From positions 13,132-77,131 of the forward strand of contig NIVC01003779.1 of NCBI GenBank assembly GCA_002269645.1: DNA of 64,000 bases, written 5' to 3'. The number at the start of each line of letters is the position of its first letter. Within the stretch, counting starts at the first letter, position 1. Shown one piece after another: positions 1 through 64,000 of the stretch. Below the pieces are notes generated by a model that searched no databases, was not told the DNA's origin, and was given only the letters and a program-made list of their open reading frames with translations. A program made the position numbers and the translations under genes. This stretch comes from Macrostomum lignano (Eukaryota).

Positions 1-744
1 TTTTGAGTGCACAATTTAAAGAGAAAAGACGGACGAGATAGAGACAGAGATGAACTGCAGCGACTCGGCCATCGGGAGAGGCAAAATGCAATATTAATCA
101 GAGAATTCGGCATGAGACTCAGCTTCCCTATCGGCTTCATCTGCCTGCGCCCCCCCCCCTCCTCCCTAGGATCTCCCAGCTCGCAAGTTTGCCAATCCCG
201 CTTAATCCTAAATGGGCCGCCGCCCCAACCTTCTCCAGCTCCAAATGCACGCGTCCGCTCCCTGGACTGGTTTTCTATTTATTCTTCGCGGAGTCCTTGA
301 GCGCCGCCACCGACTCTGGGGACTTGTCGGGTGCGCTCGGTCTCAGGGCCTCACCGCTCACTCAGGCTGTCTGTCTGTCTGTCTGCTTGTCTGAGCTGTT
401 TTTTCATAAGCATTTAGTTCTTCCGTCCTCAACGTGTCGCCTGCACTGGATAACTTTCTCTTCTATTACGAAATGCGCATCTGTATGTGCATTTATAATT
501 TTCTAGCTAGTAGTTAAGGACGAGAACCACTAGTACGAGCCAGTTAGAAGACGGAACAATATAAGAGTCCAGTTTTTGCTTTGATATTGTTTTTCCAAAT
601 ATGTGGCCATATTGGTCAGTTAGCAGAAAGAGACAACAGCAACTCGTATTTTGTTCTTCTTTATGTGGATGTGGGCGCAACGAATAGCGGTGGGACAATT
701 CTAACCCCCGTTCCGCTCGCTCCTGAGTACATAAAAGCGCGCGG

Positions 745-960
745 ATACCATACGCAGGCACGCAGTCACGACTCGTGCTAATCGTCAGGCATGTACATTC
801 TCTGTGCATTGCAGGTTGGCCCTCGTGGGTGTGAATCGCACGACAACTACGGCAATGTTTCGCGCAGAAGCCGAGAATTAATGTTACTACGAGCTGCGAA
901 CGGAATCGAACCAGGGGTCGTGAAACGAGAATCAGAAGTGTTTAGCTCTGAGCTGCTCTG
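745..960 (-). mobile_element. tRNA-headed SINE, family 2 (diverged copy)
   Basis: Minus strand has A-box-like AGCTCAGAG and B-box GGTTCGATTCC (about 900-955). The body motif GCATGTACA.TCTCTGTGC is shared with the copies at 11387, 16770 and 59394. Confidence 0.55.
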
Positions 961-1427
961 CCCCCAATGCATGTACAGCTCGTATCGGAAGTCTAGAAGG
1001 TGGAAACTCGTCGATTAAGTGATAACAAAAATTCTCATGTGGCTAATGTGAGACCACTTTTAAGAAAAACTGGTCTCTCAAATGAACTTTCATATAGGAG
1101 CGTACCAGCGATACTTAGATACTTGAAATTACGCATTAAGTGTTGAGTGGAAACCAAACAAGTTGACTGACTCACTGTCGATATTGTCACAGATGAACTC
1201 CAGCTGATTGGTGAGAAGTCTCCAGTCAAACGTGGCCCGAATCAAATTGTAGCCGTGCTGGCATCGGCTCTTCACTTCGGTTGACCGGCTCTCGTATCTC
1301 TGCAGTGCACTGTTGGAGAGGTTCGTCAGAGTCAATGGTGCGAATGAAAAAATGAAAATAGGATCGCGAATCTTCCAAAGGATTTTTTGCGGAGACTGCA
1401 TGCCTCCATTCTCCAAGATGTTTGAGG

Positions 1428-1772
1428 ATGCGATTGCGGATGCGGATGTGGATGTGGATGTGGATGTGGATGTGGATGCGGATGTGGATGTGGATGTGGA
1501 TGTGGATGTGGGTGTGGATGTGGATGCGGATGTGGATGCGGATGCAGATGCGGATGTGAATGTGGATGTGAATGTGGATGTGAATGTGGATGTGGATGCG
1601 GATGTGGATGCGGATGCAGATGCGGATGTGGATGCGGATGCAGATGCGGATGTGAATGTGGATGTGGATGCGGATGTGGATGCGGATGTGGATGCGGATG
1701 TGGATGCGGATGCGGATGCGGATGCGGATGCGGGTGTGAATGTGAATGCGGATGCAGGTGCGGATGTAGATG
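1428..1772. repeat. Hexamer minisatellite (GTGGAT/GCGGAT)n
   Basis: Directly visible tandem hexamers; explains the DV/DA and HP repeat ORFs. Confidence 0.95.
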
Positions 1773-2577
1773 TATCAGATAGCTCGAAGATGCAGCTTTT
1801 ATTTCCATAATTGAAATTTTTATGACTATAGGGACAAAGAGTAAGAACGCTGAGGTGCTAAGAACCGTCTGTCTGCTGCATTGAACAGCTTAATTTTTTT
1901 CTAGCCCTGAGCTCTGGATCCCTGCGAAATGCGCGTCTAACACTGCGGGAGTAGCTGCGACAGAAACTGGAATCCAGTGAGTGAATGAGGCTGATTAATA
2001 ATTTACAAATACGAAGTAGGAGACTGGATGCCGGAATGAGGAAGCAAAATGGGGCGTCGATGTGAGAAGCTCCAACTCCCCGAGTGTCCCGCCATCGCGG
2101 ACGCGTCAACGCAGAGCACAGAGGAAAATAATCCTTACGGACAAATTTTGTTCCGCAGAATTTGGCTGGAGCCGCTCATCAGAACCGGGTAGGGGTAGGG
2201 ACCCCGCACGAACGGATCTCCGACGGCGTTAAGAAAGTCGTCACGAATTTTCTGCAGCATCTCTTGAAAGCGCGGCACGCACGTCGGATTGTCGTAGGCG
2301 AAGGCTGGAAAATCACGGCCAGGCGGAGGGAGGAGAGGATTTCGCTAAACAGATTGTAAAGTGCTTTTGACAGGTACAGTTATAGGGCACACTGGGGCAG
2401 AGACGGGTGCACTGGGGCACTGATAGCCAAAGCAGGCTAGGACTAACATCCGTGACCCGAACATATTTAGATCTAGACAAATCGCGATCTTGTGTCTGCG
2501 TTTCTTGGTTTTTTTATAAAGCTCTTTTAAAGTTTTTTATTCCCTAGAAACTACTGCACGCCTTTGGTCTTCGTAGT

Positions 2578-3525
2578 TTACTCACCGAACGCAGGCCTGG
2601 CAAAGTCGTATCGATCCCGGCAGGCCGCCGAGCCAAGCAGGTACGGAGCCACGTCTTGAAATCGCAACTCGGCGACGCGCCCGACGCAGCCGGTGGCAAC
2701 CAGAGCATTTAGACAGCCGAGGTACTCGTTGCTGAGCCCGCACTCGTCAGAGACCATGAGCCGGTTGCGCACTGAGAACATCAGGTTGCAGCGCCGGGCC
2801 AGGTAGCTGTCCAGCTGCTTGCTGATGCAGTGGGCGTAGCTGCTGTAGTCTGGAGAAGTAGAAAGTGCGAACTGAGGAGAGCTGCTTGTCGGGGGAGCTG
2901 CTGAGGCCAAGGCTGACACGACAACCCTCTATAGGTGAACAACAGGGCTAAAGCATTGCTCATTGAAGGAAGAGAAATCATAAAGCGTATTTGTCGATCA
3001 AAGCGATTTGAGATGTTTGAGCAACGTGGAACCGCATTCAGCTCAGAACGCTGAGAATACAAGTACAACAGAAAATTATTCCAGTACGCACTTGTCTCGC
3101 ATACGCCATTGAAAAAGCCGTCAAAGCGGTAAAAGTACTCCTCCTGCTTGGCCCGCCACCAGCTGCAGCGAGACCAGCTGGACTGGAACCTGCGCACCGC
3201 CGCGTCCTGACAGTCTTTGTAGACTCGCAGGTTGCTGCAAGTGGATTTTAGTGCGTGACAGTCCTATAAATATTCAAACCAATCTTACTAACAACCCTCC
3301 TGTACCCCTAGAACACCTGTACCACTCACGAGCAGATGGTAACCAACTGTGCAGGCATCTGCAGGCTGAGCTGCAGCACGGACACCAGGCCGGAGGTCTT
3401 GGACTCGAATGAGTAGTTAAACACGTGACTCCGTGTGCTCGGGCCCAGGCGGTTGATGCACGTGTCCAACTCGAAGTTGAACTCGGTCTCGCTGCAACTT
3501 GCGAGCTCGATGGCCTCTGTGCGGA
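2578..3525 (-). CDS. Cys-rich, probably secreted helical protein (DUF19-like Cys spacing); 5' exon(s) not identified
   Basis: Three phase-compatible GT-AG exons: 3330-3525, 3092-3234, 2578-2849. Spliced product: ...VRTEAIELASCSETEFNFELDTCINRLG...ICSNLRVYKDCQDAAVRRF...CETNYSSYAHCISKQLDSYLARRC...FARPAFGE*. Family assignment is tentative. Confidence 0.65.
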
Positions 3526-4846
3526 CTGTAGACGGATTTTGATAGGAAATATACTAGGTTGCGCCAAAAATGAGACCGACATTTTTTTTCCATTAGACAA
3601 AAAACTTTAGTCGTGAGAATCCTTCAAATAGGGAAGAGCAGCGAGTAATGCTTTAAGCCTTGTTCCCGTTGGGAAGCTGAAAACCGAAGGAGACAGCGCG
3701 AGTTCTTCCCCACACTCGAGACAGCATGCAAAGCAGCATTTTCTTTCTCAACTTCATATCTGTCTTTGAGTGTTTTTTCTCTAGCGCTTAATTAATAAAA
3801 CATGAGCGCAGCAAGTGGGCACAAAAAATCGAATCCCGGACGCCTGCTGCCTGGGGATCTTCGGATTGCCTGAACTGTCTGGGAGAATTGCTGAATTATT
3901 GACGCCAGCACCTGTCGCCAGACGCATGCGAGCAAGCAAAGTCAGCTCGAATGCGATGCAGACAGCAGCGTCATGAAACCAGTGCCAATTTAAGCAGCCA
4001 TCGATTAATAATTTAACAGCGATTTTCTCCGTGGAGGCCAGAGAGAGAGGCTGGCATTTTCACGATTTCGACTGCCTGGCTCGCTGGCAGCGAATTCCCG
4101 AGAGTCTGATGAAAAAGCTGCGATTTTTGTGCCAATCTTTTGCACCGCCTGCTCCCAGCCAAGTTAGCATTGTTATACACGGATTAGACTGCCAGACATG
4201 CCTTATACAGCATGGAGCTTGGGCACGCGTCTGCCTATTGAAATTCAGCGAGACGCAATGCCACCCTTGATTCGTTTACCCGTTTCGCAGCTCTCAGCAC
4301 AATAAATTGCGTGACCGAGGGCGATGGCGTGACTGCAACGCCATCCTGTGTCTGACAATGTGCCAAAATTTATGATAAGCTTTAAAAATAAGCAGCTTCC
4401 GGTTGCGCAGCCAAGGTTGGGATTGCTCAAGATATGCAGAGACCAAACAGAGGGACTGGCTAGACAGCGTTCTAAGGGGGGATAAACATCCCCTTTAAAA
4501 GATAGACGTCGGGAACGGAGGTAGAAAAGAGGGGACAGGAAGGTATATAGAATGATAGAGTTTTTTGAAATAAGGAGCACTAAGGACAATCTAACCTAGG
4601 GACTGGAGGCGACCACACTCGATTAAGTAAATGCTTCTTCCATAGTATAAAGTATTTAAATAAGATACTTCATCGTATAAATAGAAGATGTAATAGTCTG
4701 AATCCCTGCTAAGTGGCCAGCTTATATCTGTGCTCACATCATCATTAACTGTGCTCACTAGAGATCAGCTTGACTTTCTCTATTGTTAAACGTGGCTGCA
4801 ATGCGGGATGCATACTAACTGTAACCAGTTATGCTTAACTTCATTG

Positions 4847-5113
4847 TACGGATCGTGGTTGATTGCGTCCGACTCATGACCTGAAAGGTCGGGGGTTCGA
4901 TTCCCGATCCCACTGGAACGATTTGTGTCCTTGAGCAAGACGCTTAACTCTGCATTGCTTCAGTTCACCCAGCTGTAAAATGGGTGCCAGCATTAGCTGG
5001 GGAAATTGAGGGTGTGTGTGGCGACCCCCCAGTCCTTGGACTGAACAGCCGTACGCAACCTTCAGATGCGCCGCGCAATAGCTGCGGCTGAACTGTCGGT
5101 TGCAACTAATAAT
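4847..5113 (+). mobile_element. tRNA-derived CORE-type SINE, family 1 (near full length)
   Basis: B-box GGTTCGATTCCC, then TGTGTCCTTGAGCAAGACGCTTAAC...CAGCTGTAAAATGGG, which resembles the MIR/CORE domain. Homologous copies at 40682 and 63499. Confidence 0.8.
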
Positions 5114-5974
5114 TTACGAGCTTCAGGTCGGCAGACGCATTGTATTGAAGGTGTTAATGATGAAGTTAAATGCCTCGGAGTAATTGGATGCCCTGGACCA
5201 GACATTAACGCGAACGTGCGGGCGGCCTTTCTCTGCCTTTGATTGACTGGGCGCACTATCCCATCTCTGCATTGCTTTGCTACCGTCCGTTCACCGCAGG
5301 CCAGTTATTAATTTTGCTAAAAAATAAGAGAATTCCCATTTGAAGCTGTCAATCAGGTCTGCTCCACACCAGTTGACAGGATTAGAGAAGGCCATCCGTC
5401 GCAAAGGCGGCGATGCTATTGACAGGTCACGACAAGATTTAGATCGAAGCAAGATTGCTGCGTAGGAGAGGGCGAAGATTTCTCAATGGGGAGCTCAGGA
5501 AGGACGGGAGCAGGGGAGGGAATTGAGCTTCCATATCTTCCATACGAGAGGAAAATAGCGGGTAGGCCACTCAGCGAAACGGCTGACTGGGCGGCAACAA
5601 AACGGTCATTTCCTACCGTGAGAAATGGCGAAATAATACGAGGACGGGGCAATATTAATGCTGGCCTCGGAATGCTCAGTGCTCAGCAGTTAATATAATA
5701 TCTGCTCCAGAGATCTGGCAGCCGGAACTTGCGAACCAGAATAAGTGCCAACTTTAATTTATTTTCTTTCCACGATTTGGCGCAAGTCTCCGGTGAGCCA
5801 TTCTCGATTTTCACGAGACGAAACGGCAAGTCTGGGCCCGATCGTGACAGGCAAAACCGCCTGACGCCAAGCCGCGAGTTGCACTGCGAATTTTGACAGT
5901 CTTATACGGAAATGAATCGAAATGCTGTGGAAACTTCGTGTGAAGATTCCTGGGGGAGTCAGTTGGGTCACAGA

Positions 5975-6225
5975 ATAGTCAGTGGGGTCACAGAGGAGTC
6001 AGTGGGGTCACAGAGGAGTCAGTGGGGTCACAGAGGAGTCAGTGGGGTCACAGAGGAGTCAGTGGGGTCACAGAGGAGTCAGTGGGGTCACAGAGGAGTC
6101 AGTGGGGTCACAGAGGAGTCAGTGGGGTCACAGAGGAGTCAGTGGGGTCACAGAGGAGTCAGTGGGGTCACAGAGGAGTCAGTGGGGTCACAGAGGAGTC
6201 AGTGGGGTCACAGAGGAGTCAGTGG
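5975..6225. repeat. 20-bp minisatellite AGTGGGGTCACAGAGGAGTC, about 12 copies
   Basis: Near-perfect tandem units are visible. Confidence 0.95.
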
Positions 6226-6244
6226 AACTTAAATGGTACTGAAG

Positions 6245-6738
6245 TGACACTACAGTGGCACTACAGTGACACCACAGTGACATTACAGTGACATTACAGT
6301 GACACCACAGTGACATTACAGTAACACTACAGTGACACCACAGTGACATTACAGTGACATTACAGTGACACCACAGTGACATTACAGTGACATTACAGTG
6401 ACACCACAGTGACATTACAGTAACACTACAGTGACACCACAGTGACGCTACCGAGCCACCACAGTGACACCACAGTGACACCACAGTGACACCACAGTGA
6501 CGCTACCGAGCCACCACAGTGACACCACAGTGACACCACAGTGACACCACAGTGACACCACAGTGACACTACAGTGACACCACAGTGAAAGTCAGTGACA
6601 CCACAGTGACACCACAGTGACACCACAGTGACACCACAGTGACACCACAGTGACACCACAGTGACACCACAGTGACACCACAGTGACACTACAGTGACAC
6701 CACAGTGAAAGTCAGTGACACCACAGTGACACCACAGC
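6245..6738. repeat. 9/11-bp minisatellite (CAGTGACACCA / CAGTGACATTA)
   Basis: Tandem degenerate units containing CACAGTG. Confidence 0.95.
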
Positions 6739-7939
6739 GACGCTGCAACGCAGCTCAGACGCATTGGTGGATGGATGGACGGACAGAAGCAAGGGGGAGG
6801 GAAACTGCCACTCAGTCTGAAGCCCGTCCGACACTTGCCAGTCAAGGCCCGTGGGCCGCAGGTGGGGTCTGAGAGCGGCTGCGTCAAAGCTTGAATTGTT
6901 TATAGCTGGCCGAAATTGCGATAATGGCGCGCGGAGAAGCACCAGACGCGCCCGCAGGCCAGTGTTGACGCAGGCGGTCAGAGGCGACGCTGGCTGACTT
7001 CCGTGACGCTTCGGCCCCAGCCTCTTTTCCGTCAGTCTGCAGCGCAAGCCGCCACTTTCTTGACGGTCAAGGGGCGACGCGGCGACGAGATATTTCTTCA
7101 TCGAAAGTTTCCTACAAATGCGCGTAAGGGTAGGGGGGAACCCGGCCACCAGCCACCCGCTGTGACCTTTTAGCCGGCCTGCACTCTGCTGGCAGGCCCC
7201 TAGGACCAAGGGGGGGGGTCAGTTCTCTCCAGCCCCTCGGGGCCTGTCGGGAATCAGCAGAAAGGGGAGCAGATCCCCCTTCAGTCTAAAGCGGTCCATC
7301 AGTCTAAAAGTTTCCAAAAAAACTGAGGCTGCTTGGATGAATGGCGGAAACGGGAGCGGCGCGTTTTGAGGGAGGCAGGGGGAGAAAGGAAGAAATCAGC
7401 GGTAAAATTTTAGCATTCCTTCGGGTCTGAACCACCGGGCAGCGGTCCCCGGAGGCGCGCTCCCTCACATAGTTGCCGCATCTTTAGCACCTTCGGCTGC
7501 ACTGGGTGGAGACCCCCACCCTCTCCCCACAGCCAAGTGCGGAGGCCGCAGAGCGATTGCAGCCGCCGCGCGGCCGCAGTGCTGCTTTGTCGGGTCCTGC
7601 AAGTCCTTCAAGTGTCTCGTGTCTTCCATCAGTCCCCGGCCTGCCAATTTGGCCTCCTGCAGCCCCGAGGCGGCGTCCTTGTCGGCTAATAGTTATTTTT
7701 GTGGGAGGGGCAGGAAACAGGGGCAAATAATCTGTGTAGAAGAAAACTTGTAAAAATGCGGCAAGGACACAAACTGCTGTTGCTTTGGCGGGCCAACACC
7801 AGAAACAGCTGTTTGTTTTACGCCTTTTCTGTTCCTCCCTGCGAGTCTAACACTTTTCGAGTGGGAATTCATTGCTTGCTGGACAATTGGAGACTATTGC
7901 AGCAGGTGCGCTTTACTATTAGTCTGATAAGGTGCCACT

Positions 7940-7940
<1 letters not shown>

Positions 7941-8028
<88 letters not shown>

Positions 8029-8040
8029 CAGACAGACAGA
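7941..8040. repeat. (GACA)n microsatellite
   Basis: Directly visible. Confidence 0.95.
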
Positions 8041-9214
8041 CTTAGTTGCCGAGCCGCACGGCCCACCTGCTTCAGCCTGGCCACCCGACAGAATTGAATC
8101 GGACCAGCTGCGGCCCCAGCCTCGCAGTCGTGCACCAGCCGCCCCATTGCACGGCTGGCTGGGGGCCCAGAAACCGAATTAACAGCCGCGGAGGCGAGCT
8201 CGACTTCGCCCCCGCTAATTAAGCTGCAGTTTACGTTGGGCAGATTATCCCATTTCCCGGGAGCCTCAATCCCAGCTCAGTCCTTGGCTCCTCCCCTCTT
8301 CCCGCGGACATGCAGACTCTCCCCCCCCCTACTCGCAATTTCCTTGAGCAGTCCCGTCAGCTTCCTCTTAGCTCCATCTCGCAACTGCCTGCTTTTGCTA
8401 CAGGAGGCCCCAAGCACAGAGGAGTCCAGGAACACGAAGTCATCCCCGCCCGAGCCTCCTTGACCCCCCGCCCTGCGCACTGTAGCTTCTTATAATGAGA
8501 ATTAACTTTTGAGAGCTCGCCCTCGCTACTACTCCCATGAATCCTTGAGTGGCTTGGAGTCACGATAATTAAAATAATGACGCTTTGACGACGCTTGTAG
8601 CACGTCTCGCAACTGGTCCAGAATCTCTGGATGCAGGACAGAATTCCATGGACTGCTCAGCGCATATGATGCGAGATTAATTCACAAGCTTGTCACACTG
8701 AATGCTGACAAATGCTGCATCGCATTAAGTACCAGAAACATCTTCTTTTTTCTACCATGCTGCAGAAGATATCCAGTGCTTCTTCTGTTGTCTGCAAGTC
8801 CATGTTGGGGAGAGACCGTAGCGGCTGCAAGGCTGCAACAGATCAACACCCGCATGCTTTGGTAGTCGGGCGGGACCCAACTGCAGGGAGGCTGGGAAGC
8901 AGCTTCATCATGCTACGCAGTCCTGTATACTAGGAACTCATCAGGCAATCGATGTGCTCTTTCGCTTCACTACCTTCGGCTAACAGTAAACTCAGCATCC
9001 CCTGTCCGATTCGATAATTTGATGTCGAGTGCCTCTCTTTGTCTCTCGACACTCAACAGCCTTCGTATTTGAGCTAACCGCGGCCCTCTCGCCATCAAGT
9101 GAAGAGGCAAAATGCGGAGTTCGAAAGAACTGTGCTCGGACTGGGGTGGAGGGAGAGAACGGACAAAATCCGGGTTACTGGTAAGGCAGTGGATTATTGA
9201 ATCAAGTACGCTCC

Positions 9215-10220
9215 TAGATGTTGCCGGGTCTCTAGATGATGTCAGGGGCTCTAGATTATGTCAGGGTCTCTAGATGTCAGGGGCTCTAGATTATGTCAGA
9301 GTCTCTAGATGTCAGGGGCTCTAGACATTGTCAGGGTCTCCAGATGTTGTCAGTGTCCCTAGAGAATGCCAGGGTCTCTAGATATTTCTCTAGATGTTGT
9401 CAGGATCCCCAGATATCTCTAGGGTCTTTAGATGTTGCCAGGGTCTCTAGATATTTCTAGTGTTATTAGATATTGCCCAGGGTCTCTAGACGCTTTTAGG
9501 GTCTCTAGATGTTGCCAAGGGTTTCTAGACGTTTTTAAGGTCTCTAGAAGTTGCCAAGGGTCTCTAGATGTTGCCAAGGATCTCTAAATATTGCCAGGGT
9601 CTCTAGATATTTCTAGGGTCGAAATGTTGCCAAGGTCTCTAGATGTTGTCAAGGGTCTCTAGATGCTGCCAAGGTCACTAAATATTACCAGGGTCTAGAT
9701 GTTGCCAAGGGTCTTTAGATGTTGCTTAGGGTCTCTAGATGTTGCCAAGGGTCTCTAGATGTTGTCAAGGGTCTCTAGATGTTGCCAAGACTCTCTAGAT
9801 ATTTCAAGGGTCTAGATGTTGCCAAGGGTCTCTAGATGTTGCCAGGGTCTCTAGATATTTCTAGGGTCTAGATGTTGCAAGGGTCTCTAGATGTTGCCAG
9901 GGTCTATAGATATTTCTAGGGTCTAGATGTTGCAAGGGTCTCTAGATGTTGCCAGGGTCTATAGATATTTCTAGGGTCTAGATGTTGCCAAGGGTCTCTA
10001 GACGTTGCCAAGGCTCTCTAGATATTTCTAGGGTATAGATGTTGCAAGGGTCTCTAGATGTTGCTTAGGGTCTCTAGATGTTGCCAAGGGTCTCTAGATG
10101 TTGTCAAGGGTCTCTAGATGTTGCCAAGGGTCTCTAGATGTTGTCAAGGGTCTCTAGATGTTGTCAAGGGTCTCTAGATGTTGTCAAGGGTCTCTAGATG
10201 TTGCCAAGGCTCCCTAGAAG
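9215..10220. repeat. About 20-bp degenerate minisatellite (GTCTCTAGATGTTGCCAAGG)
   Basis: About 1 kb of tandem units centred on the palindrome TCTAGA. Confidence 0.9.
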
Positions 10221-11016
10221 AGATGCATTGTTTCTAGGATGGAAATTGGCCAGGCTCTTCTTAACGATTTAGGCATCTCTATTTAGGTGTTTCAAAATCC
10301 TTGGACGGGGTTTAACATAGTCTATAGGTTAGCATCGATGGCTTTAGATAGGTAGCTCGTACAAAACTTATAGACCGGAAATTTAAAGACATAACTTGAG
10401 CGCTCAAAAAATCCTATTATTAGTATCAGCTAACATATAAGCCACTCACCAAACAGGAGCACCGCCAAGGCCTGCAGAAGCAGTGCAGAACAGTGCAGCA
10501 TTGTTGGTCAAGAGCAGAGCTAAGAATGATCACAGATCGACACGGGCTGCCAGCAGATGCCGTTGGCAATGCCGAGCTGCCGCAGACTCCTCGTTGCCAA
10601 ATATATCCGCGTCAATAGGGCTGGCTAATGATGGCGCTGCTGAGATTGAATCATTCCAATATCAGCCAAATTGGGGAGAGTCTGCAAGTGGGTCGCAGAG
10701 CCTGGCTCAGTGTTGACCCTGCGGATTGAAACTCTGTTTGCGATTTCGTGGCAGACGACAGCATGAGGTCAGTATAGGGTTCAGAGAGGCGGGTGCTGAA
10801 GCAGTATTAATCTGGGGCCCTCAGCCAATCAGAGCTGGCGAGTTCGTGGCCCTGGTAGCCATTGGCCCGGAAAGCATTGCAAAAAGCAGGGCATTGCAAA
10901 CACGCTTAAAGTCGGTTCAACTGGAGAAATTGAGAACTTTTAAAATTAAAAAGAAAATTTCTTCTATAGTTATAGAAAAGTCTTGCGTCCAATTCAAAAC
11001 TTGACAATTTTGACGA

Positions 11017-11345
11017 TGTGAAGTTTCCAGTTTATGAAATTTCCAGATTGTGAAGTTTCCAGATTGTGAAGTTTCCAGTTTGGGAAGTTTCCAGTTTGGG
11101 AAGTTTCCAGATTGTGAAGTTTCCAGTCTGTGAAGTTTCCAGATTGTGAAGTTTCCAGATTGTGAAGTTTCCAGTCTGTGAAGTTTTCAGTTTGGGAAGT
11201 TTACAGTTTGGGAATTTTCCAGATTGTGAAGTTTCCAGTCTGTGAAGTTTCCAGATTGTAAAGTTTCCAGTCTGTGAAGTTTCCAGTTTGGGAAGTTTCG
11301 AGCTTGGGAAGTTTCCAGATTGTGAAGTTCCCAGATGGGGAAGTT
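11017..11345. repeat. 16-bp minisatellite (GTGAAGTTTCCAGATT)
   Basis: Tandem degenerate units. Confidence 0.9.
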
Positions 11346-11386
11346 TGTGATCGTTAGTTTTTCCTCGTAGTTACATGTAGAAGCAG

Positions 11387-11740
11387 GGGGTTGTGTGCAC
11401 CCTGGCGCACTTTAAGCGACATTGTCACACAACCGGCGAGAGGCATTGCTGCCCATTCCGCCGACTCCCCTGAGCAGGCACACAAGCGCAAGGATGCGTA
11501 CGCAGTCATACGCGCAGGCACACACTCACACAGGTGTAAAGCGGCCCTAACTTAATTTATCGTTAGACATGTACACTTCACTGTGCCTTGGGGGTTGGCC
11601 ATCAAGGACGTTATTTACACAAGCAGGGCCAAGCCGAGATTCCAATTTATCCCCAAATTATTAATGTGACTGCACTTGGAATCGAGCCTGGGCCGCTGGT
11701 ACATCAGAGCGCCGCGCCAGACCGCTGGTCTAGGCCGCCA
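11387..11740 (-). mobile_element. tRNA-headed SINE, family 2
   Basis: About 310 bp closely matches 59394-59712. The minus strand carries a B-box-like GGCTCGATTCC at about 11677-11687. Confidence 0.75.
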
Positions 11741-11965
11741 CAAAGTTTGTGATGTAGAAGGCCGATGGACTCGCACATCGTGCGAAAACATAAAAACACC
11801 AAAAGCTCCTGAGACATCCGTAGCAAAGTCGGGGCCCATAAGGCAGTGCCATTTTTAATAAGCTAAATTGGTTCTAACATTTATTTCAACACTGACTATG
11901 GAGAGTGAATTGAATTGCTTTAATATATAGGCAGGAAAGTCTGAGGACTGCACAGTGCGAAAGCC

Positions 11966-12140
11966 GACGGCGGCAAGGCCACAGCTATAAACTGTCACTC
12001 GCTGCGGTCTCCAGTGGGAAACGGCAGCAAGGCCACAGCTATAAACTGTCACTCGCTGGGGTCTCCAGTGGGAAACGGCAGCAAGGCCACAGCTATAAAC
12101 TGTCACTCGCTGGGGTCTCCAGTGGGAAACGGCGGCAAGC
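11966..12140. repeat. 55-bp x3 tandem repeat overlapping the PUDP stop codon
   Basis: The unit (minus strand) includes TTGCCGCCGTTTCCCACTGGAGACCCCAGCGAGTGA; the first copy is the end of the CDS. Confidence 0.85.
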
Positions 12141-13980
12141 CGAAAGTTTCCGGCTGAAAATCTTCCAGCGACCGGAGCACAGTCACGCTCGGGTTGCCCG
12201 CGTGAACCGAGGTGTCGGCGCGCGGATCCGGGCACCAGACCACCTGCCGGAGTTAAAATAAATATGAACGATACTTGCTACTAGTCAAAGTAATATAAAA
12301 AGGAAGGAACAGTTTAAAGTAAAAAGTAACGATTGATTGCTACAAACGTCTTAAAACGAAATTATAATTAGAACCCGACCTCGGTCGTGACTTGACGACC
12401 GAATCTGATTTGAATTGACATGACCCGTTCTTAGCTGGCTGGTTCCGACTTAACCTGACCTTGACCTCGACTGACCTGACTCCTGACATACCTGACCTGA
12501 CCCGACTTGACCTGACCTGACTTTCCCTGATATTGATTGAGTTGATTTGACTTTGACTAGATCTGACCTGACTTGATGCAACATGAGTGTAGCCAATTTA
12601 AACCAAGATCTGTTTGACCCGGAAGGCCACGCCGAGGACCCACCTTCATGCCAGCGGCCAGGGCGGCCTCAACGCCATTTGGCGCGTCCTCGAAGACCAG
12701 CACTCTGGCCGGGTCAATCGGGGTCGGGTCGAACCTGTCAGCAGCCACCAGGAAGCAGTCGGGCGCTGGCTTGCCACGGCCCACAGCTGGGTCGCTGCCA
12801 GCCAGCACCCAGTGATGGAATTTGCTCAGCAACTCCGGCCGGCCGCCAACTTTGACGTCAAAGCCAGTCTGGTCCGACCCGGTGGCGATGCACATGGGCA
12901 CCCGGTGCTGCCACAGGTGCTCCAGGAGACGGTTCACACCTGTGTAGATGGGGATCTTAGTAGATTAGCCCTATTAGAGCCCATAGCCTTGGGGTTTTGA
13001 TGGATAGCTTCTGGAACTAATCAGTGTGTCGCTTATTTCTAGGAAATATAAGTTTTGTACAGGTTCTACAATCTACATAGCTCCAATTAGACGATGAGGC
13101 ATTTATGTATGCTAAGACAGTTATAGCTACTGCCATTTACTTAAAAATCACAATTTTGTGGGAAAACACATTGCCTAGGTTTTTCAAATGTGGCTACAAT
13201 GGGATTAAGATAAGAGTTTAACTTTGCTAAATTTTCAAACAGCTTAAAAATATTTAAAAGTTTACCTGGCATTATCTTGCTATAGGGAAACTCCTTTAGC
13301 AACATTGTATTGATCATTTCATGATGCTGTTCCACTGTGATGGGCAAGTCAAGATGGTCTGAAAAGATCATTTAAATATTTTCTATGATCCAAGATAGCT
13401 TTTTTAATTAACAAGTATAACAAATAATTATCAAATATAGAATTTTTTGTTTGTCATTTGATTAATTTATATACAACTTACTAATACATTGACTTATTAT
13501 TCATTTAAATGCATAAAAACAATTTTAATACTTTTTATCACATTGACAACATACTTTTTAGTTATTATACAAAATAGAAATCACATGATATAGCTACTTA
13601 TCAATAGTGACTTGCACTAGCATAAGTTGCATTACTTACCAATTATTATTTTTGCAGATTCATTTGGTGGCCTTCCCATTTGCTTCTGCTTGATTTCCCA
13701 AGTAAATTGCTTGCCAAATTGAGCACAAAATTTATTGTAACAATCTGTATAAATAGACTCTGTATCTAAAATGCAAATTAAAATAAATTAGGCTTAGGTT
13801 CTATATTTTAAATTTTAGTAGGTATAATTCTTAAACTTGAATCTGAAATGGAAGAAATAGTATGCAAATAGAAAAATTGGCTTAATCTAAGCTTCTAATA
13901 CAATAGTGTTTTTATTTACCAATTAGAAGTCCATCCATGTCAAAGATTGCATGGGTAATAGATGAGCTATTAGTTGTCAT
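12103..13980 (-). CDS. PUDP: Pseudouridine-5'-phosphatase (HAD-superfamily, HDHD1/GS1-like), about 238 aa
   Basis: Five phase-compatible exons: 13920-13980, 13640-13765, 13266-13358, 12644-12939, 12103-12243. HAD motif I THAIFDMDGLLIDTE, motif II IATGS, motif III GKPAPDCF, motif IV VFEDAPNGVEAA, and the typical C-terminus LRSLEDFQPETFGLPPF. Confidence 0.92.
12440..12575. repeat. Degenerate pentamer repeat (TGACC/TGACT) in PUDP intron 4
   Basis: Directly visible. Confidence 0.7.
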
Positions 13981-14545
13981 GTTGATCTTCCTGCCCACAA
14001 GATTATTATGCTTAAATTATAAAAAAATTACTTATTAATTAACCAAAAATAAACCAATGAGCAATGAGTAAATAACAGACGATACGTAGCCAACATGTAC
14101 TAGTGCTATATTAGTGCTATAGCTTCTAACCAAAATTCGTGAGCTTATATATACCATATCATACAAATTGTTAGTTTCTTGGAATGACAGCATTTCAGAA
14201 GTTATCAACTTTTAGCAGCCGTTAAACTCAGCACAAATTAGAGAAAAAAGGCATTAAAATATTGCAATATATTTTCTGCGGTTCTGACGTTAGCAATACA
14301 TTAGTAAATATTCTATGATAAAACAGGCATGCTTTTGATTTAAACAAGTATTGTCTTTTTTTCGAAGACTTCGTTCTAAACCTTGGACACATTTGGCGTG
14401 CTTGCAAAGTTATTTATTGGTTGTTGAATCTTTGAATTTTATAATTATTGCTTCTGTAACTGTATGAAATATTTCTGGACACGATTCTGTTTAACTTAGA
14501 TTGAATCCTCAATTTAAGCTAGTTTTGAACGGTCTTTGTTGCTAG

Positions 14546-14906
14546 CTGGGTTTTTTTAGGCCATACGGTAGCCACGTCCGGCTACCCAAAAAAGCCATTG
14601 GCAACTGGATTTGTGGCATCAGAGGCCAATCTGGCAACCAACTTGAACCAAGGCAGTTGCCAATGATAAAACAGTCTGTCACATTTTATTACTGCTAAGA
14701 TTGGCTTGACTGAAAACCTGAAGCCTGAGCTGATTCGAGCATATTATTTTTTCGTCAATGCGTGAAAATTGTTGCAAAAACAACTTTATAAAGTGGGACA
14801 CTGAAATAGGTCAGTTGTCAGTTGGCAACTGAGGATGGCAATTAGCAACTAGATTTTGAGCTCCAGTTGCCATTTGGCAACTAGATTTCGGACGAAAAAA
14901 ACCCAG
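14546..14906. mobile_element. MITE-like element with terminal inverted repeats
   Basis: Left end CTGGGTTTTTTT, right end AAAAAAACCCAG, internal inverted TGGCAACT/AGTTGCCA motifs. Flanks TGTTGCTAG and GTTTGCTAG resemble an imperfect 9-bp target-site duplication. Confidence 0.5.
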
Positions 14907-16399
14907 GTTTGCTAGTAGCCATGCTGCATGCATTTAATAATTATGCATGTAAATGAAAGCGTATGGTTTCAAAATTCTGAATTTTTTATTGTACTCTTCG
15001 GCTAGATTAATTTTACTCTTTGGAATTTTTATTCACATTCTGGTTTGTGTAATGCAGGCTTCCCAAACTCAGCGACAACAACTTGTAAGTACATGTACAT
15101 TAGAGTAAGCAGTACAGCATCTCGACATTTACATGTACATGCAATGTAGTTACGTGTATCTACTGTCTACTTGTGCCAGTAGTTACGACTTTAAAGTTCA
15201 GATAAAATTAGAAAGTTCATTAAAGCTGTGTGCATATACTGATCGTGTATTTGCCTTTTCCTTTTAATATTCTAGGAAAGTTTCTTCCGATTGCTACAAT
15301 AATGGGGCATCATCGCAGAATCGCTACAGGGAATGCTTTCAGCTTGACGGCTCTCTTACATTTGGCTGGAAATTACTTTAGCTCGAGAGGGAAGTTTTTT
15401 CTTGTCTCTACAAAATAAAAGACTGCATGAGCTACAGATCTAGAAGGGCTTCGCTGTGCTCCCCACGTCAATAGAAATTGACAAACTCTCGCGTTAACCT
15501 GCAGCATCGGCTTTGTTGTTCAACTGAAACGGTTGCCTCGGGGATCCACGATGGGAGACGCTTATGGGGTTTGTCTGCCTTACCTTCTCCTAAACAGTCG
15601 ATAGTTTCCGCGTCTCGGTCGAATGGTTTTGCTGAATAGGCGACTCTTGAATACCCCAAGATAGATAGCTCCCATCTAAACAATGGAACCAACTCCAGAA
15701 GCCCGTCACAATAGCGCAGAGGCTGGAAAGCAGGAAGCTGGAGATGAGGGGGCAGGAACAAAGGACAAGCCTTCGCCCAGCGCCAAAGCCTCTTAACCAC
15801 TTCAATATTTTTACAGAGACTCACTGAAGCAGTTTCACCGCCCTGTGATTCCTTCTCATTATCAACAAGCAGCTGCACGCTTGCTCCCGAGCACTGCAGA
15901 AGGGAAGTTTTGCCACTGCTGGGCCAGGAATTCGGTGCTTAGCGAATTCATAAAATCTGTGAGCAGAACATCATTGCCTGAATCATGAAATCTTTTGCAT
16001 CATTAATAATTATTGAAACCAATTCGGTGAACGTTTTATGACGAAAATTCAGTGAAGTGTTTTGATATCGAGACCAAATACCCAGCTATGCGACTTCTTG
16101 GCTCTACACCTTACCCAAAAACCTTCTTCCCCTTGCAGTCTCTGCCAGTCTCTCCCCTGCTCCCAGCCATGAGGAGCAATTTCTGGAGTTTAGCTGAAAG
16201 CTTTACCAAGTCTCCAAGGCAACCAAGACAGAGCGCTGTCTTCAAGTGGCGAGTGCAGGAGCTCGTCAGCCAATCAGACAACGGCTGCTCTTTTCACATT
16301 TAAGAAGCATTCTGAGCCCCGGCTCTTCCCCGCTTTCCTCTCTTCCGGCAGTTTTATCGGCAACAGCGCAGCTGCAGGACTACGACAAGTTTAGAAAAA

Positions 16400-25286
<8,887 letters not shown>

Positions 25287-26574
25287 GTAAGTGCATGACG
25301 GATATTCGATCCTCTCTTCGCTATTAATCTGTTTTCGGAGTAATTTTTTCATGCCAAGCTTTATAAAAGACGCGCGTAATTTCCTGGCCGCAAAGAAGAC
25401 TTCATCCCATTATTTTGGTAAGTTTTTTAACGTAATGACGTATTGCATTTGAAAATGTATCTTAAATCTTTGTACAAAACTTCGACCAAAAGATCTGGTA
25501 GAATCACACTCAACCAGGTAAGATGATTGGTAAGCTGGTGAAGTACATTAAACAATGTAACAGAGTCAACCTTGTATCTTGCGCTAAAACTCTATTTGAA
25601 TATTCTCTGTTCCTTGCGAGTAAATATATTGAAAATGTTATGCCTTTGTTCTAATTCGAAATCAGAACCTTTGTTTTCATTCATTTATTTCTATGCTGTT
25701 TCTCTGAGTAGTGATCAAGTATTTTGAAAGTTTGCGCTAATTCAGAACCATGGACAGCTGAAGTACAAAGTAGAAAGACGGTACAGTTGGCTTTCTTAGA
25801 AATGAGTCTGTGAGGAACGTAGATCGTATATTTGTCGCATCGCTACAGTAGTGAGTTTAGCATTCTTTTGAGGAATTGCATTTCTCTCGACGGAATTTGT
25901 CTATGGAAAAAACCCAATCAGCCCTGTGCGTTCTCAAGAGCCATTACTAAAGACCCTTATTAATTGTAACAAAAAATTTTGCTGCTCACGGAATCGAACC
26001 AACGCCATACCCACTAAGCTGCTCCGAGAGCTATTTAAAATCAAATACTATAGTAATATAACTTATAAATCAGTTAAAAGTTATCAATATAAATATTTCA
26101 GTATATATTTCTGTGTAAGGCAAAGGTGCTACATCGCGGCCGAGCTCATCATGCGCTGCAGACAAAAAATTAAAAAAATTGAAATCAGAGAACCGCCAGG
26201 AAATCACAGCTAGAATTTATCGTCAGCTTGCGAAGCACAATGGAGGAGCAGGGCAGTTTTGAACCGTCTCCTGGAGCTTCACTAATTTTAAAAACTAGAT
26301 TTTGAAAGGTAAAACAAATCTTTTTTGTTTTACTCAACCAACAGTGCCAGGCAACTGAGCTTCGGACTGCAAAAAGGTCACAAGGCACAACATATATGTA
26401 AATATGATAACTGGTTGGCTGATAAACGATAAAATATTGATTAAGGCTTTGTTGGCTGAGTAAAAATCTGCTACGAGTGCGCGGATTAGACAAAAGTGGA
26501 AAAGTCAAATGATTAATTACTGTGTATAACGTTATCAGCCCATCTTTTAACATGAAAACAGTTTTATTGATACT

Positions 26575-27680
26575 CTCAGTCTAAATCTCTGAATCTCATT
26601 CTGAGTCTCTGAATCTCATTCTGAATCTCTGAATCTCTGAATCTCACTCTGAGTCTCTGAATCTCTATCTGAATCTCTGAATCTCTCTCTGAAACTCTGA
26701 ATCTCACTCTGAATCTCTGAACCTCATTCTGAATCTCCGAATCTCATTCTGAATCTCTAATCTCATTCTGAATCTCTGAATCTCATTGTGAATCTCTGAA
26801 TCTCATTCTGAATCTCTGAATCTCACTCTGAATCTCTGAATCTCTGAATCTCACTCTGAGTCTCTGAATCTCTGAATCTCACTCTGAATCTCTGAACCTC
26901 ATTTTGAATCTCCGAATCTCATTCTGAATCTCTGAATCTCATTCTAAATCTCTGAATCTCATTGTGAATCTCTGAATCTCTGAAGCTCAGTCTAAATCTC
27001 CGAATCTCATTTTGAATCTCTGAACCTCATTCTGAATCTCTGAATCTCATTCTGAATCTCTGAACCTCAGTCTAAATCTCCGAATCTCATTCTCAATCTC
27101 TAATCTCATTCTGAATCTCTGAATCTCATTTCTGAATCTCTGAATCTCATTCTGAATCTCTGAATCTCATTCTGAATCTCTGAATCTCATTCTGAATCTC
27201 TGAATCTCATTGTGAATCTCTGAATCTCACTCTGAATCTCTGAATCTCTGAATCTCAGTCTAAATCTCCGAATCTCAGTCTAAATCTCCGAATCTCATTT
27301 TGAATCGCTGAACCTCATTCTGAATCTCTGAATCTCAGTCTAAATCTCCGAATCTCATTCTCAATCTCTAATCTCATTCTGAATCTCTGAATCTCATTCT
27401 GAATCTCTGAATCTCAATCTGAATCTCTGAATCTCGTTCTGAATCTATGAATCTCATTTTGAATCTCATTCTGAATCTCTAAATCTCTATCTGAATCTTT
27501 GAATCTCACTCTGAATCTCTGAATCTCATTTTGAATCTCATTCTGAATCTCTGAATCTCATTCTGAATCTCTGAATCTCATTCTGAATCTCTGAATCTCA
27601 TTCTGAATATCTGAATCTCATGATGAATCTCTAATCTCATTCTAAATCTCTTCTAAATCTCTTCTCATTCTAAATCGCTG
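26575..27680. repeat. 9/11-bp compound minisatellite (TCTGAATCTC / TCATTCTGAATC)
   Basis: About 1.1 kb of tandem units immediately downstream of the Roco gene stop codon. Confidence 0.95.
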
Positions 27681-27716
27681 AGTCCCATCCGGAATCTCCC
27701 TCTCCCAGTCCGCGCC

Positions 27717-28631
27717 TCACAGCAGCTGGCAGGCGCGGCTCTTCTGGCCCTGCCCGGCCGGCGCGCTGAATGGCCGCTTCCTGACGCCCGGGGGGCTGCT
27801 GACTCTGCCTTGCCGCGCATCCTTCACGGGTGTCGCCGCCGTCGCAGCCGCCGCCGCCGCAGCGGAGGACGCAGCCGAGGCCGACGGCTCCGGCGACTCG
27901 ACGGCTTCGTCGATGCGGCCGAGGCCAGCGACGGCCAGCTTGCGCTTGGAGCTGGACTGCTCGGCCGCCTCGGCAGCCGCCGATTCAGCAGCGACAGACG
28001 CGACGGCGCCGCTGCCGACCACCGACAACACCTGCGCCAGCAGCTCCTCCTCCTCGTCCTCCGCAGTGTCACCAGCGTCAGCAGCAGGGACGGCCGTGGC
28101 GGCGTCCGCCAGCACGACGGTCCTCGGCTGGCTCTGGTGCTCCGGGCACAGCCAGAGGATTTTCCCTGACGGCAGGTGGCAGCGGCGTAGGCCGGCAGCG
28201 ATGCCCGGGTCCCGGCGGCGCAGGTGCTGGCGCAGCGCCGCGTGCAGCTGACGCAGGTCGGCCTCGGGCCCGGCGCGCTCAGCTGCCGCGCGCAAGTGAT
28301 CGAGCAGGCGGCCGCCGGCCACGGGGTCGGCCGCGGTGTCCAGGCCGGAGCGCCGGCTGTGCCGGAGGACCAGCGCCAGGCGGAGCAGCAGCGGCGCCAG
28401 GCCTCCCAGCAGCTGCAGGGCGGCGTCCCGGCCGAGGCGGAGCGGCAGGCCGGCGCCTGGGGCCGCATGCCAGCCGCCCTCGTGCTCGCAGAGCAGGCGG
28501 AACCGGAACTGGAAGCGGGGCTCGTCTTCGACGCCGTCGTCAGACAGCGGCGGCTCGTCCGCGGCCGCGTCGTCGGCGAAGGCGGCCACGGCGGAGAACT
28601 CGGCCTTGTCCGGGCTGTCGGCCGGGTTGTC
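27717..28631 (-). CDS. Roco gene last exon: CExxxxxH...WLCxxH domain, low-complexity tail, CaaX
   Basis: FRLLCEHEGGWH...GKILWLCPEH; ends KSRACQLL*. The 915-nt exon follows a pyrimidine-rich acceptor (CCGCAG). Confidence 0.85.
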   Translation of the reverse strand, partial: DNPADSPDKAEFSAVAAFADDAAADEPPLSDDGVEDEPRFQFRFRLLCEHEGGWHAAPGAGLPLRLGRDAALQLLGGLAPLLLRLALVLRHSRRSGLDTAADPVAGGRLLDHLRAAAERAGPEADLRQLHAALRQHLRRRDPGIAAGLRRCHLPSGKILWLCPEHQSQPRTVVLADAATAVPAADAGDTAEDEEEELLAQVLSVVGSGAVASVAAESAAAEAAEQSSSKRKLAVAGLGRIDEAVESPEPSASAASSAAAAAAATAATPVKDARQGRVSSPPGVRKRPFSAPAGQGQKSRACQLL

Positions 28632-31600
28632 CTGCGGAGTGGCCGAGACGACAGGGATGATTGGTTGGGAAATTGATGGAGAGCTTGTCAGGCAGACTAA
28701 AACGGTAGATTGGGAAATGGTAGACTGGGAAATGGTAGACTGGGAAATGGTAGACTGGGAAATGGTAGACTGGGAAATGGTAGACTGGGAAATGGTAGAC
28801 TGGAAAATGGTAGACTAGGAAATGGTAGACTGGGAAATGGTAGACTGGGAAATGGTAGACTGGGAAATGGTAGACTGGGAAATGGTAGACTGGGAAATGG
28901 TAGACTGGGAAATGGTAGACTGGGAAATGGTAGACTGGGAAATGGTAGACTGGGAAATGGTAGACTGGAAAATGGTAGACTAGGAAATGGTAGACTGGGA
29001 AATGGTAGACTGGGAAATGGTAGACTGGGAAATGGTAGACTGGGAAATGGTAGACTGGGAAATGGTAGACTGGGAAATGGTAGACTGGGAAATGGTAGAC
29101 TGGGAAATGGTAGACTGGGAAATGGTAGACTGGGAAATGGTAGACTGGGAAATGGTAGACTGGGAAATGGTAGACTGGGAAATGGCAGAGCCTACTCACA
29201 GAGTCAGTATAGATGTCGGCCACGATGAGGCAGGGAAACTGCTCGGCCGTGTCGAGAAATCCGGAGAACTGGCGGTAGACTTTGCGCTGGGCGAGCTCGA
29301 TCAGTTCCTGTAGCCATGTGTGACAGTTTTCCAATTAAGAACAGAAAAAATAACAGTTATTTATTTACTTTCTACTATAAGTAGTTTTTCGGATATCATG
29401 CCGGTTTTCAGTCAGGAGCCGCTGTGCACCCAGTGTGCATGAGTGCGTGTCTGCGTACAACATTGACGCGCTTGTGTGCTCATGTACTGTGACAGTTGTC
29501 ACCGAAGCTGCGTCAGGGCGCCCCCAGCCCTCCAGAAAATCATTATCTCTCCATCATTATCTCGTACTAGATAGGTAACCAGTCAAGAGAAAATGCATCA
29601 CCTGGAACATGGCGCCACCTCCGCCCGGACTGCTCAGGCTGCTTTTGCGCCGCTTGCGGAGACTGTCCTTGCTGTCCGGCCGTTTGATGGGGTAGTACCT
29701 CTCCAGCGTCTCCGTCACCGCGCTCAGCAGAGCGTCGTAGCAGGATTCGCTGGCAGCTTGGAAGTTCACCTTTGGATGACCGAGCGACATCATGCCGATC
29801 TGCCGGGGTTGTCGGTTCGGTAGATTAGATGCTTTTCTCACTAGATTAGATGCTTTTCTCAATGAATTACATGCTTTTAACCATAATCTTACTAGACTAG
29901 ATACCAATCTCACTAGACTAGATACCAATCTCACTAGACTAGATGCCAATCTCACTAGACTAGATACCAATCTCACTAGATAGATATCGATCTCACTAGA
30001 CTAGATACCAATCTCACTAGATAGATACCGATCTCACTAGACTAGACTAGATACCAATCTCACTGGACTCGATGCCAATCTCACTAGATAGATACCTATC
30101 TCACTAGACTAGATACCAATCTCACTAGATAGATACCGATCTCACTAGACTAGACTAGATACCAATCTCACTAGACTAGATGCCAATCTCACTAGACTCG
30201 ATGCCAATCTCACTAGATAGATACCGATCTCACTAGACTAGATACCAATCTCACTGGACTAAATACCAATCTCACTAGACTAGATACCAATCTCACTAGA
30301 CTAGATACCAATCTCACTAGATAGATACCGATCTCACTAGACTAGACTAGATACCAATCTCACTAGACTAGATGCCAATCTCACTAGACTCGATGCCAAT
30401 CTCACTAGATAGATACCTATCTCACTAGACTAGACTAGATACCAATCTCACTAGACTAGATGCCAATCTCACTAGACTCGATGCCAATCTCACTAGATAG
30501 ATACCTATCTCACTAGACTAGATACCAATCTCACTAGATAGATACCGATCTCACTAGACTAGATACCAATCTCACTAGACTAGATGCCAATCTCATTAGA
30601 CTCGATGCCAATCTCACTAGATAGATACCGATCTCACTAGACTAGATACCAATCTCACTGGACTAAATACCAATCTCACTAGACTAGATACCAATCTCAC
30701 TAGACTAGATACCAATCTCACTAGACTAGATACCAATCTCACTAGACTAGATACCAATCTCACTAGACTAGATACCAATCTCACTGGACTAAATACCAAT
30801 CTCACTAGACTAGATACCAATCTCACTAGACTAGATGCTAATCTCACTAGACTCGATGCCAATCTCACTAGACTCGATGCTAATCTCACTAGATTAGATA
30901 CCAATCTCACTAGACTAGATGCTAATCTCACTAGACTCGATGCCAATCTCACTAGACTAGATGCTAATCTCACTAGACTAGATGCTAATCTCACTAGACT
31001 AGATATCAATATCTCTAGATTAGATACCAATCTCACCAGGTTTCAAATTCTTTAGTTTATTTATCTGCGACTGCTTTCAGAATTTATAAAAAACATGAAA
31101 CAACGGATTCGAATTAAAGTGCATCGAATCTCATGTTAAGGAAAAATTTCACATAAGGGTCAGACCAAAGCCAAAAGCAGTTTGGCTGCTTGCGTGTGGG
31201 TGGCTGCCGGGCTGCGATGCGCTGAAAGAAGATTTATGCTAAGCTGGGCCGAGACCCCACTGCAGGGCCACCTGAACTGGGACTGAGTGAAAACCCCGTT
31301 TCATAGTTTCCACTGTCCTGGGAATCGATTTCCGCTTCCTCCTTTCCAGCCACTTTGTATCTTATTTCACCTTTTCCTTACTCCTTTCACTTTTCACTGG
31401 CTCCTCCCTTCTCATTTCTCATCTCACCTGTTCCTCCCTTCTCATTTCTCCTCTCACCTGTTCCTCTCACCTGTTCCTCTCACCTGTTCCTCTCACCTGT
31501 TCCTCTCACCTGTTCCTCTCACTTGTTCCCCTCACCTGTTCCTCCCTTCTCATTTCTCCTCTCACCTGTTCCCCTCACCTGTTCCTCCCTTCTCATTTCT

Positions 31601-34600
31601 CCTCTCACCTGTTCCTCTCACCTGTTCCTCCCTTCTCATTTCTCCTCTCACCTGTTCCCCTCATCTGTTCCTCCCTTCTCATTTCTCCTCTCACCTGTTC
31701 CTCCCTTCTCATTTCTCATCTCACCTGTTCCTCCCTTCTCATTTCTCCTCTCACATGTTCCTCCTCCCTTCACCTCATTTCACTCTCACCTGTTTCTACC
31801 TTCATGTCATTTCTCCTCTCAGCTAAGTTTCTCCCTTCATCTCTGCTCTCATCTCATACCTCAGTTCCCATTCCTTATCTCCCGTTCGAGTTCCAACTGC
31901 CTCCCCAGACTCCGCAGTCGCCCCCGCTCACCTCAGTGGACTCCCACAGCACGCCGGTGCCCACAACGCAGATCACCATGGGCCGGTTGAGCGTCAGGTG
32001 AGCAAAGCGATACTCCATCTGGCAGTTCTTCGATGCCACGTACTGCGATTGGGGAAAAGTTTTTGCACTTTTAGCTTCAGAAAGCATTGCGGATGATTTT
32101 GCAAGCGATATTTTTTGCGCTAATAGGGGCTGCATAAATTCAAAGTGAGCTGCAGAGATTCACAGTGAGCTGCAGAGATTCACAGTGAGCTGCAGAGATT
32201 CACAGTGATCTGCAGAGATTCACAGTGATCTGCAGAGATTCACAGTGATCTGCAGAGATTCACAGTGATCTGCAGAGATTCACAGTGAGCTGCAGAGATT
32301 CACAGTGATCTGCAGAGATTCACAGTGATCTGCAGAGATTCACAGTGATCTGCAGAGATTCACAGTGAGCTGCAGAGATTCACAATGATCTGCAGAGATT
32401 CACAGTGAGCTCTAGAGATTCACAGTGAGCTGCAAATATTTAGAGTGGAATAATACGCTCGTAATCAATAGCACGCATTCTAATGCCCAGTCGCGATCAG
32501 TTCTCACCTCATCGGAGAGGCAGGCCACCACCAGCTTGCAGGCCTTGAGTCCCTGGCAGAGGTCCTCAAACATGCCGTTCTCGCCCAGCCGTTCGATGTC
32601 AATCCAGCAGGAAAGGCCGCCGGCTTCCTCCAGGTGCTTCTTGAGTTTCCGGGGATCGCCGAACCCGATGGAGCGGCTGGTGGCCTTGCCGTGGCCTGCC
32701 TTGACCGCCTCCTGCGAGTTCGCCCAGCAGTAGCTGATGAACACGTCTGCGCGCCCGCTGACCCGCTGCGGGTGAGGTGCGCGATGGGTTGCGATGTGTG
32801 TGATGAGTTGTGTGAGGTGTGCGACGGGCTATGTGAGGTGTGATTGGTTGTTTGAGGTGCGCGATAGGTTGCGATGTGTGTGATGAGTTGTGTGAGGTGT
32901 GCGACGGGCTATGTGAGGTGTGATTGGTTGTTTGAGGTGCGCGATGGGTTGCGATGTGTGTGATGAGTTGTGTGAGGTGTGCGACGGGCTATGTGAGGTG
33001 TGATTGGTTGTTTGAGGTGCGCGATGGGTTGCGATGTGTGTGATGAGTTGTGTGAGGTGTGCGACGGGCTATGTGAGGTGTGATTGGTTGTTTGAGGTGC
33101 GCGATGGGTTGCGATGTGTGTGATGAGTTGTGTGAGGTGTGCGACGGGCTATGTGAGGTGTGATTGGTTGTTTGAGGTGCGTCATGGTTTGTTTGAGGTG
33201 TGTGTGATAGGTTTTGAGGTGTGTGTGTGTGATGGGTTTTGAGGTGTGTGTGATGGGTTTTGAGGTGTGTGATGGGTTTTGAGGTGTGTGTGATGGGTTT
33301 TGAGGTGTGTGATGGGTTTTGAGGTGTGTGTGATGGGTTTTGAGGTGTGTGATGGGTTTTGAGGTGTGTGTGATGGGTTTTGAGGTGTGTGATGGGTTTT
33401 GAGATGTGTGATGGGTTTTGAGGTGTGTGTGATGGATTTTGAGGTGTGTGATGGGTTTTGAGGTGTGTGATGGGTTTTGAGGTGTGTGGTGGGTTTTGAG
33501 GTGATGAGGTGATGGGTTGTGTGAGGTGTGTGATGGGTTGTGTGAGGTGTGTGATGGGTTGTGTGAGGTGTGTGATGAATTTTGAGAACTGTGTGAGGTA
33601 TTGTGCGAGTCACGTACTTCATTGTGTCAGGTGCATGGACTGTAAGGTGTTATTGACTGTGCCGTTTGCAATGAACGGCATGCACAAGAAGGTGACCAGG
33701 GAACTCTTACTCAGGGATTAGTTTGGATCAAGACTCAACACTTTGGCATCAGCGCACACATTATTATTCCCAAAGTCGCGAAGTCTCTCATTACCACCTA
33801 GGCTTGGGATCTCCTTCAACAAAAATGCACGGATGCGGAGCAGTGCAATTATGCCAGCAATTTCGACAGCGTCATCCGCATCTTACCGCTCGGATAAGAA
33901 TCTGATTAATTAGGCGGCAAACACCTCTCCCAGGGGGTGCACTGACCCGCAGATTTTAATAACAATTGCTAGTAAAACACTGGCTTATAAAAATAAGCCA
34001 GTAATATTTTAAAAGTACATCCAGCAGTGTTGTCGAGCTTGCTCATGCTTTTATAATTAGCTCGAAGAAAGTTTGGCAGCAAAAGCGGAATCAGAACAGG
34101 CGGTCAGGCTGACGCAAATCTCCCATGAAGTTGGCGGCTCCCTTTGACCTGAGGAGAACCGCATGATTCAATCAGACAGAAAGGACGAATTCCCTAATTT
34201 CAAGTCCTTAATCCCATCTGAGCCATAAGCCGTCCAGAGCCTTGGTACAGTGCTTCGTTCATTTTCATTAGCCTATTGTGCGTGGTGCATTATGGATGAG
34301 CTGCAAAAGCAATACGACAGTTTGATGTCAGCCTTGAGACTTCAAACAGCTTTAAAGGATTTAAAACTGGATTTTGAGCCGCTGCCAAATCCGACAGATT
34401 AAAGTGCCCAGCTGTTGTCTGGGAGCCCGGCCATTGGCTGTGAAGGACAAGCGAGCCGGGGGCGGATTGGCGGAGGCTGAGGCTTCGCTGAAGTGGATGA
34501 CTAGAAAAATCCATCAGGGCGGAGAGCCGAGAAGGCCAACCAGCGGACTACTCAGGTTCGATTCTCAGCTCCCAGTTCAGTTCAGTGAGAATCAGCTCAG

Positions 34601-37600
34601 CTCAGCAGCGATGCTCGCCTATGTGGCTGTCAACGGCAGCTGCCTGAACGACTCCGGCAGCTCGGAAGGCCCCGCTGGCGGCGCCGCCAACGTCTATTTG
34701 TACATCGCTTGCGTTCTGAGCTACCTGAACGCCCTGACCAACGGTTTCTCCCTCATAGTGTTCATTCTGGACAAGAAAAATGTCATCATGGGCCGCCTGC
34801 TGCTGCTGCTGTCCCTGTCGGAGACTGTGCTGAACATCGGCTTCGCTGTCAACCTCACCGTCATGCTGACCGTGATGGCCGACGCCGGCCGCCAGGCCTT
34901 CGACAGCCCCCTGCGCCCGCAGATGATCACCTGCGCGTTCTTCCTGTCGTTCGCCATCGCCAACGCCTTCATCATGGTGCGCAACTGGAGTCTGGTGATG
35001 ATCGCCGGCAGCCGCTGCGAGGTGGTCAGCAACCCGTTCAGCACCCGGCGTGGCCAGCTGTTCAGCCACAGGCGCAGCCAGGCCTGCTACGCCCTGACGC
35101 TCATCCTGTCGCTGCTGGTGTGCGCGCCCCGGCTGTTTGAGTTCACCTGGACAATTTGCGAGTACCCGGCTGAGAACAACTCAACCGAGACAACCGTCTA
35201 CAGCCTGACAACGGCTACGCACCACATCCTGGACAAGAATCCGTCCTACAGGCACTACAAAACTCTGCTGGTGTTCCCGCTGCAGACCATCGCCCCGATA
35301 TTCCTCATCAGCGGCCTGTCGCTGGTGATCATCTTCATCCTGCGCAGGCGCCGACTGCTGCAGCAGAACAGCGGCGGCAGCGCTGGAAGCGGCAGTGGCC
35401 GCGGCGGCGGCGGCGCCAGCGGCAGCGGCAGCCGCAGCCAGGACGCGGCGACCAAGACCGTCATGATTCTGATGTTCTCGTTCATCATCTGCGAGCTGCC
35501 GACCTTTCTGTTCTTCATTCTGAACCAGACCATCTTCGCCTCGATGCGAGGCTTCAACCAGATCCGCATGCACACCACCTTCTTGGCCAACATCCTGTTG
35601 AGCGCGGACAGCTTCACCAACTTCATCATCTACAGCAGCACCAGCAACACCTTCAGGGAGACGGTGAGGCGGATGCTGCACCTGCCAGACAGACGCCAGG
35701 GCCGCAGCAACAACTACAACTACTACAACAACCACCTGCAGAACAACAACTACAGCATGCTGAGCAGGGAGGCCAACGCGCTGAGGCGGGCGGAGGCCGC
35801 GGCGGCGGCCACCGCTGCCCCATCGCATATCGAGGATGCCGCTCTGGCTCCGCTGAAGTGGCACCCAGGCGGTGCTGACTGAGCCGAGCCGGAGAACCGA
35901 ATCTTGCCGAATCTGAAGTCACTGAATCTTCTGTAGCAAAAGCAGGCGTCTGAGTTGCCCTGCATTGGACAATCAAAGCAAATTTCTTAACTGTATTTGT
36001 TGTGCTCATCATTGTCAATAATAAATAGTGGATTGCTTCATCTAGCGTAGCTCCCGAGTCCGCATCGTTCCTCTTTGATTGCAAGTTTTGAAACTGATTA
36101 TTATTCTTACTAGTTCACCAATTTCCCTTGTTTGATAACCGCAATTTGATCACTTTTACTATATGTTGTGCTCATTTGTCGTTTCCCGCGCGCGTCATTT
36201 GACAATAAGTTTTGTCTTTTCTGTTAAAAAAACAGCAACCATGCTCTATTCTGGTAAGAAGGCCTGACTTTAGGGTCGGCTTCCCTCATTAAAGACAGAA
36301 GATCCTTTGTCCTGCGACAGCAGAAGAATACACTGCAGTGTTAATCCTCATCCTACGCCTGACTTACTGCGTTCTCAGATTTTTACTCGCGCTTATTACA
36401 GGCTATCGCATACGAGCGTATCCGGACTGCCAAGCCGCAACCGCCCGAACTCTGCTAAGCTCAGCAGCTTGTTGCTGCCGCTAAAAGGCTAATGAGAGCC
36501 TGCCGGGCCAGCAGGGATGCCAGTTGCGCCAGAGCTGTCCGACAAACACCCACATGGCTGATTTTACGAGCGCATTTGTTTCGTCCCAGTTGAAGGATCG
36601 GTCTGAGAGGCTGCGCTAAGCTCGCCTGTCTCCGCCGTCTGGTCGGCGGATTCTCCCCGAGATTGGGGGGATTTGTGGGATTCCGGTTGCCCGCGAAGTA
36701 CTATGCTGCTCATGCAAGCCTGAGGCAGCTGGCGCTGACACATAAAAAAAAGCTGGCAATCTTCTGCACGCACCATTTCATAGTTGGCGAGTTGCAGTTA
36801 TGCTTAGCAAAAAACATTCACTAGAGAGTCAGGCGCGGCAAACACAACACACTCGCACATGGTTGCAGGAAATCAGGCAGGCAATTCAACGAGTGATCAG
36901 TTGAAACCGCCCGGCTCACCTCTCGCTTGCCGGCGCCGCTCTTCTCCCTGACGGCGGCCACCGCCTCGGCCAGCTTGGCGTCGAACTGGGCCTCGCGCTG
37001 GAAGTTGATGTACACCAGACCGGACAGGCGGGCGCCCAGCGCTGTCTGCTGCCAGTCCTTGCCGCTGCCGACCAGGCCAAGCACTAGCGGCTTCTTCAGG
37101 TGCTCAGTAGCCAGCGACAGGTACTGAGCGCAGGTGTCCGACAGCACGAACTCGTTGGATATGAGGCACAGGCAGCAGCCTGACTGCTGCAGCAGGGCCA
37201 TGCTGTCCGACAGGCTGCGCTCTTCGGATGTTGCTTCGTCCGACACGCACTGCCTGCTCGGTGTCGGGGCGGCGGGGAAGCAAAATCAGCACTGGTGCTA
37301 AAAGTACACTAGTGCTGCATCGGGCTCCATGTCGCTATCTTGATGCCTATAAGAGTCTGCCACTGAGGTGTCCAACCGCATTGTTGTAAACTAGCTTGTA
37401 CTTAAAAAAGCAGTCGAGGCCAGAGACGAACGAAAGAGTCGGATTTTCCCGCGGTTGTCTTGACGGGCTTGGAAAATGCGGGGCCTCATTTTTAATCCTG
37501 ACGACAGAAAATAGCCGGTCTCGGGGATGCGGCCTGGCTACGGGTGGCTACGCCCAGCACTGATTAAAGAAGCTAGCACCTTGAATCTCTTCTACTCCAA

Positions 37601-40600
37601 GCTTCATTATTTCAGGCCCCGGCCACTCAGCATCCGGCCAGGGTTAGTCCATCATCGGCATCATTAGAGACTGCAGACTCTTCAACTCTGCCGCTTGCTA
37701 TACTCACACAGATAAGCCGGCAGCCTCTTCAACTCTGCCGCTTGCTATACTCACACAGATAAGCCGGCAGCCTCTTCAACTCTGCCGCTTGCTATACTCA
37801 CACAGATAAGCCGGCAGCCTCTTCAACTCTGCCGCTTGCTATACTCACACAGATAAGCCGGCAGCCTCTTCAACTCTGCCGCTTGCTATACTCACACAGA
37901 TAAGCCGGCAGCCTCTTCAACTCTGCCGCTTGCTATACTCACACAGATAAGCTGGCAGCTTCAACTCTGCCGCTTGCTATACTCACACAGATAAGCCGGC
38001 AGCTTCTTCAACTCTGCCGCTTGCTATACTCACACAGATAAGCCGGCAGCTTCTTCAACTCTGCCGCTTGCTATACTCACACAGATAAGCCGGCAGTCTC
38101 CAAGCCAGCCTGGATCTTCTCTATGATGTCCCCGCCGCCGCCGCTCTTGTTGGCGCAGCAGAAGATGAGGGTGACGTCGTGCACGAGGTCCAGCCGGGCC
38201 GCTGACAGGTCGTTCACTGAGCGCTCAAAGTGCAGCTCAAAGTCGGCGGGCGATTCGGGCGGCATCACAGCTGGGAGACGGGAGTGAGGAGGGCGAATGA
38301 GTTTAGCGTGCAACGAGGCAGAAGGTTAAACCGTTTTTGCCTCGCCCCACTTTCTACTATTCATTAAGCCTGGCTACATAAGTCCGCCTCTGCGCCGCTT
38401 CCTGAGATTGGCGATCGGCTTTCCCGTGCGTTTCCCCCAGCTGTCCCGCAGACTGTTATTAGATAGTCGCTGAGCCATGTGCCTGTCGCTTTGTGGAGCA
38501 ATGCCAGGCTATTCTACATGACTGACGCATCTGAGCTGCTTGCCTTATTCAATTATGGCCTTCTATTCCCTACGGTCAGCATAATCCTGCTGAAGTTTCT
38601 GCCTGTCACTCATGGGTGTCCAGCCCCTCTGTGTGCACTGTGGACTGAGTGTCTGACGGTTGTCCAGCCCCAATGCTGAGTATCTGTGTGCACTGTGGAC
38701 TGAGTGTCTGACGGTTGTCCAGCCCCAATGCTGAGCCTCTGTGTACACTGTGGACTGACTGTCTGACGGTTGTCCAGCCCCAATGCTGAGTATCTGTGTG
38801 CACTGTGGACTGACTGTCTGACGGTTGTCCAGCCCCAATGCTGAGTATCTGTGTGCACTGTGGACTGAGTGTCTGACGGTTGTCCAGCCCCAATGCTGAG
38901 TATCTGTGTGCACTGTGGACTGAGTGTCTGACGGTTGTCCAGCCCCAATGCTGAGTATCTGTGTGCACTGTGGACTGAGTGTCTGACGGTTGTCCAGCCC
39001 CAATGCTGAGCCTCTGTGTACACTGTGGACTGAGTGTCTGACGGTTGTCCAGCCCCAATGCTGAGTATCTGTGTGCACTGTGGACTGACTGTCTGACGGT
39101 TGTCCAGCCCCAATGCTGAGTATCTGTGTGCACTGTGGACTGACTGTCTGACGGTTGTCCAGCCCCAATGCTGAGTATCTGTGTGCACTGTGGACTGACT
39201 GTCTGACGGTTGTCCAGCCCCAATGCTGAGCCTCTGTGTGCACTGTGGACTGAGTGTCTGACGGTTGTCCAGCCCCAATGCTGAGTATCTGTGTGCACTG
39301 TGGACTGACTGTCTGACGGTTGTCCAGCCCCAATGCTGAGTATCTGTGTGCACTGTGGACTGACTGTCTGACGGTTGTCCAGCCCCAATGCTGAGCCTCT
39401 GTGTGCACTGTGGACTGAGTGTCTGACGGTTGTCCAGCCCCATTGCTGAGCCTCTGTGTGCACTGTGGACTGAGTGTCTGACGGTTGTCCAGCCCCATTG
39501 CTGAGCCTCTATAAAGCTCAAATTGCAAGAGATCGGGCGGTTTTGCAACTGAATGATAATTAGTGTTTACGCATATTTGCTCTGTTGCTTGTTGCACCTG
39601 CTTGAGTTTTGATGCACCGAAAACTCCAGTTAGGATGCTTTGCTTCGTTATTTCGTTCGTCGCATGATAGAAGCGCGACTGTACCTATGCAGTCCGTCTG
39701 TGCCCACTGCACAGCGCCTAGCAACTAGTGCTTGATAGCAAAGCTTTGTTAGACTTTGTGGATATTTTTAAACCAGTATAGTACAAGAAAAAGTGGCAAA
39801 AAAGCTCCCGGTACCTTGCAGAGTGGGAATCGGCACGCAGTGGAACATGGAATGGCACTGGAGAAACAAGGCCCGCATCTCGATGGCCCTGCGCAGCACC
39901 TGGCTGCTGAACATGGCCGGCTCTTGGATTTTCTGAAATTAAAAAAGCACACAGGTTGATCAGTTTAACCCAAGCGTGCCGGCATGCCACGGCATTCGCT
40001 CACCTGTCTGACGCAGTCAATGCACGGCACCTCGTACACGTAGGAGACCCCGCCGAACGCCTCGGCGATGAGGCCTTCAAACACTTCGTGTATCAGCATC
40101 AGCATGTTCTCGGGAGACGAGCCCTGCACCTTCACTATCACTGTGCGTTCCCTGTGAAATGAAAAACGGGCGATTAGGGAAAATATTTTTGATAATTTTC
40201 TCTCGCAACAAAAAGGCAGCAGGCTGGTATTGGGCACCCAGACGCACCCCTTCTTGACCATGAGGGCCCGGTGGTCGCCCTTGCACAGCAGGGATCCCCG
40301 CTGCCAGATCACCAGGTCGTCGGAGAACTGGCACAATCGCACCTGGGCCCTGTTGAACAGACCAGCCGGCAGGTAGTCGAAGGTGTACTTCATCTTGGCC
40401 TCCTGGATGTCGCCGAGCGCGGTGACGTCGTCCCAATCGAACTGGGGCTTCTTCTGCGGCAGCAGGCAGGGCACAACGCTGACACCGGAGTCGGTGAGCG
40501 GGAAAGTCAAGTCGAAAGTCTCCGTCAGGGTGAGGAGCCAATCGTGCAGCTGGGCCGGGTAGTCCTTCCAGATGGTGTGGATGTCTTCGTGCTTGAACCG

Positions 40601-43600
40601 GCCCTCCTGCGGGTTGGTGTAGGTAACCCTGGTTGGATCCCCGTACCCGGCCAGGCATTGACGCGCTTGTATGTCCTCATTGCTGTAGCCTAGAGGTTAG
40701 AGCGTCGGACTCGCAACTAGAAGGTTGGGGGTTCGATTCCCGATCCCATTGGAACAATTTGTGTCCTTGAGCAAGACACTTTTACTCTGCATTGCTTCAG
40801 TTCACCCAACTGTAAAATGGGTGCCAGCATTACATAAGGTGTGTGCGGCAACCCCCAGTCCTTTGACTGAACAGCCGTATGCAGCTTTCAGATGCGCCGC
40901 GCAATAGCTGCGGCTGAGCTGTCGGTTGCACAACTGGCCCAATTGGGCCAGCTCATTCCTCGCCTGTAGTGGGAAGATGTTACCAAAGGCGAAACGCACT
41001 TTTCTCCACTGATATTCCAACACTGAATAAGGTAGAGAATTGGAGAATTCGGTTGGAGTGGCGCATTTCGCGCCAATTCAAACGCAGTCTTCTGAGTTCA
41101 GAAATCCGGAGGACGGATATGACAGGAGAAAGAGGCTTGGGGGGAGAAGGGCGCCGCTTCCTTGAGTCTAACCTGGAATCAACATCAGGCCAGCTGCTTG
41201 AAATTCCAAAACCAAAGCGCTTACGGGACTAAAAAGGCAGGGAGGGCACGGATGAGGGAAGTGAAATGAGAGGAGAAAGTCCGGACGTTTGTTTGTCATC
41301 CAGTTGGGGAGCCCGTGCTGCTCCTGTTCCCACGGTCGCCGCTCCCAGACTCAATTTCCTCTATGCTGAACAGGTGCCTCAAGACCGCCCCAACTTATAG
41401 AAGTTCGATCCCATGAACAAAATGCTTTTCGTGAAATTCACAGTATTCACGAACACGCCCGACCATCAGACAATCAGGGCTGCTGTGCATCCTGATTGAG
41501 TGTTAACAGCTACTCGACTTTGTGCTCAAGGCTCAACAGCTACTCGGTTTTGTGCTCAAGGCTCAACAGCTACTCGGTTTTGTGCTCAAGGCTCAACAGC
41601 TACTCGACTTTGTGCTCAATGGTCAACAGCTACTCGGTTTTGTGCTCAATGGTCAACAGCTACTCGACTTTGTGCTCAATGGTCAACAGCTACTCGGTTT
41701 TGTGCTCAAGGCTCAACAGCTACTCGACTTTGTGCTCAAGGCTCAACAGCTACTCGGTTTTGTGCTCAAGGCTCAACAGCTACTCGACTTTGTGCTCAAT
41801 GGTCAACAGCTACTCGACTTAGTGCTCAAGGCTCAACAGCTACTCGACTTTGTGCTCAATGGTCAACAGCTACTCGACTTTGTGCTCAAGGCTCAACAGC
41901 TACTCGACTTTGTGCTCAATGGTCAACAGCTACTCGGTTTTGTGCTCAAGGCTCAACAGCTACTCGACTTTGTGCTCAATGGTCAACAGCTACTCGACTT
42001 AGTGCTCAAGGCTCAACAGCTACTCGACTTTGTGCTCAATGGTCAACAGCTACTCGACTTTGTGCTCAAGGCTCAACAGCTACTCGACTTTGTGCTCAAT
42101 GGTCAACAGCTACTCGACTTTGTGCTCAAGGCAGCTACTCGGTTTTGTGCTCAGTGGCCAACGACTACTGTTTCCCTTGATTTGTGGCAGGCCTCATCTT
42201 CCCCCCCCCCCACCCCATTGAAGATACGCGCACCAGCCTACCTTGATCACGTGATTGTGCACGGTGACAACGCAAGCCATCACGTCCACCAGCCACTGCG
42301 GATTGATGATGACAATGTCGTACAGCAAGTCAGAGTCGAAGTGCTGCAGACTGCCCATGTCGTGAAGAAACTGCACAGCTTGCGGCACCTGCCGGAATTG
42401 GAAGAATTAATCCCGCTATCAATCCCACTGTTAATCCCGCAGTTAATCCTGCTGTAAATCCCACTGTTAATCCTGCTGTTGATCCTGCTGTTAATACCGC
42501 TGTTAATCCTGCTGTTAATCCTGCTGCTAATCCTGCTGTTAATCCTGCTGCTAACCCTGCTGTAAATCCTGCTGCTAACCCTGCTGTTAATCCTGCTGCT
42601 AATCCTGCTGTTAATCCTGCTGCTAACCCTGCTGTTAATCCTGCTGCTAACCCTGCTGTTAATCCTGCTGCTAATCCGGCTGTTAATCCTGCTGCTAATT
42701 CCGCTGTTAATCCTGCTGTTAATCCTGCTGTTAATACCGCTGTTAATCCTGCTGCTAATCCTGCTGTTAATCCTGCTGCTAATTCCGCAGTTCAAGCAAG
42801 CATAAAATTGCACCTCTTCGCCGTAAATTCCAGTCTTCTTGCCAAGCTGCATCACTTCGCTCCACTTGAGCAGACTGTTCGAGCTCCGGTTGCTGAAGGA
42901 TGAAAAATGTGTGCTTTTCATTCGGAGGACATGACGGTCAGAAATAGCACTCGCCAATTAGCCACTTACCTGATAATCGCCTTCTCAAAGTTAAGCCAAG
43001 CCTCTGGCACGTGCTCGCCAATGTATGGCTGGCTCAGTGTTGTCTCCAGAATCTGCTTGAGCAGCTGCTCAACTCCCTGTTAATAAGCGGATTAAGTCGC
43101 GAATTTGAAAGAATCGAATTTCGCGTATTTTGTCCACAACTATCTAATTGCCCGAGGTCAGTTTTCGTTCGCCGACTCTCGAAAGACTTTGAACTCCTGA
43201 GCTATCGCTCTGGGGCGTCTGTCTGGGCCTGTCCGCTCCCCTGCCCTCCCGGCGGACCCCGCGATTGCCCCCCCCCCCGAAACCCGAGCGGCACATTTGC
43301 AATTCCGCCGCGCAAATATTTGCCTTCATCAAAGAGCCGATTACAATCTCGCTGCCTCCGGGGATTCAGAGGAGAGTTTCTCTCTCTTTCTCTCTCTCTC
43401 TCTCTGAGTCGGTCCGGCTCAAATCTTCATCGCCAGCTCCAGTTTTATCCTCACAACGACTGTCTGGGCCGTAGCGAGAAAGTAGGAATTACTGACGGAG
43501 ATCTGGCGCCCAGCGACTCGACTCGTCGTTTGAGCGTTTTTACTCGAGTCTGCGCCGATGTTTTATTCATGAGGGGACAATCGGGGACACTTTGACGGAA

Positions 43601-46600
43601 TTCGCGGCCCAGCTGGCTTGAGCGACTGTCCTTCGCCGCGCCGCGTGTGATGAGAGCGGGGAGGGCCCCCCATCAGTCGCTCAGACAGAAAAAGAAAAAT
43701 TTGATGGGTTGGCCACGACTGCGATAGTGCGGCCGGGCCGAAGGTACAACTGAGTGCAAATATAGTCTCCGGGCTGCCTGCTTAGTGGCAACTTTATTGA
43801 TGTCACGGTGGAAGCTCTTCATTCACTTTCCTCTCTCTCCCTCTCCTTCCCTCTCCTCTCCCCCTCTCCCCGTCTCCCTCCCGGTCATCCTCACTCTTCC
43901 CCTTCCTCCCGCTCTCCTCCCAATCGGACTCTTAGTTTTCGATACATATCGGAGATTGACCGAGTTGCACCCGGCCCAGTTAGACGCGAATTCAAGCGCT
44001 CAGCAACCGCGTACAATCCAAGCTAGAGGTCTGCTTGCAGTAGAAGTTTATTGCGCTTGAAACTTTCTTTCTTTCCTCAAATGTCATTTTTTTCGTGTCT
44101 TTTTTCAGACATTTTTTCAGCGGATTTTCAATGTTGGAAATGAATGTGAGAATATCTTAAGTCCTGTTCACCTGTGAGCAGAAACTGAGAACTGGATGCG
44201 CAGCAGCTTGGCTGAAGTAAACCAGATTGATGTTTTTAATAAAACGCAACTTGGGGGGGGGGGGTTGGCTCTCGTGCTAAAGTTAAATTTAGACTCTGCT
44301 CGAGGAGGCCGATTTGGCTTTTTCTAGGCCAGAAGAAGCAGGCAGAAGCTGTTGAAGGCAGAGCTGATCGCTCAATATTGCTACAATCTTGGCCTGTCTG
44401 CTTCTTTTAGCCAGTCCAAGCAAGCAGGGAGCAATCAGCAGCCTCCTCAGGCATTTGATGGCCTCTCTCAGCCGCTTTGAACCCACTAAAGTATCCATGC
44501 ACTGCCCCTAATCTCTCTCATTACTGTCTGATCCATCTATTCCATCTGGTCTCTCTCTAATCCACCTAATCTCGTTACAATCCACCGAATCTCTCTCTAA
44601 TTCATCCATCTAATCTCTCTTTAATCCATCTAATCTCGTTCTAATCCGCCGAATCTCTCTCTAATCCACCGAATCTCTCTATCTCTCATCCGTCTAATCT
44701 TTCTCGAATTCGCCGAATCTCTCTCTCTATCTCTCTCTAATCCATCTGATCTCGTTCTAATCGGCCGAATCTCTCCATCTCTCATCCATATAATCTCTTT
44801 CTAATCCACCGAATCTCTCTCTCGTCCATTTAATCTCTCTCTAGTCAATCTAATCTCTCTCATTATTTTCTCATCTATCCAATCCATCTAACCCCGCTCT
44901 AATCTATCTAATCTCTCTCTTATTTATCTAATCTCTCCCTAATCCACCTAATCTCTCTCTAATCCATATAATCTCTCTCTAATCCATATAATCTCTTAGA
45001 TCCACTTACCAGAGCAATCTCTCTAATCCTAATCTCTCTGATAACGTCACTGACACTACTGACTGGCGTACGCTCGTAAACTCCAGTAGACTGCAGCCTC
45101 CTGATGAGGGAAAATGTAAACTGGAATTCGCGGAATTGGATTTGTAAAATAATGCTTCTTGTCTTGCCTGCAATTTAATTAAATGCAGAACCTGCTTCCG
45201 CTGATTAAACGGCTGTAGAGAATGGAGAGGATCAGCAGATTTCTCAACAAATTTCTCGCGCAACTCTCATAATAAATCCCATTGAAAATGAACCCATATT
45301 TCAAATTTGTTGAAGCTGTCAATTCTGTGAAAGTCGACTCCGGAGCTCTGCATCAATTTTTGTTTTTTTTGCTTTTCAACACGGTTTGAAGGCAGCCGAT
45401 CGTTTTTATTAATGCTTTTGTTTTGCTAAGCTAGAAAGTTTTTTGCGCTACATATCGGGAACTTTCGTCTACAGAGACCTGACTGAAAACACCAGTCTTC
45501 ACCATCAGGCATATGGTGATGAGGTAAATGCTAATTATGAAGGTATTTTGACGAGACAGGCTTCTCATAGTTTTTCGAGATTTAAATTTTCTACCTGTCC
45601 CAGGAGAAATGAGCCTTTTGTTTCTGTCGTTGCCATTAGCATCGAGAAGCCATAACTGTCCAGCGCTAAACCCGAGGGACAAGAGGCCGTAACATTTCAA
45701 AGTTATGGAAATTGATTTGAGGATCCTAATTAAGTTGAAAATTGACTTGGTGAGATAAAAGATTCTAGTTTTTTTACAACATCCAATGTTGGAATCCTAC
45801 AGAGTAAAGGCAGGTTGGGCCATAGACAGCACGCAAGTTTGGATGTCCGATTTCGGGCTGGCTGGATTTCTCTCTGTTAGAAATTTGCCATAAATTTTAC
45901 ATCAGCAATGACACCAGCCATACTTGCTTTATCTGCAAATTGGAAAGTCCAAAAAGGCAAAATATTGTCAATTTGAGGCTAAAATCAGATAAATTCATAC
46001 CTATATTCAATTCATTTAGCTGATGTGCTTTGCGGAATATCACCAAATTATTCTCGTGAAATATTGTTGAATACCGGCTGGCGCTAACATTTCTAAACAG
46101 ACCTCCTCTCGACTCGCAAATCAAATAGCACGATCACACGCCTTGCAGTGGCCTTCAATCAGATATGATGCATTAGCCCGATCCCCCTCCCTGCAGGCTC
46201 TCAAGTTGCGCCTCGGGTAACCAGATCCCGGTTCCCAGATCCCGGATCTTCGGAGTTCACGCAAATTCCACATCTGTCTTAGAGTCTCCCTGAGAGCGAC
46301 AAAGAAAATCTAAATGGGATTGCAGATTCGCTCAGCCCTTGAAACGCGGAATGATATGAGGAAATTCGCATCCCCGATGCCTCCTTAATCTTCCATCCTA
46401 AGCGGATGGAGGCTGCGACTTCAAAGAGCCCAAAAGGCGACTCCCGCCCGCTAGTGCAGTGCTGGGTTAATCCGCGTTATTAGCGGGAGTGGAGCCGCGG
46501 GCCGGCACTCCCCCCCCCTGCTGCGCCGCGAGAGTCGATGAGGAGCGGCCGCCAAGCAGGCAATCAATCAATCAAGTGCTTTTAATACAATGAGAAACCG

Positions 46601-49600
46601 GAGCGGAGCAGGGCGCAGGTCAGACAAGAACTATTTTTACATTCTCAGAGAAAGGGTATCGAAGACTGAATTTAAAAAATCAATAGAAAGAAGTTTCAGG
46701 TAAGCCGAAGGTGAAAGCAAAACACTATTCTGTGCAATGCACCTGTTGCTTTACAGTATCAGGTTGTCAATCACTTTCAACCCCGCGTCGCTTCAAAAAT
46801 TCTTCTACGCGTAAAAAAGCACTTGGCATATACAGTACATTCTGACCTCCCAGTACAGTACATTCTGACCTCCCAGTACAGTACATTCTGACCTCCCAGT
46901 ACAGTACATTCTGACCTCCCAGTACAGTACATTCTGACCTCCCAGTACAGTAAATTCTGACCTCCCAGTACAGTACATTCTGACCTCCCAGTATAGTACA
47001 TTCTGACCTCCCAGTACAGTACATTCTGACCTCCCAGTACAGTAAATTCTGACCTCCCAGTACAGTACATTCTGACCTCCCAGTACAGGACAATCTGACC
47101 CCCCAGTACAGGACAATCTGACCTCCCAGTACAGGACAATCTGACCTCCCAGTACAGGACAATCTGACCTCCCAGTACAGGACAATCTAACTTCCCACAC
47201 GACGCTCTGACTTTTACCGGACTCGCAGACCTTCTCAGTGAATTCACAGGCTTTTTAGTAGTTCTCACTGGACGATCTGAAGCATTCAGTTTCCCTCACG
47301 CCTCACCTCTCCGCTCGCTGAGCTGACTGAGAAGAATCCCACAATTCCGGGATATTTATCCTTGAGATCCTGCACTGGCATGTCGAACTTCGCCACCTTG
47401 TCGCAGTGAGTCCCCACAACAAAGATTGGCACGCCGGGAGCGTGGCAGGAGATGCTGTTCATCCAGAAGTCCAGGCCAGCGTGCTCGAAGCCCAGCCGCA
47501 TGTTCCACACCAGCAGGTACACGGCGCGGGCGGTCAGGAAGAACTGGTGCGTGTTGTAGTACAGCGTCTGGCCGGCGAAGTCCCACACGCTGAAGGTGAC
47601 GGACTGGCCTGACCTGTTGATTGTCCATGTGCTGATGTCAATGCCATCCGTGATGGCCTCCAGGCGAATTTGCGGCGCCTTGAAGTCCGGCGACATCAGG
47701 GCTCGCATGAGACTGACGGGGATCGGGGATGGGGCGGGAGCTTATGATCCTTGAGCACCGACTCTGATTCAGGAGGTTTGAAGCAGTAAAGTGACGATTT
47801 GACTGTGGGGGTTTGAAGCAGTGAAGTGACGATTTGACTCTGGGGGTTTGAAGCAGTGAAATGAAGATTGACTCTGGAGGTTTGAAGCAGTGAAGTGACG
47901 TTTTGACTCTGGGGGTTTGAAGCAGTGAAGTGACGATTTGACTCTGGAGGTTTGAAGCAGTGAAGTGACGATTTGACTCTGGGGGTTTGAAGCAGTGAAG
48001 TGACGATTTGACTCTGGGGGTTTGAAGCAGTGAAGTGACGATTTGACTCTGGGGGTTTGAAGCAGTGAAGTGACGATTTGACTCTGGGGGTTTGAAGCAG
48101 TGAAGTGACGATTTGACTCTGGAGGTTTGAAGCAGTGAAGTGACGTTTTGACTCTGGAGGTTTGAAGCAGTGAAATGAAGATTTGACTCTGGAAGTTTGA
48201 AGCAGTGAAGTGACGCTTTGACACTGACTTGAAGAACTTAAGTGACGCTTTAGCTCCAATTTGGGCATGAAGCGTGAGGCTCTGACTCTCGCGTGAAGTT
48301 ACTCGTACAAGCTTCAATAGACGGCAGTGCATTAGTCACAATTCATCAATTCATCAATGAACAATAGATGTAACAATAGATTCCATTTCCAAAGCCGATT
48401 TATTAGTTTCTATTTTTAGAGACACCGAAACTTGCAATCCACTGCAAAGTGCAACGAGTAACCGTTTAGGCCAGTCTCACCTCGTCTTCCCGGCGCCGCC
48501 CAGGCCGACAAACATGAGCTTGGTGCGGTAGCAGGCCACGCTGCCGCTGGCCAGTCGGCGAAGGTAGGCGATGGTGGCCATCATGCCCTGCGCCAGGATC
48601 TCCTGGGGCGGCGTCTTCAGGTTCTCGCAACCCTGCATCGACAGCACTGAGGGTCGGGTACGTAGCGGGGAGTGCAGGTTTGCGATGTGGCTTGCCGCTT
48701 GTGTCTGCCTGACATCTATATCGTATCTATCTTATTCTATCTCATCTTGTCTACGTCTGTCCGGGGTCCAGGATGAATGCATTTATATCCTGTTTATTTG
48801 GCTTCAATTATACTTTATCTGCATCGCATTTATCTGCCCATGCACAGCACGCTTGTAAGTCCAGCCTTGAAAAGACTGGAAAAAACAATCAAACATGGCT
48901 TTTGAAATTGCAACTAGCTTGGCGCTCCTGCAGAAGCCAGATGCTCTGTGAAATCCTCATCTGTACTGTTTGCATTTATACGCTTCCCCCAGCACGCGAT
49001 GTTATTTTATTGTTGCCGAGACGGCCCCGCCTCACTGCGCATCTCCCCGTCCATCTCTACTGTCGAAAGAGTGCATGACAACGCAGGCTCCTCAGCCACC
49101 ATACCTTTTAGTTCCGGCAGGTTGCCCTGGACGCTCTCCAGGTAGAGATTGTTGTCCAGCACAAGGGTCCGGAGCTGCTTGAGGGCCGAGATCTCCTGCG
49201 GCACCCGCCGGATGCCCTGGTTGCTGAGCACCAGCGACTCCAAGCTGCGGCAGCCCAGCAGTTCCATCGGGAACTCGGCCTCACTCGGCCCGCCGCCGTC
49301 CTCAACGCACAGACGAGGCACCACGGCGAACAGCTCGGCTAGGAAGTTCTGCAGCTCCTGCGCCTGCAGGATTTTATCATTGTTAACGTCGTGTCGAGCG
49401 AACAGCTCCTCGCCGATGCCTTTCAGCGCCTTCTGCACCGCGAAGCCGTGGTTGCGGTACTCGGACCAGGCCTTGTAGGACATGATCAGCCCGGCGCCCA
49501 GGCCGCCGCCCCCGCCGCCCGGCTGCGCTGTGCCTGGCTGATCCGCCGGGCCCGCGGAGCCTCTCCGGAGCTGCCCTCGCCGCCGCCCTCGCCGCCACCA

Positions 49601-52600
49601 TCGCCGCCGCCGCCGCCGCCACCGCCGCGACCGCCGCGACTTTTAGACATCTTGGGCAGCGGGACGCCGGACAAGTTGAGCTGCTTGAGCTTCTTTAGCC
49701 GGCCGAATCCGGCTGGCAGGCGCCGGATCAGCGTCTCCTTTAGCAGGAGGTTCGTGAGCGCCGACATGCGGCCAATCTCCTCCGGCAAGCGGTTCAGCTG
49801 CGTCCCGCTGGCGTCCAGCAGCGAAAGCGAAGGCAGGTCGCAGACGAAGGTGGGCAGGTAGCTAATGGGATTGTAGCTCAAGTTGAGAAACTTTAAACGC
49901 TTCAGCCTGCTCAGGCTGGGGTCCAGCTTAGTGATGAAGTTTTCGTGCAACTGCAGATTGATGAGGCCCTCGGACATCTGGCTGAGCCAGCCGGTGTCGC
50001 GCATCTTGCACCGCGACAGCTCCAAGTTGGTGAGGTTGGCCGCCGAGAGCAAAGCGGCGTTGGGGAACGGCTGCGGCAGCACCTGGTTCTTGGCGCGAAT
50101 ATTGCGAAGGCAGTCCACGTGGCGGCCAAGATCATCTTGCGTCAGGACGGTCTTGGCCGCCGTGTGCGAGTCGCAGAGGTCGCGGCTGTGCGAATGTAGC
50201 ATCTGGGCGATGCGCAGCCCGTTGCCGCTGGCGGATTCCGGACGAGCATCCTAGAGGGGTTTTCCACGGGCTTGCCACGGTTAATCCATAAGCTTTGATG
50301 GGATTTTATCGTTAGAAACGTAGGTATGGTTGGTTAAATTTTGGTTAAATATGCAGCAACTCTGCTTACATATCCATAATTTTTGTTCCTAAAGTATTGC
50401 AGTGTCATAGTCTCGCTTCATATTATCGCTTATAGTGTAATGATGTGTCAGTCATAGCGTCTTCGTTCCTGTCATCTCTGTCTGCTGCAGTGCATTTCTT
50501 CGTGTCTTAACTCAAGGAATTACGATTTTTTGTATTTCCTTCAGCGATAAAACAATGTATAGCACAACATTACTTTTAGACGTCATTTTGTCCTCTGAGG
50601 AAGGAACGCGCTGCATAATATGCAACTTTCGACTGCTGGCAAGCAGTGCGTCTGACATTGGAGACCGCCACCAACGGGATTAGTCATAACCCTTCATACC
50701 CTTCATACTCTTCTTAATGCATTGCTACACTCGTATCTGCCCACAATAGCATCTCAGCCCCGGCGAATCACTTCCCCTATACAGGCCCACCTGCCACTTA
50801 CCGCCCTGCCAGATCTGACCCTAGCAACCGGTCCAGTTTTGGCGCATAGGCTGCTCTCCTTGTAGCCGTCCTGTTCCAGCATCCGCTTCAGCAGCAGCTG
50901 ATCTCTGTAGCTGCGCAGCACCGGCCAGATTCCCTGTGTGATCTGCGGGCAGGGGCATCAGTCTAGCTAAGTCTTGGTAATTAAGAGAGGCCGGTGCCAG
51001 CACTGCTTACCTGATTGACGCCCAGTTCGCTGTCGATTCCGGGCAGGTAAGCCAAGTCTGCCTTGGACAGAAAGGACTGCAAATTGGGCGCATTAACAGG
51101 TGTGTAAATAAACAAATACACACATTTATGCCAGTCGCTAGACACAGCAGAGAAAGCAAATTAAGAGTCTCACGGTGAATCGAAGCAGCATTCCAATCAG
51201 ATAGATGAGGTTGGTATCGTAGTGCTTCACTACATATCGGTACTCGTCCTCGGACAGCTCCACTCCCTGCTTGTCCAGCAGGTGCATGTCGCTCGTGTTG
51301 GCGCCTGTTGCGTTCATTGAGAGCGAATTCGGCGATAGAAAATGGGAACTAAGAAGCAATTTGGGAGCAAAAAGAAACAAAAAAGCAAGCCGCGCATTCA
51401 ATCGATTATCGAAGAGCCAAAATTCCGGAGCAACTGGCCAGGCAAATATTGAATAATCAGGCAATCAGGCAGTCGTGCCGGAAAGCCTGGCCTAGGCACA
51501 AGTGCGTTTCGCAGACCGGGGACAGACACTCCCGCCTCCCTGCTGCAGTTCGCAAAGAGAGAGCGACATAAACACTGGGAAAAACAGGCAGCGGAAAAGT
51601 TTACCCGAAAGTCAATCAGACAACGGATTAGCGGCAGGCCTCGCTTTTAGCCAAGCGGACTCCGGCTCGGGCAACCGGCCGCCTAGGGCATCAATGCAAT
51701 CCAGGCTATTAGCCTCAGCTTGTCATGCGAATCAAAACAAGAAGCGATGGGATTATAGAAATTCCCCAAGCGAGCCGGAGCCACATGAGGCGGGAGAAGC
51801 ATCTGCCGTTAAGCTTGATATTGACGTCACAGCGCGAGACATCAGCGGGAGCTCAAGCTCTCCAATCCCCAAATGGAGAACTGTTGAGCACTGTAGCACA
51901 AATTTAAACCGACAACTATGAGGCATCTTACGTCTCAAATAGCAGTCAGCATGCTTTGAGGACCTGAAGTCAACCATCATATCTCTCGTATTTACCATAT
52001 GAGCCGTTTAAGTCTATGGCCCACCCGCCTTTAATCTGCACGAACTCGCGCCCGAATATGAATTATGGCCACATTCATTAATCTACCACTCGCCTAGCCG
52101 GAAATCAAAGGGCAAAGGAGGTTTATTATGGGCAGACTTCTCGAGCAGCCGCAGCCGCAGCCGCAGCCGCAGCCGCAGCCGCAGCCGCAGCCGCAGCCGC
52201 AGCAACCGCAGAAGCGCCAGTCGACCAGCAGTCGCCAGCCCGTTCCAGCGGCAAAGCAGTCGAACAATGTGGGCTCAGAAGCGAACTGGCTAGACTCAGT
52301 CAGCACTTTCTCGGTGCCCGAGAAGTTGCTCCGCTTCGCGGCGACCATCCCTCAGGCGCCACCGTCCCGGCTGGCTTCTGCGCCGCCGCCACCGCTGCAG
52401 CTGCTTCCAGCCGGCGGTTTCATGTGCGAGTACCGCAACGGCGCCGCCGATGTGCGCGAGTTCTTCGCCCACCTCGGCTGGCCGCAGCTGCTGCCGAGGC
52501 CCAGCGAGAAAATGTGCGGCGGCGGCAGCGGCAGCAGCGTAGCCAAAAGCGTCGGTACCTGTGGCCCAGCCAACCGGCAGTGGAGCTGCGTCTGCGTGCA

Positions 52601-53423
52601 GTCCGCCCTCGCGGCCATGCCCGACTTCGCTTTCTTCTGGGGCAACCTGTCGTCCAGCACATATGCCCTGTGCATGGCGGCCAGCCAGCAGCGCCACAGG
52701 CCGATGGTGATGAACCGCATTCCCTGGGTGACGTTGATCAGCAACAAAAGCCAGCTGGCCGTCACCTGCATGGCGCACAAGCACTCCAGCACCAGCCTCT
52801 GCCTGCAGAGCCACATACCGGCTACATTCATCGTTGATCGAGACACAGACCGGAGCTCTCTGCCGGCGCTGGCCCGGCGCCTTCTGGCCATGCACCCGGT
52901 GTGGATAGTGAAGCCGCACAACTACGCAAAGGGCGAAGGAATTCAGTTGGCATTTCGCGAGGACGGCGAGGCAGCGATGCTGCGCAGCCTGTCCAGCGAC
53001 CGCTGGGGCATCGGCAAGGTGGTGCAGTGCTACATGACCGACCCCATGCTGCTCAGCGGCAAGAAGTTCGACTTGCGCGTCTTCCTACTCCTAGTAACCA
53101 CCGGCTCAGGGCTGCTGGCGTTCTACCACACCGGCTACGTGCGGCTGGCGCTGAATGACTTTCTGGTCTGCGACAAGCAGCGCCTGGACACGCACCTCAC
53201 CAACCAGGCAGTGCAGGCCAAACAGTCTGGCTACGAGGCTAACAAGGAGGACACCATCTGGACGGTGCAGCAGATGAACAGCTACCTCAACCAGCTGCCG
53301 AGCAGCGAATTCGGCAACGACTGGACGATCAGGGAGCTGCATCCGAAGGTCAAGTTGCTCGTGGCCGCCCTGGTTGAGGCGCTGGCGCAGCGGGTGCAGA
53401 AGGACCGGCGCAACAGCAGCGGC

Positions 53424-53466
<43 letters not shown>

Positions 53467-56400
53467 GGGAGCGGCACCCGTGCCGGAACACGTTCAGCCT
53501 GCTGGGCCTGGACGTGCTGGTGGACTCGGCCGGCAAGCCCTGGCTGATCGAGGCCAACGCGGATCCCGCGCTCAGCCGGCAAACCCGGACATTGGAGCGG
53601 CTGCTGCCGACCATCACGGCGGAAGCATTCGGTCTGGCCATGGAGATCATCTACAAGTGCCACGGTGCCGACCCGCAGGCACCGGCACCGGCAGCCGAAG
53701 ATTTGGCCTTCCTGCAGAACTTCCAGCACATTGGTTTCTACCCAGTGACAGAGAAATGAGGGCCGGTCTCGCAGTGCTGCTGCTCAGCTCTGCTCGCTTT
53801 CAGTTTATAAAAGACGCGCGTCGCCAGTCCCTCCCTGGCCGGTGCCTCCTCATTTTAAGCGCCTCAACCTCGCGATGAGGCGTTTGGTTTTTTGTTGCAG
53901 ATTTACAAGATAAGGAAGGCGTGAAAGTAAAAAAGTGAAGCAGTTCTTGTCCCGGAAATCTTCAGCATCTTTAATGCGTTTTAAATTTTGCTTAGCGCTG
54001 TTCGTGTGTGCTTTTGAAAATTGAAAAAAATCTCCAAATAGAGACACAGCTGCGCCCGATATTGGGAGACCTGCACCTGCTGCCTTCAACGAGAATAATT
54101 ACACAGTAGATTGGCCGTTTGGTAAATTACTTCTAGCTGGCAAAATAAGTACAATAAAAGTAAAAGCATTTTTTGGAGTAGGTTTTTGGCATCATGGCGC
54201 AACGCTTCTTTCGACACCATCCCACAAGCAGTGCTGGGCGACTCTTGACTCCTGCATACAACATACAAGCACGTAGGTGTACAGCGTGTACGCTATCTGT
54301 GCCTTGGAGGTTTGACTCTCATGGGTGTGATCGCACGACAGCCCCAATTGAATGTGACGCGGTTACCACTGAGCTGCTCTGCCCTTTTAATTATCTAGCA
54401 AGGAAGGTGGCAACGCAATTAGATAACAACTTACTCCACTGCAGACCGCGACACAAAAAGTGCAACCGCTGATCTTTCGGCGACTGCATCTTTATCCTGG
54501 GCGCGATGAAGATGTCCTCGGACTTGAGCGTACCCGGCAGCAGGACAAAGTAGCCGGCATTCCTGGCCGGGTTCCACTTGACGGTCAGGCCGGCGGTCAG
54601 GGAGTATGGCGAGTTCACGCTGGAGGTGCAGCGTCTCGACTGCTTGTGCCGGATGGGCAGCGGAGTGTACTGGCTCTGAAGCGGTGGGAGAGAGAGTTGC
54701 GCCAGGCCAGGTCAGCGCTGAGTTCAGGCAGATGTCAGCAGTCTCTCTTCACCAACCAGAGCTGAATTAGCATTCAAGTCAGGCGTCGGGACTGCGGCTT
54801 AAGCCTCGTCAAAGTCCGTCCGACAGTTTAATTTATTTTTCGCTATCAAACCTGCATGCAATACTTGCCTACGCGGCATTCTACATTGAATTCTAATACT
54901 TCGCTACAGAAGTCCTGCGATAATATTGACTGAGAGCTCCTTGGCATACCCACCTGCTGATTAGGAGCATAGGGGAACACCGACGAAGCTAATTTAAAAA
55001 ATATCATTTCAGATTTCAAACTACAGAAACTTCGCCAATGTCTTGCCAGGTGCAAAAAGCGTGAAAATTAATCAAGCAAGACTCACGTCCAGGTATTGAA
55101 AGTTTCCAAACGGCACGGGCAGATATGTGGGGTAAGCCGACAGATAGTCGTACCACTGATCGAAGCCCTTCAGTTGTTCTGCGGAATTTTGGCATTGACC
55201 TTTAGACTTAAAGTACATCCAAGACTTAAGCAATGCTCTCAGCTGAACGAGAAGTGTTTTATCTGCTCACTCTTGTCAACTACGGCGTTGATCTCCTCCG
55301 GGTAAAAGCCCAACGGCCGGATGTCGTCAGAGTCGACAGCGAACAGCCTGCCGTGCTGCAGATCCTCCGGCGGCGCCACCTCCAGAAGGCCGTCGCGGAT
55401 GCTGGTGACGACGCCCGGCAACCAGGTCTGACCGACTCCGGTGCGGAACAGCAGCAGCATGCCGGGATGGAAGTGCAAGGTGGAAACGTGCTGCGGACAG
55501 TGTAGAAACAATCACGAATTTAGAGTGCCCAATTCGTTATGCGTACTTTTATTTTACTGGGCCAAGCTCGAGGGCATCATAAAGGTTACTTCACTAAATT
55601 TCTCTGCGCAATAGGTGACACATTTTATCCAGTGCAATATGCCCAAACATAAAAAGTTGACGCCACTACAAACAAGATATGATAATGCGAACGACGTGAA
55701 TCAACTAATACCCGTATGGTACAAAGATGCATTCTGTAATTTTTTGAATTCGTCCTAGAGGCTCGAAAAATGAAATAAAATTACCGCAAACTGCGGACAG
55801 CCCAGAATGGCCAGGTTCCGACTTTCGGATGAGGGCTCTTGCTCCTCGAGTGGGTAGCGAGCTCGCACAAAAGCGTACAGCTGATCCGTTATGGGAGCTC
55901 GCAGCAAAACTTCGCTGTTGATTGAAACTTCCAGTTGGTTGAAGTAGCACTGAAATGAGTTTTTTTATAGTTAATTGCGTCTGCAGTGTCAAACACTCGA
56001 ACAGAATAACACAAATGGTCGGGGATTGCACAAGCATCGCCCAAATGGTCTGGGACTGCACTAGCATCCGCCAAAATGGTCTGGGACTGCACTAGCATCG
56101 CCAAAATGGTCTGGGACTGCACTAGCATCCGCCAAAATGGTCTGGGACTGCACTAGCATCGCCAAAATGGTCTGGGACTGCACTAGCATCCGCCAAAATG
56201 GTCTGGGACTGCACTAGCATCCGCCAAAATGGTCTGGGACTGCACTAGCATCGCTCAGATGGTCTGGGACTGCACTAGCATCCGCCAAAATGGTCTGGGA
56301 CTGCACTAGCATCCGCCAAAATGGTCTGGGACTGCACTAGCATCCGCTAAAATGGTCTGGGACTGCACTAGCATCCGCCAAAATGGTCTGGGACTGCACT

Positions 56401-59400
56401 AGCATCGCTCAGCTGGTCTGGGACTGCACTAGCATCGCCAAAATGGTCTGGGACTGCACTAGCATCCGCTAAAATGGTCTGGGACTGCACTAGCATCCGC
56501 CAAAATGGTCTGGGACTGCACTAGCATCGCTCAGATGGTCTGGGACTGCACTAGCATCCGCCAAAATGGTCTGGGACTGCACTAGCATCGCTCAGCTGGT
56601 CTGGGACTGCACTAGCATCGCCAAAATGGTCTGGGACTGCACTAGCATCCGCTAAAATGGTCTGGGACTGCACTAGCATCCGCCAAAATGGTCTGGGACT
56701 GCACTAGCATCGCTCAGATGGTCTGGGACTGCACTAGCATCCGCCAAAATGGTCTGGGACTGCACTAGCATCGCTCAGCTGGTCTGGGACTGCACTAGCA
56801 TCGCCAAAATGGTCTGGGACTGCACTAGCATCCGCCAAAATGGTCTGGGACTGCACTAGCATCCGCCAAAATGGTCTGGGACTGCACTAGCATCCGCCAA
56901 AATGGTCTGGGACTGCACTAGCATCCGCCAAAATGGTCTGGGACTGCACTAGCATCCGCCAAAATGGTCTGGGACTGCACTAGCATCCGCCAAAATGGTC
57001 TGGGACTGCACTAGCATCCGCCAAAATGGTCTGGGACTGCACTAGCATCCGCCAAAATGGTCTGGGACTGCACTAGCATCCGCCAAAATGGTCTGGGACC
57101 GTACTAGCATCGCCAAAATGGTCTGGGACTGCACTAGCATCCGCCAAAATGGTCTGGGACTGCACTAGCATCCGCCAAAATGGTCTGGGACCGTACTAGC
57201 ATCGCCAAAATGGTCTGGGACTGCACTACTCTGGGAGTATATCGCCACTCAAATAAACTACAAAGACGATTGCCCCCCGACACGCCTGAACAAAATTCAG
57301 GAATACAGTCACTTCTATCAGAGAATACAAAATATTTTCGATTCCGTAAGGCTTAAAAGTATCGATTTGAGTGTCTCTATCCAGGTTTTTGTAAGTTACA
57401 TCTTTACAACTATTAGAAGCAGTTGATCAGAGAATAAGATGAAATGACGACTAACATCGTAGTGGTCGTTGTAGCAGCAGCCGGTGATTCTGAGCACCAC
57501 ATCCGTGATCGGCTCGTCAGCGGGCAGACTGTCGTCCTTAAGTTGCCTGACAAACTCCCAGTCGTGAAGAGCGCTTTTCTTCAAGCTAAACTTCAGCTGA
57601 CGATCGCGAAGCGTCAGGCCAATGATGGCGTCCTCACTGGCGTCGTCATGCAGGGCCAACCAGACGGCCTGCTCGCAGCCGGGACGGTGCAGGAAGCTGA
57701 CCTCCAGGTGGTCGAAGCTGGCGTGCCGCATCGGCAGGCGAGACCGGAGCAGCGTCTCCAGCGTCACCGGCTGATCCGAAGACTTTTCTTCGTCGAATCT
57801 GGGCCGGCTGGCCGCGACCAGCAGGTTGCCCTGCAAAGAGGCTGGCAGGCCAGACACCACGTCGAATGCCTTGGATGCGAAGGTCGGGTAGACGCGACAG
57901 AAGTGGCGCCACATCTTCGCCACGGTTTTCTTCCACAAGAAGCAGTGCTCGCAGGAGAAGGAGTTCTGGTATCGGTCTATCCAGTCGTGCTGCGGAAACG
58001 GCGCCAGACGGTACCACATGAAGCGCCACTCGGCGTCGGTCATCTGCTTGGCGCGGCACTTGCTGCAGCTCTTGTGGTTGGCGAGTGTCCGGCCGACCTC
58101 CGGTACCGAAAAGGTGTTCTTTAGGCCCGAGTGAAAGCATTCACCGCGGCAGTAGACTCGCAGCTGCGGAGTTGATCCGGTTGGGTCGTGGTCAATTGGG
58201 TTGCGGCCAGTGAGGTTGTGGTCAATTGGGTTGCGGCCAGTGAGGTTGTGGTCAGTTAGGTTGCGGCCATTGAGGTTGTGGTCAATTGGGTTGCGGCCAG
58301 TGAGGTTGTGGTCAGTTGGGTTGTTGTTAGGTATTTGGTTATGATCGGATGGGTTGTGTTCGGTTGGATTGTAGACATTTGGGTTGCGGTAAGTTGCTGG
58401 GTTGCCGTCAGTTGCTGGGTTGGTGCCAGTTAAGTTGTGGTTAGTACTGAGACCACTAATCTACACAACAAACGGCAAACCATTTCTCCTACCGTCAATT
58501 ACCTTCGATGGCCCCTCACTCAGATCACCCTTCACCAAACCTTGCCTCACATCTAAATACGCGTTGCACGTCATTACACCATTCATTGCAAAATTCTAAG
58601 CACCTTAAAGCCTGTATGCACGCATAATTATGATGAAGCAATAATTAATGCTCTATAAAAACGCACCTTGTGATGCAGGTAGGGATACTCGGCAGCCACG
58701 GACTCCAAGGTGGTCAGCAGGTCGCTGAAGCAGGACCAGATGTACTCTTTGAGCGAGTCGCTGTTGGCCCCTGGCACAGTTTCATTCATGCGGCACTCGA
58801 AGTCAATGGAAGACGAAGCCAGGGCTGCGGTGCGGTGCGGATTTTAGGAGTCGTTTTGCAAAGGGAAACACTACTCAGAAGCAGAAACTACAAAGCTTAT
58901 CCCTCCCGTTTAGTGTAGCTGTAGCTGGGTCACGGAATAACAGTGAAGGAAAAAGAAAGATTGAGGCGGCTCATTTATGCATTCCCAATTTACGCTCTTG
59001 TGGAATAGCTCCATCAATGGACGAACTCTTGGCTTTAACTAATGTTAAATTTACATTAAATACTGAATGCATCTGGACTGCCTAGGAACGAAATTATCTC
59101 ATTCATTTTGGATATCAATTGTCGAAGCAAATGAGATTTCAAACGTGACTTAATAATCATTATTTTAATTATGCCCAGGAAGGAGATGAAAGCGCGAATT
59201 ATGGCTGCGGTAACTTGCGATAAGAAGAGATAGGCATGCATTCAGCTTCCCGCAGAATTTTACATCTTTAAAGAGAGAATCGGGACTTTTTGCTATTCAG
59301 CACTGTGGTGGAGTCGCTTTGGGCGCTGCCGTGGATCAAGCGGAGGACCCTTCAGACCCTTCAGCGCAGGCATACTATTTTTTATTAAAGGCAGGGGCTG

Positions 59401-62400
59401 TGGGCACCCTGGCGCACTTTAAGCGACATTGTCACACAACCGGCGAGAGGCATTGCTGCCCATTCCGCCGACTCCCCTGAGCAGGCACACAAGCGCGCGG
59501 ATGCGTACGCAGTGATACGCACAGGCACACAATCACACAGGAGTGTACAGCGGCCCTAACTTTATTTATCGTTAGGCATGTACACTTCACTGTGCCTTGG
59601 GGGTTGTCCATCAAGGACGTTATTTACACGAGCAGAGCCAAGCCGAGATTCCAATTTAGCCCCAAATTAATGCGACTGCACTTGGAATCGAGCCTGGCAC
59701 ATCAGAGCGCTTCGCTGGACCACCGGGCTACGGCCCCTGCGCTCGCAGGCACACACTCGGCCCTAACCTTTTCGTTGTCAAACATGTACACTCTCTGTGC
59801 CCTTGGGGTCGGGGACGGATGGCCATGGGGCGAGCTTCGCAGCACGAATCAGATTTTTGCGCACGAGTCCCAAATTAATGTGGCCGCGCACAGAATCGAC
59901 TTTGAGTTGAACGCATTTGCCGCTGAGCTGCTCTGCCTGCTACACCCAGGGCTCACTCGAATGCAGGCCGTAGGTGCAGAGGATGTCGCAGACTCCGCGC
60001 TGCACGTGCATCCCGGTGCGCCACACCTGCACCACGCCGGTGGCCACGGGACTCTGCATGCAGGCGGTGGCGAACCTCGCCAGCAGGTTGGCGGGAAAGC
60101 CGACGCGGAACTTCACGGAGAACAGCAGGCAAATATCGCCGGGTGGGAAGTCCTCGGACTGCAGGTCCGGCATGTACATGCTCTTGTGGTGCCGCATGGA
60201 AAGCTTCTCTTCCGTGGCGCTGAATCGGATGGACACGCGGGGCTCCAGGCGCGACCAGAGGAAGTAGCGCCGGCTCGAGGCCTCCGCTGCGTGCTGAAGG
60301 CGGGCGACCCGGCCGGCCTGGGTGGACTCGCGAACCGTGTCCGTGTGGCCGAGCAGGCCGAAGCGAAGGAGGATGCGGCGCAAGGTCTCAGCCTGTGGAA
60401 GTTTGGTTTTTGCATCGCTAAGCATTAAGTTATTACTAATATGATGGACCCTCGATACCTTAGAAACGTTATGGTCAACGATTTAGTTCATCAGATTGCT
60501 ATTTGAAGCCATCTGTGCGCACGTCGCAAACATTAACCAGATGGCTTGTCCGACATCACCAGACACATGAAAACAACTTCATAAACAATAGAAAAACACG
60601 TGCTAAGTCGTTCTAAAGCAAATAAACAGAAAAGCATTTCCAGAGACATACTTCATTTCCGTGGTGGCAGCTTTGAGGAATCACTAGTCAATAGTCATAC
60701 TGTCGCCTTTTGAGCTCTTTCAGGAATTAGTATTCATAGCTCACAAAATGCATGACTCACCTCATCCTCGGTGGCTCCGGCAGCCAGCAGTTCAGCGCGC
60801 AGCTCCGCCTCGCTGAGGGCCGGCACATTGCGGCCGAGCGTCCAGCAGCTGTCGCCGTTGCGGTAGTCGGCGATGGCATCGAGATGGGCTAGACAGGACA
60901 TGAACCAGGCCAGGTCCAGCACCACTGGCTGGTTCGTCCCTTCCGGGAAGAAAAGCAGCTTGCCCTGCGATTAAATTTTTAAGAACTGTGATTTTCTTAT
61001 CGAGTTTTACTACTCGTAGTAACAAGTACATAGCAGCAAATGAACCCTTTGGAAAGAATTTAAAATTATATACAGATTGCTACTGAATCTATCAAAATAT
61101 ATGTTATTTTTCTATCCTTCTATTCTTTGGGCAGACCAAGGCGCCGCAGTCCAGCAATCCCGCACCATTTGATGCAGCTTCTTCAGCAGCGCCACAGTCC
61201 GCCGGCTCTCTCGCTGCGGCAGGCCAAGCTCAGACATCAGCACATTCAGTGGGAAGATTCGCCGCCACGACTGCTGCTGCTGCTGTTGCGACTGCTGAGC
61301 AGCCAGAAAGTCGCTCAGCCGATCAGCCAGTTGCCAGTTGGACTCGGTGAGGCGACGCGTCTCCCACAGCTGCAGCGACTCGGCGGCTGTTCTGGCCAGT
61401 TGGGTCACGTGACGCGCCAGACGATTACTCTGAGGTAGACAGGTGAGGAGGCAAGTGGAAATCGCAAATTGCACATCAAGGCTACAGTTCACCCGCAGCA
61501 GTAAGGAGGGGCAAGCAGTGACGCTCATTCTGACACCTAAGCCTCTAAATTCTACATGCAAGTGAAATAAGGAACGAACTTTGTTATGTTCGACTGCTGA
61601 AACGAATTACTGTCTGTGATTCGTTTCTCATTTTAGTTTCGTACTGCTCGTTAGTAATAAATCCCTAGAATAGATTTCTCATTCGCTATGGAGTAATTCT
61701 CAATAGTTCCCGCCAGTCTAAACGTCACACAATGTACTCTTACCTCCTTTTCGATTCCTGCTGACTCAGCCACGGCTGCTCCAGCCGGATTCAGCTCCCG
61801 CTCGTGCTCCTTCACCAACAGCAGGTACTTGATCACCGCGTACACGTAGAGCCACATGCAGTTGATAATGTTAAACCACCGTTTCACCTGCGAGATGAGC
61901 GCTGTTTGTAGGAATTATAAATTAAATACGCAGAAGAAAGAATCAACTCTTACAGTTTCTCCAAAGGTCTCCCACTCTGGAACAAGGGCGGTCAGGTCCG
62001 CCAGCAGCTTGGCGTGTCTGCCCGAGAGAGACTCCGTCTGAAAGCGGATTTTTTGGGTTTGACTTAAGACGAATCAGGAAATTTTGGATTAGTTTACAAA
62101 GTGTCTCACAATGTAATTCGTGTCCTTGAAGCGCAACAGAAAGCGCGTCTCCGACACAAGGTTCTTTGCCGTTGGCCAGGCGTCGTCTTCCGTGAATGGA
62201 ATGTCGAATATGAGCATAACGCACTTCATTGTGGTCACTACGACGGGTGGAGGAGCCGAAAGGGAGCGCAACTGAAAGAACAGAATGAGCATTTACAACT
62301 GTTGATAATCTGTGCATTCAGATTCAGATTGCATGTCAGATTCAGCTAACACTGACCTCCATGAAGTCCGCCTTGGTGCACCGGTCCAACGCGTCAATGG

Positions 62401-63944
62401 CAAACATCTACAAACAAGTAAGCAGTTGTTCTTTGTTTTACAGTACTTGTACCCGTACTGTACTTGAAGTAGTCTATTCCTAAAGCAAATGGCGAACAAG
62501 CAACTTACGTAATCGTGCTCCGCCCAATACTGCACTTGAGCTTGTACGTTGGAGTCCACCTTTACTTCCCGGAGTGTAGTCTCGAATACCTGAGAATGTT
62601 TGAATTCAAATTCCGGTTTAAAAATCTGGCTCTTTCTGAGCCTAGTGTCTTTTTGAATACAAGTAGTTTTCATTTCACACCACCAGTCTTCATTGAAGCC
62701 TTCGACTGGAACGGCAACCAAAGTGATGGGAAAGTGGGTACATCCGCGCACTGAATCGACTGAACGTAACGCCACTGGTGCGGAAAGTCCTTGTCGTAGC
62801 AACTGAAGTTATGATTGAAGCAGCGTATTTCGTGTCTGAGAGATTATCTGATAGGCTGCTCAGAGCAAAAACGAAACTATTATTCTTACCTATTTAAGTG
62901 CTCCTTCTCCAAGTGCTCCTTCATGTTGTCTACCTGATCCCTGAGCATGTTTTCCAGTCGGATTTCAGCGAGGCAACATTCTCAACCCCTTTCTGGCTGC
63001 TCACCGTAGCGACTAAGAAGCAGCGGCGCTTCGAACACCTGCGACGGCGAGGCGCGTGACGATTAATGAAGGTGAAATACCTACGAGCGCACATTAAATG
63101 GACAGATCTGTCAGACTCACCGCTCCACTCGAACTGCGTCAATCATTCGCATAATTTCTAGCTGGGGATTCTCTGTGCGCTCCGCATCCACTACCAGCAC
63201 GAAACCGGCTGTGTTGGACATGAACAGCGAGCTGTACACTGAGCAAGGGTTTGGCGAAAAGTAATTGGGGACTAAGTACGATTCTAAACATTTGAAAATC
63301 GTCCTCATCTGCGATGCCTATGGTCAAGCACAGGCTAAACTATTTTAAACAAATTCATAGATTTAACAAGGTTTTGAATTAGGCAAGACCTATTGATCTC
63401 TTTAAGGCACTGTGCCCTGCGTGCTATACGCTTTAATATTTTATTGCAAATATATATTAATAACTTTCGATCATTGCACTTATTTAGAGAGGCTTGAAGC
63501 CTACGTAGTAAGAGCGTCGGACTCAAGACTGAAAGGTCGGGGGTTGGATTCTCGACCCACTCGAACAATTTGTGTCCTTGAGCAGGACACTTAACTCTGC
63601 ATTGCTTCAGTTCACCCAGCTGTAAAATGGGTGCCAGCATTAGCTGGGGTAACTGAGGGGGTGTGTATGGCGACCCCCCCCAGTCCGTGCTTGCTCGTGG
63701 GATCGACACACGCAAGGCTATCAAAACACGCTTGAATTCACTTCACCCAGTTTAACACTCCTTTCACTTGACCAGTGCACTTACTAGGTCTGCGCGCATC
63801 TCGAACACAGTCAGGTCCAGGTCGCCAACAGTGGCTGAGAGCGCTCGAAAAGTCGGTGGGGCTGCACAGACGACGTTACCGCCGATTTTGACGACGACGG
63901 CCTCGACTTGGAGCTGGAAGATGGCTGAGCTCCGCCCACCGCGC
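27717..63944 (-). CDS. Giant double-Roco protein: degenerate ROC+dynein MTBD, COR, linker/Tudor-like, LRR/EF-hand, ROC, COR, TIR, TIR, CaaX (about 2850 aa in window, 5' incomplete)
   Basis: Exons 5'->3': ~63785-63944, 63121-63238, 62934-63038, 62742-62802, 62357-62407, 62110-62271, 61954-62037, 61744-61887, 61166-61429, 60761-60964, 59957-60392, 58667-58824, 57456-58163, 57230-57285, 55785-55914, 55271-55490, 55087-55178, 54873-54914, 54435-54675, 51174-51304, 51011-51076, 50802-50942, 49105-50250, 48481-48646, 47307-47712, 42970-43076, 42814-42892, 42242-42388, 40248-40606, 40004-40151, 39815-39932, 38081-38270, 36920-37253, 32508-32765, 31932-32042, 29602-29799, 29200-29307, 27717-28631. 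All GT-AG and phase-compatible except the first junction and a 1-nt deficit in 49105-50250. Single-gene continuity is inferred from splice logic only. Confidence 0.7.
28706..29185. repeat. 15-bp minisatellite (GTAGACTGGGAAATG), about 32 copies, intronic
   Basis: Near-perfect units filling intron 28632-29199. Confidence 0.95.
29602..32765 (-). CDS. Roco gene TIR domain 2 (3 exons), catalytic-type
   Basis: DVFISYCW (box 1), LSCWIDIE (box 2), CKLVVACLSDE|YVASKNCQMEYRFA, RPMVICVVG. Confidence 0.88.
29815..31035. repeat. About 21-bp minisatellite (CTAGACTAGATACCAATCTCA), intronic
   Basis: About 1.2 kb of tandem variant units. Confidence 0.95.
31400..31800. repeat. Pyrimidine-rich minisatellite (TCTCACCTGTTCC / CTCCCTTCTCATTTC), intronic
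   Basis: Directly visible. Confidence 0.85.
32145..32432. repeat. 20-bp minisatellite (CACAGTGATCTGCAGAGATT), about 14 copies, intronic
   Basis: Tandem units in intron 32043-32507. Confidence 0.95.
32770..33575. repeat. GT-rich compound minisatellite (about 78-bp units, then TTTTGAGGTGTGTGATGGG), intronic
   Basis: Tandem units that start right at the acceptor of exon 32508-32765. Confidence 0.9.
34611..35882 (+). CDS. Intronless class A peptide-receptor-like GPCR (FMRFamide-receptor-like clade), about 423 aa, nested antisense in Roco intron 32766-36919
   Basis: Seven hydrophobic segments, N-terminal NGS/NDS sequons, TM3 RNWSLVMIAGSRC (DRY replaced), TM4 VCAPRLFE, TM6 FIICELP, TM7 DSFTNFIIYSSTSNTFR. 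The frame is open from 34374, but ATG 34611 is the likelier start. Confidence 0.9.
   Translation: MLAYVAVNGSCLNDSGSSEGPAGGAANVYLYIACVLSYLNALTNGFSLIVFILDKKNVIMGRLLLLLSLSETVLNIGFAVNLTVMLTVMADAGRQAFDSPLRPQMITCAFFLSFAIANAFIMVRNWSLVMIAGSRCEVVSNPFSTRRGQLFSHRRSQACYALTLILSLLVCAPRLFEFTWTICEYPAENNSTETTVYSLTTATHHILDKNPSYRHYKTLLVFPLQTIAPIFLISGLSLVIIFILRRRRLLQQNSGGSAGSGSGRGGGGASGSGSRSQDAATKTVMILMFSFIICELPTFLFFILNQTIFASMRGFNQIRMHTTFLANILLSADSFTNFIIYSSTSNTFRETVRRMLHLPDRRQGRSNNYNYYNNHLQNNNYSMLSREANALRRAEAAAAATAAPSHIEDAALAPLKWHPGGAD
36920..38270 (-). CDS. Roco gene TIR domain 1 (2 exons), degenerate
   Basis: DVTLIFCCA...IQAGLETAGLSV...SGCCLCLISNEFVLSDTCAQYLSLA...KKPLVLGLVGSG..W parallels TIR2 but lacks the Glu after S..C. 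Confidence 0.75.
37676..38097. repeat. 47-bp minisatellite, about 9 copies, containing the exon end and 5' splice site
   Basis: Each unit (minus strand) reads CTGCCGGCTTATCTGT|GTGAGTATAG..., identical to the true donor at 38081/38080. Confidence 0.9.
38612..39510. repeat. 56-bp minisatellite, about 16 copies, intronic
   Basis: Unit CACTGTGGACTGAGTGTCTGACGGTTGTCCAGCCCCAATGCTGAGTATCTGTGTG; source of three long repeat ORFs. Confidence 0.95.
39815..43076 (-). CDS. Roco gene COR domain 2 (6 exons)
   Basis: GEHVPEAWLNFEKAI, AVQFLHDMGSLQHF, VIINPQWLVDVM, VVPCLLP, YTFDYLPAGLFNRAQVRL, IWQRGSLL, VPCIDC. Confidence 0.9.
40682..40935 (+). mobile_element. tRNA-derived CORE-type SINE, family 1 (intronic)
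   Basis: A-box TAGCCTAGAGG, B-box GGTTCGATTCCC, CORE-like body and the same 3' tail as the copy at 4847. Confidence 0.85.
41498..42150. repeat. 30-bp minisatellite (TGTGCTCAAGGCTCAACAGCTACTCGACTT), about 21 copies, intronic
   Basis: Tandem units. Confidence 0.95.
42410..42790. repeat. 12-bp minisatellite (TTAATCCTGCTG), intronic
   Basis: Fills intron 42389-42813. Confidence 0.95.
44520..45000. repeat. Degenerate CT-rich repeat (CTCTCTCTAATCCATCTAAT), intronic
   Basis: Recurrent degenerate units are visible. Confidence 0.75.
46828..47190. repeat. 23-bp minisatellite (CAGTACATTCTGACCTCCCAGTA), intronic
   Basis: About 15 tandem units. Confidence 0.95.
47307..48646 (-). CDS. Roco gene intact ROC GTPase (2 exons)
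   Basis: G1 KLMFVGLGGAGKTS, G2 ITDGIDI, G3 VWDFAGQ, YYNTHQFFLTARAVYLLVW, G4 VVGTHCDK, G5 FSVSS. Confidence 0.95.
47775..48250. repeat. 35-bp minisatellite (GTTTGAAGCAGTGAAGTGACGATTTGACTCTGGGG), intronic
   Basis: About 13 tandem units in the intron that splits the ROC domain. Confidence 0.95.
49105..50250 (-). CDS. Roco gene LRR exon with Gly-rich insert, EF-hand and a 1-nt frameshift
   Basis: LxxLxLxxN repeats (LTNLELSRC, LINLQLHEN, LKFLNLSYN, LRTLVLDNN) and EF-loop DVNNDKILQAQE. Exon length is 1146 nt where flanking phases need 3n+1. Confidence 0.85.
52128..53759 (+). CDS. TTLL10: Intronless tubulin-tyrosine-ligase-like enzyme, closest in motif pattern to TTLL10 polyglycylase; nested antisense in Roco intron 51305-54434
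   Basis: WIVKPHNYAKGEGI, VVQCYMTDPMLLSGKKFDLRVFLL, GYVRL, HLTNQAVQAK...KEDTIW, FSLLGLDVLVD...PWLIEANADP. 543 aa with QP and polyQ tracts. TTL-family assignment is solid; the TTLL10 subfamily call is tentative. Confidence 0.8.
54435..57285 (-). CDS. Roco gene linker exons including a Tudor/Agenet-like barrel
   Basis: Six phase-compatible exons. 55271-55490 encodes FHPGMLLLFRTGVGQTWLPGVVTSIRDGLLEV...LFAVDSDDIRP, a Tudor/SH3-like pattern. Confidence 0.6.
56020..57229. repeat. 30/31-bp minisatellite (AATGGTCTGGGACTGCACTAGCATCCGCCAA), about 39 copies, intronic
   Basis: Tandem units that begin exactly at the predicted donor of exon 57230-57285. Confidence 0.95.
57456..61429 (-). CDS. Roco gene COR domain 1 (divergent) followed by a CxxC-containing region
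   Basis: LKKLHQM|GKLLFF...VVLDLAWFM, YFLWSRL, FRVGFPANLLARF, VWRTGM, SVAAEYPYL...LRVYCRGEC. CSKC and CEHC follow. Confidence 0.75.
58190..58320. repeat. 30-bp repeat x4 (GTGGTCAATTGGGTTGCGGCCAGTGAGGTT), intronic near acceptor
   Basis: Directly visible. Confidence 0.85.
59394..59900 (-). mobile_element. tRNA-headed SINE, family 2 (one long copy plus an adjacent partial copy), intronic
   Basis: Matches 11387-11712. Minus-strand A-box TAGCCCGGTGG and B-box-like GGCTCGATTCC at about 59685-59730; second partial body at 59740-59900. Confidence 0.75.
61744..62407 (-). CDS. Dynein-heavy-chain-type microtubule-binding domain (4 exons) within the Roco gene
   Basis: IDALDRCTKADFMELRSLSAPPPVV..MKCVMLIF...WPTAKNLVSETRFLLRF...IINCMWLYVYAVIKY matches the recalled DHC stalk-tip pattern AL..L.K.DI.ELKS...PP.AV...W..AKK.L...FL..L...GLC.WV.A..KY. 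Confidence 0.8.
62742..63944 (-). CDS. Degenerate ROC-like domain (G3-G4 region), 5' incomplete
   Basis: DLDLTVFEMRAD (G3 position), YSSLFMSNTAGFVLVVD (parallels HQFFLTARAVYLLVW), RRCFLVAT (G4 strand). The junction between 63785 and 63238 is not phase-resolved. Confidence 0.55.
63499..63686 (+). mobile_element. tRNA-derived CORE-type SINE, family 1 (3'-truncated, intronic)
   Basis: Same head and CORE-like body as the copies at 4847 and 40682; the tail diverges after CCCCCAGTCC. Confidence 0.8.
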
Positions 63945-64000
63945 CTGTAGAGCTAGGCGCGCCAATGCTGACGGTTACGGCCGGGTCGCAGATGATGGCC

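What the first reader, a model, noticed from the sequence alone, without database searches (positions are those of the whole stretch)
27717..63944. A single giant 'double Roco' gene: pseudo-ROC/MTBD-COR...LRR-ROC-COR-TIR-TIR-CaaX
Seen: what look like three separate genes in the ORF track join into one frame through consecutive GT-AG, phase-matched junctions. These include 57456->57285 (GTTAGT donor before the 57396 stop) and 54435->51304 (GTAAGT donor skipping the TTLL gene). Known: Roco proteins (LRRK2, MFHAS1, DAPK1) carry one ROC-COR unit. I know of no characterised protein with two ROC-COR units, a dynein MTBD, tandem TIRs and a prenylation motif. Inference: a GTPase-gated TIR effector tethered to microtubules at one end and to membrane at the other, possibly a ciliary or axonal surveillance or self-destruction module analogous to SARM1.
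Basis: partly seen in the sequence, partly recalled or inferred. Interest (0 to 1): 0.92.

Follow-up and report, generated by a model that had tools for sequence, protein, structure and literature searches.

The report
Flatworm Roco-TIR gene with dynein microtubule-binding domain
This is one very large flatworm (Macrostomum lignano) gene, already predicted in public databases, for a GTPase-switched TIR (NAD-cleaving type) protein of a family widespread in molluscs, annelids and relatives; this version also carries a real dynein-type microtubule-binding domain and a lipid-anchor motif, a combination nobody appears to have described.

Summary
The window is Macrostomum lignano contig C3779 of the Mlig_3_7 assembly. 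Public models P0036 and P0002 map at about 100% identity through GT-AG junctions, including 54435->51304 and 50802->50250.

Three corrections:
- Donor 57456 joins acceptor 55949, not 57285.
- The gene starts about 1.9 kb beyond the window, on overlapping contig C3833.
- As assembled, a missing G at 49520 breaks the frame. One paralogous copy reads through.

The C-terminal half is solid: LRR, EF-hand-like loop, LRR, Roc, COR-A, COR-B, TIR1, TIR2, a conserved C-terminal domain and CaaX. The catalytic-type Glu is in TIR2 only. The CaaX box recurs in about 20 homologues from several phyla.

In the N-terminal half:
- The dynein microtubule-binding domain is confirmed (E 3.7e-9 to solved DNAH6; 6.8e-22 to a dynein-only profile).
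- A second COR-like domain has several weak, mutually consistent lines of support.
- The "pseudo-ROC" is not supported by any test.

LRR-Roc-COR-TIR proteins are already noted in the literature, so this is a new variant of a known kind. The likely mechanism is inferred only: a GTP-gated NADase held between microtubules and membrane.

The parts
27717..63999 (-). In-window part of one gene: 38 exons, about 2,910 codons. Two further 5' exons with the start codon lie off the window on overlapping contig C3833.
   Evidence: Exon maps of P0036, P0002, P0001 and P0004; exon table with splice dinucleotides; 5' exons on C3833.
62683..63999 (-). The segment is G-domain-like only in its strand/helix pattern; the P-loop, DxxG and NKxD motifs are all absent. 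The window sequence here carries contig-end indels.
   Evidence: Only weak collinear matches (family HMM score -2.3; hhalign E 0.23). No GTPase hit in Pfam or PDB. Indels relative to C3833.
61795..62401 (-). Dynein-type microtubule-binding domain (MTBD), spread over four exons.
   Evidence: phmmer against solved DNAH6, E 3.7e-9, aligned to its residues 2780-2927. Library-wide hits are dynein stalk/MTBD proteins. A dynein-only HMM gives E 6.8e-22. Foldseek hits dynein stalk/MTBD structures.
61268..61794 (-). Helical segment after the MTBD, resembling stalk coiled-coil CC2, ending in a poly-Q run.
   Evidence: The alignment to DNAH6 extends into CC2. The AF2 model shows long helices, at low pLDDT.
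60342..61267 (-). First (N-terminal) COR-A-like domain.
   Evidence: Pfam COR-A E 0.012, 16 bits, below the 35.3-bit cut-off. Family HMM and hhalign align LHQMGKLLFF...VVLDLAWF to LHDMGSLQHF...VIINPQWL. The Paralvinella orthologue has two Pfam COR-A stretches.
58152..60272 (-). First COR-B-like domain.
   Evidence: hhalign aligns it collinearly: FSVKFRVGFPANLLARF to YTFDYLPAGLFNR, and VWRTG to IWQRG. Foldseek top hits of the low-confidence model are LRRK2, LRRK1 and the CtRoco COR domain.
57927..58151 (-). Cys-rich segment (CxxEC ... CxKC ... CxHC) directly after the COR-B-like domain. It parallels the PCxDC...C..H.C motif after the canonical COR-B.
   Evidence: Read from the sequence and from the alignment with P0045 and P0005.
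55950..57455 (-). Intron between donor 57456 (GTTAGT) and acceptor 55949.
55090..55490 (-). MBT-like / SH3-like barrel, in the position where mollusc homologues carry a Pfam MBT repeat. Low confidence.
   Evidence: hhalign to the homologues' MBT region, E 0.017, matching the D.RP.G and W..YL..P.P..F motifs. Pfam MBT in P0013 and P0024.
51305..54434 (-). Intron 54435->51304, containing an intronless + strand TTL-family gene.
49660..50049 (-). LRR block 1.
   Evidence: Pfam LRR_14, LRR_8 and LRR_4.
49520..49659 (-). Gly-rich linker. A single G is missing from a G-run at 49520, which shifts the frame in this copy.
49355..49390 (-). EF-hand-like loop DVNNDKILQAQE (D-x-N-x-D ... E spacing).
   Evidence: Pfam EF-hand_6 E 0.0045, below the cut-off. 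An EF-hand is reported in the Aplysia relative LOC101845043.
48615..49261 (-). LRR block 2.
   Evidence: Pfam.
43062..48521 (-). Roc GTPase domain across three exons. Motifs are intact: GLGGAGKTS, DFAGQ, THCD.
   Evidence: Pfam Roc E 1.7e-21. The P-loop is restored by splice 48481->47712.
40484..43010 (-). Canonical COR-A. The exon set is corrected relative to P0002: 42892-42814 and 42388-42242 are included.
   Evidence: Pfam COR-A E 3.1e-31 over profile positions 1-143.
40013..40396 (-). Canonical COR-B.
   Evidence: Pfam COR-B E 5.1e-27.
36941..38181 (-). TIR1, which lacks the catalytic-type Glu (SDTCAQYLSLA).
   Evidence: Pfam TIR_2, two stretches; family alignment.
29692..32750 (-). TIR2, with the invariant Glu in SKNCQMEYRFA (32001-32033).
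   Evidence: Pfam TIR_2. Glu invariant in 16 of 16 aligned sequences (E96). PDB profile top hit is the Cat1 TIR, E 3e-7. AF2 mean pLDDT 77.7, with Foldseek top hits RPP1 and SARM1 TIR.
28110..29607 (-). Conserved C-terminal domain of unknown family. Residues C273, E274, W279, H280, W385, C387 and H390 are invariant; C376 is about 90% conserved.
   Evidence: Predicted confidently (pLDDT 80-93). No Pfam hit and no PDB sequence hit.
27717..27731 (-). CaaX box CQLL followed by the stop codon.
   Evidence: The ...K-S-[KR]-A-C-x-x-x C-terminus recurs in about 20 homologues.

Best explanation
The window holds most of one Macrostomum lignano gene, about 38 kb and about 40 exons, encoding roughly 3,080 residues once the single-base frame break is mended.

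The protein belongs to the spiralian 'TIR-Roco' family: LRR, EF-hand-like loop, LRR, Roc, COR-A, COR-B, TIR1, TIR2, a conserved C-terminal domain, CaaX.

Ahead of that core lies a long N-terminal module:
- Cys-type LRRs, encoded off the window.
- A genuine dynein-type MTBD with stalk remnants.
- A second, divergent COR-like domain followed by a Cys-rich motif.
- An MBT-like barrel.

Shown here: the gene structure, the domain identities, an intact Roc motif set, a catalytic-type Glu in TIR2 only, a conserved CaaX, and homology of the MTBD to axonemal dynein.

Inferred mechanism: the Roc-COR unit acts as a GTP-controlled conformational or dimerisation switch, as in other Roco proteins. Inputs would come from the LRRs and perhaps Ca2+. 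The switch would bring TIR domains together so that TIR2, with the non-catalytic TIR1 as partner, cleaves NAD+ by depletion or by cADPR-type signalling. The prenylated C-terminus would anchor the effector end to membrane, and the MTBD would dock the other end on microtubules. The second COR-like domain could pair with the canonical COR within the same chain.

The second COR-like domain seems ancestral to the long forms of the family. The MTBD is a flatworm-lineage insertion.
For: One gene:
- P0036 comes from the RNA-seq-based Mlig_3_7 annotation (PMC5730564). It spans every junction from 62592 to the LRR exon.
- No AATAAA/ATTAAA signal follows the 57396 stop.
- Independent genomes encode N-module plus LRR-Roc in one protein: Cichlidogyrus KAL3313543.1 = P0045 and Paralvinella P0005.

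Core domains: Pfam E 1e-19 to 1e-31.

MTBD.

Second COR-like domain. Upstream COR-like segments also occur in Aplysia P0013 (i-E 2.2e-4), P0024 and P0031.

TIR2:
- The Glu is invariant.
- It aligns to the Glu-containing motif of the NADase Cat1.
- The closest folds are RPP1 and SARM1 TIR.
- The 2026 preprint reports glutamate-dependent cADPR production by diverse animal TIRs. Its architecture-figure legend lists Roc, COR and LRR among the domain abbreviations.

CaaX conservation.
Against: - As assembled, the frame breaks at 49520. The annotated product P0036 ends at 49489, before Roc. Three of four genomic copies share this break.
- I saw no transcript reads directly.
- The N-module is almost without relatives: 19 hits in 1.8 billion representative proteins. 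Its AF2 model is poor (mean pLDDT 42), so the COR-like fold match rests on an unreliable model.
- No test supports a G-domain in residues 165-370.
- The MTBD is degenerate in the monogenean and absent from mollusc and annelid relatives.
- GTPase activity, NADase activity, microtubule binding and prenylation are all untested.
Confidence: 0.62

Rival explanations
1. This particular copy is a disabled or truncated allele or paralogue. The 1-nt deletion at 49520 would be real, so the locus makes only the roughly 1,700-residue N-terminal protein (LRR, MTBD, COR-like, MBT-like, LRR), as annotated in P0036. The Roc-COR-TIR part would be untranslated here, and intact function would rest with another copy such as C3923.
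For: - The frameshift lies in the well-covered interior of two overlapping contigs and also in the 97%-identical copy C2189.
- The annotation stops at 49489.
- The DV1 line genome carries about 180 Mb of duplicated blocks at 95% identity or more, so redundant copies could decay.
Against: - The site is a G homopolymer in sequence of about 85% GC, in a PacBio/Canu assembly. Homopolymer under-calling with poor Illumina polishing is expected there.
- The ML2-derived model P0001 shows a different pair of indels in the same stretch, which points to an error-prone region.
- Downstream exons show no other stops or frameshifts over 1,352 codons and all splice sites are intact.
Confidence: 0.3
2. There are two neighbouring genes, an N-terminal MTBD/COR-like gene and a separate LRR-Roc-COR-TIR gene. 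Prediction or transcript-assembly programs would have merged them, and the short form would start from a promoter in the TTL-containing intron.
For: - Public model P0001 starts at an ATG at 51317, just upstream of acceptor 51304.
- Many family members are short forms of 1,200-1,450 residues without an N-module.
- A nested opposite-strand gene sits in the 3.1-kb intron.
Against: - The exons between 55949 and 50802 are coding, phase-matched, and conserved with P0005 (residues 622-908) and P0045 (865-1028), where they also connect N-module to LRR-Roc.
- P0036 bridges the junctions.
- The ORF ending at 57396 has a consensus-like donor at 57456 and no poly(A) signal after it.
- The 'MNATG' start of P0001 is intron sequence next to the acceptor.
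Confidence: 0.1
3. The TIR domains act as non-enzymatic adaptor or scaffold modules of MyD88/TLR type, recruiting other TIR proteins. The protein would then be a signalling platform rather than an NADase.
For: - TIR1 lacks the Glu.
- MyD88 and TLR TIRs are also among the sequence and fold hits.
- The Aplysia paper files relatives with TLRs and MyD88-like proteins.
Against: - The TIR2 Glu is invariant across phyla.
- The best profile hit is the NADase Cat1, and the best fold hits are RPP1 and SARM1.
- The 2026 preprint finds glutamate-dependent cADPR production in many non-TLR animal TIRs.
Confidence: 0.2

Closest known systems
Spiralian LRR/MBT-Roc-COR-TIR proteins (e.g. Aplysia californica LOC101848126 = P0013, called a 'ROCO-domain TLR' in PMC9334734)
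   Same: Same core order: LRR, Roc, COR-A, COR-B, TIR, TIR, C-terminal domain, CaaX. The core is 31-40% identical with E-values down to 1e-289. An upstream weak COR-like segment and an MBT or MBT-like barrel lie ahead of the LRRs.
   Different: The flatworm protein has a dynein MTBD inserted ahead of the N-terminal COR-like domain, and its MBT is degenerate. The mollusc proteins have no MTBD. None has been studied experimentally as a whole protein.
LRRK2 / LRRK1 / MFHAS1 and bacterial CtRoco (Roco family)
   Same: A Roc GTPase immediately followed by COR-A/COR-B and preceded by LRRs, with intact G motifs. The COR region of LRRK2, LRRK1 and CtRoco is the top fold match for the N-terminal module. 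LRRK2 also associates with microtubules (my own knowledge).
   Different: There is no kinase or WD40 domain. The effector is a TIR pair. A second COR-like domain sits in the same chain. Microtubule contact would come from a borrowed dynein MTBD rather than from Roc-COR/kinase filaments. The 2019 Roco review lists three topology groups, none with TIR.
SARM1 / C. elegans TIR-1
   Same: The TIR2 fold matches the SARM1 TIR (TM about 0.6-0.73 normalised to the target, prob 1.0). The catalytic-type Glu is present. The idea of a regulated NAD+-cleaving TIR in a large autoinhibited protein is shared.
   Different: No ARM or SAM domains appear in the Pfam scans. Regulation would be by a GTPase switch rather than by NMN/NAD+ binding to an ARM domain. 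There are tandem TIRs and a CaaX anchor in place of a mitochondrial targeting sequence.
Plant TNL immune receptors (RPP1, ROQ1)
   Same: An NTPase switch plus LRR sensor gating a TIR NADase. The RPP1 TIR is the top fold hit.
   Different: The switch here is a Ras-like Roc-COR rather than an NB-ARC STAND ATPase. The TIRs are C-terminal rather than N-terminal.
Axonemal dynein heavy chain 6 (DNAH6) microtubule-binding domain
   Same: About 30% identity over roughly 150 residues, including ...ELRS.S.PP..V...M..V......WPTAK.L......F... and the start of CC2.
   Different: There is no AAA+ motor (no AAA Pfam hit), and only short remnants of the stalk coiled coil. The domain is embedded in a Roco protein.

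Membership tests
Roco proteins | Roc (Ras-of-complex) G domain with nucleotide-binding motifs | tested here: met
   Pfam Roc E 1.7e-21 over profile positions 1-119. The sequence shows GLGGAGKTS, DFAGQ and THCD.
Roco proteins | COR domain (COR-A plus COR-B) immediately C-terminal to Roc | tested here: met
   Pfam COR-A E 3.1e-31 and COR-B E 5.1e-27, contiguous with Roc.
Second Roc-COR unit ('double Roco') | A second COR domain in the same chain | tested here: inconclusive
   Pfam COR-A E 0.012, below the cut-off. hhalign E 0.02-0.04, collinear. Foldseek top hits are LRRK2, LRRK1 and CtRoco COR, but from a model with mean pLDDT 42. The Paralvinella orthologue has two Pfam COR-A stretches.
Second Roc-COR unit ('double Roco') | A second G domain, active or degenerate, directly N-terminal to that COR | tested here: not met
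   No Roc, Ras or other GTPase hit for residues 160-375 in Pfam (E up to 1) or PDB sequences (E up to 10). Only near-zero-score alignments exist.
Enzymatic (NADase) TIR domains | TIR fold | tested here: met
   Pfam TIR_2 E 2.6e-19, two stretches. AF2 pLDDT 77.7, with Foldseek prob 1.0 to RPP1 and SARM1.
Enzymatic (NADase) TIR domains | Conserved catalytic glutamate in the C..E motif | tested here: met
   In TIR2 the Glu is invariant in 16 of 16 sequences and aligns with the Cat1 motif. TIR1 lacks it across the family.
Enzymatic (NADase) TIR domains | NAD+ cleavage activity | not testable with these tools
   Needs an enzyme assay. The related preprint data are for other proteins.
SARM1 family | ARM-SAM-SAM-TIR architecture | tested here: not met
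   No ARM or SAM Pfam hits on the composite protein.
Dynein heavy chain | Microtubule-binding domain homologous to the stalk tip | tested here: met
Dynein heavy chain | AAA+ ring motor and a full antiparallel coiled-coil stalk | tested here: not met
   No AAA or Dynein_heavy Pfam hits. Only about 30 residues before the MTBD and about 60-80 helical residues after it.
CaaX-prenylated proteins | C-terminal Cys-aliphatic-aliphatic-X at the true C-terminus | tested here: met
   CQLL followed by the stop at 27717. The equivalent C-termini in about 20 homologues are CVIL, CVIM, CSVM, CRLM, CVLL and similar.
CaaX-prenylated proteins | Actual prenylation and membrane association | not testable with these tools
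   Needs labelling or localisation experiments.
Toll-like receptors (label used for relatives in PMC9334734) | Signal peptide, extracellular LRR ectodomain and a transmembrane helix before the TIR | not tested
   No dedicated predictor was run. The domain order (cytosolic GTPase between LRR and TIR, then a CaaX tail) argues against a TLR topology.

The most novel reading that the evidence does not exclude
A single polypeptide that is a natural intramolecular 'pseudo-dimer' Roco. A degenerate LRR / G-like / COR copy would pair with the active LRR-Roc-COR copy. It would carry a dynein MTBD captured between the G-like segment and COR, and would gate a SARM1/plant-type TIR NADase anchored to membrane by prenylation. 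In effect it would be a microtubule-to-membrane tethered, GTP-controlled NAD+-cleaving switch. It would also be the first described use of the dynein MTBD outside a dynein motor in an animal protein.
Probability: 0.3. Interest if true: 0.85.

Novelty: new variant of a known kind. Interest (0 to 1): 0.62.

Why it matters
Roco GTPases are studied intensively because of LRRK2, including its association with microtubules. TIR NADases are central to axon degeneration (SARM1) and to plant and bacterial immunity.

This family joins the two directly: Roc-COR upstream of a catalytic-type TIR. It adds a conserved prenyl anchor, and in flatworms a borrowed dynein MTBD.

If the inferred mechanism holds, it offers a natural system for three questions:
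- How a Roc-COR switch controls an effector other than a kinase.
- How Roco proteins are placed on microtubules.
- Whether animal TIR enzymes outside SARM1 are gated by GTPases.

M. lignano has transgenesis and a genome-guided, RNA-seq-based transcriptome annotation (PMC5730564). RNAi is, to my knowledge, also in routine use in this species. The questions are therefore testable.

The practical annotation outcome is smaller. The gene model already exists publicly. This work corrects its COR-A exons and its C-terminus (CaaX), and flags one assembly frameshift.

Tried and rejected
That path reaches a stop at about 57229 and then enters a 31-bp array.
- P0004's C-terminal extension past 27804 into 25.2-21.6 kb: rejected. 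It uses a weak GTCAGC donor and GAG acceptor, produces repeat-derived peptide, and bypasses the conserved CaaX end.
- P0002's skip 49846->49471 and its COR-A exon choice: rejected as devices to avoid the frameshift or to drop exons. The exon set 42892-42814 plus 42388-42242 restores the full Pfam COR-A.
- A short intron as the explanation of the 49.5-kb frame change: not adopted. Copy C3923 is in frame without one, and P0036 reads straight through.
- Word-based homologue search with the N-module: found only M. lignano proteins.
- Iterative HMM search among family members: recruited only Paralvinella P0005.
- AF2 of the N-module with a 3-sequence alignment: mean pLDDT 42, so its Foldseek hits count as weak support only.
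- phmmer of the TIR1-TIR2 region against PDB: no hits. A profile was needed.
- Pseudo-ROC against PDB: nothing relevant.
- Literature searches for a non-dynein MTBD, a double Roco, or an M. lignano TIR-Roc protein: nothing specific.
Full report
**Source and context**

The window is eukaryotic. The best protein hits are Macrostomum lignano. The genome tool places the window at G000:C3779:13132-77131, so it runs to the end of a 77,131-bp contig of a 764-Mb assembly in 5,269 contigs. That matches Mlig_3_7, a Canu/PacBio assembly polished with Pilon. Its annotation is a genome-guided RNA-seq transcriptome. The sequenced DV1 line carries about 180 Mb of duplicated blocks at 95% identity or more (PMC5730564).

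**Gene structure**

Pfam scans of single stop-to-stop ORFs on the minus strand gave:
- LRRs at 49.0-50.25 kb
- Roc at 47.3-47.7 kb
- COR-A and COR-B at 42.2-42.4 and 40.0-40.7 kb
- TIR_2 at 36.8-37.3 and 32.4-32.8 kb

The ORFs at 57-63 kb gave nothing individually.

A provisional spliced product was used for a homologue search. It found four public M. lignano models:
- P0002, 2,414 aa, UniRef
- P0036, 1,371 aa, NCBI BOX15_Mlig030103g1, partial
- P0001
- P0004

These map back to the window at about 100% identity. P0036 and P0002 both run from the upstream "gene" into the LRR exon. From 62407 down to the stop at 27717, every junction is GT-AG.

I corrected two weaknesses of the public models:
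- Exons 42892-42814 and 42388-42242 restore a complete COR-A.
- The true C-terminus is the ORF ending ...KSRACQLL* at 27720, not P0004's extension.

**Limits of the observation**

The gene starts outside the window. Contig C3833 overlaps window 47690-64000 at 99.75% identity. The 41 differences are mostly single-base indels. They cluster at the two contig ends (47.7-48.8 kb and 62.6-64.0 kb), with only three in the 13.8 kb between. The frameshifts seen in the window's 5' exons relative to P0002 are therefore contig-end errors. On C3833 the first eleven exons map perfectly, all junctions are GT-AG, and the Met lies at C3833:18226.

A different problem sits in the interior. In the GC-rich Gly linker of the 50250-49105 exon, the window has GGG where copy C3923 has GGGG. 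The frame shifts at 49520 and P0036 terminates at 49489. C3833 and the 97%-identical copy C2189 share the shift, while C3923 reads straight through. P0001, derived from another assembly, shows a different pair of indels in the same stretch. I consider homopolymer under-calling more likely than a real lesion, but cannot exclude the lesion.

**C-terminal half**

On the composite protein, Pfam gives:

| Family | E-value |
|---|---|
| LRR_14 | 2.9e-16 |
| LRR_8 | 2.1e-13 |
| Roc | 1.7e-21 |
| COR-A | 3.1e-31 |
| COR-B | 5.1e-27 |
| TIR_2 (two stretches) | 2.6e-19 |

The Roc motifs are intact: GLGGAGKTS after splice 48481->47712, plus DFAGQ and THCD.

An EF-hand-like loop, DVNNDKILQAQE, lies between the LRR blocks. 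It is sub-threshold. An EF-hand is reported in an Aplysia relative.

A family alignment of the region after COR and alignment A2 show:
- TIR1 lacks the Glu of the C..E motif throughout the family.
- TIR2 keeps it invariantly (SKNCQMEYRFA).
- A roughly 210-residue domain follows TIR2, with invariant C273, E274, W279, H280, W385, C387 and H390. No Pfam or PDB sequence match was found for it.
- The C-terminus is a conserved ...K-S-K/R-A-C-a-a-X box.

The CaaX box recurs in homologues from nemerteans, annelids, molluscs, brachiopods and a hemichordate.

The A2 profile's best solved relative is the NADase Cat1 TIR (E 3e-7), aligned across the Glu motif. An AF2 model of TIR2 plus the C-terminal domain has mean pLDDT 77.7. 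Its best Foldseek matches are the RPP1 and SARM1 TIR domains (prob 1.0).

**N-terminal half**

Pfam on the 1,486-residue N-terminal composite gave only two sub-threshold hits: COR-A (E 0.012, residues 606-659) and the dynein stalk family MT (E 0.11, residues 393-455).

An exhaustive phmmer search of 1.84 billion representative proteins with P0036 residues 1-1117 found only 19 hits. They fall into three groups:
- An orthologue-like protein, P0045. This is Cichlidogyrus casuarinus KAL3313543.1, from a monogenean flatworm. It is 33% identical and its own C-terminus carries LRRs and Roc.
- Fragments.
- A set of hits to query residues 28-220 that are dynein heavy-chain stalk/MTBD proteins (Pfam MT E 1e-35 to 1e-61).

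Against solved structures the segment hits axonemal dynein heavy chain 6 at its MTBD, residues 2780-2927, with E 3.7e-9. The alignment is convincing. For example, ADFMELRSLSAPPPVVVTTMKCVMLIF aligns to [27 protein letters not shown], and AWPTAKNLVSETRFLLRF aligns to DWPTAKQLLGDSNFLRRL. An HMM built only from dynein sequences scores the flatworm segment at 69.5 bits, E 6.8e-22. It finds nothing significant in mollusc or annelid relatives and only degenerate traces in P0045. The MTBD claim is therefore confirmed, and the domain is a flatworm-lineage insertion.

**Second COR-like domain and "pseudo-ROC"**

Evidence for a second COR-like domain:
- An HMM of the family's Roc-COR region aligns residues 610-659 to the COR-A core. 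It aligns residues 245-296 to Roc strands, with scores near zero.
- With a three-species alignment (M. lignano, Cichlidogyrus, Paralvinella), hhalign aligns collinearly the COR-A core, the COR-B "F.YLPAGLFNR" and "IW.RG" motifs, and the Cys motif that follows COR-B. E is 0.02-0.04.
- The same HMM finds upstream COR-like segments in Aplysia P0013 (i-E 2.2e-4), P0024 and P0031.
- Pfam reports two COR-A stretches in Paralvinella P0005.
- An AF2 model of MTBD plus the COR-like region is poor (mean pLDDT 42). Even so, its top Foldseek hits are exclusively LRRK2, LRRK1, the CtRoco COR domain, and dynein stalk/MTBD structures.

Taken together, a second COR-like domain is likely, and it seems ancestral to the long forms of the family.

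Residues 165-370, the "pseudo-ROC", gave no GTPase hit in Pfam or PDB. That claim rests only on a plausible strand/helix pattern with all G motifs missing. I leave it unverified.

The region 55490-55090 resembles the end of an MBT repeat (hhalign E 0.017). It lies where mollusc homologues have a Pfam MBT domain.

**Is it one protein?**

Evidence for one protein:
- The RNA-seq-derived P0036 bridges all junctions from the MTBD exons to the LRR exon.
- The connecting exons (55949-50802) are conserved in P0005 and P0045, which also join the N-module to LRR-Roc.
- There is no poly(A) signal after the 57396 stop.

Evidence against:
- The 49520 frame break.
- The P0001 model, which starts at 51317, although that ATG is intron sequence beside the acceptor.

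I did not see reads directly.

**Mechanism**

This part is inferred. By analogy with Roco proteins, Roc-COR is a GTP-dependent conformational or dimerisation switch, with the LRRs, and perhaps the EF-hand-like loop, as inputs. By analogy with SARM1, plant TNLs and Cat1, bringing TIR domains together activates NAD+ cleavage at the Glu site. Here TIR2 would be catalytic and TIR1 a structural partner. The CaaX box (X = L suggests geranylgeranylation) would anchor the effector end to membrane, and the MTBD would dock the N-terminal end on microtubules. The second COR-like domain might substitute for a dimer partner.

A 2026 preprint shows glutamate-dependent cADPR production by diverse non-TLR animal TIRs. 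Its architecture-figure legend lists Roc, COR and LRR among the domain abbreviations. This makes catalysis plausible but does not test this protein.

**Comparison and novelty**

The fused model is already in UniProt and NCBI as an uncharacterised protein. MBT/LRR-Roc-COR-TIR proteins are noted in the Aplysia immunome study, where P0013 = LOC101848126. The 2019 Roco review does not list TIR-containing or double-unit Rocos.

My searches found no description of any of these features:
- a dynein MTBD in a Roco or TIR protein
- the conserved CaaX
- the catalytic/non-catalytic TIR pair
- the conserved C-terminal domain

I therefore rate this a new variant of a known kind. The gene model is correct in outline and the MTBD is the most surprising feature. 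The function is untested.

Noticed in passing
window 52128-53759 (+): An intronless 543-aa ORF of the tubulin-tyrosine-ligase family (Pfam TTL E 2.7e-35) lies on the opposite strand, inside the 3.1-kb intron 54435->51304. A tubulin-modifying enzyme gene is thus nested in a gene whose product carries a microtubule-binding domain. This may be coincidence.
   Followed up: partly
window 34497-35882 (+): An intronless 461-aa rhodopsin-type GPCR ORF (Pfam 7tm_1 E 4.3e-12, Srw E 1.6e-14) is nested on the opposite strand, in the 4.15-kb intron between the TIR1 and TIR2 exons.
   Followed up: partly
window 47690-64000, also G000:C3833:1-16316: Contigs C3779 and C3833 are unmerged overlaps of the same locus, 99.75% identical. 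Almost all differences are 1-nt indels within about 1.3 kb of either contig end. Contig ends in this assembly are unreliable for reading frames.
   Followed up: yes
proteins P0049, P0050, P0051, P0053, P0054 (protist transcriptome and metagenome sources): Proteins of 460-1,200 aa whose only Pfam family is the dynein stalk MT, matched in 3-4 separate stretches and without AAA modules. They look like tandem dynein-type MTBDs in non-motor proteins of microbial eukaryotes, or else like fragmented dynein predictions.
   Followed up: partly
window 28110-29607 (-) and homologues: A roughly 210-residue domain after TIR2 is conserved from flatworm to hemichordate, with invariant C, E, W, H ... W, C, H residues (LCEHE.GWH ... 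C.LPSGK.LWLC..H). AF2 predicts it confidently. It has no Pfam or PDB sequence match, and it may bind zinc. A similar ...LCPRH ending occurs in P0037, a 962-aa LRR-Roc-COR protein from a JGI source with no TIR hit.
   Followed up: partly
window introns: 27002-27651, 28700-29189, 29885-31036, 32129-33596, 37673-38100, 38628-39505, 41505-42132, 42407-42792, 46831-47197, 47775-48226, 56013-57228: Many introns of this gene, and its 3' flank, hold a long minisatellite array (periods 12-80 bp, 9-54 copies, 83-97% matches). These arrays create the long spurious ORFs seen in all frames.
   Followed up: partly
window 21643-25215 (-): Public model P0004 (UniRef A0A1I8IUS2, 'TIR domain-containing protein') splices past the conserved CaaX stop into repeat-derived sequence downstream. 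That extension looks like an annotation artefact.
   Followed up: partly

Follow-up and report, generated by a model that had tools for sequence, protein, structure and literature searches.

A ROCO protein of Macrostomum lignano carries two adjoining TIR domains, of which the second retains the helix-C glutamate and the first has lost it

The tandem TIR domains described here are encoded in the window (the whole stretch of 64,000 nucleotides of Macrostomum lignano DNA that was analysed) by one multi-exon gene of ∼22 kb on the minus strand (∼50202-27720), which matches UniProt A0A1I8IUS2 of the same species at ∼99%. The gene model was built from a tblastn exon map and splice sites, its start being set provisionally at the first Met of the open frame. 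The 17 modelled exons are open and have canonical GT-AG sites, one junction excepted: between the first and second modelled exons a frame change is needed within a GGN tract (49640-49489), for which there are 26 candidate introns. The resulting product of 1567 residues is organised, in order, as LRR, EF-hand-like loop, LRR, Roc, COR-A, COR-B, TIR1, TIR2, a C-terminal domain and a CaaX end, and Pfam reports on it LRR, Roc (residues 396-513, 1.7e-21), COR-A (568-704, 3.2e-31), COR-B (725-862, 5.3e-27) and two stretches of TIR_2 (PF13676; 2.7e-19, 70.3 bits). Minisatellites fill the introns of this gene.

The N-terminal LRR exon (49630-50202, start provisional) is matched by Pfam LRR_8, LRR_4 and LRR_14 on residues 54-180, and the following exon (49106-49489) encodes an EF-hand-like loop (DVNNDKILQAQE, 49390-49355) and more LRRs; tblastn aligns it with mollusc ROCO proteins, which retain the loop as DVNKNGMLDEEE and DDNANGILEEEE. 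The Roc GTPase (47307-48644) is split between exons 48644-48483 and 47711-47307, separated by an intron that bears a minisatellite, and six exons whose splice junctions were read (43076-42972, 42891-42814, 42388-42242, 40606-40250, 40150-40004 and 39932-39816; overall 39816-43076) encode COR-A and COR-B. Roc is thus followed directly by COR in the Pfam scan, the arrangement that defines ROCO proteins, and the Roc motifs read from the exons are intact (G1 GLGGAGKT, G3 DFAGQ, G4 THCD), predicting GTP binding. Matches of Roc-COR in the PDB include M. barkeri Roco2, LRRK2 and C. tepidum Roco, with E values down to 6e-37. No transmembrane helix was found between the LRRs and the TIRs, where Roc-COR resides, and the sole hydrophobic segment in this interval (residues 631-649) is a conserved element of the COR-A core. 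A single helix of this kind, set between extracellular LRRs and the TIR, marks Toll-like receptors, and the Toll-like receptor label carried by Aplysia relatives does not fit the window protein.

Beyond the TIR2 core, exons 29799-29602 and 29307-29200 (overall 29200-29799; tblastn to P0024, alignment) code for the final helix of TIR2, a linker of basic character and, from the C-terminal domain, its first conserved helix (ELIELAQRKVYRQF), while the last exon (27720-28631, stop codon at 27719-27717) carries the domain itself (LCEHEGGWH ... GKILWLCPEH) as well as a tail of low complexity and the CaaX end. The Cys/His-containing domain is specific to the family, always lies after TIR2 and has an invariant Cys/Glu/His/Cys set; an exhaustive HMM search recovered 294 representatives, compared with only five proteins in a word-indexed search. 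It gave no match in Pfam and no fold match in the PDB (model pLDDT 73, best E 0.78), and the name ‘DNA_mis_repair domain-containing’, given to two fragments in UniProt, had no backing in Pfam scans. The chain ends with KSRACQLL (27731-27720), the Cys lying fourth from the C-terminus, and an xS[RQK]AC-aaX end is common to 14 relatives. Judged by its sequence, the encoded ROCO protein would be cytosolic and is probably prenylated.

The original prediction, for a span (29602-38270) that stretches from just within TIR1's opening exon to where the first post-TIR2 exon ends, held that two tandem TIRs lie in one protein and that the second has a catalytic Glu missing from the first. Both statements were borne out: the TIRs follow directly after Roc-COR and both exceed the gathering threshold that Pfam sets for TIR_2, 28 bits (TIR1, 34.7 bits, E 2.9e-8; TIR2, 50.2 bits, E 4.6e-13), and the two diagnostic peptides are read from the minus strand. 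TIR1 comprises an exon (38083-38268) with a conserved pre-TIR helix, strand A (DVTLIF) and helix A, as delineated by tblastn, Pfam TIR_2 and the AlphaFold2 (AF2) model, and a second (36920-37249) in which ISNEFVLSDTCAQYLSLA is encoded without interruption (37162-37109). The first TIR2 exon (32508-32765) provides FISYCW of strand A, DPR, WIDIERLGENGMFED (strand B and BB loop) and ...ACLSDE, and the second (31932-32042) continues with YVASKNCQMEYRFAH. The peptide LSDEYVASKNCQMEYRFA is accordingly spliced, not contiguous: LSDE closes its exon at 32508 (donor GT) and YVASKNC... opens the next at 32042 (acceptor CAG) across a 465-bp intron, a splice identical to that used in UniProt A0A1I8IUS2. In the alignments the TIR2 Glu (codon 32015-32013, E1134 of the model) coincides with TLR4 E750 and AbTIR E208, which served as anchors because an insertion in SARM1 led MAFFT to displace its helix C by four residues. 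The same column of TIR1 has no conserved Glu and is occupied by Tyr (codon 37123-37121, Y971).

This asymmetry extends well beyond the flatworm. The LRR-Roc-COR-TIR-TIR core is also present in amphioxus, molluscs, annelids, a nemertean and rotifers, and is borne on single proteins in Dimorphilus, Branchiostoma and scallops; named relatives with the same order from LRR to C-terminal domain are Dimorphilus gyrociliatus A0A7I8VYT1 and Branchiostoma A0A8J9W0R3, to which ‘MFHAS1’ is attached as a database label. As modelled, the window protein has a shorter N-terminus than these relatives (1567 versus 2000-3300 residues) and no MBT repeats; the Aplysia ‘TLRs with ROCO domains’ include one with an EF-hand (LOC101845043) and one with MBT (LOC101848126). 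The family probably corresponds to ecTIR-DC 14 (Gerdol et al., 2017), a putative class match; ecTIR-DC 14 II has been described as ∼3000-residue proteins with LRR and TIR but no transmembrane segment (Kamm, 2019). All 68 relatives examined have the TIR2 Glu, with 17 columns of the domain invariant, whereas ROCO-type relatives have L, V, I, M, A, T, F or S in the TIR1 column (usually Leu, Val or Ile) and never Glu; Tyr occurs there in the window protein alone when compared with 62 relatives. Since Glu is universal in TIR2 and absent from every ROCO-type TIR1, the asymmetry is, on this comparative evidence, a very old family trait and no local accident.

By its sequence TIR2 is of the catalytic type: besides the helix-C Glu, it has Ser-Tyr in strand A, an Asp closing strand B and a BB loop resembling that of SARM1. 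The position four before the Glu (Trp in ‘WxxxE’) is Asn in 54 of the 68 relatives; an argument against catalysis from the missing Trp was dropped, as active TIRs of Latimeria, Clupea and Adineta carry Asn or Ser there. TIR1 is without Asp at the position of SARM1 D594 (end of strand B), and its BB loop is 2-3 residues shorter and variable, which does not suit it to act as a BB-loop donor. Mean pairwise identity is 28% for TIR1 against 47% for TIR2, with TIR2 higher in 99% of pairs, and by this measure TIR1 is evolving much faster than TIR2. It is still a confident TIR fold by AF2. A single-sequence PDB search with TIR1 returned nothing meaningful, and family profiles were required. In the TIR1-TIR2 didomain both halves show flavodoxin-like alternating strands and helices with core pLDDT ∼90, and Foldseek matched the TIR model to the SARM1, TLR1, MyD88, TRR-2 and MAL TIRs. 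The two domains adjoin, 1-14 residues separating them in those relatives that were checked, and a confident TIR1:TIR2 packing was not found in the AF2 monomer model (pTM 0.52).

The family and the per-domain status of its Glu are already in published tables. Table S3 of the preprint gives the residue as LEU for A0A7I8VYT1_2 and MET for R7TDS1_1, and Table S4 of Hurieva et al. (2026) identifies E1833 of the Dimorphilus orthologue, the same residue as E1134, from structural alignment as the catalytic one; the cluster that holds the Dimorphilus TIR2 has Trichoplax B3S268_2 as its representative. The window protein resembles the Dimorphilus- and R7TDS1-type relatives in having Glu in one TIR, the other TIR bearing Tyr where theirs have an aliphatic residue. 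In the same Table S4, two orthologous TIR2 domains expressed in E. coli, from Dimorphilus A0A7I8VYT1 (56% identical to the window TIR2) and Rotaria A0A818LFL5 (47%), have an empty ‘Active’ column, neither cADPR isomers nor NAD+ depletion being recorded for them. This screen covered three cADPR isomers and NAD+ depletion only, and the known NADases RUN1 and RPP1 were also blank in it, so the assay has false negatives. Conversely, Adineta A0A814VN55, Clupea A0A6P8EVF3, Latimeria H2ZXV5 and human TLR4 made cADPR in E. coli, and Fig. 3A of that study includes an LRR-Roc-COR protein with an active TIR (Hurieva et al., 2026). The TIR2 profile scores 61, 48 and 39 bits on the Adineta, Clupea and Latimeria TIRs, respectively, the nearest relatives of TIR2 with activity shown by experiment; these and TLR4 are single TIRs in other architectures that share with TIR2 the helix-C motif S/N-C-x-x-E-[FL]-x-[FY]-A. 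The helix-C Glu is necessary, not sufficient, for activity, and several TLR TIRs bear it without known activity (TLR2 is negative in the same table). The active/pseudo TIR pair proposed originally is partly supported: the asymmetry and the catalytic-type marks of TIR2 stand, while NAD+ cleavage by TIR2 is a prediction against which the two inactive orthologous domains count.

The explanation that we tentatively favour, from sequence features and comparison, is that this LRR-ROCO-TIR-TIR protein has TIR2 as its NAD+-cleaving centre and TIR1 as a non-catalytic partner. Input would affect both the LRR/EF-hand part and the nucleotide state of Roc-COR, thereby altering self-association of the protein at a membrane, and self-association would gather rigidly linked TIR1-TIR2 units. 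TIR2 would then cleave NAD+, giving a cADPR-type or other ADPR-derivative signal or depleting NAD+, with TIR1 serving as structural partner on one side of the asymmetric TIR:TIR contact required by active TIR assemblies. That Roc might control the TIRs we infer from domain order alone. A stricter form of this explanation, which we regard as unlikely, makes TIR1 and TIR2 an obligate intramolecular pseudoenzyme/enzyme pair, in which the TIR2 site would exist only with TIR1 packed against it and would be switched by the nucleotide/dimer state of a membrane-anchored Roc-COR. An obligate pair would account for the inactivity of isolated TIR2 from the two orthologues; if it is real, the protein would be an animal equivalent, driven by an LRRK2-type GTPase, of the immune switches known as TNL in plants and STAND-TIR in bacteria, and the Cys/His C-terminal domain would be a cis receiver or regulator.

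Alternatively, both TIRs could be purely scaffolding adaptors in a cooperative TIR signalosome, like MyD88 and most TLRs, with the Glu serving a structural or interface role and no NAD+ chemistry taking place. MyD88 comes first in the single-sequence PDB search with TIR2, albeit at a marginal E of 0.23 (SDDYLQSKECDFQTKFA versus SDEYVASKNCQMEYRFA), the matches of the TIR2 family profile include TLR6 and TLR1, both with the same Glu, and earlier surveys class such proteins as putative adaptors or regulators; the two silent orthologous domains fit as well. We nevertheless consider pure scaffolding somewhat improbable, as the Glu is kept in TIR2 across phyla along with the catalytic-type Asp, Ser-Tyr and BB loop, the negative screen also missed RUN1 and RPP1, and cADPR is made by TIRs that lie nearer to TIR2 than do MyD88 and the TLRs. 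It also leaves unexplained why catalytic-type residues were lost from TIR1 and retained in TIR2.

TIR2 might instead be an enzyme with another chemistry, forming another ADPR conjugate, exchanging bases or working on nucleic acid in the manner reported for plant TIRs, as 2',3'-cNMP synthetase; the products of all these would escape a cADPR-targeted assay. The narrow range of products in the published screen and the negative result for Glu-intact orthologues speak for such an activity, as does the C-terminal domain with its invariant residues, whose role could be product binding or processing; the closest relatives with activity, however, yield ordinary cADPR, and no nucleotide-binding fold is recognisable in the C-terminal domain, making this alternative distinctly unlikely in our judgement. 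Finally, the minisatellite-packed introns, the frame change at one junction and the unique Tyr of TIR1 could betray a decaying or mis-assembled copy in which that Tyr reflects degeneration of this copy alone, an explanation rendered very improbable by the otherwise open, canonically spliced exons, the good scores of all domains, the intact conserved CaaX end and the lack of Glu from TIR1 of every ROCO-type relative.

To return to the favoured NAD+-cleaving TIR2, SARM1, the reference of the original prediction, proved a poor one: it is a distant relative, not the closest, with a TIR2 profile score of 11 bits versus 61 bits for the active Adineta TIR, and with E 0.2 in a profile search of the PDB. 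SARM1 and TIR2 share the TIR fold (Foldseek TM ∼0.66, target-normalised), the helix-C Glu, the strand-A Ser-Tyr, the Asp after strand B and similar BB loops (IDVEKLEAGKFED versus IDIERLGENGMFED), but TIR2 has Asn where SARM1 has Trp, four residues before the Glu. The ARM-SAM-SAM-TIR architecture of the SARM1 family is not that of the window protein, in which the Pfam domains are limited to LRR, Roc, COR and TIR, with a ROCO GTPase as the regulatory module in place of the NMN/NAD-sensing ARM domain. The regulatory half is instead that of LRRK2, the C. tepidum and M. barkeri Roco proteins and MFHAS1 (LRR, Roc and COR, with G1, G3 and G4 intact in the window protein), although the output is a TIR pair rather than a kinase (LRRK2) or nothing (MFHAS1). 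Paired plant TIRs such as RPS4/RRS1, and the asymmetric TIR pairs of the RPP1 and ROQ1 resistosomes, offer a parallel in principle: a competent TIR aided by a non-catalytic one, and active sites that arise only in asymmetric TIR:TIR assemblies. In the window protein the two TIRs share one chain and would be driven by a ROCO GTPase, as opposed to the NB-ARC/STAND ATPase of the plant proteins.

Should TIR2 be active, the protein would join a ROCO GTPase, of the class of LRRK2, to TIR nucleotide signalling in animals, and its fused dead and live TIRs would be a natural system for how asymmetric TIR pairs build an active site. M. lignano is amenable to RNAi and transgenesis, so the activity of TIR2 can be tested there. 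The locus itself contributes a corrected gene model and a flatworm member to an already catalogued family. The same two types of TIR, likewise abutting in tandem, occur in Tudor-TIR-TIR-Tudor proteins (P0040, P0041), which differ from the window protein in having no ROCO module and no C-terminal domain, and in carrying Glu in both TIRs (CRQEF, CRIEL).

The two adjoining TIR domains encoded by the minus-strand ROCO GTPase gene differ consistently at the position of the NADase glutamate. When 62 TIR1 and 68 TIR2 domains, from relatives recovered by word-indexed and exhaustive HMM searches, were aligned to a separate profile for each set, the Glu column held Glu in every TIR2 (68/68), whereas in TIR1 it held Leu (19), Val (16), Ile (13), Met (4), Ala (3), Thr, Phe or Ser (one each), Tyr (one, the window domain) or Glu (2). 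Invariant columns numbered 17 in TIR2 versus none in TIR1, mean pairwise identity was 47% versus 28%, and TIR2 was the more similar domain in 99% of 1324 protein pairs. The original prediction of paired TIRs, TIR1 without the Glu and TIR2 with it, is confirmed (Tyr versus Glu in the window), and its call of a dead TIR1 beside a competent TIR2 was right as far as residue patterns across the family can tell. Because the split is family-wide, we regard the combination of a Glu-less with a Glu-bearing TIR as a stable family character that dates back, by these alignments, at least to the bilaterian ancestor, and not as peculiar to this locus. The two TIR1 domains with Glu both belong to Tudor-TIR-TIR-Tudor proteins and neither to a ROCO protein; the relatives P0040 and P0041, of this Tudor type, contain the same two types of TIR with Glu in both, an arrangement that may approximate the ancestral tandem.

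Alignment with reference TIRs placed the TIR2 Glu on TLR4 E750 and AbTIR E208. TIR2 also retains Ser-Tyr in strand A and, following strand B, the Asp that corresponds to SARM1 D594, and its BB loop, IDIERLGENGMFED, is similar to that of SARM1, IDVEKLEAGKFED; the Asp and BB-loop positions are reported to influence SARM1 activity (Loring et al., 2021). In TIR1 the Asp is lost and the BB loop is 2–3 residues shorter. The comparison with SARM1 drawn originally is nonetheless a loose one: Ser-Tyr, Asp and BB loop are alike, but SARM1 scores only 11 bits, and the nearest active relatives of TIR2 are those of Adineta (61 bits), Clupea (48) and Latimeria (39), which have the S/N-C-x-x-E motif in common with it. 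AF2 modelling gave a TIR fold in each half (mean pLDDT 81.7) with the mutual orientation not fixed (pTM 0.52), and Foldseek matched the TIR domains of SARM1, TLR1, MyD88, TRR-2 and MAL. The spacing between TIR1 and TIR2 was 1–14 residues in the relatives checked.

The exon chain runs from ~50200 down to 27720 (tblastn with rotifer and mollusc relatives as queries); with junctions read by hand, it yields a model of 1567 aa in 17 exons, and the gene region contains no long bacterial-type ORFs. GT-AG sites with compatible phases were found at every junction except the one joining the first LRR exon to the EF-hand exon, where the frame must change within a GGN-rich tract (49640–49489) offering many candidate short introns; either such an intron or an indel in the assembly would account for the change. 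Pfam matched LRR_8, LRR_4 and LRR_14, Roc (E 1.7e-21), COR-A (E 3.2e-31), COR-B (E 5.3e-27) and two stretches of TIR_2 (E 2.7e-19) on this model, so that a Roc-COR module does lie upstream of the TIRs within the same protein. The Roc exons carry the motifs GLGGAGKT, DFAGQ and THCD, and the Roc-COR part matches the PDB entries for M. barkeri Roco2, LRRK2 and C. tepidum Roco (E to 6e-37). Between the two LRR blocks lies an EF-hand-like loop, DVNNDKILQAQE (49355–49390), which is kept in mollusc relatives and at which Pfam reported no EF-hand at E ≤ 0.01. The stretch 29602–38270 comprises TIR1, TIR2 and the first exon past the TIR2 core. Within it, the TIR1 peptide ISNEFVLSDTCAQYLSLA is read unbroken at 37162–37109 (minus strand), and the TIR2 peptide LSDEYVASKNCQMEYRFA is a spliced reading of the same strand: one exon ends with LSDE at 32508 in front of a GT donor, and after a CAG acceptor the next begins YVASKNC... 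at 32042. A protein search returned UniProt A0A1I8IUS2 from Macrostomum lignano, a free-living flatworm, at 99% identity, which identifies the window as genomic DNA of this species; since the entry has exactly this junction, the splice as first read is correct.

On the 3' side of TIR2 follow, in order, a basic linker, a conserved domain, a low-complexity tail and KSRACQLL-stop. The conserved domain (28631–27720, model residues 1228–1470; LCEHEGGWH ... LWLCPEH) matched no Pfam family, and its AF2 model (pLDDT 73) had no significant fold neighbour in the PDB. An exhaustive HMM search found 294 representatives at 50% identity, with the family motifs QEL.ELTQRKFL, LCEHEEGWH and GKILWLC..H, in which a Cys, Glu, His and Cys are invariant and may form a zinc site. 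The domain lies 3' of TIR2 in all five long relatives scanned (LRR-Roc-COR-TIR-TIR, 1100–3300 residues), and its bearers include Branchiostoma, scallops, abalone, clam, snail, the annelid Dimorphilus and a nemertean, Tubulanus; the Branchiostoma relative is labelled MFHAS1 in the database and has MBT repeats. A C-terminal xS[RQK]AC-aaX is common to the window protein, where the CaaX box occupies 27720–27731 of the minus strand in an open frame, and 14 relatives, which argues both that the protein is probably prenylated and that 27720 is the true 3' end of the gene. The A0A1I8IUS2 model splices ...DARQGR into exons within 21630–25218, antisense to a plus-strand gene, and its 3' end is probably incorrect.

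Aplysia LRR-Roc-COR-TIR proteins with an EF-hand or with MBT repeats have been named 'TLRs with ROCO domains' in an immunome paper, which suggests that they define a new TIR pathway linked to a GTPase (PMC9334734); Kamm et al. (PMC6321704) put Trichoplax LRR-TIR proteins of 3000 aa in ecTIR-DC 14 II, a class from Gerdol et al. (2017). In a recent preprint, the catalytic-position residue was assigned by structural alignment for ~16,000 eukaryotic TIRs, and 154 Glu-bearing TIRs were expressed in E. coli (Hurieva et al., 2026; doi 10.64898/2026.04.20.719644). Its Table S4 includes TIR2 orthologues from Rotaria (A0A818LFL5, no. 136) and Dimorphilus (A0A7I8VYT1, no. 137), the latter having the full ROCO-TIR-TIR architecture and a TIR2 56% identical to ours; for both, the residue marked as catalytic is the NC..E Glu, and nothing is entered under 'Active'. 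Table S3 gives LEU in Dimorphilus and MET in Capitella for the partner TIRs, and GLU for each of the two TIRs of Trichoplax B3S268. Public tables thus already contain the asymmetry, though they do not discuss it. In the legend of Fig. 3, the preprint names Roc, COR and LRR as domains found in proteins whose TIRs produce cADPR. The window locus adds a flatworm to a family that is catalogued but functionally unstudied.

The architecture and residue patterns are observed directly, while regulation and catalysis are inferred at every step. The interpretation put forward originally is partly supported. Our best reading, a tentative one, is a GTPase-gated TIR signalling protein at a membrane. Self-association, under the control of the LRR/EF-hand region together with nucleotide cycling in Roc-COR, would bring TIR1-TIR2 units together; TIR2 would then cleave NAD+, and TIR1 would contribute the catalytically inactive side of an asymmetric TIR contact. 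The main rival, that both TIRs are scaffolds only, is somewhat less probable: the MyD88-like, TLR-like helix C and the negative E. coli screen speak for it, but catalytic-type residues have been kept selectively, in TIR2 alone, and the screen is weak evidence against activity, since RUN1 and RPP1, both known NADases, are likewise blank in Table S4. An enzyme whose product falls outside the cADPR assay is a doubtful alternative, and a decaying copy is highly improbable.

A 47-bp minisatellite (37673–38100, 9.2 copies, 97% matches) starts within the final codons of the first TIR1 exon and repeats the GTGAGT donor of that exon ~9 times, offering a series of alternative donors. Nearly every intron across 27000–51000 holds a long tandem array (periods of 12–86 bp, up to 54 copies), and these arrays account for the many spurious ORFs of repeated peptides seen on either strand. 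The plus-strand gene at 21139–25327 encodes repeated Cys-rich modules of ~150 aa, heavy in N-glycosylation motifs, and a PPDTTSD mucin-like tail; from its sequence, the product appears to be secreted or displayed at the cell surface. A 543-aa plus-strand ORF at 52128–53759 shows tubulin-tyrosine-ligase-like motifs (FDLRVFLLL..., LLGLDVLVDSAGKPWLIEANADPAL) together with poly-Q/PQ tracts.

What the first reader, a model, noticed from the sequence alone, without database searches (positions are those of the whole stretch)
61744..62407. Dynein microtubule-binding domain transplanted into a ROC-like domain
Seen: four exons encode a recognisable DHC stalk-tip MTBD (helix pattern, PP motif, WxxAK, FL, CxWVxAxxKY-like end). 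It sits between the G4-like strand (RRCFLVAT) and the COR start, with no AAA ring or long stalk coiled coil nearby. Known: in dynein, MTBD affinity is switched by the registry of the stalk coiled coil. Inference: here the host ROC-like domain may set or switch MTBD affinity, a motor-independent reuse of the dynein foot.
Basis: partly seen in the sequence, partly recalled or inferred. Interest (0 to 1): 0.87.

Follow-up and report, generated by a model that had tools for sequence, protein, structure and literature searches.

The report
Dynein foot domain in flatworm ROCO gene
A flatworm (Macrostomum lignano) gene of the LRRK-like ROCO family carries a genuine copy of dynein's microtubule-binding "foot" without any dynein motor, an unreported domain combination that probably anchors a signalling protein to microtubules.

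Summary
On the minus strand, four phase-0 GT-AG exons (62407-62357, 62271-62110, 62037-61954, 61887-61744) encode a dynein-type microtubule-binding domain (MTBD). Its best solved relative is DNAH6 (E=4e-9). An AlphaFold model (pLDDT 90) matches only dynein stalk/MTBD structures. The window is Macrostomum lignano, and GenBank's RNA-seq-guided models PAA49830.1 and PAA49605.1 splice these exons the same way.

It is not a dynein. Full dynein heavy chains match only these exons. A 99.75%-identical sister contig gives 9 kb of extra upstream sequence holding an FBXL-type LRR and the start of the reading frame, with no AAA ring.

After the MTBD comes a divergent COR-like domain (moderate support). 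Before it lies a region that is at best a dead ROC-like fold (weak support, no GTP-binding motifs). The MTBD sits at the ROC-COR junction, not inside ROC.

The proposed ROC-controlled affinity switch is not supported. There is no nucleotide pocket, both stalk prolines are lost, and CC1 is short. A constitutive microtubule anchor is the likeliest role, but that is inferred. Motor-less MTBD arrays also turned up in protists.

The parts
62357..62407 (-). MTBD exon 1: end of CC1 and helix H1 (MFAIDALDRCTKADFME)
   Evidence: Canonical AG/GT borders, phase 0-0. Aligns to DNAH6 2780-2796. Family-conserved K39, D41 and E44 are kept.
62110..62271 (-). MTBD exon 2: PP motif and helices H2-H4 (LRSLSAPPPVVV...WPTAK...RFLLRFKDTNYI)
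   Evidence: P51, P52, W76, K80, F88 and L89 are conserved. This is the only stretch of the window hit by full-length dynein heavy chains.
61954..62037 (-). MTBD exon 3: helix H5 region (TESLSGRHAKLLADLTALVPEWETFGET)
   Evidence: The AF2 model shows helices here with pLDDT above 90.
61744..61887 (-). MTBD exon 4: helix H6 and start of CC2 (VKRWFNIINCMWLYVYAVIKYLLLVKEHERE...)
   Evidence: The S-x-A-A motif is lost, the H6 Trp aligns to Tyr, and the CC2 proline is replaced by R156. The single difference from the sister copy is synonymous (61759).
62509..62589 (-). CC1 exon (VFETTLREVKVDSNVQAQVQYWAEHDY), the short ascending strand of the hairpin
   Evidence: Phase 0-0 exon. AF2 predicts a helix for residues 14-35 of the 216-aa model. 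The CC1 proline is replaced by H25. GenBank model PAA49830.1 for this locus begins here.
61166..61429 (-). Exon holding the CC2 continuation (dynein-homologous to about ...ADRLSDFL), a poly-Q junction, and the first COR-A motif (LLKKLHQM)
   Evidence: BLASTP of dynein P0013 aligns up to P0023 residue 603. The COR HMM and MAFFT align LHQMGKLLFF...VVLDLAWF to fLhdlGslqyF...vvinPqWl.
60761..60964 (-). COR-A-like exon (GKLLFFPEGTNQPVVLDLAWF...)
   Evidence: AF2 pLDDT is 80-93. Foldseek hits 3dpt_A COR, LRRK1 and LRRK2.
59957..60392 (-). COR-A/COR-B-like exon (AETLRRILLRFGLL...FRVGFPANLLARF...)
   Evidence: Exact match to P0023 716-860. PANLLARF aligns to the COR motif PaGlFnR.
58667..58824 (-). 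COR-B-like exon (LASSSIDFECRMNET...YPYLHHK)
   Evidence: Exact match to P0023 862-913. It falls within the Foldseek COR alignments.
57456..58163 (-). End of the COR-like region plus a Cys-rich region of unknown fold
   Evidence: Exact match to P0023 914-1149. No PDB sequence match.
63782..63999 (-). ROC-like exon (degenerate G1-G3 region: ...LDLTVFEMRADL). The frame is broken in this copy at 63958, 63947 and 63861.
   Evidence: P0023 185-257 maps here only with frame switches. Indels relative to sister contig L001. The ROC HMM aligns LTVFEMRADL to ysvwdfaGq.
63129..63239 (-). ROC-like exon (VYSSLFMSNTAGFVLVVDAERTENPQLEIMRMIDAVRGA in the intact copy)
   Evidence: The window lacks a G at the acceptor (63239) and has 2 extra nt at 63130.
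62892..63038 (-). ROC-like exon (VFEAPLLLVATVSSQKGVENVASLKSDLENMLRDQVDNMKEHLEKEHLN in the intact copy).
   Evidence: There are two frame-shifting 1-nt indels in the window, at 63016 and 62957. The ROC HMM aligns APLLLVATVSSQ to apifvvgthid.
62683..62804 (-). Last ROC-like exon (SCYDKDFPHQWRYVQSIQCADVTHFPITLVAVPVEGFNEDW in the intact copy)
   Evidence: 1-nt indel at 62739. The GT donor present in L001 (TGG|GTGAGC) is destroyed in the window at 62682-62676.

Best explanation
Shown: the four exons, together with the exon before them (CC1) and the first third of the exon after them (CC2), encode a bona fide dynein-type microtubule-binding domain on a short antiparallel helical hairpin. It is closest to the inner-arm DNAH6 type.

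Shown: the domain lies inside a large Macrostomum lignano gene that is not a dynein. The domain order is FBXL-type LRR, then a degenerate region that is at most ROC-like, then [CC1-MTBD-CC2], then a divergent COR-like domain, then a Cys-rich/unknown region, then a second LRR. On the same strand the canonical ROC-COR(-TIR-like) exons follow.

Inferred origin: the dynein stalk tip was captured at the DNA level. It still has introns, and all of its exons are symmetric phase 0-0. The capture happened in the Macrostomum lineage, at the junction between the first ROC-like and COR-like domains.

Inferred function: the domain works as a constitutive, registry-independent microtubule or axoneme anchor. 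It would localise the attached ROCO signalling module to microtubules, much as engineered fixed-registry MTBD fusions do. It does not act as a nucleotide-switched foot.
For: Identity of the MTBD:
- phmmer against PDB gives E=4e-9 to DNAH6, and the best matches are all dyneins at their stalk tip.
- 19 further hits in 1.84e9 representative proteins match only this segment.
- BLASTP against dynein heavy chains gives E~3e-12 over P0023 415-603.
- The near-invariant family residues K39, E44, P51, P52 and W76 are kept.
- The AF2 model has pLDDT 90.4 and pTM 0.73.
- The Foldseek PDB top 39 hits are all dynein stalk/MTBD. Yeast MTBD 6kjn gives TM 0.74 and rmsd 2.6 A.

Real, expressed gene:
- Splice sites are canonical and in phase.
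- GenBank models PAA49830.1 and PAA49605.1 use the same junctions. Those models come from a genome-guided RNA-seq assembly (PMC5730564).
- The same arrangement occurs on two contigs and in an older UniProt model.
- The 147 MTBD codons are open at only 32% identity to the nearest dynein.

Not a dynein:
- There is no other dynein similarity in the window, in the 1755-aa protein, or in 9.25 kb of extra upstream sequence on L001.
- The reading frame opens right after an in-frame TGA, with the first Met at residue 16.
- The N-terminus is an FBXL2/17-type LRR, E=5e-17.

ROCO context:
- COR HMM p~0.002 and ROC HMM p~0.011 against 2000 shuffles each. Each HMM reported a match only on its expected side of the MTBD, and the opposite flank gave none.
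- MAFFT aligns both COR motifs.
- Foldseek hits CtRoco COR at 3e-4, LRRK1 at 5e-4 and LRRK2 at 3e-3.
- A canonical LRR-ROC-COR lies downstream on the same strand. The GenBank models join it as far as its LRR.

Static anchor rather than switch:
- No G1, G3 or G4 motifs.
- Both stalk prolines are replaced.
- CC1 is short.
- The H1-H4 half is well conserved with DNAH6 (KAD..E.R, PP, WPTAK).
Against: - Microtubule binding is untested.
- The MTBD core is acidic (pI 5.3, net charge -2) against a median of 8.6 and +3 for 37 relatives. One genuine dynein fragment is equally acidic.
- The H5-H6 half is divergent: S131, A133 and A134 are lost and the H6 Trp is not aligned. H6 is one of the three helices reported to contact tubulin (PMC6629372).
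- The AF2 models used alignments containing dynein MTBDs and ROCO COR domains, so the fold matches are not independent of the sequence homology.
- Support for the ROC-like fold is weak.
- No orthologue outside M. lignano was found, so long-term selective constraint cannot be measured. The two copies are 99.75% identical.
- In this window copy the upstream ROC-like exons are frame-broken. The architecture as described holds for the sister copy.
Confidence: 0.6

Rival explanations
1. The MTBD is a switchable foot whose microtubule affinity is set by the conformational or nucleotide state of the host ROC-like domain, through a change in coiled-coil registry.
For: The hairpin emerges where a ROC C-terminal helix would meet COR-A. 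In ROCO proteins this interface moves with the GTPase cycle (established knowledge of LRRK2 and CtRoco). The CC2 helix runs without a break into the COR-like domain. LRRK2 itself binds microtubules through ROC (PMC9758056, listed).
Against: - The ROC-like region has no P-loop, DxxG or NKxD, and only p~0.01 similarity to ROC.
- Its AF2 confidence is 30-70.
- Both prolines that delimit the sliding stalk are lost.
- Detectable CC1 is at most 25 residues.
- In this window copy the ROC-like exons are frameshifted, yet the rest of the gene is intact.
Confidence: 0.08
2. The domain no longer binds microtubules. It is kept as a helical spacer or has been re-used as a protein-protein interaction module. 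For comparison, outer-arm dynein MTBDs bind light chain LC1.
For: - Acidic core with pI 5.3.
- Divergent H5-H6 and loss of the S-x-A-A and H6 Trp alignment.
- Loss of both prolines.
- A solved structure shows an MTBD acting as a protein-binding surface (6l4p).
Against: - H1 and H3, two of the three tubulin-contacting helices, keep the DNAH6-like residues (KAD..E.R, WPTAK).
- One true dynein fragment is as acidic.
- The predicted fold superposes on the microtubule-bound, high-affinity MTBD at 2.6 A.
Confidence: 0.27
3. Artefact. The arrangement is a chimeric assembly or annotation, or a dead pseudogene fragment of a dynein gene lying in an intron of a ROCO gene.
For: - The M. lignano assembly is redundant and repeat-rich (PMC5730564).
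- This window copy has a patch of 23 small differences just upstream.
- The GenBank models are 'partial hypothetical proteins'.
Against: - The structure is the same on two contigs and in an older assembly's model.
- All junctions are GT-AG and in phase with the neighbouring non-dynein exons.
- RNA-seq-guided models splice them together.
- There are no stops in 147 codons despite 68% divergence from DNAH6. A random open frame of that length has a chance of about 1e-3 (my own estimate).
- No other dynein exons lie within 25 kb.
Confidence: 0.05

Closest known systems
Dynein heavy chain stalk-tip microtubule-binding domain, closest to axonemal inner-arm DNAH6
   Same: - Significant sequence homology (E=4e-9, 32% identity).
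- The same helix order, CC1-H1...H6-CC2.
- Conserved K/D/E of H1, the PP motif, WPTAK of H3 and FL of H4.
- The predicted fold superposes on solved MTBDs with TM 0.66-0.74.
   Different: - No AAA+ ring, linker or long stalk.
- Detectable CC1 is at most 25 residues, against roughly 100 in dynein.
- Both stalk prolines are replaced.
- H5-H6 is divergent.
- Net charge is acidic.
- Non-dynein domains lie on both sides.
ROCO proteins (LRRK1/LRRK2, bacterial Roco, invertebrate 'pats1-like' LRR-Roc-COR-TIR proteins)
   Same: - Domain order LRR, then a G-domain-like region, then a COR-like domain.
- COR-A (LHxxGxLxxF...VVLDxxW) and COR-B (FPxxLxxRF) motifs.
- The model matches CtRoco COR, LRRK1 and LRRK2.
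- A canonical family member lies directly downstream on the same strand.
- LRRK2 also contacts microtubules, via ROC (PMC9758056).
   Different: - The first G-domain-like region lacks all nucleotide-binding motifs and is not significantly similar to Roc.
- An insertion of about 220 residues of dynein origin sits at the ROC-COR junction.
- No kinase domain was seen.
- No relative of these flanks was found outside M. lignano among 1.84e9 representative proteins.
Engineered fixed-registry MTBD fusions (seryl-tRNA-synthetase-MTBD chimeras, e.g. PDB 3err, 6rzb)
   Same: An MTBD with a short piece of stalk is grafted onto an unrelated protein base, so its affinity is fixed by how the two helices are held. 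These are among the best Foldseek matches.
   Different: The flatworm arrangement is natural, the base is a ROC-like/COR-like pair rather than SRS, and the registry is unknown.
Motor-less tandem MTBD-array proteins of protists (found here: P0003 MMETSP, P0006 Diphylleia rotans, P0004/5/7/8/9/12/15/17/18/20 from metagenomes and metatranscriptomes)
   Same: They use the dynein MTBD fold without any AAA+ motor, and many units also lack the stalk prolines.
   Different: They have 2-4 consecutive units per protein, no ROCO context and a different lineage. The flatworm domain is closer to true dyneins (25-32% identity) than to these units (16-22%).

Membership tests
Dynein MTBD domain family (stalk tip) | Significant sequence similarity to the MTBD of dynein heavy chains | tested here: met
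   phmmer against PDB gives E=4e-9 to DNAH6 2780-2926. HMMER against 1.84e9 proteins gives E to 6e-10. BLASTP gives 3e-12.
Dynein MTBD domain family (stalk tip) | Six-helix bundle carried on an antiparallel CC1/CC2 hairpin | tested here: met
   AF2 pLDDT 90.4. The Foldseek top 39 PDB hits are all dynein stalk/MTBD, with TM up to 0.74. Caveat: the alignment used for the model contained MTBD relatives.
Dynein MTBD domain family (stalk tip) | Near-invariant residues (H1 K/E, the PP motif, the Trp of H3) | tested here: met
   K39, E44, P51, P52 and W76 are present. The H6 Trp aligns to Tyr.
Dynein MTBD domain family (stalk tip) | Universally conserved prolines in CC1 and CC2 that delimit the MTBD (PMC6629372) | tested here: not met
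   The CC1 column (Pro in 20 of 34 relatives) holds H25. The CC2 column (Pro in 12 of 33) holds R156.
Dynein MTBD domain family (stalk tip) | Binds microtubules | not testable with these tools
   Needs co-sedimentation, TIRF or localisation experiments.
Dynein heavy chain | AAA+ ring (AAA1-6), linker and long stalk around the MTBD | tested here: not met
   tblastn/BLASTP of a 4157-aa dynein heavy chain and two large fragments hit only the MTBD, both in the window and in L001. L001 adds 9.25 kb upstream. The reading frame starts at an FBXL-type LRR.
ROCO family (module around the MTBD) | Roc GTPase domain with G1 (GxxxxGK[ST]), G3 (DxxG) and G4 ([NT]KxD) motifs | tested here: not met
   The motifs are absent from P0023 176-385. 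FEMRAD stands in place of DxxGQ and ATVSSQ in place of THxD.
ROCO family (module around the MTBD) | Overall similarity or fold of a Roc domain | tested here: inconclusive
   The ROC HMM scores 2.3 bits, and 22 of 2000 shuffles reach that score. There is no PDB sequence hit. AF2 pLDDT is 30-70, with a beta/alpha order compatible with a G domain, but no GTPase appears among the Foldseek hits.
ROCO family (module around the MTBD) | COR domain directly after Roc | tested here: inconclusive
   The direction is supportive. COR HMM p~0.002, hhalign E=0.016, and MAFFT aligns both motifs. AF2 COR-A pLDDT is 80-93, and Foldseek hits 3dpt_A at 3e-4, LRRK1 at 5e-4 and LRRK2 at 3e-3. However, phmmer and BLASTP are not significant, and the model's alignment contained COR sequences.
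ROCO family (downstream module, window about 50250-39968) | LRR + Roc with intact G motifs + COR | tested here: met
   KLMFVGLGGAGKT, DFAGQ and GTHCDK are present. MbRoco2 scores E=1e-27 and LRRK2 ROC+COR about 1e-23. The homologues carry Pfam Roc, COR and TIR domains.

The most novel reading that the evidence does not exclude
The dynein MTBD is a mobile, motor-independent microtubule-anchoring module that has been reused at least twice: once in a Macrostomum ROCO signalling protein, and once in protist proteins made of 2-4 tandem MTBD units. These would form an undescribed class of microtubule-associated proteins. In the flatworm, the module would place an LRR-ROC-COR(-TIR-like) signalling machine on ciliary or cytoplasmic microtubules.
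Probability: 0.35. Interest if true: 0.75.

Novelty: new variant of a known kind. Interest (0 to 1): 0.62.

Why it matters
The dynein MTBD is normally treated as an inseparable part of the motor, with its affinity set by the stalk registry. A natural protein that keeps the MTBD but has discarded the motor and the stalk prolines is a ready-made test. It asks whether the domain can work as an autonomous microtubule anchor, and which residues are needed for that.

It also adds an unexpected link between ROCO proteins and microtubules. That link is otherwise known from LRRK2, whose ROC domain binds microtubules in Parkinson's-related contexts.

The protist MTBD arrays found on the way suggest the phenomenon is wider than one flatworm gene. 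M. lignano has transgenesis, so localisation and knock-down are feasible.

Limits: the gene is so far restricted to one species, is annotated only as a hypothetical protein, and its function is entirely inferred.

Tried and rejected
- My first hand-made splice model of the ROC-like exons (used as the query) was wrong in about 60 residues. It threaded open frames that exist only because of indels in this copy. It was replaced by the sister-copy model.
- The search for homologous proteins with the MTBD alone found nothing at E<=1e-3, because E-values there scale to 5.8e9 sequences.
- phmmer of either flank against PDB gave no ROC, COR or dynein hit.
- BLASTP of the flanks against the window's own canonical ROC and COR was not significant.
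- hhalign recovered only the COR-A motif, at E=0.016.
- The look-up of encoding contigs for the UniProt fragment P0001 returned nothing.
- Literature searches for an MTBD outside dynein, a ROCO-dynein domain fusion, or MTBD repeats found nothing relevant.
- I considered that the long helix of the ROC-like region (VENVASLKSDLENMLRDQVDNMKEHLEKEHLN) is a remnant of dynein CC1. No dynein similarity was detected there, so the question is left open.
- I considered an acidic pI as disqualifying for microtubule binding. I rejected this because a genuine dynein fragment is equally acidic.
Full report
**1. What is in the sequence**

The gene runs on the minus strand. Reading 62407 to 61744 gives four exons: 62407-62357, 62271-62110, 62037-61954 and 61887-61744. 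Each has an AG acceptor and a GT donor, and each is in phase 0. The coordinates match the finding exactly.

With the neighbouring exon 62589-62509 upstream and exon 61429-61166 downstream, the spliced peptide is a helical hairpin of about 216 residues.

**2. Is it a dynein MTBD**

Yes.
- phmmer against all PDB sequences puts dynein heavy chains in the top 14 places, each at its stalk tip. The best is DNAH6, with E=4e-9 at residues 2780-2926 and 32% identity over 144 columns.
- A full HMMER scan of 1.84e9 representative proteins, using a 494-residue spliced query, returned 22 hits. Apart from the organism's own proteins, every hit matched only the MTBD part, at query positions 158-384.
- In an alignment with 37 related units, the near-invariant positions K39, E44, P51, P52 and W76 are all kept.
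- AlphaFold2 on that alignment gave pLDDT 90.4 and pTM 0.73.
- The Foldseek top 39 PDB matches are all dynein stalk or MTBD structures. Examples are yeast MTBD 6kjn (TM 0.74, rmsd 2.6 A), 6l4p_B (0.71) and 6rzb_C (0.66).

Because relatives were in the alignment, the fold match confirms the sequence homology rather than testing it independently.

**3. Organism and expression**

The window is Macrostomum lignano. P0002 is GenBank PAA49830.1 (BOX15_Mlig030103g1, on a 77-kb contig). It is 100% identical to the spliced product.

A second model, P0023, is PAA49605.1 (Mlig032810g1). It comes from contig NIVC01003833.1, fetched here as L001, which is 99.75% identical to window 64000-47690.

These GenBank models derive from a genome-guided RNA-seq transcriptome (PMC5730564). 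The splicing of the MTBD exons to their non-dynein neighbours therefore has transcript support. The assembly is known to be redundant because of chromosome duplication (same paper), which explains the two copies.

**4. It is not part of a dynein heavy chain**

A 4157-aa dynein heavy chain and two large dynein fragments were searched against the window, against L001 and against the 1755-aa protein. They match only the MTBD, at P0023 411-603.

L001 supplies 9.25 kb beyond the window's end. P0023 is collinear there, with GT-AG introns. Its frame opens right after an in-frame TGA, and the first Met is residue 16. Residues 58-160 are an FBXL2/FBXL17-type LRR, E=5e-17.

**5. The host domains**

*Downstream flank.* Plain searches fail here: phmmer against PDB and BLASTP against the window's canonical COR find nothing. 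An HMM built from 28 invertebrate ROCO COR domains scores 4.2 bits, and only 4 of 2000 shuffles do as well.

That HMM aligns LLKKLHQMGKLLFFPEG-TNQPVVLDLAWF to fLhdlGslqyF...vvinPqWl, and PANLLARF to PaGlFnR. hhalign gives E=0.016, and MAFFT finds the same two alignments on its own.

An AF2 model of P0023 176-960 has pLDDT 80-93 in COR-A. It hits CtRoco COR 3dpt_A (3e-4), LRRK1 (5e-4) and LRRK2 (3e-3). The alignment contained COR sequences, so I rate 'COR-like' as moderately supported.

*Upstream flank.* The ROC HMM scores 2.3 bits, with 22 of 2000 shuffles as good, p~0.011. It aligns LTVFEMRADL...GFVLVVDAER...APLLLVATVSSQ to the G3, beta4 and G4 region.

No P-loop, DxxG or NKxD exists. AF2 confidence is 30-70, and no GTPase appears among the Foldseek hits. 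The predicted strand/helix order is compatible with a G domain, but that is all. At best this is a nucleotide-dead pseudo-ROC.

In the HMM tests, neither HMM reported a match on the opposite flank.

Context helps the ROCO reading. A canonical LRR-ROC-COR lies downstream on the same strand, with MbRoco2 at E=1e-27 and LRRK2 at about 1e-23. Its homologues carry Pfam Roc, COR and TIR domains. The GenBank models join it as far as its first LRR block at 50250-49489. Whether ROC2-COR2 is in the same polypeptide is open.

**6. Corrections to the finding**

(a) The MTBD is not inside the ROC-like domain. In P0023 the G4-like strand is at residues 299-310. A 35-residue helix, a further strand and about 80 residues in all follow before CC1 starts at residue 386. 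The hairpin therefore sits at the ROC-COR junction.

(b) 'RRCFLVAT' is an artefact. Of the 37 differences between the window and L001, 23 fall in window 63958-62624. They occur in exons and introns alike, and most are 1-nt deletions in the window. One patch at 62682-62676 destroys the GT donor of the last ROC-like exon. Only 3 differences occur in the next 13.8 kb, and the one inside the MTBD, at 61759, is synonymous.

P0023 can be threaded on the window only with frame switches at 63859, 63014, 62957 and 62739. GenBank's model for this locus accordingly starts at 'QVFETTL', the CC1 exon. Whether this patch is unpolished assembly or a decaying 5' part of this copy cannot be told from here.

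**7. How it most likely works**

*Shown.* Homology to dynein covers H1 to about 45 residues of CC2. On the other side, only the 27-residue CC1 exon precedes H1.

Both stalk prolines, described as universally conserved and used to delimit the MTBD (PMC6629372), are replaced by H25 and R156.

The H1-H4 half is well conserved with DNAH6. The H5-H6 half is divergent.

The core is acidic (pI 5.3, net -2) against a median of 8.6 and +3 for relatives. A true dynein fragment is equally acidic.

*Inferred.* The host has no nucleotide pocket, the prolines are gone and there is no long stalk. A registry switch driven by the host is therefore unlikely. The domain more plausibly acts as a constitutive microtubule or axoneme anchor for the attached signalling module, a natural analogue of fixed-registry SRS-MTBD fusions. 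The main rival is that it no longer binds microtubules and serves as a spacer or protein-binding module.

*Origin, inferred.* The fragment has introns, and every exon from CC1 to COR-A is symmetric phase 0-0. This favours DNA-level exon capture from an inner-arm dynein gene in the Macrostomum lineage. No relative of the flanks exists outside M. lignano among 1.84e9 representative proteins.

**8. Comparison with what is known**

I found no paper describing a dynein MTBD in a non-dynein protein, a ROCO-dynein domain fusion, or MTBD repeats. The search library is limited.

The HMMER scan showed, unexpectedly, that motor-less MTBDs are not unique to this gene. Twelve of the 22 hits are proteins with 2-4 tandem MTBD units and no AAA modules. 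They include a complete MMETSP ORF (P0003), Diphylleia rotans (P0006) and several metagenomic proteins. The flatworm domain is nearer to true dyneins (25-32% identity) than to these units (16-22%), so the two reuses look independent.

**9. Verdict**

The case is a new variant of known kinds, namely a ROCO-type gene that has captured a dynein MTBD. It is present in GenBank only as a hypothetical protein. Function is inferred, and the decisive experiments are ordinary ones.

Noticed in passing
window 52098-53756 (+): A 553-codon open frame encodes a tubulin-tyrosine-ligase-like enzyme (TTLL7 4ylr E=5e-12; also TTL and TTLL6). It lies on the opposite strand, inside the intron between the exons at 54675-54433 and 51302-51174 of the MTBD-bearing gene model. 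So a tubulin-modifying enzyme is nested in a gene that carries a microtubule-binding domain.
   Followed up: partly
window about 50250-39968 (-), and 32828-32415 (-): A canonical invertebrate ROCO module: LRR, then Roc with intact G1/G3/G4 (KLMFVGLGGAGKT, DFAGQ, GTHCDK), then COR. Its homologues carry Pfam Roc, COR, PF25497 and TIR domains. A TIR-like open frame (DVFISYCWANSQEAV...) lies further downstream. Whether it belongs to the same polypeptide as the MTBD module is unresolved.
   Followed up: partly
proteins P0003-P0009, P0012, P0015, P0017, P0018, P0020 (not in the window): These are protist and metagenomic proteins made of 2-4 tandem dynein-MTBD-like units with no AAA+ modules. Examples are a complete 1150-aa MMETSP ORF, a Diphylleia rotans protein, and a 1207-aa protein seen on five metagenome contigs. 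I found no description of such proteins in the searched literature.
   Followed up: partly
window 63958-62624 compared with L001 9293-10635: 23 of the 37 differences between the two 99.75%-identical copies are packed into 1.3 kb. They are mostly 1-nt deletions in the window, in exons and introns alike. One patch of substitutions at 62682-62676 removes a splice donor. Only 3 differences occur in the next 13.8 kb. This is either an unpolished patch of assembly or a decaying 5' part of this copy.
   Followed up: partly
window 62589-62594 (-): GenBank model PAA49830.1 starts with the codon CAG, which is the acceptor of the CC1 exon. The frame upstream is open, so the transcript model seems to begin right there. 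The M. lignano spliced leader ends in ...TTGCATG (PMC8629364). Trans-splicing at this acceptor would give ATG|GTA TTC GAG, in frame, and a protein starting M-VFETTL... directly at the MTBD hairpin. This is speculative.
   Followed up: no
window 61270-61300 (-): A short poly-Q tract (AAQQSQQQQQQS) sits where detectable dynein CC2 homology ends and the COR-like sequence begins, inside a single exon. It may mark the fusion junction.
   Followed up: no
window 62589-60761 (-): All seven consecutive exons from CC1 through COR-A are symmetric phase 0-0, with lengths 81, 51, 162, 84, 144, 264 and 204 nt. This pattern is permissive for exon shuffling.
   Followed up: no
window about 63500-63700, about 4880-5110, about 40720-40900: Three copies of what looks like a tRNA-derived SINE-like element. 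Their ORF translations all contain ...LAPILQLGELKQCRVK.... One copy lies in the intron between the first two ROC-like exons.
   Followed up: no
window 1300-1800, 5900-6500, 28700-29200, 38600-39600, 46800-48300, 55700-57350: Long micro- and minisatellite arrays lie in introns and intergenic DNA. They create long spurious open frames in several reading frames.
   Followed up: no
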